64,000 nt of DNA from Moniliella sp. 'wahieum'. Its lineage: Eukaryota. Of the stretch, positions 1-64,000 are shown in pieces. The notes under the pieces are model-generated. The model had not been told where the DNA came from. It searched no databases and saw nothing but the letters and a program-made list of their open reading frames with translations. The stretch lies in NCBI GenBank assembly GCA_003971905.1, contig RSEE01000014.1, forward strand, positions 682,001 through 746,000, given 5' to 3'. The stretch's first letter is position 1. Each line of letters begins with the position of its first letter. Made by a program: the position numbers and the translations under genes.

Positions 1-43
1 CCGACTTGGGGGAGGGGGCAGCAATCGTAGCGGAGGGCGCCAT
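1..43 (-). CDS. Probable 5' end of a gene running off the window (MAPSATIAAPSPKS...)
   Basis: ATG at 43-41 on the minus strand, frame open to the window edge, and TATAAAA about 45 nt upstream (92-86). Product not identifiable from 14 aa. Confidence 0.45.
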   Translation of the reverse strand, partial: MAPSATIAAPSPKS

Positions 44-677
44 TTCGTTGGTCAGAAGCAGCCGTAAAGCGGAGCAGAGTGGTGATTTTATACACGAACT
101 TTCCTGTACTTCATGGAGATAATCTGGCGGGATCGGTATGGTCCGTGCTACAAGCTCGTGCTAAGCGAGATGGACGAATAATATAGGAAAGCAAGGGAAT
201 AAGGAAGTGACTAACCCTAGAGTATATCAGTGTTGGTCAGATGGGTGCATGACACTGCGCTTGTGCCAGCCCGCATCAAACGGCCTTCACGATTGCGCCA
301 TCCCCAAAGATGTTGTGATCCGACAGCTATTATATGATTCTGGTCGACACGGTTTTGATGCAGTGAATTACCGGTATGCCCGCATGTTCGGCACTTCAAC
401 GTCGGCAACCGTTCCTTACGTGTCTATTGATTCCGATCGATGACGCGGATGACGAGATAGGCCTCACCTCGCTGGTCTTCAAGTGTCACTCGCACTTCGC
501 CTCACTTGTCACTTCTAGTCGCTCGCATTCCTATCTATACTACCGAGGAAGACAGCTTGGAGTCCATCAATGTGAAAAAGGTGCATTTTCACATGTACAT
601 AGCAGCAACATAACCGGATAATTCTTGTTAGCGGCTCGCAAGAAAGGATATGGGGCCCCACACTTGGAAGATCCCCC

Positions 678-1974
678 TCACAAGTAGGTTTGGGCGAGAC
701 GCTGTTCAAGGTATTTGTCGGTCACAACTGGACCGTACTTCGGCTTCTCGCCCGGCGCGACACAGGTAGACAAAACTTCGACGCAAGTGTCTGGGTTGGG
801 GTTGGTGAAAAAGGGAATCGAGTAGCGGCGAGGGGTGTGGGTCGCTGCGGGGTCGTCCAGCGGAGGTGCTGTGACGCGGTGCACGGTCGAGACCAGCACA
901 TTGTTGGACCAACGCGAGAGCAGGTCTCCCACGTTGATCACAATCGTCCATCAATCGGCGGGGCATTCACCCACTCGCCCGTTTTGGGATCCCGCACTTG
1001 CAGTCCCGGCCCACCCTGGATGAGGAGCGTGAGCGACCCATAGTCGGTATGTGCCCCGCCCGATTCGTTTCACGAGTGTCCGCATCCACCACCTCCACCT
1101 CACTCACAGGAGTGGGAGGGTAATGGAGTAGGCGAAGAGTGTGCCACTCCTTGTCGCACTTTTTGTCAAAGAAGGTGGGGTCAAGCCCCAACCCGACAGC
1201 AATGGCACGAAGGACTTCAAGATGGAGCACGTCGAGCTCATGGCGGAGCTCCAGCATGGTGTTTCGGAACTCGGGGAGTTCTGCGTCGGTAGGCCAAAAG
1301 TTGGTAAACTCCGGATCAATCTCCCGTCCAATCTCGAGGCTCTCCTTGACGTCGGGCGCAGCCTGGCGCAACTTGGCAATCTCTGCCTCGTCCGTTACGT
1401 TCGTGACACGTTCCCGTCCGGTCGCCACGTACCCACGATTGGCCCGGGGAGCTTAAGTGGACAAAATGGTCAGCACACGGTCGTAGGCACCCGAATGAAG
1501 GGAGATGAGGGGAAGTGGAGAACATACAGCGCCATGCCAGCCGGTCTTTGATTTGTTGGTCCAACTCAAAGAACTTGGCAGATAGATCAAAGGCCCGATC
1601 AATCAGTTTTTGGTCGACACCATGATCAGACAAGTAGGCAAAGCCGGAATGTTTGAAGGCGTCTGTCAAATCTTTGGCCACTTGGCCTGTTCCGCCGCAT
1701 CGGTCGCTTTCAAAAAGCGGGCAAAGGGGATAACGGGGATGAGCGGTTCACTCTTGGTGGACTGTGCCAGGAAGCTCGTTTTTGAGGCAGAGAACGGCGA
1801 GAGGCGAGAAGTGTGGAGCGGCCGTTGCGGCACGAATGCGAGTGGGGCAAGGCGCGGTGCTGACAGTGAGTAGCTCGGGCGGGGCAAGGCGAACGAAAAG
1901 GGGGATCGGGTGGCCAGTGCATGGGCTGGGCGAGTAGCGGCCGGAGTGGAGCGTGCGATCAAGGGAGCCAGCAT
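678..1974 (-). CDS. 2-oxoglutarate/Fe(II)-dependent oxygenase, isopenicillin N synthase-like (DIOX_N + 2OG-FeII_Oxy)
   Basis: Joined frames give [21 protein letters not shown] (DIOX_N), [16 protein letters not shown] (HxD), [18 protein letters not shown] (distal His) and RYSIPFF (RxS). Intron ~1452-1527; several frameshifts. Confidence 0.9.
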
Positions 1975-2284
1975 GGTCACGGCCGTGGAGTTGGAGGTGG
2001 GGAAGATGGCCGCTCAGATCGACTCAGAGTGCATACGAGAAGGACGGGCAACTGACGGGCAACTGTACTCGCGCCAAGCCAGGCCAAGCAAGCCGCCACA
2101 CAGCCCGCTGGAGGCGCCAGGAACATGGGGCGCCAGCGCAGACCAGCCCGCCTCGATAACGGCCCCTGGTCTTGGGGCTCGGCCTGGCACGGCGCCAGTT
2201 GCATTATCAGTACCGAAGTTCCCGGCTGTACCGCCCCTCCCGTCTTGGCTGAAGGTTGAATAATGTTAGCGTGAACAATTCTGC

Positions 2285-2515
2285 CATTTCAACGTTTTCA
2301 ACTTGCATACTTCCTGTTCGAGCTGCCGAAAATCCCTCAACTTGAACGTGAGAAGCCTGTCTCCCCACTTGCACCGATAACGGACATACCCCACATCTGC
2401 ATATGGTGCCTGCCATAGCAAGCCACGCCTAACACCTCCAAGGGGGCGTTGAACGTGGTGAACGAGGAGGTTGAAATGCTAGCGTTTCAACCTTCAAGCT
2501 TCAACGTTCAACTGA
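2285..2515. repeat. TNA-palindrome heptamer cluster (ACGT/AGCT cores)
   Basis: e.g. TCA-AGCT-TCA-ACGT-TCA at 2494-2510, plus several degenerate TCAAC/TTGAAC units. Confidence 0.7.
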
Positions 2516-2860
2516 TGAAGTGTGCCTTGGGGAGCTGTCGGCTACACGCCAAGATGCGAGCACTCTAAAGTACGAATGTAAATGTATGAGAGTGCACGAA
2601 GACAGGTACTCAGGATGCTGACACATTCAAATGGTGCGCTTTCAAGGCAGGAAAGTGCTCGCTAGACAGTGGACAAGAAACTCAAACAGAAAGAAGCGCC
2701 CACACCATGGGGCAGGACACCATTTTGTCGCAAAAACGTGTCTATGACCAAAGTCATCTTCCATCAACTTGAATGGTGGCTCAAAAGATGGCCAAGCAAA
2801 CAATCAGCACTACTGGGCAGTGCAACGGTCGAGAGTGCACGACCAAAGGAGGGTGTCCTA

Positions 2861-3816
2861 TCAAAGCAAAAGAGCACCCAGAATAGCGCCACCAACAATC
2901 CCGCCAACGATTGCCCCATTGTTGTTCTGCGTACCACCATGGGCTGGCCATTGCCAGAGCGGATGCACTTCAAATGGGGATCTGAATCAAGTATACGAAT
3001 TGGTCGGGTACGCCGGGCGGTGGTGTGTGGGGGCAGTACAACCACATCCTTACCATCTGCATCGCGTTGTAGAAAGATGGGCCGGCCCGTGCGGGTGACC
3101 TCAGAAATGCGCGACTCAAACGGGCCCGAGCCTGAGCGAAAGTCTCGCCTGCTGGCTTGCCCGGCCTTGCGTTCTTTGGAATCCAACCTGCGCTTTGGAT
3201 CGACGATGAGGCACAGACGATTGTTCCCGGTGCGTAACGCATCCTGAGCTTTAATCACCTCGGAGGCGGCGAAGCCAAGGAAGTGTCAACTCCCTGACTG
3301 TGCATCCGCTGTATGGTATTTTCCCACTTGGTCACCTTCCGTTGCTCAGGGCTGAGCGAAGCAAGATACTGTGGATCCAAGTAGGGGTGCACCCATGTGC
3401 TGCGACCCGCCCCGTTGTTGGCACGTTGGTCGACATAAAACGGATGTCCGCAGTTGGAGTCGAATTGGCGGATCCAACCAGGCGGAAGCGGTCGCTGGTC
3501 CTCTCCGGGAGCAGGGGAAGACAAAAAGGAAGCCGAGCTTGGGCCAGCATTTGCGGGGGGCAGTAGCGGTGGCGATGTGGGAAGATGGGCCTACTGTCGG
3601 AGGGGGACCGTGGGCAGGATGGAAGCCTGGTAAGGGCGGTGGGTTACCGTGGGAACTATGGGCTGGATGGAAGTCTGGTAAGGGCGGTGGGACAATGCCG
3701 GCGGGAGCGCTCTGCGAAGGAGTGACACCAAGCGCCTCTTCGTACGAGGGAGGGAGGTCACTGGGCGGGGGGGCACGTGTGGTGCCGGCGGCAGGGGCTG
3801 GACCGGAGGTGCCCAT
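2861..3816 (-). CDS. Pro-rich WW-domain protein with C-terminal hydrophobic glycine-rich tail
   Basis: PLPPGWIRQFDSNCGHPFYVD...STWVHP is a WW domain. N-terminal LPPSYEEA; C-terminal NNNGAIVGGIVGGAILGALLL*. Assembled across frameshifts. Confidence 0.75.
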
Positions 3817-4340
3817 GGCGGTGGGGATAGGACAGAGGGTTTGAGCGGGGCAGAGGTGGCTGTGCTCTTGACAGCCACCCACCCACCACCTCATGCGATC
3901 GGGCGTCAGACATCAGGCCTCAGGCGTCCGATGACCCTCAGAGGCGTCAGGCTCATGCAGGTGTGCGCTCCGGCTAAGCTTTCCGGCCGAGACGCTTGCT
4001 TGCGAAGGGTGGATGAGCTCTTGACTTGTAAGCTTGACGCTTGAATGGCCTCCTGATTGGGTTCTGAGGCTCCCGAATGATTATCATCACGTGATGGGGG
4101 GGCATCCTATCAGCTAGCGATTCTCACGGTCCTCTTAGCTAATCAGATAAATCGTCTTATCACATGAGACGTGGGTCATCACATGTCCCATGCCCTGATC
4201 ATGTGATCATCGCTCATCGATCACCCTAGCATCCCCTACCCCACAGGCCTAGGAGGCATGACGCATTACATAAGCGGCCATCGCCCGCTCAGCTCCACAT
4301 GTGCCCCTCCCTAGACGCGCTGCTCATCGCTCCAGCCGCC

Positions 4341-7267
4341 ATGGACGCTGTGGACGAGAGCACGCTGTGGCCACCTACCAGCTCCACTCGCCCGACCCCA
4401 TCCGGTGGGAGGAGTGGGACGCAGACAACGGCGACGCCGACCAGGCCGCCAGCTGGGACAACGAGGCAGATCCGCTGGGCTTGCTGCCCAAGCTGCCGTC
4501 GTCCAAGCAGTTTGACCCAGCCGTCCGCTCCACACTCAGCTCTACTCCAAGAGCTTCGATCCCAAGGCCTTTCTCACCCATGCGTACCCCGACCTGACCT
4601 TTGGCGACCTTACCCATGGCCTTGCCCACCTGCGCTCCAACATCGAGCAGCGTTCCGAGGCGCTCAAGGTGCTTGTCCAGGACAACTTCGATCGCTTTGT
4701 CGCTGTCAAGGCGACCAACGACGGTGTGTTCCGCGAGATGGGGAGCATGCCAACGGCCCTCTTCGTCCCGAGGCCGACTATGGCACAGCCAATCTGAGCA
4801 AGACTCTCATTTCGGCTTATGCCAAGGCCGACCAGGTGTTCCCCCGTTTTGACCAACAACCTCAAGGCAACTAAGCTGCGCTCCACGCTGGGCGTCTTTG
4901 AACGCTCCAAGTTTTTCTTCAATCTTCCTGCTTCCATCAAGGACAGCGTCGACGCAGGAAAGTATGATGTGGCCCTCAAGGACTACCGCAAGGGCAAGTA
5001 CCTCATGTCCACCCGCCCGGGAAAACTCTTGGCGCTGCCTTCCTTGTCAGCCAATGCGGATGCGCCTGATGCGCCCACCCAACCTGGATCGCGCCTGCAA
5101 GCCCAACAGAAGCGTGTGTTTGACAATGTTTGGGGAGCAGTCGAGCGGGTGATGTCTGAGATGGAGCAACGCCTCTTTAGCCAACTTAAGGACCCACTCC
5201 GCAACATGGACGAGCAAATCAAGACGATCGAGTAAGTAGTGTTCCGATGGAAGAGCTGATAATGGCTAACTCAGACGCACCCTTGCAGGTTCCTCCTTGA
5301 ACTGGAAACTGCCCAAGACCCTGTCCTTGTCTTTCTGGAATCGCAGCGGATCCATGTCCGCACCCACATTACCAAGACCTACGACCACTGCACCTCCAAG
5401 ATCGACGCGACTCGGGCTGAAATGGCAGGCGACCGGGTCCGCGGCAACGATGTCAAGACGGGGCCAAGACCTGGCAGCCTGTCTCCGCGAGCTGCGGAGC
5501 GCAGAGCCGAAGTTTGAACGCCGTTGGGTGGGGCGGCGTGGGTAGAAATCCAGCACTTTGTACGGGCCATGTGCAATGTTCTGCTCCGCCACCTGCCTGC
5601 GGCGGCACGGGTGCTGAAACAATACACTTCGGGCACCTTTTTCCAACGCGGTTCCACCTCCACAGGTGTCAATGCGCGTGTCGCCGCCCGGGGTGGCGTG
5701 GCAGAAGGAATCCGTCTCCGAGTTTTGCTCGCTGATGTCGCACTTTTTCGTGCTGTCGGATGTTGTTCCCCCTGAAGGTTCTTCTATGGGGCCGCTGCCC
5801 GATTGGGTTCCAGAGGGCGGTCGTGCTTTACTGCTGGGGTTTTTATGCGCTCCACGTTGGATGAGCTGGACGAAAACAGTCACGGAATTGGAAACCATCG
5901 TTCCTTCCGAGGGGGGTGGAGAGCAGCTGAGCAACCTGCTGCGTAACATGCGTTTCCGCTTTACGGATGTCATCTGCACGTTGTATCTCAATGATGCACG
6001 CATTCTCCACGTATGGAGGACTGGACACCCGATAATCAGCCCACGGCAGCCGAAGCAGGCACCACAATGTACATGCGCGATTTGGCTTCCGCACACCGGA
6101 CCGCCGCCCGACTTGCCGTGATGGTAGCCGGCGGGAAGGAGATGGCGAGTGGGGGTTCGAGCAAGTCAGTCACCACGGAGCGCGCGCTGCGGATTCGGGC
6201 TGCGTTTACGGATGCCATGCGTGCCTCCTTGGATGGGATCAAATCATCACAACAGAGCAGTACGATCCGTCTGATTCGGAGGTCGGAATTATCTCGTGCC
6301 GTGCCTGGGTCGGCGGTGACGATCGATGTGAGCTCGGCGGACACGCGTCTACTTTGTCGGTACTGAACGTGCAATACGTCAAAGAGCGCCTTTTGCCTGC
6401 CCTCCTTTGCCGAGGTGGGAGCTGCGCTGCCGGTGAGCTTGAGCGAGAGGGGCGAACGCTTCGCTCGCGTGCATCAGCAGTGGACTCGTCTTGTTGAGCA
6501 GTACGTAAATACGTGGGTGCTCCGATTTTCACCCTCATGCGCGACGGGATTCTCAATTCGGACTTGGACTGGTGTGCGATTCCGCCACCCAAGGGAGTGC
6601 GTCCCTACATCTACGATGCTTTGCTCGCCATGGTCGAGGTCCACGCTCATGTCCGTACCGTCACTGCTGCCGGTACGCGGTCCGGAACAGTGACCGAGCC
6701 AGCGCCATCCCAAGGTCTGGTAGAACGCAGTTGGCCGCGTTGACTGACAGCCTGGTCAGCGCCATTGGCTGCATTCCAACAGATCCCGCTTTTGGCAGGG
6801 GGCATGTTGCAGGCCACGTTGGAGATCGAGTTTCTGCACCAGACCATGGGTGCATGCGTGACGGCGACCGCGGAAGCCAAGCTGAAGCAACTGTATGATA
6901 TGATCAGCGAGCGGTATCGGCGCAAATCGCCCGACGAACAAGCCAAGCTCCAAACGAATTGGCCACCGTTCGACGCACCCTGGTAGCCTCTCGCAAAACC
7001 ACCGCGCTCCAGTCCCTGTTCCGTCGCCCGTACGAGCGGCGAGAGCAAGAGCAGCAGTTCTCGCCCCGCTACCGCTCTACCTCGCGCACCGTCTCGGAAA
7101 CTGGCAAGGTGCGACCGAGAGAATCCGAGCGCGACCGTCCGTCCACCAGCACCAGCCTTTCCTCCCGCCCTTCCGGAGCTGAGGCAGAGGAGCGCCCCCG
7201 TCCTCGCCCGTCCCGCCCCGCCGCTCCTGCGCGCAGCCGCTCTCGCACAGACCATCTCGATGTATAA
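4341..7267 (+). CDS. SEC5: Exocyst complex component Sec5
   Basis: LRSNIEQRSEALKVLVQDNFDRFVAVK, KLRSTLGVFERSKFFFNLP..GKYDVALKDYRKGKYL, VRPYIYDALLAMVEVHA and GGMLQATLEIEFLHQTM are Sec5 blocks. Intron ~5232-5288; many frameshifts. Confidence 0.88.
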
Positions 7268-8177
7268 CCAAGCGGATCCCCCCTCTTGGCTGCCAGTGCT
7301 GTCCCTTTTCTGAACTGATTGGACTTGTCGTAATCATGCATGTGGGGCTGGAGGCAATAGTCTGGCTGGAAGGACCTACAGTCGCCTCCCAGATCCTTAG
7401 GGGGGTAGGGAGGATGGAAAGACTACCGCAGAACACCCCGATTCCCTGGTCCCGTCACGGGCCAAGGCCAAATCGTGTGCATTAGCATGATGCCCGTTTT
7501 GACAAGGGTTTAAAGGAGAAGCGACCAACACGCCTCTTGCTTTTTTGATGGTGATGACGTCTGGAGTTCTGATGGTCCTTGAGAGTGATGCAATCGAGCT
7601 AGTGGTGGTAGTGGTGGTGGTCTAAGCCAGCCAACCACGCATACAAATGCAGGCGGAGCGCTTCTCCACCAGATGCTCTGCGCCCTAGTGAGAGTTTGGT
7701 TTGGACCCGAGAGGGAAAAGGGCTTGAGATCTCGGGAGGGCGAGATCGATGGAGGGCCGGGGTTAGCCAACAAGAACAACATTGCTTTTTCAATGTTACA
7801 GCGCAACGCCATGTCAGATCGCTCAGATGACGTAGCTGCAGCGTGGAAGTGTCGATTTGGCATCCCAGCCCATTCGGGGTGCTTCGTTGCGAGGGCGAGC
7901 GCGGGGGCAGTGTAGTGCTGTCCACGCGCAACCACCAGCACAGCCGACCAGAGCGCCGCCGTGCTGGGCAAGCGACAACCCTAGCGGCGCACGCCGTTGG
8001 GTGGGCGCCGCCGCTCCTCCCCGGCGACTCGGGAGCAGCTGAGAGGCCGAGGCCCAGAACAAGGGCCAGTTTGGCGCAGCGCACTTCCCTTCTCCCTTGC
8101 CACCACCACCTCCACCGTTGCTTGGACACTCCCACGTGTGTAGTCTCCCATTGCTCTCCTTGCTGCATCCGAGCTAA

Positions 8178-8648
<471 letters not shown>

Positions 8649-9072
8649 GCCTTGCTCACCGCACAATTGCATATTCCCCACCTATGAGCCGGACTAGTAA
8701 CACTGTAGATTCATACCGCAACAACAGGCCTTATCGTTGAGGCCCAGGTGAGCCAAGAGCGGCTCACTCTTTGACCGTTGGTCGCTTTTGCTAGGTGATT
8801 GCCTCGGTCGATCGGGCTTGCAGTGTAGCGCAGAGGTGTCCATGTTATACGTAAGCTCAGCGTCACTTGTCGGGACGATGCTGGTTGAATCATGAGGCAT
8901 GGTCGATGACCCTCTATCATTGTATCAGGGCTCGCGCATCTCATCTTCTAACCATCATCTTCAGTCCTCATCTATGCTCATCTTTCTTTCCGCCTTTCCC
9001 TATCGCCCTATCCCACTTGCGGCTCTTCGTACGTCTACTCACCGACGTATCCGTTGCTCTCCTATCCGCCCC

Positions 9073-12031
9073 TTAGCGGTGAGTCTGAAAGATGAAATGA
9101 GTGTGGGCGGGGAAAGGCCCAGGGCACCGTTGACTTTGAAGATGAGTTTCGTTTCTCCAACAAAAGGAAGAAGAGACGAGCGGGACGAATTTCGCCTTCA
9201 GTAACCTGCTCGTACCTCGTTTCCTCAAACCAGAGGATGCACATTTGCCACAAGGCATCACTGTAGTATAGGCACTCCTCTTTGTTTCTTTCTTGGGCAT
9301 GGCGAGATTATTGTAATGCACCGCCGTGCGTAACCCTTCTTGGCTCTGCTGGCCATAAAAGATGGCAACCCCGACTCTATCCTGGGTCAGGCTCATTACG
9401 TCTGTACGATGTGCAAAGCCATGCCGGTCCTCGACCCTCCTAACCTCCAGAATGCGTAAATGGAATGGAAGCAAATGCCTCGACTCCAAAAATTCATATT
9501 TTTTGGCACTCACAACTCACACCTTTCGCCTTGGAATTGTAAGGCTTGCGTCTATATCATTTCACCGGGTGTCCATCCCTCCTCTTTATAGGTGCACACA
9601 TACGTCTCGAACCTGTTTTTCGAAACCTTGTAACCCTCGCAGTCAGGTCCAATAAAGTCCAAGGAACACTGGCGTGAACATAGGAGGGTCGCGAGTAGTG
9701 CTTTGCTATATAGTCGTCCGGCAGAGCCAGGTAGCATCCGAGAATGAGGTTGCAGGTTTAGAGGGACCCGACGTAAAAGCGGGCAGCTCGGATGGGCGAG
9801 GAAAGGATGAGCGAGTTGATCGAAAAGGCGGTTCTTCTAGAGTGGAGTTCCAGGAAGAAGGAGAAGTAAGAAGAAGGTGGGCAGGGATCGTCAGCGGTTA
9901 CTGATACCTCGCGGATGAGCCTAGCAAAGCTTGTTGCTGAAGGCGATGTGCAGTCTCATGGTTGAAGCTCCACATCTTGTTGGAGAAGATTAGCTTCTCC
10001 ATGGAATCACGGTCCTGTACTCTCTGAACCGTGAGATTGACATCTTTCAGCTCACGGTAAAGGTATCGACCCCTGCCTAATAGGTACTGTGGATCATTGT
10101 AATGAGCTCTCTGGTTAGCGTCCTCAGTATATGGTAGTTCGATATTGATGGGCTAGACGTACTCGTTTGATACGAAGCAGGGCGTTAAAGTTCTCAAAGC
10201 CCTGCCAATCTCTTGGGGTGTGATGGTATTAAAAGCTTCCTCTAGGTGAGCGAGTACAGTATTTGCCTTGATGTACCCGTTATTGGGGGGAGCCTTGCGT
10301 TCCTTCTTGGCCATATGAAGCCGTGGATGGGGAATTTCTTCAGGGGGAACATTGTTGCCACGGTTTGAGGCAATGGATGGGTTACGAACACGGTGGCCAG
10401 ACTGCTCCATGGGCACCACATGTGGACGTATTGGAGGTGTCCTGTGCCCATCTCTGGGACGTAGAGGCAGCGTAGAAGGCGCAGGATTGGCAGTATGCCG
10501 GTTTCCGACTTGGGGCCTGGTACGCTCCCGACTGCCAATTCCATGAGCTTGGGGTTGGATATTGTCGGGATAGCGTCTATCCCGTGCATATGCATAAGGG
10601 GAGGTACGGGTGGTACCTATATGCCGAGTACGCCGTCCGTTGTCGCGGGTGCGTGTCTGATTGGTAGGCCGCCCACGTACAGGAACATCCTCACCATGAG
10701 GATCATCACTTGATGGTAAGTGTCTGTCTTGGCCCCTTGCGGGTCCGGAGTATTTAACATTGCACGGCCATGACGGGGTAGCAGTTGATCATGAGGTTCT
10801 TGTTCTCGGTCCGTACACTCATCACGGTTAGTCGACGGCCTACCCTCACTCCTACCCTCATCGTCGGTCTCATGATGGGCTAGAGGACAAATGTCAGTCA
10901 CGATAATGCATCTTTTAAACAGAAAATGACACAAAGTGTGAATGTTAGCTTACCTTCATGTAATTGTTGGCGTGCTGGTCTGTCAACGACTGGATTCACG
11001 GGCGCCTCCCCCCGTGGAACAGCAACGACCTCTTCTTCTTCGTCATTCGTGTGTCCATCCTCATGTACAGGCATGCTGGGCCTCCGCACACGAGTGGAGT
11101 ACGTGACACGCCGACGCTCAAAGAAGGAGCTGATGATAATGTTCATTTGGCGCTCCATACCGGCCACGCTCCAGAACTTGTAGAACTCCAAAAACAGCTT
11201 TTTCTTTGCACCTTCCATGGCAGCTCGCGTGGCATCACTCGTGTTGCGAGATTGCACAAAGCGAAGCCCCGCATAATTAGTGGTTACGGCTCCATTTTCT
11301 CTTGCGCGCATGAGATCTTGCCTGAGGTGGTAACGAGCCTTCTCAAAATACGTGTGGTCCATCACGTCAAGGACATGGTCGTAATCGCGATTGTCGTGGG
11401 TCTCGTCATATTGAATTGGTTCCGGGTGTCCTGGAAGGTGGATGATGAAACCAAATTCCAGCATGATCTGAACGAAAGCACGGAGCTTGGCTGTTCCGGA
11501 AGGCCTGCGACTCTCATCGAGGGAAGTGCGGTTAAGCCCCTTACTCTTTCTCTCAACCGCGCGATTTTTTTGGCGTTCTGGTCAAGAGGTGCATCCACTT
11601 GAATGCCAAATGGCATATGACTACCGGTAGCACGAACCAAGGGTTGAACAGGATTGTTTGCTGTACGTTGACGAGTAATGGCATTGTCTGCAAGAGGTTG
11701 GTCATAGATGTTGTGTAAGTTGTGGCGCTGGTTGGAAAGTTGAGAAGAACGAGCGTGGGCCCTATGTTGGATCAATGTACGACGCGAGACAACATCGCCT
11801 TTACAGCGGGAACACCCACATGGGGCGTAGTCTCTGCGGTCAATGAGTGGCACCACAGATCCCTCGGTCGGGTTTTTGGATGTGTAGCGGAACCCCACTT
11901 CTTAAAATGTTCTCTGGCAGTTTCCTTGGTGCAGTGACGGGACCCTTGCAGAAGGAACAATCACAAAGCACCAAAGGCGATGAGCGCTCACTGGATGGAC
12001 CGGACCTCTGCTCGAGTGGATAACGGGCCAT
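9073..12031 (-). mobile_element. Orphan, possibly transposon-derived coding island with two CxCxxC...H modules
   Basis: Minus-strand fragmented ORFs starting MARYPLEQ.. with CDCSFCKG..TAREH and CGCSRCKG..SRRTLIQH. Intron-like segments at ~10912-10953 and ~10111-10162. Visibly lower GC than neighbouring genes. No catalytic domain or TIR recognised. Confidence 0.35.
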
Positions 12032-14043
12032 CGTGTTGATGAGACGACGATATGATCTGGCGGGTCCTGACGCCCTTGCGATGGAATTTTGCAACAGTGT
12101 GGTGGTGGTGGTAGCGGGTATAGAGGAGAAGCCAAGTAACAACGCCTATCGTGACATTTCCTTTTGATCCAGCCGCCAGGAGAGGTTGCTCCCGCGGATG
12201 TGACTGGGGCATTAATAGGACTTGGGTGGGTCAAAGGCTTCGCCCCTGATGAGGCCTTACAATTAATAACAGAAGACCCTAGAGCTGGTCCATCCTATAC
12301 TCGGGCCGCCCAGAGTAGCTCAAGACGTAGAAGGTAAGGTTCCCACCCCCTGCAGGTGGTGTGGCTGTTGAGCCAGGGTGGCTCGTGCGTTGGTCAAAGT
12401 CCCTTCAGTTCCTCCTCAGACCTAGGTGTTCCGTTATCTTCTCTCTCCTGTTTTTCCTTGTTTTCCGCAGCCTTTAGCCCCTGGTGGCGACTCGCTGCTT
12501 GATGCGCGATGTTCCTCTGTAGGCGTTGGTGGTTGGCTTGGACCACACACTCCACCAGTGGGATTGCATCGCCCTAGAGGACCATCAGGGCTCCAGGTCT
12601 CATTCAGTGGTGGCGGCGGCAGAGAGGCTCTGGTTAGTGTGGCTGCGCAAGAACTTATTCTATGCGCACTAAAACGAAAGAGAGATGAAGTAAGGCATCT
12701 GTAAGAGCGGAGGAACCCAAGGATTTGGGTGTAGAACCTCTGTGGAAATGCAGCAGAGCAATGCAATGGCGGTGGTGGTGGTTAAACGTTAAGGGATAAG
12801 GTCTAAGCCTTATATACTTCACCTAGAGGAGACAGGGGTTAGAACAAGCCGGAGTATACAAGTGGAGGCTTCGGAGGTTGAAAAATAAGGGGCAAAGGAT
12901 GATAATCGAGATAAGGCGCCTTGGCCTATGTAGGGACCGCCGGTCGCAACAGTTCAACACATCGTATCAACACACGGCGCAACCCTCTCCTCACACTGAA
13001 GACGCGGCCGTGGTGGTCCTCTGGGTTGTCCAACAAGCCCGATCGGACTGTGGGCAACGAAGCCTGTTGTGGATGCACATGTTGGGGACTACCTGACTTG
13101 TTAATAGCACAGACTTCATGTTGAGATGTGTGAGAAGCTGTATAGGGAGATGGGAATGGACTGGAATGGGCTGGAATGGCACGTTGCCTTTAAGCCAGCC
13201 CCACACAACACCTGCAACCCTTTTAACGAGCGCTCAGATAGATGGATTGATGCAGGTGATGCGTGTTTTTGTCAGGGGCTGGAGGGATCTCGATCCGGTT
13301 GATCATGCAAGTTGGGGCACGTGCCCTGCATGGCGATATGCGTGCGTGGCCAGCGACCGGTGACCAAGAGTGACTAGTGACGCATCGCGAAACTGCCAGC
13401 GAGCGCAGTGCACCACTCCCACACAGCCCCCGCGCGCTGCTTCAGCTTCACCCTTCGCCCAGCCAAGCTTTTCACCCCCACGCCCAATCGCAACTACTCG
13501 CCAGCAGCTTCTTACCACCGTCGATCCATTATCAGCGTTGTCAACGCGTCCGGCCTCAGGCCTCATGCCTGGAACCAGGCCCCCAGCCCCATCATTTCGC
13601 CATCACATGTCACAGGCGCCCAGCCCTAGGGCCTCACACTGGCTTTCGCGTCGCGCGGCGCCACAGTTGTTATAATCGTCGCGCCCGTCTTTGTTTGGGT
13701 CTGCCTTCGTGCCCCATTCCTCCCCCCTGTCTCCTGTCCACAGTTTGCACGACCCCACGGGTAGTCGACCGACCCTCATGCCTCTGATCGAGACAGTGCC
13801 CCTCTTTGGTCACGATGACCTCGATGACCTTGATGGTGCCACAAGAAAGCCGTCAGATCTCAGATCGCACAGCAGACGCGTCTGTCTCACCCGAGGTGTA
13901 GTCTGCTCCAGGAAGCATCGAACGGCTGCAGTATATATCATCTATCATCCCCCTCTCATATTTCCTTCCTCTTATCTTTCGACCTTTCCTCCTTCTCCCT
14001 CCTATCCGTTTCTCCCCGACCTTTTTGCTCCATTCGCGCTGCC

Positions 14044-15833
14044 ATGCTCCCTGCCTCCCTCCTCCTTGCTGTCGCTGGCATCGCAGGAGCCCATGCCTGG
14101 GGGGCAGCCCCAGCACAGTCACTCCAACTTCCCCTGGACCGCGCCTCCTCAGACGCCCCCATCTTCACCTCCGCCTCCCTGGAAACTGACCCGCTTGGCC
14201 TTCCCTTTCACATTTTCCATCACGCGGCCCAACAAAGCACGCCCCACCCTGACCGTCCATGACTATGACGGCGTGAGCGATGAACCCTTTCATCTCCGCA
14301 CCCATCCTCGCGACTTTTCCAGCGGGCTACAGCCTGACCTGAACCAGGAGGCACACCTCCTGGTTGCGAGCTGACATTTGTCGACAATGTATGCTCCTTC
14401 TTTCCACTAATAAATGCATTCTACTGACCGTTCTGCCTTCCTCACTCAGTTTTCGCGTCATGGGGCGCGCCTACCAAGTAAAAAGGACTACCACGAGATG
14501 AAGAAGGTCCTCAAGAAAATCCCCACGCCCTGGCCGACGTGCCACGGGGCCGCCTAGCAGATCCCTCACTCGAGTTTCTCCGGACCTATCATGTCCCCAA
14601 GGAGCTTGCTTCTCTTGTACCGTACGGGGCGCTGCAGCCTGGCACAAGGGACGGATTGACCGGATGACATATGGTAGTTTGGCTGGGGACAAGGGCGCAT
14701 TCATCCGTGCTTCCGTGACTTTGGTGGGGTGATCGCGTGGTCTGGACGGCGATGTACTGGCAGCTTGGGTTCGAAGGAAAACCATTTCCGTCTGGCACGC
14801 TTGTATCGCCCGCAGATGTCCGGGAGCAAGAAGGACTGCGTCCCCCTCACGTTCTCCTCAGCGAGGAGGCTGGTGCCAACAACACACTCAGTGTGGGCAC
14901 CTGTTCCGCTTACTGGTCCTACAAGGGCCCCTGGGGATGAGTATCAGACCAACACGGTTGAGCCGGTGGTGGCTGCCCACTTTTCCCAGCGCCTTGCGCC
15001 AGCCAAGATTCACTTGTCGGTCGAGAAGTGATGGCGTTGATGCATGTGTGCACTTACTGGACGTTGGGAGCGGCTACCGTGGTGGATGGCCAGGCCAGCT
15101 CTGTTCATCCCTTGTGCGAGGCATTCGATGCGGACGACTGGCGTATCTACGAATATGCCCAGGATCTTGCTTCGTGGGAAACGCAAGGATACGGAAGTCC
15201 CTACCATCGCGCTGCCGGCCAGGGGTTCCTACGGGAGCTGTATGCTCGCCTCAATGGCACTGCCCCGCCACTGGTCGACCTACTTCTCTCAATTCCACGT
15301 TGGATAGCGATGCGCGCACCTTCCCCCTGCCTTCAAAGAAGGGTTACTCTGTCTATTTGGATGCAGCCCACTCTAGCAGTACGTTCCTTCCATTTTACGC
15401 TGTGAATAACCCCGCAATACGGTAGAGACTAACCAGTTACTTTTTTCCCCAGCCATGGTTCCCGTTCTCGCTGCCTTTGGCCTCTACAAGGGACCACCCC
15501 CTTCCTCTGCTCCCCATGCCGAGCGATCGAGCAAAGGCCGGATTTATCAAAATTCACGCTTCATGCCCTTTATGACCCAAGTGCACTTCCAGCGACTGGG
15601 CTGCCGTGGCTCGGCGTGGCCAGGCAGTCCCGCCCCCTGGCAAGAGTTTGTTCGGGTTCGCGTCAACAAACGCACTCACCCTGCCGCTGGGCAACCATGG
15701 TGTCCCCCAGTCCCTGTCCTCCCATGACAAGGACCTCTTGCAGCAGGGCCTTTGTCCTTTGCATGCCGTCTTGAGGGGTATGGAGTGGGTGAATGATGAG
15801 GATGGCGAGTGGAGCAAGTGTTATGATGCTTAG
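14044..15833 (+). CDS. Secreted histidine acid phosphatase / phytase-like protein
   Basis: Signal peptide MLPASLLLAVAGIAGAHA; RHGARLP active-site motif at ~14456; YEYAQDL..GYG; FVRVRVN; C-terminal WSKCY. Introns ~14389-14449 and ~15379-15452. Confidence 0.85.
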
Positions 15834-16225
15834 TGCCTTTTATACCTGTCTTTTTTAAGCCCCGAGCAACCTCTCTCCTGTGAATGCGCGTACGCGGGGT
15901 AGAGGGACCTCTACCATATCCCCGCGACGACCGTTCTGTAACGAAATCATGATCCACTGTCCATTGAGTAAAGAAGCCATTTACCAAAAATGGTAGCTAC
16001 TGATGTACATGAGGGGTTTAGTAATGGAGGAAATGTGCAGAACGGATGCTTCTATAGCGTGATGATGTGTCCTAAAGAGGAAGAATGCATGTGTCCCGAA
16101 ACAAAAAATATGAACATGGGGATCATGTACATGACAGAGACACGATAGTGTCACATCCGAATGGTTTGGGCCCTTCTGAGGAATAACTGCACATCGGATT
16201 AAGACAAAAGTGCACCTCCAAGCAC

Positions 16226-18026
<1,801 letters not shown>

Positions 18027-18849
18027 CTACTGGCGCAATGCCTTGGGCCGTGCGCCGATCATGCGATCACTAGTGCTCGCCACTAGTCACTGTGACATGT
18101 GACTAGTCCTCTGGCGAGGGAACCGCATTGGGCGAGTGGAGCAGCTGGGCTTCTGCGGCGCAATTCAATCGTAGCGCCCTCCGAATCCTACGCGAGGCGG
18201 ATTGGATGTTTTTTGATGCACCGCAACTGTCCCCGTGCCTCGTGCGCGTTGCTCGCTCGTCCGCTTAATAAATGTTCAAGCCATCCCCAGTGCTGTGCTT
18301 TGGAGCCGCCCAGCAGGCCCAGCGCCCAACGTTGGGCGCCCAACGGTACGCCAAAATACGCCAAATTCCAGGCTCCGCAAACCCTGGGCAGCTGTAAATA
18401 CTTAGAGCCACCTGCAACCCAGCACGTGGTGGCGTGGTGGCGTGCCCAATTCATTTCCTAATCGATAATCGATCCTAGTTAATCAGCAGCTCATCTACAG
18501 CGCGCACATTCGCATTCAATGCATTCAATATTCACCCGAGAGTATGCCCATCGGAGGACAGGATAAAGCATTAGCTGTACCGTCATGCCATCAGGAATAA
18601 CAGAACGTGTGGCCATAGATGTGCCCCGACGGGTGTGCACATTCTAGATCAGGGGCCAAGCGGCAACGCTCAATCGCTCAGCCCATCGGGTGAGAGTGTG
18701 TATCCAGCTGTGTAACATCTGAGTCCATGTGAGCCTCAGCGCTGAGCCCACACAAAAAGATATAGATGCTCTCTCTGTGTGTCTCCGCGGGAGTGCTTTC
18801 CAAAAGCACGAAGTCCGCAGCAGATAATACAACTTTCCCGTACCAGCCT

Positions 18850-18903
18850 TTAAGCTTTAGGCTTCAAGCTTCAAGCTTCAATCATGACTTCAAGCTTCAG
18901 CTT
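18850..18903. repeat. (TCA-AGCT)n heptamer array
   Basis: TCA-AGCT-TCA-AGCT-TCA at 18864-18880 and TCA-AGCT-TCA at 18890-18899. Confidence 0.85.
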
Positions 18904-19695
18904 CTGTGGAGAGATGGCAATTGCGGGGGCACATACCATCACACAGCGGCATAACATGCATATAATGGGGCGCACCGTCTGGATCTCACACCACACGCCA
19001 AGACTCTCTCTCCGCACAGACGATTATTGTTTGTCAGTGATGAGGTTGAATTGTCCGAGGCCGTGTGCGGGTGCCGATCCGCGCACTTGTGCGTCGTTGA
19101 GCCTGGCCCGTGCGTTGGGCCAAAATATGCCCCCAAGCTTTTCAGTACCAGTACCCAGTCATCCAGAGGCCTGGAAGTTCGGTTGTTGTCTCCCTTCTGT
19201 CTGAACAGTTGCGCAACCACAGGGGCGGTGGCAACTTGCTGCTATGGATGTCCCTCTCGGTAGGTGTGGAAGACCAGAGAGCAGGCAGTTGGTGGTGTAT
19301 TGTTGCACTTGAGCCCCAGAGAGGCTGCGGTCCAGGAAGGAATATTGAAAGGAATGCATCGGAAGGATCCGGAACTGGCGCCCACTACACTGCCAGTGTG
19401 GCGCCACAAGGTGATGTTGGCTGGACAACCACCACAGCGAAAGTGCGATTGCATCACCCTCGAGACAATTGTGATCCTCAGGGGCCGTGGCCTCTGCTGG
19501 CGGTCATCTGGGTGACCATTACTGCACGCAATGACGCGTGACGCCTTTGTCAAAAACTCCCCCCAGGAAATGGCGCATCTGTTGGTGCTCGCGTGCCGCC
19601 GACTCATTCATTGACTCGCGATCCATGCGAGCCCCTTTACACCAGTGGCCAGTCATTCTCTGTCGCCAATATTCAATGACAACCCTCTCCATAAC

Positions 19696-19795
19696 GGTCG
19701 GATGGTCTAGCTGGTCATGACGTACGCTTCACATCCTGGAGCAACAGGTCTCGTTGAGACGCGTAAGGTCCCCGGTTCGATCCCGGGTTCGATCA
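19696..19795 (+). tRNA. tRNA-Val(CAC) with a 26-nt intron (19734-19759)
   Basis: Acceptor GGTCGGA/TTCGATC, D-arm TGGTCTAGCTGG, anticodon stem TACGC/GCGTA around TT-CAC-A, T-arm CCCGG-TTCGATC-CCGGG, followed by a T-run Pol III terminator. Confidence 0.93.
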
Positions 19796-20081
19796 CTTTT
19801 TGCAGTAACACCATTTTTTTAGTGTTCGGCTATCCAGACTCGGCCTCGCCTTCAGGCCTAAGGCCTAAAAGGAGACGCGTTGCTTAGATAGATAAATCGA
19901 TCCGATAAAGTGTGGGATAAACAGTCAGGCCAATGATAGCCGTTGACATTACAAGAGGGAGGATGAGGATCAAACAGAAAGTATGGTGGGATCATCAACG
20001 TAAGACGACAAGCAGAAAAAACGAGGGGACAAGATAGACACTTATAGAAAAGGTGAGGCTTAAAGAGGCAAGGTCAATGGC

Positions 20082-23000
20082 TCACCGCCTACGACCCCAA
20101 GTGTACGTTGGGTCAGATCCACAGTAAGTCCAAGTGCCGGGTCACCTCCTTCATGCCCAAGGCATACGAGTACAAACGAATGGTCCGTTGGGTTGATGCC
20201 GAGGACGATCCTGCGCGAGAGGTGAATGGAGGCTGCGCAGATGAGGAAAGAGCCACCGTCGAACCGGGCTTTGTAGGCCGATATGCCAACAGGTTCTGGC
20301 GAGCAGATTCGACACGAGGCATATATGGCGGTAGAGGAGTCTTGAGCCGGAACGACGCGGCCAAGAGGTACAGCACCAAGACCGTATGACCCGTGAGCTC
20401 CAGTGCGAGAGACTCTTGTACCGCGTCAGCCGATGCTCCCTGGGATGAAGGGGGCTTGGCGAAAAACGTAGCCGGGCCCGAAGAAGCGGGAGCAGAACCA
20501 CCTTGTGTCGCGTCCGCTGCTACTTGAGCTGCGGCCGAAAGACCATGCAGGGCGTCGAGCAAACCTTGGGCTTCGGAGAGAATGCGATGGTACGCATGGC
20601 CCGGAAACGGCCCCTTGAGGCGTACCTCTGTAGTCGTGTGGGGCAAGAGACTCTCAAGCCAAATGACAGCCACTTGAATCGACAAGGTCATGTGCACAAT
20701 TGTGGCGTTGGTGCTTGTGGGCAAGGGTGGGACAGAGGGAGTCCGACCTGACGGACGATGCTGCGCGAGTGACGCCAATTCTCCCTCTGGCGCCAAGTTG
20801 TTCTCGCATGGATCCCGAAACTCTTGCCCACGTCCCATTGGGGCAGATACAGCCCGAACAGCGATCGCTTGATAAAGCCACGCCAAATTAAAGAGGAGGT
20901 CACTGGTGCCTTGAGCCAGCAACCGTCTCGCCTCCATGGGCCAGACAAACGCAGAGAGAAAAGCAGCCCAGGCAACACCCACGAGGACAGACAACGTACG
21001 AAAGATAGCGATCTCTCCACTTCTGTACCCGTTTTGCGCAAATTGTAGCTGTACACTGTTCGAATGGCATCCATGTCAGTACTTCTTGATTTCAAATCCC
21101 CGTAAGGGTGTCCGACGCAATGTGGTACCGTACATACAGGCAGTCAGGTTATACGCCAGTAAAATGAGGCGTCCCGAAGACGCATGGGCCGGAGTAGCGA
21201 CGATGATGTAGAAGCAAGGAATGACAAAGAGCAGCCCAAACAAGGGGAGAAACATTGTCATCAGGAAAAATGTTGTAGGCGACACACGCAGCCAGAGCCC
21301 AATGATCGTCCCTACCGTGCGCTGGAGGCCCATGTAAGTGCTTTGCCCCACCGTGGGGGACATGACGACAAAGAATGAAACAAGAGCCCATTGCCCTTGG
21401 ATCATTTCGAACAAGGGTCGGGTTCGCATGATGAATGCAGGTGAAGCCAAGACAGCAGCACCACCTCCAGCCTTTATGGCAAACCGTACATTGGCCCGTT
21501 GAAAAATGCGACTCAACCTCCACAGGCGGTGGGCCCATCGAGAGCGCCATCCTTCATCAGAGTGGTGCGAGGGTGTTGGAGGGTACCAGGGTAGTGTGGC
21601 ATGTAACCCGGCATTCCAGGTCCACTCCGAGAACTGGGCATCCCCCCAGGGCCAAGCTGACCAGTGGGATTAACACTTTGCCCCACTCGTTGGCACAGTG
21701 AATAAAGACTTCCCAGGCCACTTGGGCAACCGATGTGAGGAATCCAGGAAGAAGGATGACTGGGCGTAATACAGCAGCAAAGCATTGGCGGGAAAAGTGC
21801 AATACCCACCCCCAGAAAGTGTTGGATATAAGATCAGGTTTGGACAGAAGCTGCGATCGTGCCAGGTCCGCTTCGTGAACACGCACGACTTCCAACAGGG
21901 GAATTAGACGGGCCAGCTCCGCGGAAAACTCCGACAGAGTCAAGCAAAGAATACCACCAGGTAAGTGTCCTCTTGAACTGCATCCCTCCAATCCGTCCGA
22001 CTGGGGTTCGTCGGAATGGCCGTAGACGAGCTTTTTCCTTCTACACCTGATGATACGGGAACCAGATTCAGCTCCTTTGTCCACCCATTCCTGGGCTAGC
22101 TGGGCATTGAACTGGGATTGCGCAATAGCAAAACGTTGTTGAGCGGCAGAGAGGTCAGTCGCAAGCCAGGAGAGAGGCATGCCTTGTTTGTACGTTGATG
22201 GTGCACTCGCTGTGGCGCCATACACGCCGGTGCCAGGCTCTTGTTGGCCAAGGCTTTCATCAGCTGCTCTAGCACCTCATCTGGGAGAGGGAAAGCATCC
22301 TTGAGGGACAAGAGGGTACGCGAGCATGTAAACTTAATATGATGTTGGGTCCAGCGTTCAGCCGCATAAGAAGATGTGCTTACGGCCAAGCTCCGGGTAG
22401 CGGGCCAAGAGCGCGACAGCGGAGAGAAAGTGCTGAAAAACTTGACTGGTGAGTCTTGGTGATCGTGCTCATACACAGGTGGCACAACTTCGCATCGTCC
22501 GGGGCGGATGGAGTGTGAGCAGCCGATGGAGCACTGGACATGCGGAGGATGATCCCCCATCCGGGCAGTTCGCAAAGCAGCATGAGGGGGGCGTTGCACG
22601 GAGCTCGTAACGCAGCCAGATGTTGAGCAAATGAGTGAGGGACTGAGCTGCGCCAGGTTAAGTTGGCGTACGCTGGCGCTGCCCATACGAGGGTCGATCC
22701 ATGCCTCTAGGCATGCCTCCTCTGCCTCGGTCTGGGCACGAGTAAAGGAAGATCCATGTCGCCCAATAGCCCCCACCAAGGCTCGTTGGGAGTTGGTGGC
22801 GCCCGAGGGGTCTTTACCCAAGAATGGGGGCTCCGTTTCATCTAGGAGAAGACTGTAGTAATGGCACGCAGTAGACGAGCAAAGGCGTCCAAGTCTTTCG
22901 TGACACCCGATTGAAGTCGACCAGTCGCACTTTCAGGCCACAAACCTAGGCAGACGACCGAACTGATAAACGTACCAAGTATACAGCATGCCGCGACTTG

Positions 23001-24663
23001 GATCACCTTGTCCCCACTGAAGCGGCCTAAATGGGGGGAGCCTTCCTTCACCAACACAACAAAGAGCAAAATCGACCCCATGGTTCCCGTAGTGTTCCAT
23101 ACGCCAGGTTGCAAGTGGGATTGTGTCTTGCTCCAGGAGCCCACTGCCACACCGACGCCGACAAACAAAGCCAGCACAAGAATGTTTGAAAGGCCAGGCC
23201 AGCCCAACTCGTGGAGCGTCTCAGCGATAGCCATGGAAATTGTGCACCAAGCCGTGACCGCCGTCAAGCCAAGAAGCGCATAGCCATTGGCCAAAACCAT
23301 GCCCCCACGAGTGCGGGCTGCGTGGAAGTAAACGGAAACTGTGGCCACCATATGTAAATTGGCGATAGGAGCCCGACTGTCCGAATCACGATGAGGCAAT
23401 AAGTATGCCATAGCATCGCTTAGAATGGGGCTGAAGGTAAACATGGAAGCCAAAAAGTAGGCCACCGCACATTTGGCGATTCCCCGAACCAAAGCACTCT
23501 GGGGATGCAGGCACCATTCCCAGGAGGACAGAGAAGGAGAAGGAGTGGCTTCCTTTTCCGCAAGTAGTCGATCAGCATCTTCGTCAGCGTGAGCGAGAAG
23601 TAAACGGGAAGCCGCTGCACGAAAGGAGGGATTGGAGGTAGGTGGCGCAGGAGGTAAATTCGGAGTGGTGGGTGTAGCTGAATTAGGTGGTGCCGTGGCT
23701 TGGGATGCGACAAACGTAATGGGGTCAACCCCAATGGGGATGGGAGGAATCGTAGAGGGTAAAAATAATGACAAAGTAGAGCGACCTCGAGCAGGGTGAT
23801 GAATTGACAAGTGTTGGCTCTTCCTCCGCCGTCCGAGGAAACTCTGGCGCTGAAGGGCGCGTTCAGGAGAGAGCGACTGTGTTGAATTTCCTGCAGGAGG
23901 CGGGCCATTGAACTGAGGGAAGTAGGAAACGCGGCGACGTTCAGGCGATTGCTCTCTGTCAGTCGATGGAGAGTTGATGGCGAAAGTGTGGGTATGGGCG
24001 TAGGGGCAAGTGTAGTGTGCTCAGTCGATGGAACGGGGTAGGAGACGGGAGAGGAGACACAGCCGCTTGTGTCGGAGGCGAAAGAAGATCAGGTTCAGCA
24101 AAAAAATCATCCGGGTGGCCAAGTGGTGGCGGAGAAAAAAGGCGATCTGGTTGGACCTCTCCCTCCTGGTGTATGGGAGAAGGTGTGGCACTGGATGTGG
24201 AAGAGCCGACCAAATACTCCTCCTCTTCATCTTCATCCTCGCTCCCGTCATACAACACCTCAACCGAGGGTCGATTATCGCTGATAACGGCATCTTCACC
24301 AGGTGGAGGGGTATCCAGCAAGGCGGAAAGCAAGCCCCACTGGTTCGAAGGGTCGACCAGAGCCAAGCTGTCCCGGGGAGACATGGCCATCTGGCGGCCT
24401 GGGCGTGGGCGTGGACGAGGAACAAAGGCCGAGGCTCGCCGGGCAGCCCGAGACAGAACAGAGGCAGACGCAGACGCAGCCGATGAGGCGATGGACAGGT
24501 GTGAACGGGAAGGAAGGCCTTCCATGTCACGGCCGGCGGGCAGGGATGCCTGGGACCATACGCTAGGAGGCGCCGATTCGCGGTGGGAGCGATGGGAGCG
24601 GGGGTGGGAGGAGGTGCGGATGGGGACGGGGACGGCTTGGCGGGGATGAGGTGGCTCAGACAT
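20082..24663 (-). CDS. Large membrane protein of the FUSC / aromatic acid exporter (ArAE_2, Bre4-like) family
   Basis: KCAVAYFLASMFTF, VYFHAARTRGGM, VRFAIKAGGG, QWALVSFFVVMSPTVG..GLQRTVGTIIG, LLAYNLT and RLKGPFP blocks. Low-complexity N-terminus; 3' end approximate; many frameshifts. Confidence 0.8.
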
Positions 24664-25288
24664 GATGATCTGGGCGGAGTGCCTGTCGGCGCCAGGCTTA
24701 CAACAGCGAGTGTAGACGTGCCAAGGCGCGCGATGGTGGTTGGCCGCCTGGAGATGGGAGCGATGGGAGGCCCCGAGGCGGCGAAGTGGACGGCGGTGGA
24801 CGCCGACGCTGTGCCCAGGAGCGCCATCTCTGGACTCGGTACTCGGTACGCGCAGAGGTGGGGGTGACCATCATGCATCACATCCCATTGCGCCCCATGA
24901 AATCTCAAATCCAACCCACCCATTCTGCCGCCACACAATGGGCCACTGCCTGCTCCTGCCGCGTACTGCCTGCGGCTGACCCCACTAGAACGGTTGCCCC
25001 GGCCCACGCACCCCCTGTTATCCACCCAGTCCCTCCCGATATGCTTACCCTGTCCAAGCGCCCACACAAAAGACACAGTCACCACGACAAACGCTAGAGT
25101 GGGTCCGCAGTATGTACCACCCCTTCCAGCCCCAGCCAGCCCACAGTCACATGCGCTAGTCACACTACATCCACGCCAGCGCACAGAACAAACACACATA
25201 TGCACACCAACAAATGGGCATCAATGAATGGATGGAGCAGGCACAGAGCCCTGGTCGGCCTCAGGGTTGCCTCGACGTTCAGTTCAAC

Positions 25289-26327
25289 TCAACGCTTCCC
25301 GCCAGTTTTGATCAGATCCAAGAAAGAGTCCTTCGACTCGAGGCTCTTTTTGGTCCCAGGCACCAGGGGAGGCTTTCCCATAACACTGCGCACCAGACCA
25401 GATGTCTCCTCTTCCTCGGGAGGGGCAGCTGCCTGCCGCTGCGAGTCACGGATCACATTGAACAGCTTGACCACACCGCGTTGTGCCACCTTGCGCAGAC
25501 GCTTCTCGTACCCCCCCGATCCACCCTGGTCGTCCCAGGCGGCCAGGGCATCGTCATCTAGAAGGGTACCCCCCAAGGCTGGAACAAGGGTGCCATCATA
25601 GTTGACAACCTGCCCTGGTGGTCCCCAAGAAGAAATGACGTCTTTCACGTGAGTCAACTCAAATGCCTTCTTGCGTTCGGCTACGAGTTCCCGCTCTGCC
25701 TTCGTTGCAAGTGATGCCTTGGCACCTGCGCGATTAATGTGTGGAGCAAGAGCAAGGATTGGCCCCTGGGTTGAGGTGGACGGCGCAGTGGAGGGAGAAA
25801 CGCGAGTACGCTTAGTCGGTTGTTCTTGCTCATCTTGAGCTTCCTCCTCCTTCTCTTCACCCGAAGCGTGATCATCCACCTCACTTTCTTGGTCAGAAGA
25901 AGGCTCCGACCCATCCTCACCTTCACGCGCCAGAGCAACAGGTGCTGGTGCGGATGAGCCAAGGAGATCCTGCAAAGTGGCACCGAAAGCAGTGGGAGAA
26001 ACAGCGCGACGTTTACGTTCTGGGGAGGGAAATGAGGTCAATTGCATGAACATGGCGCTATAAAAGTAACTTACTTTGAGTTTTCTTGCTCTTTGGGGCG
26101 GCGTGTGAGGCACGAATTTCGTCATCCGTGTCTGGTTCCGATTCGCTGTCGGACAAGCTAGAATCCGAATCATCATTGTCGCTAGTATGGGTTCGTGGCG
26201 GCGGCGGCCGGCGTCCCTTGGTGAAGGATGACCCGGATGGCGGTGCACCGGAGCGCATGGTAAATTTAGATTGCGGCTTGGACCTTTCGCCGCCGGGGCG
26301 CGAGGTGCTCGGATGGGGCTTGGGCAT
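25289..26327 (-). CDS. RRP15: Ribosomal RNA-processing protein Rrp15
   Basis: YEKRLRKVAQRGVVKLFNVIR motif, AFGATLQDLL, acidic N-terminus and C-terminal KDSFLDLIKTG. Intron ~26023-26074. Confidence 0.85.
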
Positions 26328-26582
26328 GATGCAGATGGAAGGTGGTGCTGGGTGGTGTGGGTGTGAGCATATTGTTGCGGATCCCGAAAAAAATTGTAAT
26401 GAGGGGGCAGCGGAATGCCAGGGAGGAATTACGAGGGGGCGCATTTACCATTGCACCGGCAGTCGATTGTTGCTGGACCCACTATCGCATCCACCTGGCC
26501 AGATCGAGGCTGAGCCTGAGTGGCACGCAACTCCAACACACGCCCCAACCCCCAGCCCCTGCTCTGCCACCCCGTGCTCGCC

Positions 26583-28033
26583 ATGTCCAACAAGATCGAC
26601 GTGCGTGTACCCTACTCTCCCACCTTCCTCTAACTCACCATTTTCCATCCCGTCCTACAGAAGGCCATCGAGCTCGTCCAGAAAGCAATTGAGGAGGACA
26701 CCAAGCAGAACTACGAAGAGGCCTACAAACTTTACCAGAATGCGCTCGACTTCTTCATGCTGGCACTCAAGTACGAAAAAACGATAAGCTCAAGGACATG
26801 ATCAAGAAAAGATCACAGAGTATCTTGATCGCGCCGAGCAACTGAAGTCGTACCTTGCCAAACAGAACGAGGCCCAGTCCCGCCGCGCAGTTGGTGCCGA
26901 TGGTGGCGGCAAGTCTGTTGGAGGCACAACGGCGGCAAACATGACGACAAGGACAGCGTTGACGAGGAGACCAAGAAGCTCCGTGCTGGTCTTAGCTCCG
27001 CCATTCTGTCGGAGAAGCCTAACGTACACTGGGACGACATTGCCGGTCTGGCTACTGCAAAGGAGGCCCTCAAAGAGGCAGTCATTATGCCTATCCTGCT
27101 CCCCCATCTCTTTACGGGAAAGCGCACTCCTTGGCGCGGCATTTTGCTTACGGTCCACCTGGTACCGGTAAGAGCTTTTTGGCCAAAGCGGTGGCGACTG
27201 AAGCCAAATGTACCTTCTTTTCGGTTAGTTCTTCCGACTTGGTGAGCAAGTGGATGGGAGAGTCGGAGAGGCTGGTCAAACAGCTTTTTGCCATGGCTCG
27301 CGAGTCCAAACCCTCGATCATTTTTATCGATGAGGTCGACTCTCTGTGCGGCACTCGAGGAGAGGGAGAGTCGGAGGCCTCCCGTCGGATCAAGACCGAG
27401 TTTTTGGTCCAGATGAATGGTGTCGGGAATGAGAACTCTGGTATCCTCGTCTTGGGCGCTACCAACATTCCTTGGGCCCTTGACATTGCGATCAAGCGGC
27501 GGTTCGAGAAACGAATTTACATTCCTCTCCCGGATGTCCATGCTCGGCAAAAGATGTTTGAACTCAATGTGGGATCAACACCTTGCAGCCTCACCCACGC
27601 TGACTGGCACCGCCTCGCTGTCAGTACCGATGGATATTCCGGATCGGATATTTCGGTGCTGGTACGCGACGCGATTATGCAGCCGCTCCGCAAAGTGTCA
27701 CGCGCCACCCACTTCAAACAGATCCAGGCCCCTGAGCGTCCTACACCAGAGGAGCTGCGGGCGAAGGACTCGGACGGGCCTGAACCGGCCGAAACGGACT
27801 CGCTTCCGGCGGAAAAAGAGGTCACTGCGCTCAAGACGTACTGGATCCCGTGCTCGCCTGGTGACCCAGATGCGGTGGAGAAGTCGTGGACCGACGTTGA
27901 CCCGGCGGACTTGATGGAGCCCCCGATCGTTTACAACGACTTTGTAAAGGCAATCGCTTCCACACCGCCGACAGTTACACCAGCCGACATTGAGAAGCAC
28001 GCCGAGTTCACGCAGGACGCCGGCGTGGAGTAG
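26583..28033 (+). CDS. VPS4: AAA ATPase Vps4 (MIT + AAA)
   Basis: MIT domain ([25 protein letters not shown]), [41 protein letters not shown] and PCSPGDP. Intron ~26601-26660. Confidence 0.97.
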
Positions 28034-28259
28034 ATATCCTACCGTCACCTGCTACACTCTCCCTACATTACGATGAATGCCAGCTTAAACCTCCTTCCTC
28101 TCCATAGTGTGCATCTGGGATCTGACACCGGCCCGGGTATATCGAATGGCAGAAGGGTGCCTTGTGTTAATCAAGGGGGTCTAAGATCTAAGGGCCAGCA
28201 CCTCGGATCCTGTGACCCTCCCTTACACATCCGGGCACAGCGCGAGGATACTATCCCCT

Positions 28260-28526
28260 GGCCTAAGGCCTAAGGCCTAATGCCACTCATCCTTATCTTC
28301 CTCAGTCCAGGTTCACGTTCCACTTGAACAACCCAGCTGCTGTCTTCTCCGCACTGCATAACTGAGGCAACGCCCAGATAATCACGTGACTACCGTAGGC
28401 TCGTGCACTCGCATGCCACATGTCACGTGTGGCGGTGCATCACACGGATTTCGGTGACCGGTGACCGGTGACCGGTGAGTACGTTGAGTATTCAAATGAA
28501 GCGCTACGCGTCACGCGTCGCGTCAC
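28260..28526. repeat. Heptamer arrays (GGCC-TAA)3, (TGA-CCGG)3-TGA-GTAC and CGCG-TCA
   Basis: Read directly at 28260-28280, 28455-28482 and ~28507-28526. Confidence 0.9.
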
Positions 28527-29930
28527 GAGAGGCTGGCGGCGTGCACACGGCTTTCAATATCGTGCCCCGTACAAGGCGCAGGCACCAGGACACTGTGCCA
28601 GGTATATGAAACAGGTCTTGATCGGCTCGATCAGCTTGACTCACTCGCTCCTCAAAACCCCCGAAGTCGTCAAAAGAGGTTCGGGCAACCTATATCAAAG
28701 CCAATATCGCGGGGAAGAAGGCTGCGATATAATGAGGTCCTAGTGAAGAGAGACGAACCATGGCCTGAATGCATATGACAAAGGCCCCTGAGATATGAGA
28801 GCCAGGGTGCCTGCGCATATACGCCACACCGCCCCCACCACAACCACACTGCACAGCGGGAGAGGAGAAGGTCTCTTCTATCATCTACTTACTACTCAGG
28901 GGCTGAGTGAAATGCATATGGACTCGTTTTTGCTCCAACATTCGTGCAAGTATTAGGATGTCGTTCGCACTAGAGAGCACAACAGAGACAACGGCGTACG
29001 CTCGTCCAATAAGCGCTAAGCCTAACGACCAATCTAATTTGATCCGTCGACCTTTTTACGTACAACAACAGGACAAGGACCGACGAGCAGCTCGCCGACG
29101 GTGGGGGGGCATATACATCCAAGGTAGCGCCAACGGGAGTAAAAGCAGAAGGCGCCGATATATATTGCGCCCTGTCCCGCTGAAAAAACGTCCGTTCTTC
29201 CAAGTTCAACGTTTAACGTTTAGTTCATTAATCAATGTTCCCATGCTCACAACCTTTTTATACACTGTGGGTACCTGTAGCCTTATTGCATGAAAACGTC
29301 ATGAACTGATTTGGATATAGTGTTAGCATTGCAATCCAGGAAGATAACACGTAACAACTTACCAGGACGTGTGCACACACATTGGTTTGAAATGGGAGTA
29401 CGCAATCGATGATTTCGATGATCGGTGGAAATTAAAAGCAGAGCGAGAACCTTATATACATTTGCCCGTTTTGTGTATGCCCTTTGACCCGTTTGACCCT
29501 CGAAACAGCCTCACGCGACCCGCGCTTCAACGCTCTCAGGGTCTTAGGCTGAGGCGGGAGGGGCAGAGCCCCTTTGTACAAGGGTCCCCAACAGGTCCCA
29601 CCCACACATTTCTCGGTGTCTTCTCCCACTCCCCAATATCTTCATCAAACCCTTTCTCTCGGACCTCGGTGTACATATCCCCTGTGCCTCGACCTCAGGG
29701 TCCTTAATCCTTAGACCTACTGTTGTCACCGCTGATATCTCTCCGCCATCGAAAAAAGCTTCAATTAGCACCCATCTCTCACAGTCAGTTCCCCACCACA
29801 GAAGCCACCAGTCCTAATATAGACGTCCCTCCTCAGGCCTCAGGAAACGTTCCGCCATAAAGCTCACCCCCCCACAACCTATTCTACTTCACTCCTCATC
29901 AACCACAACCCCTATTCTCCCTCCGCCCCC

Positions 29931-32369
29931 ATGCGTCCGTACCGCGCTACAAGTGCGCCTGCACGATCGTTTTTGGTTCTCGCCGTCCTCTTCTCTATAC
30001 TTCCGCTCGTCTCGTCCGCCTTGGTGCCTGTTCGGACCAACGGGCGACGTAAGATCACCAGCAGGGCTGCTCCCACTGCTCCGAATGGCATCAGCAGTAC
30101 TGGCAAACCTTTCAATGGTCAAGCGTTTGACTACGGTCAGTACCCTCTCCTTTTTCCTTTCCCCCAATATCTGTGTCGTTCTAGATGAACAGGGCACGGC
30201 ATTGCCATGTCCATTAATCCTCACGTATCTGACAATTTCCCCTCTCAGTCGTGGTCGGCGGCGGCACTGCTGGTTTGACTGTAGCCTCGCGGCTGTCCGA
30301 GGACAGTTCCGTCACTGTGGCGGTGATTGAGGCTGGTATTAGCGGTGAGGGCGATACGACGCTCACCACTCCAAATGGCATGGTGCGTTTATGACCCCCG
30401 AATCAACAGCCTTCATATTGTCTCTCTTGCGATTCACTGTCGGCATTCCATTAACCTCCCTTATTCTGCCATATGCCTCTGGCGTTCCAACAAAAAAGCT
30501 CTACAATACCTCGGAACACACTATCAAAGACTGGGCGGATAACACCATCAACCAGACCGGGTTGGGCGGCCGTTCAATCTACTACCCTCGCGGGAAAGTG
30601 CTTGGTGAGTGTCTTCCATTGTGTGCTTTTTTACTTCATTTTGTGGTGCCGTTTTTCGCTTACACTATTCTATCTGATTCGGGAAGGCGGGTCAAGCGCT
30701 ATCAACGGAATGTATATGGTTCGCCAACCTGCGTTGGAGCAAGCAAGCTGGGCCAATCTGGCAGCCAACATCAGCGCAAACGCCAGCAAGACATGGGGCT
30801 GGGACAATATGTTGGCAGCCATGAAGAAGTCGGAAATCTTCACGCCCCCGAGCGACAGTGTGGTAGCGGCTGTCAAGTCTGGTGCAGGTAACCAGAACAT
30901 TCTCGGCTACAATAACGGTTCGCACGGTACCTCTGGAAACATCCATGCCAGTTGGCCGGGCGTTTCCTACGAGTCGGTCGGGGGATTTTTGGAGGGAGCT
31001 TCCCAAACGCTAACATTCCAGTAAACCAAGATCCTGACAATGGGAACAACACGGGGCCATTCCTTAGCACTTCTGCCATCAATCCGTCCAATTGGACCCG
31101 TTCCTTTTCTCGTTCAGGCTATCTTGACCCATTTGTCGCCCGGCCAAATCTGTTTGTCTTGACCGGGCACCAAGCGACCAAGATCATGTTTGACACTTCT
31201 ACCCCTCCCAGGGCGACAGGAGTACAGTTTGCAGCATCACGCAACGGCACGTGCAGACGGTGAATGCGAACAAGGAGGTCATCCTTTCTGCCGGTGTCAT
31301 CGGCTCCCCTCAACTGCTACAGTTGTCTGGGATCGGTGATGAGTCTGTTCTATCTCCCGTTGGGATCAAACAGGTGGCAAACGTGCCAGGCGTCGGGTTC
31401 CACATGCAAGACCACTTAAGTGGTGCCGTCTCCTACACATCCCCTGGAACGGCTATGCCCGTCACTGCCATGACCGGCAACGCCAAGAACGATAGTTTCA
31501 GTAACGCTGCTGTGGCCTACCCTGCCCATCGGGACCGTATTGGACAAGAACCAGCTCATATCCAATCTCCATCATCTCTGGATCAGTTTGTTTCGGCCTA
31601 CGATGCTCCCGCGACTGTCCAAGAAGGTTACCGTGCTTCGCTCAACGAGTTGATTGTCAACATGTACCCTAATGATGCTCCCGCCATTGAAATACTGTGG
31701 TTCATGGCGTATGATTCTATCAGTATTCAATGCGGCCTCCAACACCCTACATCTCAAGGGTCAGTCAAGATCACATCCTCCAACGCCTTTGATTTGCCCG
31801 CCATTGATCCCGCCTACCTGAAGAATGCGATCGATATTGACGTCCTGCGAGGAGGATGTCAACTGGCACGGAAAATCGGCCAGTCAGGGGCTGTGAAACC
31901 TTTTGTGTCGACAGAAACGGCACCAGGCGCCAACGTTCAGTCTGATGACCAATGGAACAGCTTTATACAGCAACAGTTCGCTACGGAATACCACCCGAGC
32001 AGCTCCTGCGCCATGCTTCCCCTTTCTCAAGGTGGCGTGGTTGATGATCACCTTCGTGTGTACAACACTCAGGGCTTGCGCGTCGTCGATGCTTCAGTTC
32101 CCCCCATTACATTCTCCCAGCATCTTCTTACCGTCACATACGGAATTGGGGAAATTGGCGCTCAACTTATCGCTCAGGACAATGCCCTCCCACCGCCCGG
32201 TGCCTCTGGCTCTTCCTCCAGCTCAAGCACCCCTGGATCGTCAGCGCGTAATGGAGGGTCACCGAGTTCTACTTCTTCGCCGAAGACATCTGATTCCATC
32301 CCTCAGTACAGCGTCAGATCAGCCATTTCGCTCTTGATTGTTGTGGTAGTGTACATTCAAAACCTATGA
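29931..32369 (+). CDS. Secreted GMC oxidoreductase (glucose/aryl-alcohol oxidase-like), probably membrane- or GPI-anchored
   Basis: Signal peptide; VVGGGTAG FAD motif, PRGKVLGGSSAINGM, EVILSAG..SPQLLQLSGIG, EYHPSSSCAM and GLRVVDAS; Ser-rich tail with hydrophobic end. About three introns between 30135 and 30687. Confidence 0.92.
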
Positions 32370-33314
32370 GTGTGGATCCTACCCCATCAAAGAGCCACCA
32401 CAGTCAACCCCGTCATCCCCCCTGCCCGTCATCAACGATCGGCCTCACGTCAATACCGGCAAGGGCCATTTCATCTCCTCAGATGTAATACGTCGTTATA
32501 TTCCCAACACCTGTTTTACGTTCTGCTACCCTTCCCCATCTGGACTTTACATCATTTATTCTCGTTTGCTTTCACTCCCCCCTCCCCCCTTTTTCGTATC
32601 TCTTCCCGTCTGTGCTCTGGCCTGAAGCCTCAAGCCTCAAGCCAAACCTTGGGGGGAATGTGGGTTGTGTGGCCTTTATTCCTCTCAAGCCTTTTTCGAG
32701 ATCGGACATTTGCTCCAAGGCACTCAACGCTGCCCTCTTGATGATCATTTCCTCACGATGTTTTTCACGTTTTCTTGCCAACGAAGATCATGACGATTGA
32801 TGATGATCGATGATACCAAAACCATATAGAAGGCGTCATATGCTCACACCAGCGCGCCACCGACAAAAAGTATACAATCTCGATAGAAGATCGCATACTA
32901 TGTAATGCTATGATGGAGGGCAGGGTGGTGATGATGCATGGGAGAGGGTAAACAGACAGTGGTACAGATGTGGAGTTTCTGTGTTTTGCGGGAACAGAAT
33001 GGGAGAGAAAGGAACATTGGACGACAGGTATATATATACCACAAGGGGCCAACTCGTCGGTCTGACAACCTGCAGAGATCTGGGGTGTGGAACCCGCTTT
33101 TGCGGTTGGACGTAATAACGCGTTTCTGTCATCGATATGACCATCGCATGAAGTGCATGACGCGCTACCCTCACAACACGCATCTGGCCAACTAGTTAGT
33201 AGTCACGTATACCCTTAGGCTCAGTGCTCATTATTCGCATCCGCATCCTCTCGCGCGCTTAATTTGGTTTGGGATGAAGCTTGAAGGAATGGCAGGTGCT
33301 ACCGGGTCCTGTGT

Positions 33315-33366
33315 TGACATGTGACATGTGACAGGCCGGCAGTAACTAGTAACTAGGAACTAGTAA
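33315..33366. repeat. Heptamer arrays (TGA-CATG)2-TGA and (TAA-CTAG)n
   Basis: Read directly at 33315-33331 and 33343-33366. Confidence 0.9.
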
Positions 33367-34560
33367 CGCACTTCGCCTTCTGATGGGGTTAGGTGTATAA
33401 GCTCTGGGTATAAGCGCGTGAGATCGAAGAGAGCCGACAGCAAACGCTGGATGTGCGAGCCGGTCAGGCAATGGGCCTGTTAAGCGTCTGATGTATTATG
33501 GCCCTGTTCGGTTTGCAAACCCATGCATACGAAGGCAGGGGCGGAGGAACCGCAACGGTCGCCCACGTGCTACCTGCTTCCTAGTGAAGCTAGTGAGATC
33601 TGAGATCGAAGTGAGTGTTTGCTTATGCGCGTTGCGCGATGCATGATGCACAATGGATGATACTGGGTGTTCCTATTTCCTATTTAGTAGTTAGTAGGCA
33701 CTGTAGGGTACTGCCGATCCGTCTCGGGCGATCTGCACGCTGACTGGTACGGGGCTAGTCTGGAAGCCAGCTGGAGCTTATATCTTGACGGTGCGCGTGT
33801 GTGTGCGCGTGTGTGTGCGCGGGTGCGTGGTGTGCATGCGGCGTGGGAGGAGTATCAGTGCTCCGCTGGGCATGGGGCCACTCTGCCCAACGTCCCTCCG
33901 CAAGCCCCTGCCGCACACCTAGGCCGAGTGGAGCCAGTGGCGCGACCAGGCATGGCACGGCAGCATGCAGCCCGGCAGCACGGCAGCACGGCAGCAGGCG
34001 GCAACACGGCAGCTCACGGCGGGCTGGCGTGTGCATATGCCCAGGACGCGACGGGGATGGAACGGGGGCAGTGTGTTCGATGGTGCCTTGACATTGAGAC
34101 CTGAAGCTGGAGGCTTGGAGCTGGCCGGAGGCCGCAGTCAGACACGCAGTCGATCATCTGCTGGCACGTCAGGGCACACCCTTCCGTCCTTCCCGTTCAA
34201 GGTAGGCTAGGCCCTCGGGGCGGAGTCCTGCTACGACATGCACTACAGCAGCCTACACAAACTCTCTGAATGGCATCCGCGAGATCAATATTCAATGAGA
34301 TCACCTTAGGCATCATGCATCATGCGCACCGGTCACCAGCTCCCCAGCCGCGGACGCTCAGTCTGGCCCAGCCAGCCCTTTGCCCTCTGCGTCGATCGCC
34401 GCTTGCTACCATCAACGTCCAACCTCCAGCCCGTCCGCCTTGCTGCAATCCCCACCGCTGGCTTCGGTGTTCACTTTTCCCCTCCTCCGTCTTTCCCACC
34501 TGCCCTCTCCCTGCCCACAACCTCAGTCTTGCACATCCGCCTACCACACGCTCTTTCCTC

Positions 34561-35982
34561 ATGGCTCGTTTATCACTCGTTGTGGGTCTGCTGGCCCTGA
34601 TAGCCCCAGCCACTGCCCTCTCCAACTCTCAAGTCAGGCAGTCCACCTCACATGCGCCACCCGGGCCGGTCCCTCTCCACCCATGCTCACGCTCACGCCG
34701 CTCCCGCGCCTGCTGCCCGTCACGCCTACTTGGCCAACCACACGCTCTCGGACCGTAGCCTCGATAAGCGTAGCGGTGAAGCCACTTGGTACCACCCTGT
34801 AACCGAAGGAGGTGCTCAGAGTTCATGCGGGCGCTGGCTGTCCGATTCCACCCCTGCTGTGGCGCTTTCTCAAGTCGGCTGGGCGTACTTTGCCAATCAA
34901 GGTATCAGCGCATCCGAGTTGTGCTACAAAGCCATCACCATCACTGCCCCTGATGGTGCGACCGCCCAGGCGCAGATTATGGACCAATGCCCTCAGACCG
35001 GTAACACCTGTGGCAACATTGCACGTATTCACTCTTTTTTCTTGCGCCTAGTTGAACTTGAGCTGACCGGCGATCCCTTTTCTTCAGTGCGATATCGACC
35101 TGACTTATGGGCTGTTTGGAGAGCTGGCGGACCACACTGTCGGTATCTTCCCGGTTAAATGGGCATTCAACGATGGCACGTACTCTCCTTGCGGCCCCAA
35201 CGGCGGTGGGTCAGCTAAGCCCACACACGATCCCTCCAACTCTGGTTCGTCCGGTGACAACGAAGCCAAATCCAAGTCTCTGGCTGCTGCATCTTCTGCT
35301 TCTGCTGCCTCCGCTGCCTCTGCTGCCTCGCTGCTTCTGCTGCCTCTGCCAAAGCGGAGCAAAAATCCGAGTCTCTTGCGTCAGTCCATTCGGCTGAAGC
35401 CGCTGCCTCTGCTGCTTCTGCGGCATCTGCTGCTTCCGCTGCATCGGCTGCATCGGCTTCCGCTGCCAGGGCGGAGCATAAGTCCGAGTCGCTTGCTTCG
35501 CTCTATTCGAAGGAATCCGCCGCATCCGTTGCTTCTGTGGCTTCCGCATCATCTGTATCGGCTGCTCATGGCGCTCTCACACTTCCCTTGTAGCGGCATC
35601 TAAATCTTCTGCCTCCGAGGCAGCTGCTTCGAAAGCATCTGTCGCCTCGCTCGCATCAATCGCATCCGCTCAGAGCCTAGCGTCGCATATCTCCCTCGCC
35701 AGTGTGGCCTCCCAGGCCTCCGTACTCAGCGTCTCGTCTCTTGCATCCGTCTCCTCGGTTTCAAGATCTCTTTCGCTGGTGTCCGCGTCCCAAGCAGCTG
35801 CATCTGTTGCATCTGTTGCTTCCGTTGCGTCGGTGCAAAGTGTCAGTAGGGAATCGGTCGCAAGTGCGTCCAAATCATCGGCTTTGGCCAGTGCTTCAGC
35901 CAACATCAATGTCAACCGCGTCAACAACATATATGCCGTCTTTGACAAGATGGCCAACTACGCCAAGCCTTCTTCATCTTGA
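34561..35982 (+). CDS. Secreted expansin-like / RlpA double-psi beta-barrel protein with long Ser/Ala-rich tail
   Basis: Signal peptide MARLSLVVGLLALIAPATA; GEATWY..SSCG, AVALS, LCYKAITI, IMDQCP..C and DIDLT..LF; (SAA/SVA)n tail. Intron ~35026-35087. Confidence 0.8.
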
Positions 35983-36975
35983 TCTAACTGCTCACTTGCG
36001 CTACTGCGTCGGTCTCCCTCGTCAGGTGAAATCCGTTTGTCCTGCTTCCGTTCCTTTTGGCCAATTCCACGGCTGGCTTCCGTTGGTGCTATCAACATTC
36101 CTTTCTTCTTTTTGTCATTGGGACGCCCCTGTCCGGTATCCGTGTCGTTTTTATGTTAACACGTAAAACCGCCGGATGCTCCATCTTACCCCCTACCCCC
36201 CCTCCATGCCTTTGTCCATTTTACCTGTGCGGTGATCATTACCTGTGTTTGCGAGCTACTCTCTTGGTGCCCGCCCCCTGGCGGGATCGCCCCCAGAGCA
36301 TCGTATCCATCATGATGGTGGCCATACCCTTTTTTTCTTGATGCGATCCTCATTTTCTCTCAAAACGTGGCGCATACTGCCTATTCATGCGTCCATGTAT
36401 CTGCATCGTTTCGGGAAGGATATAGCACCTGCAAACAAGAAAGGCCCTTCTCGCGCCTCATGAGGAGAATTGGGAACCCAGGTTGATTCAATTGATGTCC
36501 AGGAAAGGCACCGATCTGGGACGGCAGATGCGATGAAATAACTAACCCTAGTACTCACTGCCTGCGGGTGAGTCCGGCAACCACGGAAGACGAAGGACAC
36601 TGGTGTTCTGCGGGCTCGGAAAGGAACGATTCCAACCAGCGCAGCGCCAGTGTCGTGGACCGAGAGTTATGAGCACTAGACATGTGCTGGCGCTGTGCGA
36701 AGACCCGCCACACGTGGGCACCAGAGCCATCGGGTCGTGCCGTGGCCGCGACACTGCCCCACGCTGGCGCTTGGGCCTTGCTGTCTGTGCCGGCCGTGCG
36801 GCGAGCGGTGGGCGGCAGTAGTAACCGAGTGAGCAGCAGCAGGGGCAGCCTGTAGGAGCTGCGGCTGTGGTACGCCGCTCCAAGCCCCGCCGCCGCAATG
36901 GTCGCGGCGAGGGCGGCAGCGCCGTAAATCTCCCTAGTGGTTTCCCTCCACCACTACCCTGCCTCGTTCGCCATC

Positions 36976-38274
36976 ATGCGTGCTGTTGCTACCGCCCCCT
37001 TCCGTGCCGCCGCCCGTGCCGCCGTCTCTTCGCGCTTTGCTGCTCGTGCCACCCCTGTCGTGGCCCAGCAAGTGCGCAACCTGAGCCTGCATGAGTACCT
37101 CTCCATGGGTGTCCTCAATGAGTACGGCGTGCCCACCCCCAAGTTCGCTGCTGCCTCCTCGCCTGCTGAGGCCAAGGCGGCCGCTGATAAGTTTCCTCAA
37201 GGGTCTGTTATCAAGGCCCAGGTGCTAGCCGGTGGGCGTGGTAAGGGCCACTTTGACAATGGCCTCCAAGGCGGTGTGCATCTGCTCAAGAACCCGGCGG
37301 AGGCCGAGACGCTCGCTTCGCAAATGATTGGTGCCAACTTGATCACCAAGCAGACTGGCAAGGACGGTCGCATCTGCAACAAGGTCGTCATTGCCGAGGC
37401 CCGTGCTCCTCACCACGAATACTACGTTGCGCTGCTCAACGATCGTGCCACTCAGGGCCCTGTCCTCATTGCGTCGAACCAGGGTGGTATGTCGATTGAG
37501 GATGTGGCCAAGGAGAACCCCGATGCCATCATCACTACCCCAATTGACTTCAAGGAGGGCCTTACCGAGGCCAAGGCGCTCGAGATTGCCCACAAGCTTG
37601 GCTTCACTGGCCCTGAACAGGAGAAGGAGGCTGCCAAGATCTTTGTCAACCTGTACAAGCTCTTTGAAGAGAAGGACGCCACCCAGGTCGAAATCAACCC
37701 TCTCGCCGAGACCAAGGATGGCGCTGTGCTCTGCATGGACGCCAAGCTTGGCTTTGATGACAATGCCGAGTTCCGCCAGGCTGATATCTTTGCCCAGCGT
37801 GATGTGTCCCAGGAGAACGCGGCCGAGGTGGAGGCAGCCGAGGTGGGTCTCAACTACATCCAACTTGATGGCAACATTGCTTGCCTCGTCAACGGTGCTG
37901 GTCTTGCCATGGCCACCATGGACGTGCTGAAGCTGAAGGGTGGCGACCCGGCCAACTTCCTTGATGTCGGTGGTGGTGCGACCGCCGAGGCCGTCAAGAA
38001 GGCCTTCGAGATCATTCTCCGCTCCGACAAGGTCAAGGCTATCTTTGTCAACATCTTTGGTGGTATCATGCGTTGCGATGTGATTGCCGAAGGTATCATC
38101 CAGGCTACCAAGGAGCTGGATCTTTCGGTTCCCCTTGTCGTGCGTCTGCAGGGCACCAAGGAGATGGAGGCCAAGGCCATGATCAAGGAGTCGGGCTTGA
38201 AGATTTACTCCTTTGATGGCTTGGACGAGGCTGCTGCTGCCGCCGTCGAGGCTGCCGCCAAGGGCAGTCTCTAA
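36976..38274 (+). CDS. LSC2: Succinyl-CoA ligase beta subunit, mitochondrial
   Basis: Intact ORF with presequence, then LSLHEY, KAQVLAGGRGKG, NGAGLAMATMD, NFLDVGGG and VNIFGGIMRCD. Confidence 0.98.
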   Translation: MRAVATAPFRAAARAAVSSRFAARATPVVAQQVRNLSLHEYLSMGVLNEYGVPTPKFAAASSPAEAKAAADKFPQGSVIKAQVLAGGRGKGHFDNGLQGGVHLLKNPAEAETLASQMIGANLITKQTGKDGRICNKVVIAEARAPHHEYYVALLNDRATQGPVLIASNQGGMSIEDVAKENPDAIITTPIDFKEGLTEAKALEIAHKLGFTGPEQEKEAAKIFVNLYKLFEEKDATQVEINPLAETKDGAVLCMDAKLGFDDNAEFRQADIFAQRDVSQENAAEVEAAEVGLNYIQLDGNIACLVNGAGLAMATMDVLKLKGGDPANFLDVGGGATAEAVKKAFEIILRSDKVKAIFVNIFGGIMRCDVIAEGIIQATKELDLSVPLVVRLQGTKEMEAKAMIKESGLKIYSFDGLDEAAAAAVEAAAKGSL

Positions 38275-38669
38275 AAGGGCTGACTGATATTGGAGGTGGA
38301 CGATGCCGATGGGTTGGACGTGGTGGGCCAACGCGAGCCTGTACTTGCATTTTTTCTTCTTCTTTGCCGCCCGAATCCTTCTCCGAACCTCAACTGAATG
38401 CCCTGAGCCATATTCACGCACCACCCACCTTCCTTTTAACTCCCACCCCTTTGCCAGATTTCCCTGAAGCCGAGATGGTCTCCCGGCCGTTTGCAATCGT
38501 ACGCTGATGACTTGCCCGACTAGCTCAAGAGACCAAAGATAGACATTCGATGGAACCCGCTGTGCCACTTAGTACTCAAGTGACCCATACCCGATGAGGT
38601 AACAACACCTGCAACAGTTGGCTGAGAGAAGCAAAGCTGAAATGGGGGTGCCTCGAAGGGAACGTCTTG

Positions 38670-38727
38670 TGACGCGTGACGCGTGACGCGTGACGCGTGA
38701 CGCGGTGACGCGGTGACGCGGTGACGG
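38670..38727. repeat. (TGA-CGCG)4 followed by (TGA-CGCGG)3
   Basis: Perfect tandem units read directly. Confidence 0.95.
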
Positions 38728-40232
38728 AAGGTGAGGGTGGAGTGGGAATCGCGCCCAAGGCGGCGGCAGTGGAGGGCTTAAGCTTAAGAGGGCTCGAGGT
38801 GGAGACCGAAAGTGCAGAGAGTGCTTTGTGTCACATGTCACATGATGCATCGGCGGCCAGTGCCCGTCGGCTTCAATCGCGCTCGGATGTGAACAGGTGG
38901 GCATCCAGGGGCATACATGGCGGTTATGAGACTCGCGTTGTAAGCCTCTCGATCTCAGATCTCAAATCTCAAATGTGTGCATGTGATCGGTGATCACTGA
39001 TCGAGGGTCGATCTCTGACAGCGTTGCAGGTGGATGTAACAGTCGGGGCTAAACGAGGGAGACCAAGGTCCTGTCAGAGGCGGGGGGAAAGGCAAGATCG
39101 TTCGTGGGAGGAAACAGAAGGCATCAGGCAGAGAACAGAAGCAAAAGGGAAGGGAAGAGCGAGAGACACAGGATGCGGAATTGGAAATTGGAGCGAGCTT
39201 AGTCATTCGGTGACAGTGAAGGACGCAACCAATTGAGGCAGGAAGAAGTTGTGCGTCTCACCGGGTCACCTGGGCATGGAACATGGTGGATTGACCTTCA
39301 CTTCGAGCTCCACCTACCAACCGTCCGCGTCATCGACGTTCAACGTTCAACGTCCACGTCCAACATGTGTTGTCAACGTTCACAATGAACTGAACTGGAG
39401 GGGCTGAAGCTGCTGAAGGTGAAGCGCTGCAGCGGGCGTACGCGTAAGATCTAACAGCGTAAGCACTGAGGCTGCCGGCTTACCGCCTAAACGTTTAAAC
39501 CCCAGCCCACTACCAAATCTGAATCTGACGTCACTTTAGCCCAGCGAGTGGGCACTGGCGAGCACTGCGTTTGGCAGCGACGGATACGTGTTCAATGTTG
39601 GTGGGACTCGGGTGTACACCACTTGCTCGCCAGGCCAAAGTGGCTCGAGCGGGATGCAAACCAAATTTGCGGACTGCCTGATGATATCACACAGGCTCTG
39701 CTCCACACCCACCCACAAGCGCGAGCACCAGGCCCAGCAGGCAGCCGCTACCCAGCACAGTAACCGCACGCACCAGCCCCGTCTTCTTCGCCCCCAGTCG
39801 GGAGGTGATCGGCGTCGGTCGCATCAGCATCAGCCCTTCTCTCGATGTCGGCGCCCTTCTCAGCTCAGGCTGAGCGTAGCCGCAGCGCCCGAACGTACCC
39901 AACCCATCACAGTGCCCCTAAGGGCTGTTTCTGCGTTGTTCATGTTGATTGATGATGTCGATGATGGGGCGAGCGCCCCAAGTGGGTACAGCCGCGCTCT
40001 CTCAGCCCTGGACCTGAGCCCGAAGAGGTCTCTCTCAGCACACTCACATAGCTCACTCAATAGTCACTGGATCCGCAATACTGTGGCCGAACATCCCCGT
40101 CTCCAAAATCAAACCGTAAACGGCAAGCCTGGGACCAGCTTGCTGTTGCGTCCGTGCGCCTCGCAGCTCTCAGCAGTTCTCAGCACCTCTCAGCTTCGGT
40201 CGGTGCTCATCGACATCTCCCACCTCCTTGTC

Positions 40233-40240
40233 TATTTAAA
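40233..40240 (+). promoter_or_regulatory. Candidate TATA box of GAPDH
   Basis: TATTTAAA about 100 nt upstream of the ATG, followed by a CT-rich leader. Confidence 0.5.
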
Positions 40241-40337
40241 CCAGCCTCCTTGCTGCCCATCTCGGTGTTTCTACCAGAGCCTCGTCTCCTAACAACTCTA
40301 CCCCACCTTCTTCTCCACCCTTTCCTCACTCCTCACA

Positions 40338-41410
<1,073 letters not shown>

Positions 41411-42634
41411 GTGGTCAGATCACCATTGTCTTGCCCGGTATGCCGGGCCTGCACGACAACTTCATTGAGCTGTACGAAAGCTTGATTTTCTTTGCATCCT
41501 TTACACATGATCATAATCTGTTAGTAGAACCCTTTGCTGGAATGGCGCCTCGAGAAGCCTCTTCGATGGCTGGAGCATTGTAAGTGCGGCAAGAGCCTTT
41601 CTTCCCCTTGGCCATGGGGACGCAACGATACTATACCACCAGACAGCTAGCAAGACGTTTAGGCACAGGAGAGAATTACCTACTAATGAGCGTCTCAATG
41701 GAAATGTCAACCACACTAAACATTCGTATCCACACGCGTTACTTTATTGGGTCTGGAAACGGATGGCGGGCGCCAGAGGGCCCGACCTGCTGGCAACTCC
41801 ACTGGTCTCCTATAATTGGGGTTGGCACTAACTGTCAACACCGCACGCTGAATGTGCAGATTTGTTATAGGCGCGCAACGTTTCTTTGTCGCAGCCTTTA
41901 GTTCTGAAAATGATATGAGTGTAACAGTAGCATCTGATTCTGAAGATGCAGTGTATACCTGTTGGCCCCGTCTTCTTCGGATGCACACAATGTCCACAAT
42001 GATCCATTACTGTCTTCAGCTGCTCCCTCAGGTTTGATTGAGCACTGAGCGCATTACGATCAGAACCCATCCGTTGGTAAATTACTTCTCACTGTCCTCA
42101 CCCTCCGTTTCACTGCTTCTCACAGACTATTGGCGGAAACGAGATGTGGACATTTGCAGGCTTTAAGAGCTATAATTTCTGCAAAAGAGCTTGGTGTTGA
42201 GGATTCAGACTGCAGCTCCACCGATATACTCCCTGCCTTTTTAGCTTCAGCGAACATTTGTGCCATCCCATTTTTCCGTCTGCTCTCTTTCCTCCCCCCA
42301 CCCATCTGTCCGACCTCCCTCATTCAATTGCTCGCCTCATTGGCTTCTTTCCTCAGTTTAATCAGTTCCCGTGTTTAGTATGTACATGTCAAAGACGTCC
42401 TACCATGCTCCCATTTTTGGGCGCATCCCGAACGTTAACCCCCTCTTCAAGCTTGAAATTTGCTTTCCAACGTCAAAATGCACCTAGGACCCAGGACCCA
42501 TGTTCCTCCAACATTCTTGTGGAAGCATGATGAGCGCTCAGCTGAGCAGTGAGGAGCTACATGAGAGAAAAGTGGGATGGCGAAACAGTGGTCCCATAAA
42601 GATTGGGCATGAGCGAATCCATTTTGTGCAGAAC

Positions 42635-43229
42635 TCAAGAAATGGGCTTGGTAAGCTTGACGTGGCCGGCCTCGCCGTTTTCGTGAGTAGAATCAAAGTA
42701 TTCCCATTGGCCCGGAGGTGGGACAACGTCGAGGGGCTCATGCCTTGCGCAAACATCAGTGCCAATTCGACCACAAGCACGAGGGGAAATATCACATACG
42801 CCTGCCACTCAATCATCTTGGCGGCCAATACAAGCTCCTTGTTGGCCTGCTTCAGCACTTGCTCTACCAAGCCGGCACCGAGTTGGGTCTCGAATGCCTT
42901 GATCGCTTCTTCCGTCTCCTCGGGGTGATTTGACCCCCGGCACCCTTGATCGGGAGATTGAGCGCGTTGGCGACCAGCTGTGCACGATGTTCTGTGATGG
43001 CGGCAACCGACTGACGGTAGACCGAGGTCACAGGCAGCTTGGTAAGCAGACGGCTGGTCTCGGCATACACCTGCGCCAGCTGCTCCAGCGGCGCCGACTG
43101 GACAGCGAGGCCAGTAATGTCGGTGCTGAGGCGCAAACGACCAGGAGGCGGTTGAGGAATGGTCGGGAAGTTCTGCACGAAACTCCGCGGGGAGGAGCGG
43201 GCGAAGCGCGCAACCGCTGTCCTGAACAT
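42635..43229 (-). CDS. NDUFA5: Complex I accessory subunit NDUFA5
   Basis: STDITGLAV..L..VY..LP..SVYRQSV..ITEHR and GLVEQVLKQA..EL.LA.KM.EW. After intron ~42744-42799 reads HEPLDVVPPPGQWEYF. Confidence 0.88.
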
Positions 43230-44237
43230 GGCGTCGGCGGCGAGTCGATGGCAGTGGCCGCTGCGGCCAGTGCGGTCAACAAGGCGATCGACCAGGCAAA
43301 TGAGGACGCGGAATTAATAATGCGGAACACAAGCGCTGTGCGGCCGCGGCCGCGAGAGGTGGGGGCGGAAAGGGGGCGGAACCCAACAATCATTGGCTGG
43401 GGATGGACCGCAGCGGCCGCACCGCCAACCTGTTGACGCGCCGATGCTGTCGTATCCACCCACTGCTCTTGCCCCTGTTGCCGTCGCCATCCGCGCCCCC
43501 GCCGGCGCACGCATACATCCCACCCAACCCCACCCCGTCACCCTCCTTTCCGCTGCCGGCATGATCCTTCCGCCCCTCGCCTCGTAGTCCGTATCAGGTG
43601 GCATGTGCGCCTTCGACCCTCGCTACGCCCAGCTTGCCTCTCAATTGCATCTCATTGCGGCCATGCAGCCAGCGCGTTCAGCTTGGTCGACCTGGTAGAC
43701 TGAGCTGTTCTTTCCTTCAACGACCTTAGCCACGCCATGACGCGGTACCGAACATGAGCACCGAGTTCTTTGTTTCCCTTTTGGCACTGACGCACAGATG
43801 TCCCCGTATAATCCCCGCGGTGATCGAGCAATGATCATCAGCTGCGCTCCTTTTCTCTGGTCTTTTTCAACCTTGCTTGCCTGTGTCGAAAATGCTACTA
43901 CGGATCCATATACAGATGTAGAGGAAGCCTCATGGGGGGGTGACGTTGAGAGGATTGGGAGGATTGGGCAGAACAAACTAAGACGATTGAGATTGGAAAA
44001 GGTGTTCGTGAAATGGTTATAACATGAGCATGCATGTAGTGCAAAAGGGTAGAGTGGTAAGGTACATGGGACGCGATCGTGGCTGGCAGCCTTTCTGACT
44101 TGGAAGGGGAAACGACATGAGACCCTAGGTGTTGGAGCGTGCAGACGTTTCAGAGAAGAGTGGCGTAGTATGCAAGCCTGCGACATGAGGAACCAAAGGG
44201 GGGGGGAGATGAAAGACAAAAGTAAATAATGAGAAGG

Positions 44238-45920
44238 TTACCGCCGGCCTCGTCCACGGAAGCGCGGTCGGAAGACAGGACCTCGAACCTTGGTGTCGGT
44301 GGGCAGAGGCGGCTCAGGGCGTAGCTCTTGGAAAAGGATGAGCAAGTTGGCATCCGGATCATGAATTCGGATCTCGCGGGTGCCAAAGGGTGTGTTTTGC
44401 GGGCGGCCGAGAAGTTGGGCCTGCCCAAAGGGAAGCATGGGGAAGTAACTGTGTTCGACTGGATCCGTCTTTCTGCATTTCGCATAGATCTCATCAAAGA
44501 TCTCGTCAACGTTTCCACTTCGATCCACAGCGCCATCGGGACGGGTCGGGGGGCATCCGAGGGCGTCGCGCCAGGAGCAACACCATAGGAGCCAAAGAGG
44601 TACGGAGCAAGATCTGAACCCCCTCCTCGCCACCGCGGAGGATGGAGCGACCATTCGGGGTACGACAGATCATCGCCATGTGCTTCTCTGGTTTGGCGAC
44701 ATTGACAAACCCAAGGATTTCGCGGTAGAAGGGGAGGGCGAGCCCAATGTCGGCCACAAACAGACAAGGAATCGAAACGAAGCATCTTGCCTTGGCGGGC
44801 TTGAGACTGGGTCGTCGGTCGCCCGAGTCGGACTCGACTTCGTCGTTGATCAAGCCAAAGGAGCGCCATTGATCACGTCTACGAACCTCGTCCTGGATCG
44901 TTTTCAGCTCCTCCAGTGTAGGGATTGGGCGCGGGATACCGCGCCGGCCAGTTGACAGGGGCAACTTGTTGGCGTCCGATACAGTGCGCTTTTTTGCCTT
45001 GCCAATCGAAGCGAACGGTCCGCCTGCTCCTCCGCCGACAGGGTCAGATACTTGCCCGAATTCCGACCCTGGGAAATCGATTGTCGCTTTGCCCCGCCAT
45101 ACTTGGCGCGCACTGCCGCTGCTTGGCTCCCCGATCCAGCCGCCAGGGCCTGTAGCACCTCGACCGATGGGCCGGACAGAGGGCCATCAGAGGGGATCAC
45201 CTCCTCCCGCCCATCCTTAGTCGGGATTAGGTCAGGCTCAGAGAGCGCCGGCGTTGCATCAACTGTGCCAATGGAAGTCAACAGGGGGCTCGGAGGAACG
45301 GCACTGGTGCTCGCTTGGGCAGCAGCTCTTGTAGCAGCCGCCGAGGAAAGGGGGTAGGAGCCGAGGCGGCTAAGGCTGGGATAGTGCCCCGGCCACAGGA
45401 GGTGAACGCAACAAGTATGGAGATAGACCAATACGGCCCATAGCAGGGTCGAGTCTTGGGCTGAGTCCAGTGCGGCCGAGAGCAATGGGGATTCCAGAGG
45501 CTTGCGCGGCTGAAACGGCGGGAAGGCCAGATTAGGCATGTGCGTCAGTGCCGCCGGGTCCAGCGGAGGGAGGCGGTCCAAGTCATCCATCTCCACGTCG
45601 GTGGATGGGTCTTCGGCATCACTGGTGTTGGGGATGGACGAGCGGGCACACCGACCACAGTTGGAGCAGCGGAGGGAGGACGCCGGGGCGACGCTGGACG
45701 AGGACGCAGCGGGGGGTGGGGGCGGTAGAGGCAGAAGGTTTGTTCGAGCAAGGAGGACAAGGGCGCCGGCAGGTGTCATGGGCCCCGGCTATCGGTGGGG
45801 GGAGGGGGCGGATGCGAGGAGGGAGCCATGGCTGCTGGCGGTGGTTTCGCTGGCTTGGGCAAGACTCTGCTGACTGAAGGTGGGGGAGGCGGCTGACTGG
45901 GACTCGTCGAAGTGGGCCAT
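44238..45920 (-). CDS. Protein with C-terminal VOC (glyoxalase/bleomycin-resistance) domain and long N-terminal extension
   Basis: IPCLFVADIGLALPFYREILGF and VDEIFDEI...PQNTPFGTREIRIHDPDANLLILFQ are VOC motifs. Upstream part contains CSNCGRC. Start approximate; frameshifts. Confidence 0.7.
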
Positions 45921-47405
45921 GGAAGCGGGAGGGGGGGGGACTAGAGGGGACAGGGATAGGAAAGGAGGGGAGGGAGGCGTGTGGGGGATAGACGCGCGAG
46001 AGAAGTGACTGGTGGGGGAGGAATAGAGGGGAGGGGCGGGGAGATGTGGGGGGCGGAGAGAGATGGGCTGACATTGGCATTTACACGGGCGAGTACTTCG
46101 GTACTAAGTGCTGAGGTACTCACCCATCTTTGGAGGTTATATGCGGTACCTGGCAGTGCCCCAGCACTACTGAGCACGTCGTACTTAAACAGTGCTTGCC
46201 GGCCACCGGCCAGGCACCTCAACGCAGCACACGCCACACTGCGGGATGCGTCGGCTGCGGCCAGCTGCTGCCGTGCCCAGCGGTGTTTGCGCCGCTCGAC
46301 GCAGCCACATCGCCCCCGTGCAGCTGGCACGCCCGGAGATAATGCTAAGGACGCGTACTGAACTGCCGCCCTGCCTGTACCCACGTGCGCACCGCCAAAT
46401 GAGACTGCGCCCAAGTGCTGAGCTAGTGCGGTTACCGGTGACATTGACCGGTGAGCGGGCACACAACATGTACGTACGCAATGCTGACGCGTACACACCC
46501 CCGCCGCCAGTGCTATCGTCATGAGCTTGACTGTCAAGCTTCAGAAGAAAGTTGATCTGACTCAGCCCAGACTCACTCTCGATTGCCCCTTGTCCTCCAC
46601 CAATATCATCGACATCCCGGCAACGCCGGCGATGAGAGAAGCAGAGCAGAGCAAGCATGACGGGCACTCAAGTGCACATCCTTCGTATATCCGCTCGTCT
46701 CCACCGCCCACCGCCCGCCCACCGCCCCCGCCCGCTGCCAATCGAACGTTTCCCAACACCCCATAGCGCCAAGACGATAGAATGTCCGCAGGATTCAAGC
46801 CATCCGAGGCAATATTCCCCCACAATCGTGACTACGTTTTTGTGCGCGAGCCACATGGCACCAACGGCTACACTGGATATTTCCACGCAAGCTGTAAGCG
46901 GCCCAAACATTTTCTCCCTTCCGCACTCCACATTCTTCAGGATCATCGATTCGATCAGGCAGCAGCTACGAGTGCAAGCCCCATTGTGCGAATTCGGATT
47001 GATGCCATCTGACGAATCTGATGGGGCAGTGACTACCATTAAAACAGAGGCTGCAATGAACTAGTTAATAGGCAGCGCGCATCCCATACCCGATGAACCT
47101 CGCAACTGTGGCACTCACACCTATACCGCCGCACTGTCCACAATGGGGGAGCGTACAAGGCGCAGAACAGAACGATTGTGAAATGGAGATCAGGAAATGG
47201 GGTAGGCAGTAGGAGGGTTGACCTCGATATTTTTTTCGTCAGACAGGCATACGATGCCCTCCGTTCAAAAGCGTTCAAACCGCAAGGAGCCATAGATGTA
47301 CGACGTGCCAAAAACGTTGGCACATGACCAAACCATCAGCTGCAGCGGGGCGCATGCCCCACCGGGAGATCAGAGTCCCCAAGAAGAGCCGGCGGTTGAA
47401 ACCGC

Positions 47406-48524
47406 TTAGGGAGCATGAAGGAACTCGAGGAACTTGGGGTTGAGCGCCAACTTGGCCGGCTTGGCAGCCGGCTTGTAGGTTCCAGCGGCCTTGGCAGCGC
47501 GAATCTCAGCCTCAATCTACGCTGCACCTTAGCGTAGGGGTTGAGGCGGTCCATGACGAACTTGTTGCGCAGCGGGTTCTTTTCTGGGTAAAGGGACGCT
47601 TGGTCGCCTTGGGGCCAGCGGGACGGAGCACAGCCTGGATCTCCTCCGACGCGAGCAAGCGCGACACATCCGTGTTGGTGATCTTGGCGCGGGGAAGAAC
47701 GAAGCCCTTCTTCTGCGCCGAGGCAGCATCGTACGTGCCAAAGATGGAGTCGAGTTGCTTGAAGGCAGCCTCGGTCCAGATCACAAAGCGGCCAAGGTGG
47801 CCACCGGGCGCGAGCTGGAGGAGGTTAAGGCGGTGAACCGACACGAGCTCCACACCGGGCAGGTTGCGGAAGGCGCGGTAAATGCCCTTGTCCTCGTTGT
47901 ACACAACGAGGGGGCCGCGGCGCTGCACGTGACGACGGTTGCGCAGCTTGCCCTGGCCAGCGCGGATCTTGCGCGAGTTGGACACCTTGAGCACATCGTC
48001 GTAGGCGTTGAGCGCCTTGAGGAGGGCAACCGCCTCCTTGGTCTTCGAGTAGGACTCGACCTCGGGGGGACAACGAGGGGGACCTCGGCAACCTGCTCAA
48101 CGCGGTGGCCGCGGGCGAGAACGAGGGACGGGACGCGGTCGCAGCCAGAGCCGAAGCAGTCGCAACACGCTTCTGGTTCTGGTTGGTCTTCACCCACCAG
48201 CGGCGCCACACCTTGGTAGGCGCAAACATGTGACCACCACGGGCCATGTTACCAAACGCGGCCTGGCCAGCACGGTGCGTGCCCGAGCCACCCACACGGG
48301 GAATCCGGGCCAGAGCACGACCCGTACCCCACGACTCGGCCGAAGTCTGGTGCCCAGCCTTGGTGGAAACAGCGTAAGGCTGGCGCTTGTTCTTGGCCAC
48401 CTGGGTGTAAGTAATCTGCACGACGTCCGAGCGAATCGGAGCGGTGAGGACAGGGCAGAGGCAGGCTCGCACCGCTGGCGCTGCCGTCGGCAGCGCGCAC
48501 ACTGACAGTCGCACGCGAGGCCAT
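47406..48524 (-). CDS. RPL4: 60S ribosomal protein L4 (uL4)
   Basis: [41 protein letters not shown] and [19 protein letters not shown]. 5'UTR intron ~48539-48608. Confidence 0.98.
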
Positions 48525-49997
48525 TCCTTCGAGTCTTTCTGGGGATGATGGGGAAGCGGAAGGTAAGTACCACTGATTAGGGCAACCACGCGTGCCACGA
48601 GTTACTCACCGAGTACCGACGGTGCTGGGTAGGAAGCCCAAGGCAATGGGTAGGCCAAAGGAGAACCAGGAGTGATGCCACACACTGGCGCCGTGCAGGA
48701 CCAGCGTATGCGGACAACAACAGACTGGCCGCCTGAGGGCGGGTGTTTATTGCGCCTTACAACCCTATCATGATTTGGGTCACGTGATCGGGGAGTGCGT
48801 TGTGCCAGTATGTGCTGCCTAATTTAATTTCACGCACATCAATGACCGCGTTCACCCTCAGCAACACAGCAACACGTCAAATCGGCCAAGCGCACGAAAA
48901 GAGCAACTACAATAGCGGATGCACTGGGCACTAGCTTGACGTATGGTGGTTATCAACATCATCAGCCTTGCTACTTCAGAATGCTCGCAGAGGCCTCCAG
49001 CTCTTAAGCGTCATTTCTGTCTTGGTGTGGTGTGTGATATAACCTTGTTTTCATTTTGGAAATATGCTCCACTTTAAGTATTTCCGGTACGCTCCACAGC
49101 AGTAGTAGCATATTGCAATGACTCCGCATACGAGAGGAAACAACGTATACATCAGATTCTGCCTGGCTGTGTCCTCGGATGAGGTGGCAAAAGACAATAT
49201 GGGGGCAGGGTGCACTGCGATTGACCATGCAGCTTCAATGCGCTGCGTATTGTGAGACAACTGTGGTATCTGAAGTTGTCTTCACATGTCAAGGATGGCA
49301 TATGCTGGTGGTCGAAGAGCTGTTCTATTTCTGGGAGGAGATGTACTGGCCTAACTTCAATAAACTACAACCTTCGACCTCCCTGACAAATGGGAGCAGC
49401 AGCAGCTATTCACCGGCAGCACTTAGCACTAGTGTACTGTGTTGTATATTGGTACCATTTACAGAAAGAGCTTAAAGCAAGTGGGAAAAAGAAACGCTGC
49501 ACTTGTAAATTCAGGCTCGCTTATCCACCGAAGTGTGCTGCTCGCTCGTGTTGACAGCTAGCAAGTAGGAGACCAGCAGAGCTGTCAGAAGGTTGGAGGG
49601 CCCCTCTCTGTGGTTCCCGATATCCGTTTCCGAAGCGAATGTGGAGTGTGAGTGGATACAAATGAGCGCAGCGACACATGTGACGGAATGGATCATTTCG
49701 ATCCATTTTGAGACTGCTTTCCTCAGAGCAACTATAGTAGTAAGGAGTCTTTGGTGCTGTCAATATCTTTTGTTAACCGTCTCGTGGTGGTATAGTCCCC
49801 CCGCACGCCAGCATGACCAAGAAGGAAGGGTGGCTCTTGAGTGCGTCCGTTGGTGCTTGGCGTTCTCCAAGAGCCCATGCAGCTGCTTCTCCTGGCGCTG
49901 GTTGTATATACCATGTTGCAAGAGTAATCGTCATAGCCCAGCACATGAAGCACACGATAAGCGTGCTGCACTATGTGTTGCATGGTCAAGCAAGCCA

Positions 49998-50259
49998 TTA
50001 AGCTTGAAGCTTGAAGCTTGAAGATGCATGTTGCTCGAGCAAAAAGTAGACTCTACTGGTCGTCCTTCGTTGGTGCTGGGTACTTGCGACTGATGTGTCT
50101 TCCATAGGCCAGTGGTGGGGCGAGCAGAGCTGCGACCACGCAGACAGGGTCTTACAAGTGTCGTTGCCGTATCGCCAGCGCAGCCAGGCCCAGCACTGGC
50201 CCAGCCCCCTTGTCCAGCACTGACCTTGACATGCGTGACATGTGACATGTGACATGTCA
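49998..50259. repeat. TTA-(AGCT-TGA)3 and (TGA-CATG)3-TCA arrays
   Basis: Read directly at 49998-50021 and 50236-50259. Confidence 0.9.
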
Positions 50260-50727
50260 AGGTGCTTGCGATGCCTGAAGAGCGGCGAGGTGCCTTCGGA
50301 CAACATGCAGCTGCCCATGCGTCAATTCACGGTGGCGGCGCAAGATATGGGATTCCCCAACAGGGGTGGCGCCTGCGGGTAGCCGAAGCAGGCGCGTGGC
50401 CAGTGTGTTGCGCTGGTGCCCTGCCGTGCCCCCTTTGGGCCTGGGGTTGGCGTGACGCGTGATGCGGCCGCGTGACCGGTGACCCCACCGAGACTGCATG
50501 CCAGATGCGCCGCATCTCCGCGGCTCGCATGGCAAGCGAAGGCTGCGGAGGGGGGGCAGCAGCGCCGCATCCCCTGCGCCGCACCCGCCTGCTCTCTCTG
50601 CCTCCCCCAGCAGCCCCGCTCGGCCAGCGACCATCGACCATCGCCTGCCCAGCGCCGAGTGCTGCGACTTCCTTCCGCCGACCTATACCCCCCCGTGTCT
50701 GGTGTCGGCCATCCCATAGCCTCTCGC

Positions 50728-51613
50728 ATGAGCCTGCCGTCTCCTCCGCCAGCGCTCCCGCGCTCCCCCGCCCCGCACGCACTCGCGCCAGGTGTTGCTT
50801 GGAGCCGTTCCCGCTCTCTTTGTTGCCCTGGCTGCTTTCTTGGCTGCTCTCACATCCTCGCCATCCCACGTCCATGCCGCCCCACCCGTCGGCACCGGCA
50901 TTGGTGAGGCCAACAATGTCACTTCCCTCGCCGGCACGTGGAGCAGCGGCTCAGGCCATGTCCTGACTGGACTTGGCTTCTTTAATCCAGCCAACTACTC
51001 CTTTACCTATCCCAGACGGCCGGCATCAGCTACAGCTTCACCGACGATGGCTTCTTGAGGAGGCGCAGTACCAGTACAACACCAACGGAAGCGACCCTCT
51101 GTGTGTGTCTGCCTACCTCATTTGGCAGCACGGCATTACCAAGTCAACGACACCAACTGGATCATCCTCACCCCCTTCCGTGCCGATGGCGCCATGCTCC
51201 AGGCTTCTCGCTGCGCTGGCAAGACGGAGCAAGTCCAGTGGTACGGTCAACAGGAGAACCTGAAAGGCTTCCAGATTGGTATCGATACCCACTATGACCA
51301 AGCAGCCTATTACCTTCAACTGTACAATTTTGACGGCTCTCTCAAACCACTCATGTGGCAGCGTTTCAACCCACCTCAAATGCTGCCTACACAGCCACTT
51401 AGGCGATCTGTTCGTCATTCCCTTCCGCCTTGCTGCGCTGGTGTCCTACTATCCTTCCCGATACTGACTCTACCTTTCTTTTGCTCCACAGCCCGAATCA
51501 TCCAACAGCCAGGATGTGCTTTAGGTCGCTGTTGCATACTAGTTCGGTTTTACTCCCTGCACTTTGGCGTCAAAGATGTGAATTACCCCGGTCCACCGTC
51601 TGGCTATCATTAA
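50728..51613 (+). CDS. ROT1: ER chaperone Rot1
   Basis: Signal peptide, then SLAGTWSSGSGHVLTG.GFFNP, GISYSFTDDG, EEAQY, IWQHG, ILTPFRADG and LQLYNFDGS..PPQMLPT. 3' end uncertain. Confidence 0.85.
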
Positions 51614-53890
51614 TGCCATACTCTCTCATCGCCAGCATTCTCCGGCCTTGCCGCCGATCTCTTTCCCCATCACTACATGTTTTACGGCTTGTATGCCGCT
51701 TTCTCCTGCCCCTCCTCTTCGTCTTGGAACTTTCTCCCCCCCCCCCTTATCGCGGATGTTCTCTACGCAACAAGTGCCGAACGGAGTGTCTCTTCCCTCG
51801 ACTTCCTTTGTACCTCGCTCAAACGAGTAATGGTAAAGGTACAACCCTGTATCTTTCTGCCAACGCACACTTCGTCTACCATCAAAATTACGGGGTCCAC
51901 ATGAATCGACTCTTTGGGGATGGGGGGAAGACTGGTACCCGTAGCCGGATGGCGGTAGGTCTGCTGTTGGGCCTGTTCCCCTACATGCAACCACCAGTCA
52001 CGACGACCCAGTCTCTGCAGCCTCCTGTGTGCACCTTCTCATCCGGCGCATACCTCGCTTCAGCCTAGAGTGTATGCTATCATCGTAGAGTATTTGAAGT
52101 TAAATTGAGCCAAGACCAACCACACACCACCACGCTTTCATCGCGGAAGAGGACCAATTCATGGTCCAGCCAGGTGTTTACCCAGATCCCGCTGCCGCAT
52201 AAGATACGATAAGACAATCGTCTCAGTGTGGGTAGAGGGAATGCCACCGCTGACACGTTACGCATGAGCGCCATATGAGCACAGAGGCGCTGATGTTTTG
52301 AAGTGAGCCAGCACTCTCATATAACACGGTAAATTCTGGGGATGATGAGGGTTAGTCATTATGTGATTCGCTCGCCACGCATCTGACAACGCACGGGACA
52401 AGAAGGAGTGTCTCTTCAGACACAAATGTCCCATAGCAACGTTGGGTTTCACGATAGCTTCGTTAACAACCATCGAACGAATGAATCGTTTCCGTTTGAC
52501 CACATGTCTTGTGTTCGTTTGATTCAGACTTACACCACCTCGATGTATATAATGTTGGTCCGAATTGACCCTGAGGCAGCTTGATGCACCTTGAGTATAG
52601 TACACGTTGAGCATGCCCTCCTCATCAGAGCTATTACATTACACTGTGGTCTACTACCATGTATCCCATTGCTTTTATCAGGCCTGAGACCAAAACACAT
52701 GGGAAGTATAATAAAGCATGGCAAAACCTGTAGTATGTAGGACGAAGGAAGAGCATGCCGCTCATCGAGCTGATCATGGATTCGCCGATTCGTTTTACCA
52801 GCAGTTCCAATACCAGCAGTATGTTAACAAGCAGCGCTACAAGGCTTGATCTTCACATTTTGAAGCTGATGTGCTTCTCAGAACAATGTATTCAACATGG
52901 AACCCCTTGGAAGAAGCGACCTGAATCATTTTTATCCAGAGATCAGAGAGCAGGAGCTGTGCGCTCACTAACAAACCTGCGAATCTTCTCAAGCAATAGA
53001 ATGTCGAAACACTTCACGGTGATTGAATGGAAGTTTTCCCGTTTCTTGGTAAAAACTTCGAGTTCACACTCGCAATGTAGTGCCCAACATTCGTTCGTTC
53101 CCTACAGGCATTTCTCAGATTGTCCACTGTTTGAAGGGCTATAGTATATTCGTCCTCTCTAGTCTTTCACCTCTACACATCACGGAAATGGACCGCTCGT
53201 GCAAGCTGGACACACTTTCGTCTTCCTTTTCATCACGAACGTATTAGCCCTACCACCCACAACAAAGCCAGACCTACTACAGCATATATTTAGATCCCAA
53301 CACAGACTGTTATCGAAAAGAGTAATCCGAGGATGTTAGGGCAAGATTGGGAAGCAAACTTTTGATATGGTGCCTTTTTATCCTCCTCTAGGTCTGACAC
53401 CTCTCGCCGAACTTCCGTCTAAAGTCGCATGATAGAGGGAGCAGCAGCAATGCATGCAATCCATTGGAGAACCACACAAAGTGCTAACCGTGGGGCCCAT
53501 TCCTGGGCGTATATAATGCTTGCCAAGCCAGCTCTTCCTTCAGCTCGTTGCCAAGGGTTTGCCCAAACCCCCTTCGCCAAGTTTTCTTTGGAGGCGGAAA
53601 TGTTCCGTTGGACGCATTGAGGACTGACCGAGCTCGAGATGCTGATTCTGGTCAGTCGATCTTAAAGTCTCAAGACGTCATGGATGTGTCATGACGCGCA
53701 GTTCTACAGCTTGTCGGAGCAATCCTTTGTTGTTGACTATGGACGTAACATGTAAGTTACGCCCCCCGTGCGTCCCCTCTAGCCAACTAAGGTTGGGCTG
53801 TGGGATCTTATTACCCAATGAGATGATTGGAGATGGAAAAGAGAAAAGAGTACAAAGGCTCGGAGCCAACCGTGTCGCAATTCATCATTG

Positions 53891-55272
53891 TTATCTCTTA
53901 CTTTTTCTTTTTGCTCGCTGGCGCCTTAGCTGAATTGGCAGCCCCCTTCCGCTTTGGCCACCTGCGCCACCTTTTCCACCGGAGGCAGCAGGCGGCGCCT
54001 TCATCTTAAAGAAACTGTCAAGTCGACCTTGAGGCTTGGCTTGGTGTGCCTTGGTCAGCGTCTCAGCGCCCTTACGCACCCGGTCCTCTGCAAAGCCCTT
54101 TTCCTTGTGGAGGAAATCCACCAAGCCTTCGATATCGGGCAGCTCCCATTTGAGCTGGAGTGATGAAACAGAGGAGGAAGAGTTAGCTCAGAGGACAGGA
54201 ATGGGGAAGGGGGACTGGAGGTATTCGACGCACCTCGATATCCTCTCCTTGGTCACACTTGGCTGCAGGAAGAGCTTTTGGGCTTCTTCATAGGGATACA
54301 TCTCTGGAATAGAGATACTCTTTGAGTTTTCCTCGCGGAGCGCCTCCATGACTTTCTGAGTGTGTGGTGGGTGCGAATAAGTTTGAGCGCCTTTTTGGGT
54401 CCGACACCCTTGATGGGCTCGAGGTAGTCGCAACCCAACAAGATACAGAGATCGGTGAATTGTTCTTGGTCAAATCCAGCCCCTCGAGTGCCTTGTCGAG
54501 GTGTACCTCGTCGACGGGCAAGTTCTTCGACTCGCTAAAGGTAAGGTGTTTGAGCAGGATCGGTGCACCAAACGTGAGTGTATCCATGTCCTCCGAGCCA
54601 GCCCCAAAGACCTTGCCGGCGCGGACAAGCTCAGCACATTGTGCCTCGGCCTCGGAGGGCGCGATGACCCAAGGAATGCCCATCAGGGTTAAGAGACGGC
54701 GCACGTCTTCATTATGCTGGCGCGTGGGCCGGACCTGACGACGGGCAAGTTGGTCCATTCGCTCACTGTCGGCTTAAGAGCAGGCAGAGGAACGGTTAGT
54801 ACGGTTGGGATCAACGCTGGCAAAAAAGACCACGTACCAACATCTTTCTCCTCATCCTCTTCCTTGCGTGCATCTTCACGCTTTTCAAACCGTTGGGAGA
54901 GCACAGTTTTCTTAAGGTCGGGTGGGGCGCCATCAAAGACGTACATGGGCTTGATGCCAACATCAACCATGCGGAGGGTGCGGTAGAAGAATCCGATCAG
55001 ATGCGATGTGGTTTCGCCATCGGCAGTCATGAGCGGAACTCCATCTTGGCGGATAGCAATTAGAAACTGGTAGAGACTCATGGACGCATCAATGGCAACT
55101 TTACGGCCAAAGTAAGTTTTGATGTCGTTGCCCTTGATACTGTCCGGAGCTTCGTCCTGCAACAGCTTGGTGAGTCCTGGCAACGGCGGCAAGCGGGGAG
55201 AGGGGTTAGGGGCAGCCCAGGCGAACATGCAGTGGATGTGCGCGACGGGTAGTACACACCTTTGATACCCAT
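53891..55272 (-). CDS. FEN1: Flap endonuclease 1
   Basis: MGIKGLT (intron ~55177-55259), [49 protein letters not shown] and PIP box QGRLDSFF. Confidence 0.97.
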
Positions 55273-55439
55273 TCTTGCGAGGGGTAGGAGAGAGGGATGG
55301 AGGGTTGGTGGCTACTTGCTGGTCCTCGGAACGCGACGCGCACCAATTTGTATCGCCACGACGCCACGCGTCTCCGCCGTGTTCCGGACTTGGCTTGAGT
55401 CTGGTGGAGGCCTACGCGCCGACACGCTTACGTCCGCAT

Positions 55440-58400
55440 GTGTCATTTGAACATTGAACATTGATATTGAACGTTGAACGTTGAACAGGGCGAGGTTGTC
55501 CAATGCGTGATGGATGCTTTGAACATTTGCTGTGTGAGATCTTTGAGATCTTGGGATGTTCAAGCTTGAAGCTTGAAGCTTGAGAGGGGGAAACCAAATT
55601 GTGTTTCATTCAGTGATACCAAGTCACACCAACGTACCCAGCACAACAGAACACAACCCAGGGCGCTGCCGGCGTCTCAGATCTCAGTACCTCAGGGCCT
55701 CAGTACTCAGTCTGAGTGAGTAGTGGGTACTCAGACTCAGTCACGTTAAACGTTAACGTTTAACGACGTTCACGCGTTCAACAGAGCCCCGACCTGCCAG
55801 CCCTTCCCCGACACCTGCTCCACTCGATATGAGTTCCAACTTCAAGGAGAGCTCGATGCAGTTCTGTGCTATAGCTTCCGGAGGTCAGATATTGATGCAT
55901 TTCTCTTTGGGACTGGACTTCCCCCGGATCCATGGGGACGTGAAGAAGGACGGGATGACGCGCCACGCGCGTCACGGCGTGAGATGTTGAACGTTGAATA
56001 ATAAACACGTTGACGCGCTCTTCATTGTGAGAACCACAAACCCTTTGACTCAGTTGTCATTTTTCGGGTGCGTTTTGCTCTGCATTCGATATTCATATGC
56101 TCCCGTGGTGCATCAAAATCTGAACGTTCCACGTTCTCAACAACAACGTATCACCATTTTTTGTTGACCCCGAGGGCCCACACACGCTGGGAGAGTTGAA
56201 TACATTGAATACGCAGCGCGAGCGTTGCAGCGAGGTAACCGGTAATGTGGGAAGAGCATGAGTAATTGGCACATGTCATGGCGCGCCACCGTGGTTATTG
56301 AACACGTTTTAAGTACACGCACCAGAATATCGGCTCTTTATGCCACTCAATATTTTGAGCGTACTGTGACAAGCACGGTCTAATTGTCCTTCAGCTCAGT
56401 GCTTTCTGGGCGCCTTACCTCTCACCTTCGTCTATAAGAGCAAATGTGGACATGAATCACTAGTCACTAGTCACCATTGAAACCCATCTTGTGGCCTGTA
56501 CCCGAGAAGGAACAGAGGAGGCAATCCACGAGCTAGACTGAGGAGGGCGAACCCTCAAATTTATTGGTGCACTCTATTGTGACACGCGTGTCCTGCGCAT
56601 AGTACGGATTATCGGGTAAGGCGAGAGAAGTATAGATTTGGTCTCATATAATTTGGATGGAGCTGTTGTACGCGCACCCAGGAGACATGGATATGTTACA
56701 AAAGGGCCTCAAGGAGGAGACACATGCACCGAGACGCCTCTGGGAGCAGCACATCATCTATCGCAGTTCTACCAGACGGATTGGAAGAATAAGAACGCCA
56801 AAAGTCGAGGACGCATCTCTTCTAAGATTGTTTTATCCTCTCTACTAGCCACTACGCATGTGCATGGTGCGTAATGCATAACCATGTAAGAGCCGTCAAC
56901 CTGGTGAGAAGGTGTTTGTTGATAATTGGGAAAAAATAATGTAGGAGAGGGGACTCGCTGTTGGGAACGCGGCCCATCGAGTTACCATCTGCCCAACGCC
57001 GCTTTGTCAATTCATCCCTATCACTTTGGGGGTTCCGGTTATGCAATGCCCACCCGATTCGGAGTTGTGTGGCGGCGGTGCCAGAAGAACGAGTACGCCG
57101 ATACCTGGCAACCGGTAACTAATAGGTAACTAGTAATGCATAATGATAACTGGTAACTCGTTACGCGTCACGCGTTACGCTCTGGTAACTAGTTACTGTT
57201 GCTAGCTTCCATGCACTCTATGAAACAGCGAATGTAAGGCACCGCGGCGCACACCAGGGCACAGCAGCCCCACACGCCATGTGTGCATGATGCATGCCAC
57301 AAGTCACCGGTCACCGGCAGCCCATATCACTCGCTCTGCCTGCATCATGCATCCGTGCATCAGCGCATCAGCCATCGCGGCATGGGCGCATACTGTGAAG
57401 CTGGTTTTAAGCCGGCTATGCGCGACCGAGTCCTGTTTCAAGCCCCAGCGTCTCGTTCAAATATTGGCGATATCGATTGTCCAGTCAACGTGTCAACATC
57501 CTAGACCCTGGCTCAATACTCAGGTACTGAAGTACTGCTGCACCGATGTTCTAATGCATAAAGGAGTGACATGTGACATGTGACATGTGACATGTGACGC
57601 GTGACGTGTGACAGGGGACGCATGATGCATGGTGTGTGATGCTGTGAAGTGGCCGGCCACATATGCGCAGCCTTGTGCAGTGCGTAATGCAGTACGCCAG
57701 CAGCCAGGACGCCCTGGTGTAGGATATGAATTCCGAGGTGTGAGATCTGAGAACAAGCCGCAGGCGACCGGACTGGACGTACTGGACATGCATGCATCAT
57801 GCATCAAGCTTCCAAGCTTCAAGCAGGTTAGCGCTTATAGCCTCAAGAGAGCAAAACCCCTTGCTCCGCCTTGACGCGTACGTAAGACTTCCCACTGTTC
57901 TAGCTGTGGATTTGTTTTACTTAGGCTCGGGGGGACTAAGGCACAGGTCTCAGACCATAGGGTCTCAGCCGCTTCAATGTAGCTTCAATATTCAATATAC
58001 TGACTTGCATTGCGTGCTGGTGCTGATGTACTGATGGTACTGGCACTCAACGTCTCAACGTACTAATGCCTGTACAGGGGCACTGAGCGCCTGCGCCTGT
58101 TGCTCCCAGTAGTCAGACTCAGTACGTACTCAGTGTACTCAGTTATTCAGTTCTGACACGGAGACATATTGACACCCTTCGCACGGTGCATCACGCATCG
58201 TTAGTGATTAATCATTAATCATTGCATCGCATGTCACATGTCACATGCCACTTCTCCTCGACGGCTGAGCGGGCGCGCTGAGCGCGCTCAGGCTGAGCTG
58301 AGGGTCCTCCCAGTCAGATCTCAGCCGCGCTGAAGCTGAAGCTTGAAGCTCTGGCTGGCACGAGTCGAGTACTCTGGTTAGTAGTTAGGAGTTACTAGTT

Positions 58401-58760
58401 ACTAGTTCATAGTTGCTTTAGGTTACTCAGAGTACTGAGTAAATACTCGGTTGAACGTTGAGTGTACGTTGAGTCGTACTCATTGTACTCAGTACTCAGT
58501 ACACTCAAGACTCAGTGAGTACTCAGTGTACTGAGTACCTGAGTACTGACTGACACTGAGATGCATGTGAGATGCATGATGCGTGGTGCGTGGTGCGTGA
58601 TGTGTGATGTGGTGCGTGTGATGCATCACATGCGTCACATGATGACCTGGTCACCGGCACTGGAAGGCACAGCTGTGCCGTTGCTGCCTGTGATCGATGA
58701 TCTAACATGTGGCATGCGAGACCGGGTGACCGGTGACCGGGTGACCGGTGACCAGCAGCT
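55440..58760. repeat. Dense field of TNA-palindrome heptamer arrays between divergent FEN1 and medA
   Basis: Arrays with cores ACGT, AGCT, GATC, GTAC, CTAG, CGCG, CCGG, CATG, TGCA, ATAT, TTAA and TCGA. Confidence 0.92.
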
Positions 58761-58917
58761 GTCGGCGTCGCTGCTACGTACACCCTTAGGTACCCAAGCC
58801 CGCCTGGCAACACCCTCCCTTCCGCCTCTCCCCCGCCCCCCGCTTTTGCCCTCGCAACATTCTTCCTCCCCCCGCCGCCCCTGCCATCGCCACCACCACC
58901 ACCCGCCTCTCCTCCCC

Positions 58918-60526
58918 ATGTCCGAGTCTTTCGCACAGCCTCTTTCTGCCGCTCCCCACCCCACAGGCGCCGCTGCCCGCTTCCACGGCAACCCCGTCAG
59001 CTCTGCCATGTCTGGCCAGTGGACTTACCCCATGTCCGCCGCCCCCGACCCATCCCTGTCTTCCGCATCGCATCCCGCCCCAGCCCATTCTGCCGGCGCC
59101 GCGCCTCCTCCAACACCCCCCTTGGATCCGGCGCCCTCAACTCTCTCCTGCCTCTCTCCCCCGCCCCCTGGCGCCTCTAGTTCGCCCGGCATGTCGGGGG
59201 GAGGACCTACGCGTCGCGCCTCTCATGCCCATGAGTGGCCCCGAAGGCGCTCAGATTTCGGCTCGCGTCACGCTCCCGACCCATTTACTCGATCAGCAAC
59301 GTACCGGCCCAAACGACCAGCAGTTCCACTTTACCATGGGCACGTACCTCTTTGCCGCCCACCACTTATGAGCAGCCCCCCGCGCCTGGCTTCGCGTCGG
59401 TTATTCTTTTTACCAATGTGCCTATGCTCGCCGACGCGCCCGGTCTCGGCACCGAATTTCCGATTCAGATCCAATTCCGGTCTGCAGGTTCGCGCTCTGC
59501 CTCGCTATACAGCCTTGGTACTTTCCAGATCAGTATGTGTCCCCTCCTTTCCGATGCCTGCGTGCTGACCCATTTGGCTCCCGATGCACAGACACCAAAC
59601 GTCACCCATCCAAGCCTGAGTCTGGCGCGTCTGAACTGTGGAGTGTAGGCAATGCACAACCAGCACCGCCGCAGTATGGCCCGATCCGGGGCGCAGGCAG
59701 CATGGCCGGCGGAGCGCGCCCCTGGGACCCCCCATCCCTACATGCGCGCCGCTACTCGGACCACGCGCCGCCCCGGCCTGGCTCGCCTGGCCGTGCCGTG
59801 GCGCCGCGCGCCTCGCTGCCTGGAGTGAGCGGGATGCCGATGCCACCGTTGGGAGCGCCGCCGCTGGTTCGCGCGCCCCAATCTAACCACTCGCACGACG
59901 GCAGCTTCGTTTCCGATCCCATGTCCAACAGGCCCAGGGCCCAGCTAAAGCTGCAGGGCGACTTGAGCTCCATGGCATATGGCTGGACGGTCGATGAGCT
60001 ACAAGAGGGCCGCCGGCTGGTGCAGTTTTGGCGCAAGCAGGAAGGTACCACCATTCACGCCACCTTCCGTCCGATTATGCTGGAACAATACGTGAAGAAC
60101 TCGATCGTCGTTTCCTGCATCTTCCGTGCCGATCGCAACGAATGCTACATCACTTCTGTCGATACGATTCTCTTGCTCGAAGCGCTCGTCGCAAGCCGCT
60201 TCTCGATCGAGGAAAAGAACCGCATTCGCCGCAACCTGGAGGGCTTCCACCCCGAGACGGTTCGCAAGCACTCGGGCGGCTCGGAAGACTTTTTCAAGCG
60301 AATCATGAATTTCAAGGACCCCAAGCCTCGTACGATTGCGAAGGACGTCAAAACATTCTCGTGGAAGGTGTTGGAGCATGCGCTGTGCAAGGTGATTGAG
60401 AAGTATGTGGGCGACGTGCCAGAGGTGAGCCCAGCTCATCGGGGCGGTATGCCCCTCATCGCCCCTCGCCCCGTGGACAGCATGCATTTCCTTCCGCCTG
60501 TGGCTCAGTCGGCCCCGCTGCAGTAA
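58918..60526 (+). CDS. medA: Medusa (MedA/Med1)-like developmental transcriptional regulator
   Basis: WT.DE...RRLVQFWRKQ, VVSCI, CYITSVDTILLLE.L..RFSIEEKNRIRRNLEGF and KPR.I.KDVK.F.W match the conserved MedA C-terminal domain. Pro/Ser-rich N-terminus; start approximate. Confidence 0.82.
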
Positions 60527-63395
60527 TACGAAGCTGGTCATTTTCGCAGTGTTGGCTTTCTCCCTATCTGAGTGCTGTGCAAGTACACTTCATGCATTGC
60601 CTTACCGTTTGGCTGTGGCTCTGGTTGGCGTGCTATGTTCTCTGCCCCGCCCCGCGTAACGGAGCATTTGTTGTATTGCATTTCTTTTTTCGGGCGCAAC
60701 AAGTCTTCAAGCCCCATCTTGCCCTCGAGATGCGGGCCATTTCTCTAATGGTTGTTCTCCCAAGCACTTCTGATCCTTCTTCCCTTTCTGGGTAATCCCC
60801 TCCCCCTCTTGATTTGAGTTTGTCTCGTGCCGTCCCCGTGATGTAGGGGCTTTTGATCTTTTCCGCCGATTTCTCTGTCTCCTGTAAAAGAGTTGACTGG
60901 CTCTATCGGCTTTCGCTTTTTTCTTCTGGCCCTTCCCTGCCGCGCCCAGTCCCGTGCGTTCTTCGCCCCAGCTGGGTTTTGGCGATATTTAATCCCACTC
61001 ATGTAATCTTCTCCGATGGGATTGTCGCTTGCGGGTGTGGATGAGATTCGAGAGGATGGATGTATCAGCCTAAAGGGCACGACCATTGTATACTGTTTGC
61101 TGCCTCTCATGTCTCTGATGTTAAAAGGCAGTGAGAAGCGATGGGGCCCGCGAGCATTCTTGCCCTGTTTTCTTGGTGCTTTTATATCCGGTAACTAGCC
61201 GTTGGATAGGATGTCAAACAATATAATAAGTCCAGGAAGAGTAGCTATGCTGGTCATTGAAAGATATTTTATTTGACTCCTTTTCTGTCAATTGTTTGCC
61301 TCGTCCGAATGTCTCTTCATTTGTCTTGTCACTTCTCCCCCAGTCCCATCGGAAGCTATTGAACTCGGCCTGCTTGACCTGAACACCACATTGATATATT
61401 TATCCTTGACGCTGATGGGAGCTAAACTGCTGAGCTCTGAGTTCACCGGCGTTCACCGCGTTCAACATTCAACGACGCGCTCCGCCGCTCATCAGCGCTC
61501 GACGCTCGGAAGACGTGTCTACGCAATACAGCTTGCGCTCACCGCTCACCGCTCGCCGCCTCTGAGACGTCTGTGTAAGTCAAGTCAGACAACCCAGGTC
61601 TGGGGTTTGTGTATTGAATTCATGACATTTGCAAGACTCTAATAGGCATCATCAATTAAGGACAAAAAGAAATAAGGCGGCGCCTATATATATACTACCA
61701 CACATGACAGGCTTTTGCTCATCCGGCGTGTGCTCTGCCAACTTGTTGTGCCAACCCAATTAGGCAAATCCAAAGACAGGTCAGGGCCATGTTCCTACCC
61801 CCACATTCATATACAACCCAAAAGTAAATATCGATGAGCTTGTGGTATAATGTGAGCGATAAACCGTTTCCAACGACATGTGAAACCGTTCCTTCTAGTG
61901 CTCCCCCTTTTTGACAATGTATTTGTTGATGATTATGGCATAGTTCTCTTTTATTATCATGGCCAGAGGAAAGAACAGATCTTGAGTGTGTCCCTGTGAT
62001 AGTTGTGTTGTTGCTGCATCCACTTTCTCCAACATGGCCCCTCCTTTCCGCGTTGCAAATAATGCTTCACCGTTATCTCCTCGTCCAATAACCTTCACCC
62101 CTTGCGCCCCTTCTCGTACGCTCACATAATGTAATCCACCTCCATACTCACTGTTCCAAACGCTCCGGTGGCCCCATTAAACGATAATTCATACGCCTGG
62201 CCTTCCTCCCCGCCCCGTTTCCTCTTCTTATCCTCCTCCACACAACCAGCTTATTGAGAAAACATGAGTGTTCCAGTTGGAGTGCACAAAAAATGAGAAC
62301 CAGCTTCCGCCCTGAATATTGCAACGTCCCCCGATGTTGGTTTAGGTGCAGGTATAGAAATGAAGATGTGCTCCAGCTATTACGACATTGCTGTGATGCG
62401 GAGAGATGATAGCTTCTCTAGACAGACTCTTTCTGTGACGCTGGTACTAGATCACTGCTGTATCTGGGTGTTTGCGTCTTCATTTGTCCTCCTGCTTTCC
62501 CTTTTCTTCCTTCTCTGTTTTCTCCCCATGCCGCATACCGCTTCCCTCTCGTTCATCCTCCGTGCTCGAGCCACATCCCTATAGTTCTTTCAGACAGCAG
62601 TGTTGTATAGAGGGAGGGGGGACATCTCATTGCAGTCATCTGTGGTCACAGCGCATCGACATTAGACCATACACAGTTGCACTTGGTTAGTACGCGAGGC
62701 ACAAGGGCATACGCAGTGGCAGCTGTGTTGGAGAGACCAGTCTGGACACCCGCTTTTTTTCGGTGCGCTCGAGGCACTTTTAGCAAAAATATAATCCAGG
62801 AAAGCCAGTTGCAACACATTGTGTTGTGCGCGCGCTCAACTACCTCTCGCCACCATTCTGCTTTCACATTGACACTCTAGAGTAGCACACCTGGTTAAGT
62901 TCCCTGCTATATAATACAGCGCTGGCGCTGCGTCTTAAACTCCCCCAGCATGTGCGGGCTGCGGGGTCCTCGAAGCTTGATGTGACTGTTGACGATCAAC
63001 GATCAACGTTCCACGTTCAACGCGGCGTCAGCGCACCAACGTCGTCAAAGCTCAACACAATGTATGAGTGGTGGTACGATCGCTAACTCAATTCTGTGTG
63101 TGTTATACAAGTCACTCCTGTCACGCTTTTCTGTTTTTTTGGCATGCGTATACTGTGTGTGGAGAAGTGACATATACATTTTGACCAATACAGCTGTAGC
63201 AACACACGTGGCACCGCACGCACACGCCCATAATAGAGCTGTAGCCTGTGTTTAGCCGCCTCTGTTTGGCATTGTGAATTGGGTCCATCTCATGATACCT
63301 CCTAAGCCTGAGGTCTGAGGCTTAAGGCAGGCCCGACATGCTGACATTTGTCGGCAACGTATTATCTCGGCAAAAACTCTCATATGTGTCACATC

Positions 63396-63433
63396 TGAGA
63401 TCCCAGATCTCAGATCTCAGATCTCACGCGTCA
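63396..63433. repeat. TGA-GATC-CCA-(GATC-TCA)3-CGCG-TCA array
   Basis: Read directly. Confidence 0.9.
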
Positions 63434-63802
63434 CGAGGGATCTCATCGAGATCAACAAAAAGGCTATCTCTCCCCACCATCAGAGCCTGAGATATCCGGT
63501 CTCGGCCTGGGATTCTGAGATCTCAGATCTGATATCTGAATTAACGTTAATCACTAGGTAACGTCCATTTCATTGGCAGACTTAAGAAGGCTGGGACAGG
63601 GGAACGCTACGTCTAAACCTAACCGTTCATCTTGCGGGGGTTACTTAGGGGCGCCACCAGGGTATAATAAGATTCCTCCAAAAAAAGTTGGTGCCAAAAC
63701 TGTCACAGTTTAGGTCAGCATCGCGTAAGCCACCGGGTGGGCAGCCACCCGTCCCAGCCACCAGCAACAATCGGTGATATTATTTCGTGGAAGGGTCCCA
63801 GC

Positions 63803-63904
63803 GTGGAACGGTGGCCGGTGGAACGGTGGCTAAGGTGGCGATGGGGGAACGGTGGCTACGGTGGCTAAGGTGGCGACGGTGGAACGGTGGCTAAGGTGGC
63901 GACG
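63803..63904 (+). repeat. ~9-bp GGTGG-core minisatellite (ACGGTGGCT / AAGGTGGCG / ACGGTGGA)
   Basis: About 9-10 GGTGG-core units, with a higher-order GGAACGGTGGCTAAGGTGGCGA unit repeated. Confidence 0.85.
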
Positions 63905-64000
63905 CAGCACCAAGCTGGGGCGAAGCCCCAGCCGACCGGGCCGTAGGCCGGGTCCTCCTCGTATAATAACGTACCCAGTTATCGCTTGGTTCCTAATACT

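Follow-up and report, generated by a model that had tools for sequence, protein, structure and literature searches.

The window analysed here is a 64,000-nt stretch of Moniliella sp. 'wahieum' DNA (assembly GCA_003971905.1, contig RSEE01000014.1, positions 682,001-746,000, forward strand). The fungus is a relative of smuts. Spacers throughout the window hold short structures in which T-N-A triplets are separated by self-complementary 4-mers (cores), and we refer to a run of TNA-palindrome-TNA as a chain; there are 91 chains in all, 79 of them independent and used for the flank and coding tests. The chain TCA.acct TCA.AGCT TCA.ACGT TCA lies at 2487..2510, and five independent chains occupy an ORF-poor stretch at 12783..13862. 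Upstream of a minus-strand phosphoglucomutase gene are eight chains with CATG, TCGA, ATAT, AGCT, CGCG and GGCC cores (18093..19868). Seven extend from the 3' end of a Vps4 gene to a GMC-oxidoreductase gene (28182..29842), including (GGCCTAA)3 at 28260-28280 and (CGGTGAC)3.9 at 28452-28478, and seven more lie downstream of the latter gene (32804..34322), with (TGACATG)2.7 at 33315-33333 and (TAACTAG) at 33341-33356. The six chains from a succinyl-CoA ligase beta gene to a GAPDH gene (38670..39454) include the longest array, (GTGACGC) in about 8 copies (38669-38726), which changes to an 8-bp step. Between RPL4 (minus) and Rot1 (plus), five chains at 49282..50482 include (AAGCTTG)3.4 at 50000-50023 and (GTGACAT)3.3 at 50235-50257, the latter closing with TCA to form a perfect palindrome. 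The largest cluster (55468..58751; 31 chains, 37 units) occupies the 3.1-kb divergent spacer of an XPG/Rad2-family gene (minus) and a DUF7082 gene (plus), where about 15% of the bases fall within perfectly recognisable junction structures. Finally, TCA.GATC TCA.GATC TCA.CGCG TCA, TGA.GATC TCA.GATC TGA and TTA.ACGT TAA are found at 63410..63545. At every example coordinate in the first-pass annotation, heptamer arrays were present as described, to within a few bases.

With 79 chains in 64 kb, non-coding DNA carries one every 250-300 bp or so. None of the 79 fell inside an ORF segment with Pfam support (17.4 expected), and 65 lay outside every ORF of at least 150 aa. The structures avoid coding DNA, and they occur in promoter-type and 3'-type spacers alike. 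Their intergenic position, with the largest cluster in a divergent promoter spacer, would suit arrays selected for a dimeric transcription factor (bZIP or TALE-homeodomain-like) that reads TGA/TCA half-sites at a 7-bp phase, and TGAC and GTCA do resemble bZIP half-sites. We nevertheless regard such selection as very unlikely: clusters also lie 3' of genes (28182-28527 and 38670-39454), most occurrences are lone 10-12-bp structures, the middle base of the triplet is free, with TAA enriched per site as much as TGA, and the cores are unconstrained and flank-derived. Binding arrays, as proposed in the first-pass annotation, give no reason for the flank-copied half of each core. A technical origin in assembly or sequencing, with no point in its favour, deserves practically no credence; the arrays are short (at most 50 bp), varied and confined to non-coding DNA, and their flank-dependent rule matches no known artefact.

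Abundance was compared with an order-3 Markov background, using 20 simulations for exact arrays of period 7, 8 or 9 and 30 for the TNA-N4-TNA and spacer-length counts. Exact period-7 arrays of at least two copies numbered 61 in the 64-kb window (2.95 expected) and covered 1045 bp (42 bp expected), with a weaker excess at period 8 (10 vs 0.95) and period 9 (9 vs 0.4). In 36 of the 61 the unit was TNA plus a 4-bp palindrome, a form that accounts for 2.7% of primitive heptamers overall. TNA-N4-TNA with any N4 occurred 274 times in the window (135 expected) and with a palindromic N4 121 times (9.0 expected), which bears out the proposed enrichment of palindromic over non-palindromic cores. Palindromic N4 with the identical N in both triplets numbered 96 (2.3 expected), and with complementary N, giving a perfect 10-bp palindrome, 16 (3.2 expected). 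Among the spacer lengths tested (2, 4, 6 and 8 nt) the palindrome effect was confined to 4, as had been claimed; palindromic spacers of 2, 6 and 8 nt showed no clear enrichment in the window (42 vs 30.6, 5 vs 2.5 and 1 vs 0.4).

The fixed triplet had been described as TGA/TCA, sometimes TAA/TTA. Indeed, all four were enriched (TGA 39 vs 1.3, TCA 36 vs 1.1, TAA 16 vs 0.2, TTA 5 vs 0.13), and the fixed part is wider than TGA/TCA, namely T-N-A with free N, which matches a symmetric target-site preference. Together the four TNA triplets gave 96 against 2.8 expected and the remaining 60 triplets 92 against 58.6 in the window, with no enrichment of C-N-G or G-N-C in the all-triplet count. Fourteen of the 16 possible palindromic cores were seen, spread over 96 loci, GCGC being an addition to the 13 listed previously as a minimum. 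AATT and TATA were absent from the 96 loci, and AT-only cores were depleted. Since the 14 observed cores have near-even frequencies, the cores cannot have come from the ends of just a few elements. Half-palindromic cores were also in excess (40 vs 14.9 expected in the window).

The elementary product differs from a plain 7-bp duplication, as half of each palindrome is an inverted copy of the adjacent flank. For a site xyTNAuv the main product is xyTNA-uvv'u'-TNAuv, or the mirror form xyTNA-y'x'xy-TNAuv. Across the 79 independent chains, with a chance expectation of 1/16 per side, the core half equalled the left flank only in 26, the right only in 25, both in 12 and neither in 16, giving a match in 63 of 79. 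The 173 same-N TNA-N4-TNA pairs included the exclusive classes keep-left (17+10), keep-right (18+10) and both flanks (27), each against at most 0.1 expected, and just 7 plain non-palindromic 7-bp duplications. The elementary run measures 12-13 bp, below 14, and 44 of 67 single-core runs were shorter than a full 7-bp duplication. Neighbouring unlike cores trace to opposite flanks of a single site: at 2487..2510, around one ancestral TCA, the left flank CT accounts for AGCT and the right flank AC for ACGT, and in the first chain at 63410 the site has TC on its left, the source of the GATC cores, and CG on its right, the source of the CGCG core.

These junctions bear on two further explanations. 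Ordinary heptamer microsatellites might arise if self-complementary units formed hairpins and slipped or expanded more, with quasi-palindrome correction keeping the cores perfect. In the array strands 6 of 7 positions can self-pair, some arrays reach 3-8 units, half-palindromic cores are in excess as well, and depletion of AT-only cores would be expected if pairing strength matters. However, 62 of the 91 chains contain a single core, the 44 short runs fall below two full units, flank-copied core halves and inverted dinucleotides are not slippage products, and enrichment is limited to T-N-A and absent from other z-N-z' triplets; we consider this origin improbable. The first-pass annotation inferred that an enzyme drives the process, as opposed to plain slippage or the copying of one repeat family; that general inference is supported. 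Formally, TNA-xx x'x'-TNA also equals a 3-bp duplication plus 2+2 terminal nt of an inverted-end element, as in footprints whose TNA duplications enclose the last 2 nt of both element ends (Tc1/mariner-style, or imprecise PIF/Harbinger or CACTA excision). Element termini are often CA..TG or GG..CC. Kyakuja termini, for example, are CA..TG (available part of PMC12730594). Such an origin seems highly doubtful: it would require 14 or more families, each with its own termini, at near-equal activity, would leave both the flank match and the 7-bp direct repeats unexplained, and Tourist/PIF elements excise precisely (available part of PMC4561436).

Besides the main product, the window has 14 junctions in which 2 inverted nt accompany a direct repeat of 7 bp (0.5 expected). 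TNA is exactly central in 6 of the 14, against 0.05 expected, and none of the 14 has an 8-bp direct repeat, 7 bp being the maximum. Examples are GATGACG + CG + GATGACG (439..454; TGA central, 9-bp step), TTTCAAC + GT + TTTCAAC (2287..2302; TCA central), GATGACC + TC + GATGACC (13814..13829; inverted nt from the other flank), GCTGAAG + CT + GCTGAAG (39403..39418) and GATGATG + TC + GATGATG (39951..39966). In ACTCAGT-ACGT-ACTCAGT-GT-ACTCAGT (58117..58143), likewise with a 7-bp repeat, an 11-bp step retains the inverted dinucleotides of both flanks and the next, 9-bp step retains one, while gt TCA.CCGG|CGT.TCA cc (61441..61459) combines 2 inverted nt of one flank with 1 of the opposite flank. Further variants have steps of +8, +9, +10 and +11 bp, and the minor junctions resemble a footprint spectrum. 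The identical main product would result from a 5-bp duplication that kept P nucleotides on one side; this option is disfavoured only by the rare 7-bp repeats and by the near-absence of TNA-side P nucleotides, with one unambiguous case in the window.

The junction structure is the signature of a 7-bp target-site duplication combined with hairpin-derived "P" nucleotides. On balance, the arrays are probably excision footprints: scars of the repair that followed the departure of a cut-and-paste DNA transposon, or of members of one transposon family, targeting nnTNAnn. The element would insert there and duplicate those 7 bp; its exit would cap both flanking ends as DNA hairpins; each hairpin would be opened 2 nt from its tip, leaving a 4-nt self-complementary overhang (uvv'u' on one flank, y'x'xy on the other); and end joining would retain one overhang and drop the other. 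The net gain would be 7 bp, TNA plus a 4-bp palindrome set solely by the local flank. Because the core would depend on the flank alone, this scheme accounts for interchangeable cores in a fixed geometry, with two dyad axes 3.5 bp apart. Further insertion/excision cycles at the duplicated TNA sites would build 7-bp phased arrays, slippage probably adding to their growth once several units exist. The 16 of 79 chains that match neither flank count against the scheme, and the 16 perfect palindromes with complementary N fall outside its main predictions. In the 64 kb we found no element with inverted-repeat ends inside a TNA-centred duplication, and none of the 120 ORFs of at least 135 aa carried a transposase domain; since the window contains neither, the transposon is something that we infer. 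Insertion and excision are read from the sequence of this single window.

The earlier interpretation as a whole is partly supported. Of its three candidates, iterated hairpin-type excision footprints are favoured by the junction structure, although the details differ from the named families: the direct repeat is 7 bp long, against 8 bp in hAT and 3 bp in CACTA and PIF/Harbinger. Repair by template switching akin to HIP1 enrichment may be involved, yet the 7-bp direct repeats would not be expected from it. Alternatively, with no mobile element at all, a host or domesticated nuclease (e.g. PIF/Harbinger- or IS4/IS5-like derived) could cut or nick TNA, and template-switch repair, switching over a few bases and re-aligning on the quasi-self-complementary TNA, could insert a symmetrised 7-nt copy. 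This we hold to be possible but unlikely. No process of that kind is known; it predicts neither the full 7-bp repeats with 2 inverted nt (6 TNA-centred vs 0.05) nor the +8 to +11 variants, and C-N-G or G-N-C should allow re-alignment just as readily, yet neither is enriched. It does fit a window without any element, it would be expected to yield the complementary-N minority (16 vs 3.2) as an inverted copy of TNAuv, the uniform product and extreme density suit a constitutive process better than sporadic transposition, and TNA is the PIF/Harbinger target (available part of PMC4561436).

A literature search found no description of such arrays at this density and regularity, and no paper on the heptamer runs mentioned in the first-pass annotation from Ustilago maydis intergenic DNA. 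Such a density, far above that of any footprints known to us, also counts against the scar reading. Intergenic heptamer arrays reportedly occur in bacteria (cyanobacterial STRR, Xanthomonas GGGAATC, Beggiatoa TAACTGA). Like cyanobacterial HIP1, these repeats resemble ours in being short, abundant and intergenic, with a period of 7 bp or a palindromic motif, but they are prokaryotic, have one fixed sequence per genome, and show neither the TNA plus variable-palindrome rule nor flank dependence.

Among hairpin-forming systems, Artemis preferentially opens hairpins 2 nt from the tip, producing a 4-nt overhang. Transib elements duplicate 5 bp and MULEs 8-10 bp, unlike the sites described here, and no such element or gene was seen in the window. 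To our knowledge, neither is known to target TNA, nor are flank hairpins known for P-type excision. Flank hairpins are formed by hAT, Transib, RAG1 and MULE, and off-centre opening at V(D)J/Transib coding ends and in MULE gives even-centred palindromic additions, as here (available part of PMC5499845). In Ac/Ds and other hAT footprints of plants, Saccharomyces cerevisiae and Candida albicans, the duplication is likewise retained and joined via short, inverted P nucleotides copied from the flank; the C. albicans Ac/Ds junctions are short P-nucleotide palindromes of at most 3 nt with a stereotyped bias (available part of PMC5873905). The near-exclusive outcome in our window, with one overhang whole and the other wholly gone, is more uniform than that, a further point against the scar reading. 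In addition, our palindromes are centred between bases, in contrast to hAT, where the centre is the complement of the element-adjacent base (same source, available part); the hAT repeat is 8 bp and not a 7-bp TNA-centred one, and known hAT footprints are isolated events at studied loci rather than a genome-wide array-forming layer.

With regard to target and duplication, PIF/Harbinger-Tourist elements such as mPing share the T-N-A target with its tolerant middle base, which is also their duplication; mPing excises precisely via complementary 5' overhangs, and footprints are rare (available part of PMC4561436). Precise excision with a 3-bp duplication yields neither flank-derived palindromes nor 7-bp repeats. 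Cut-and-paste elements with 7-bp duplications are described from Basidiomycota, namely hAT7 in Pucciniales and Kyakuja in Agaricomycotina; both are reported from other subphyla, neither was found in the window, and the likeness rests on duplication length (available part of PMC12730594). Galileo, a P-superfamily element of Drosophila, is an animal element with a central A-N-T rather than T-N-A triplet; its duplications, 7 bp and now and then 8 bp long, fall at the odd palindrome GTANTAC and resemble nnTNAnn with its free centre base and the occasional 8-bp steps observed here (available part of PMC4168063).

The 7-bp phasing proposed in the first-pass annotation was borne out when counts in the window were set against an order-3 Markov background. 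There were 61 exact 7-bp arrays with at least two copies where 2.95 were expected, and the positions cited in the annotation indeed carry arrays as described; other periods were less enriched (10 versus 0.95 expected for period 8, 9 versus 0.4 for period 9). Of the 61 array units, 36 can be read as TNA with a 4-bp palindrome, a form that makes up 2.7% of all heptamers. The TNA-N4-TNA count that had been proposed, run on the window, returned 274 occurrences against 135 expected, and 121 against 9.0 for palindromic N4. The effect is specific to this spacing, with palindromic spacers of 2, 6 and 8 nt staying near expectation. The TNA-palindrome observation is confirmed as real.

When palindromic TNA-N4-TNA was sorted by middle base, the same base stood on both sides in 96 occurrences (2.3 expected) and complementary bases in 16 (3.2 expected). 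Only TGA (39 versus 1.3), TCA (36 versus 1.1), TAA (16 versus 0.2) and TTA (5 versus 0.13) were enriched among all 64 triplets, the remaining 60 together giving 92 versus 58.6. Therefore, the constant part is T-N-A with a free middle base: the TGA/TCA and TAA/TTA triplets previously described as fixed are all upheld, within a constant part wider than described. By strand, TGA and TCA are balanced and TAA exceeds TTA, an imbalance of small numbers mostly contributed by a few arrays. The 4-bp palindromes, here called cores, are interchangeable as claimed, 14 of the 16 palindromic tetramers occurring at broadly similar frequency over 96 loci. Cores made of A and T only are depleted (AATT 0, TATA 0, ATAT 3 and TTAA 2 in the window, together against about 19 expected from flank composition), which suggests that it matters how strongly a 4-nt overhang, or a 2-bp stem, pairs.

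The majority of occurrences do not form arrays. A single core was present in 62 of the 91 chains, or runs of TNA-core-TNA units, that hold at least one palindromic core. Around a single core, the length of the periodic run has its peak at 12-13 bp, not at 14 bp or more, and the flank extensions cluster at 0, 2 and 4 nt. A slippage microsatellite would consist of whole-unit tandem copies of pre-existing sequence, with no rule governing the sequence of the unit; in contrast, 44 of 67 single-core runs fall short of two full units, TNA specificity is strict, and the inverted half of the core is copied from the flank. Slippage thus explains much less, although it may still extend the longer arrays.

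The relation between core and flank was scored over 173 TNA-N4-TNA pairs with the same middle base, writing xy and uv for the dinucleotides to the left and right of TNA and primes for complements; each flank class is expected at most 0.1 times. The core equals uv followed by its inverted complement in 17 + 10 pairs, and the inverted complement of xy followed by xy in 18 + 10; both relations are satisfied in 27. Palindromic cores without a flank relation numbered 14 (2.6 expected), and plain, non-palindromic 7-bp duplications 7. Among 79 independent chains, the flank match was on the left only in 26, on the right only in 25, on both sides in 12 and on neither in 16, so that half of the core equals a flanking dinucleotide in 63 of 79 chains, as P nucleotides (hairpin-derived inverted copies of the flank) would, against 12% by chance. 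Where unlike cores are neighbours, both trace to one ancestral site, each to the flank on its own side: CT-TCA-AC gives AGCT and ACGT at 2487, and TC-TCA-CG gives GATC and CGCG at 63410. As the core derives from the two bases adjoining TNA, it is not an independent variable. Half-palindromic cores are also in excess (40 versus 14.9 expected), suggesting that some are decayed scars, and the fact that perfect cores outnumber them points to a process that is recent or ongoing.

A retained target-site duplication with flank-copied palindromic P nucleotides at the joint is the anatomy that defines hairpin-capped excision footprints. Of the mechanisms considered in the first-pass annotation, footprints of a cut-and-paste transposon have the most support once their details are corrected: hairpin-type scars are favoured, and the features of the families it named do not fit, since the repeat is 7 bp long and the palindromes are even-centred. 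In the scheme we propose, insertion would duplicate the 7 bp xyTNAuv, and excision would leave two hairpins on the flanks. Opened 2 nt off the tip, these would yield the self-complementary overhangs uvv'u' and y'x'xy; with one strand ligated first, one overhang would be kept and the mismatched other removed and resynthesised. The outcome would be exactly two mirror products, xyTNA-uvv'u'-TNAuv and xyTNA-y'x'xy-TNAuv, each with a net gain of 7 bp, and the two were indeed observed in equal numbers. At a site already palindromic the overhangs would pair and the gain would again be 7 bp, and revisits, or slippage, could build phased arrays. We infer the hairpin, its opening at 2 nt and the single-strand-first ligation. 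Artemis preferentially opens hairpins at a position 2 nt from the tip. Ligase IV is able to join ends without microhomology (PMC5873905).

The length of the duplication emerges from the minor junctions. Comparing all combinations of word length and inverted length was non-discriminating, as arrays fit every combination summing to 7. An unbiased search for two copies of a 7-mer separated by 2 nt that are the inverted complement of either of its ends gave 14 cases against 0.5 expected, with TNA exactly central in 6 (0.05 expected); the same search of the window with 8-mers gave none. The longest direct repeat is thus 7 bp with TNA in its centre, as a target-site duplication of fixed length would leave, and the main product is compatible with a 7-bp repeat cut back by 2 nt on one side. 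A 5-nt word followed by the inverted complement of its last two bases and the same word, a structure with P nucleotides, occurs 71 times, 54 of them beginning with TNA. A 5-bp duplication with one-sided P nucleotides was dropped as the main model and kept only as a variant, the product that it needs on the TNA side being found in one unambiguous case.

A spectrum of variants accompanies the main junction class, which strongly outnumbers them. Steps (the bp added per junction) of +8, +9, +10 and +11 bp and variants with 1-nt P nucleotides are all present, each with at most 0.7 expected. The +8 bp junctions comprise the core plus the base preceding TNA (8 cases); a +10 bp junction lies at 61443, and a +11 bp junction at 58119 keeps both inverted dinucleotides. 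At 38697-38726 an array alternates 7-bp and 8-bp steps (GTGACGC/GGTGACGC), and at 58720-58753 step switching produces GACCGGG TGACCGG as a 15-bp higher-order repeat; the switching at both places indicates secondary duplication of already compound scars.

Known transposons share parts of this anatomy. The hAT target-site duplication is 8 bp long, nTnnnnAn, and hAT palindromes are centred on a base, whereas here we find 7 bp and even centring; hAT-type base-centred hairpins, considered for the window, were rejected because they would need complementary N or a fixed v. Among 128 revertants, Ac/Ds in Candida albicans left 28 types of footprint, of which two predominated, with P nucleotides of up to 3 nt and palindromes centred on the complement of the element-adjacent base (PMC5873905), a centring that differs from the one seen here. 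Elements of hAT7 with 7-bp duplications exist (PMC12730594, which gives no description of their footprints in the passages on them). Hairpins on flanking DNA are formed by hAT, Transib, RAG1 and the MULE Muta1, and end joining often leaves footprints (PMC5499845). PIF/Harbinger elements (mPing) target TNA with a 3-bp duplication and excise precisely (PMC4561436); such excision would leave no scar, so the motif alone is shared, and the direct repeats of up to 7 bp place the structures outside this class. Indeed, TNATNA is not enriched (63 versus 53.8 expected), and a 3-bp duplication with hairpins, which would give TNATN', was rejected. Galileo of Drosophila willistoni duplicates 7 bp, sometimes 8 bp, at the odd palindrome GTANTAC (PMC4168063), a precedent by which a 7-bp, base-centred palindromic target is nothing exotic in a cut-and-paste element. 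No family in the literature compared combines nnTNAnn with even-centred P nucleotides of 2 nt. A search of openly accessible article texts, which is limited evidence, found no account of heptamer arrays built from TNA and a palindrome, nor of footprint arrays on a genome-wide scale, in fungi. On the footprint reading, these are hairpin-type excision scars with a 7-bp TNA-centred duplication, 2-nt P nucleotides and a density that makes the scars a genome-wide family of heptamer arrays.

Several observations count against a transposon. No insert bounded by inverted repeats lies between TNA or TNAuv repeats within the 64 kb (the six matches were the arrays themselves), and none of the 120 ORFs of at least 135 aa in the window carries a transposase domain. 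Chains are very dense, 79 of them in 64 kb, and the outcome at the junctions varies unusually little. The main footprint scheme does not predict perfect 10-bp palindromes TNA-P4-TN'A, the 16 occurrences with complementary N, some of which end an array (50236, 55560), nor the perfect 14-bp palindrome CTGAGCGCGCTCAG at 58278-58291, which is TGA, a 6-bp palindrome and TCA; the 16 chains without a flank match are equally unexplained. A serious rival, to which we assign a low probability, is an element-free enzymatic process at TNA. There would be no conventional transposon, and a host-encoded, probably transposase-derived nuclease would continually write symmetrised 7-bp insertions at nnTNAnn in open intergenic chromatin. 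If so, one enzymatic rule would create a measurable share of promoter and spacer DNA de novo and would serve as a fast, lineage-specific supply of regulatory variation. Retention of element ends and assembly artefact, like slippage alone and selected binding sites, account for much less; an origin of the cores in element ends was dropped, given the similar frequencies of the 14 cores.

The chains avoid coding sequence. None of the 79 falls in the Pfam-supported ORF segments (14,122 bp; 17.4 expected), and 65 lie outside every ORF of at least 150 aa. Clusters occupy divergent promoter spacers (55468-58751 and 49282-50482) and also the spacers of tandem genes, immediately beyond the 3' end of a gene (28182-29842 and 38670-39454). 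Perfectly recognisable structures make up 3-15% of the bases in seven spacer regions measured, and 1,441 bp of the whole window. Arrays of transcription-factor sites would combine a constrained recognition sequence with promoter location and conservation. Here the sequence is not so constrained, N being free and the cores 14 in number, and the location is mixed, with 5' and 3' spacers both represented. Such a distribution is consistent with a layer of mutation from which selection removes frameshifts, and not with a promoter-specific device. A minus-strand gene at 54291-55411 with XPG_N and XPG_I domains (Rad2/FEN1/Exo1-family nuclease) adjoins the largest cluster, which we take as coincidence. 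Directly after that cluster, a long pyrimidine-rich (C/T) tract at 58780-58900 sits in the 5' part of the open frame 58543-59565, ahead of an ORF with a DUF7082 domain.

The window is nuclear DNA of an Ustilaginomycotina fungus, with a G+C range of 48-61% and about 18 genes on both strands, broken into ORF pieces and placed by Pfam matches on ORFs in lieu of a codon-usage map that was too weak. Scans of the window for tRNA and Rfam families gave zero matches. The succinyl-CoA ligase beta gene at 36976-38271 has its best named matches, at 70-75% identity, in Malassezia, Ceraceosorus, Tilletia and Thecaphora, and two further, short contigs match its protein at 91% and 88%. A metagenome scan with this protein returned 80 loci, all at 73% identity or less. 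In the 39 eukaryotic loci of at least 4 kb among them, palindromic TNA-N4-TNA occurs at 0-4.1 per 10 kb versus 18.9 in the window; the signal is missing from these more distant contigs, which hold no orthologous spacer for comparison. Among the sequences compared, the TNA-palindrome signal is confined to this lineage.

If the structures are excision scars, one transposition and repair reaction has left thousands of natural, sequence-resolved records in this genome; scaled up from the 79 chains in the 64-kb window, a genome of about 20 Mb would carry tens of thousands. From such records one could read, with no experiment, which sites are targeted (nnTNAnn), how long the duplication is, where hairpins are opened and how a basidiomycete prefers to join ends. 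Cut-and-paste elements could then be a main builder both of intergenic DNA and of heptamer 'microsatellites' while leaving nearly no copies. To our knowledge, surveys of fungal simple repeats usually stop at hexamers, and heptamer arrays would thus be missed. If no element exists, the rule points to an undescribed DNA-writing activity. On either reading, promoters that gain 7 bp are likely to contribute to differences in expression between strains.

Other repeats in the window do not follow the TNA-plus-palindrome rule. Two are intergenic, a GT-rich 12/14-bp repeat at 33791-33835 and, at 33955-34020, an array with some 7 copies of the 8-bp unit GCACGGCA. A 9-bp repeat at 63808-63904, ACGGTGGCT, with about 11 copies and a 35-bp higher-order unit, may be coding. 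GCT-rich 3-bp/9-bp repeats with a 117-bp higher-order repeat at 35283-35547 and 35799-35828, where long ORFs run on both strands, have no relation to the TNA arrays and probably represent a coding repeat of low complexity.
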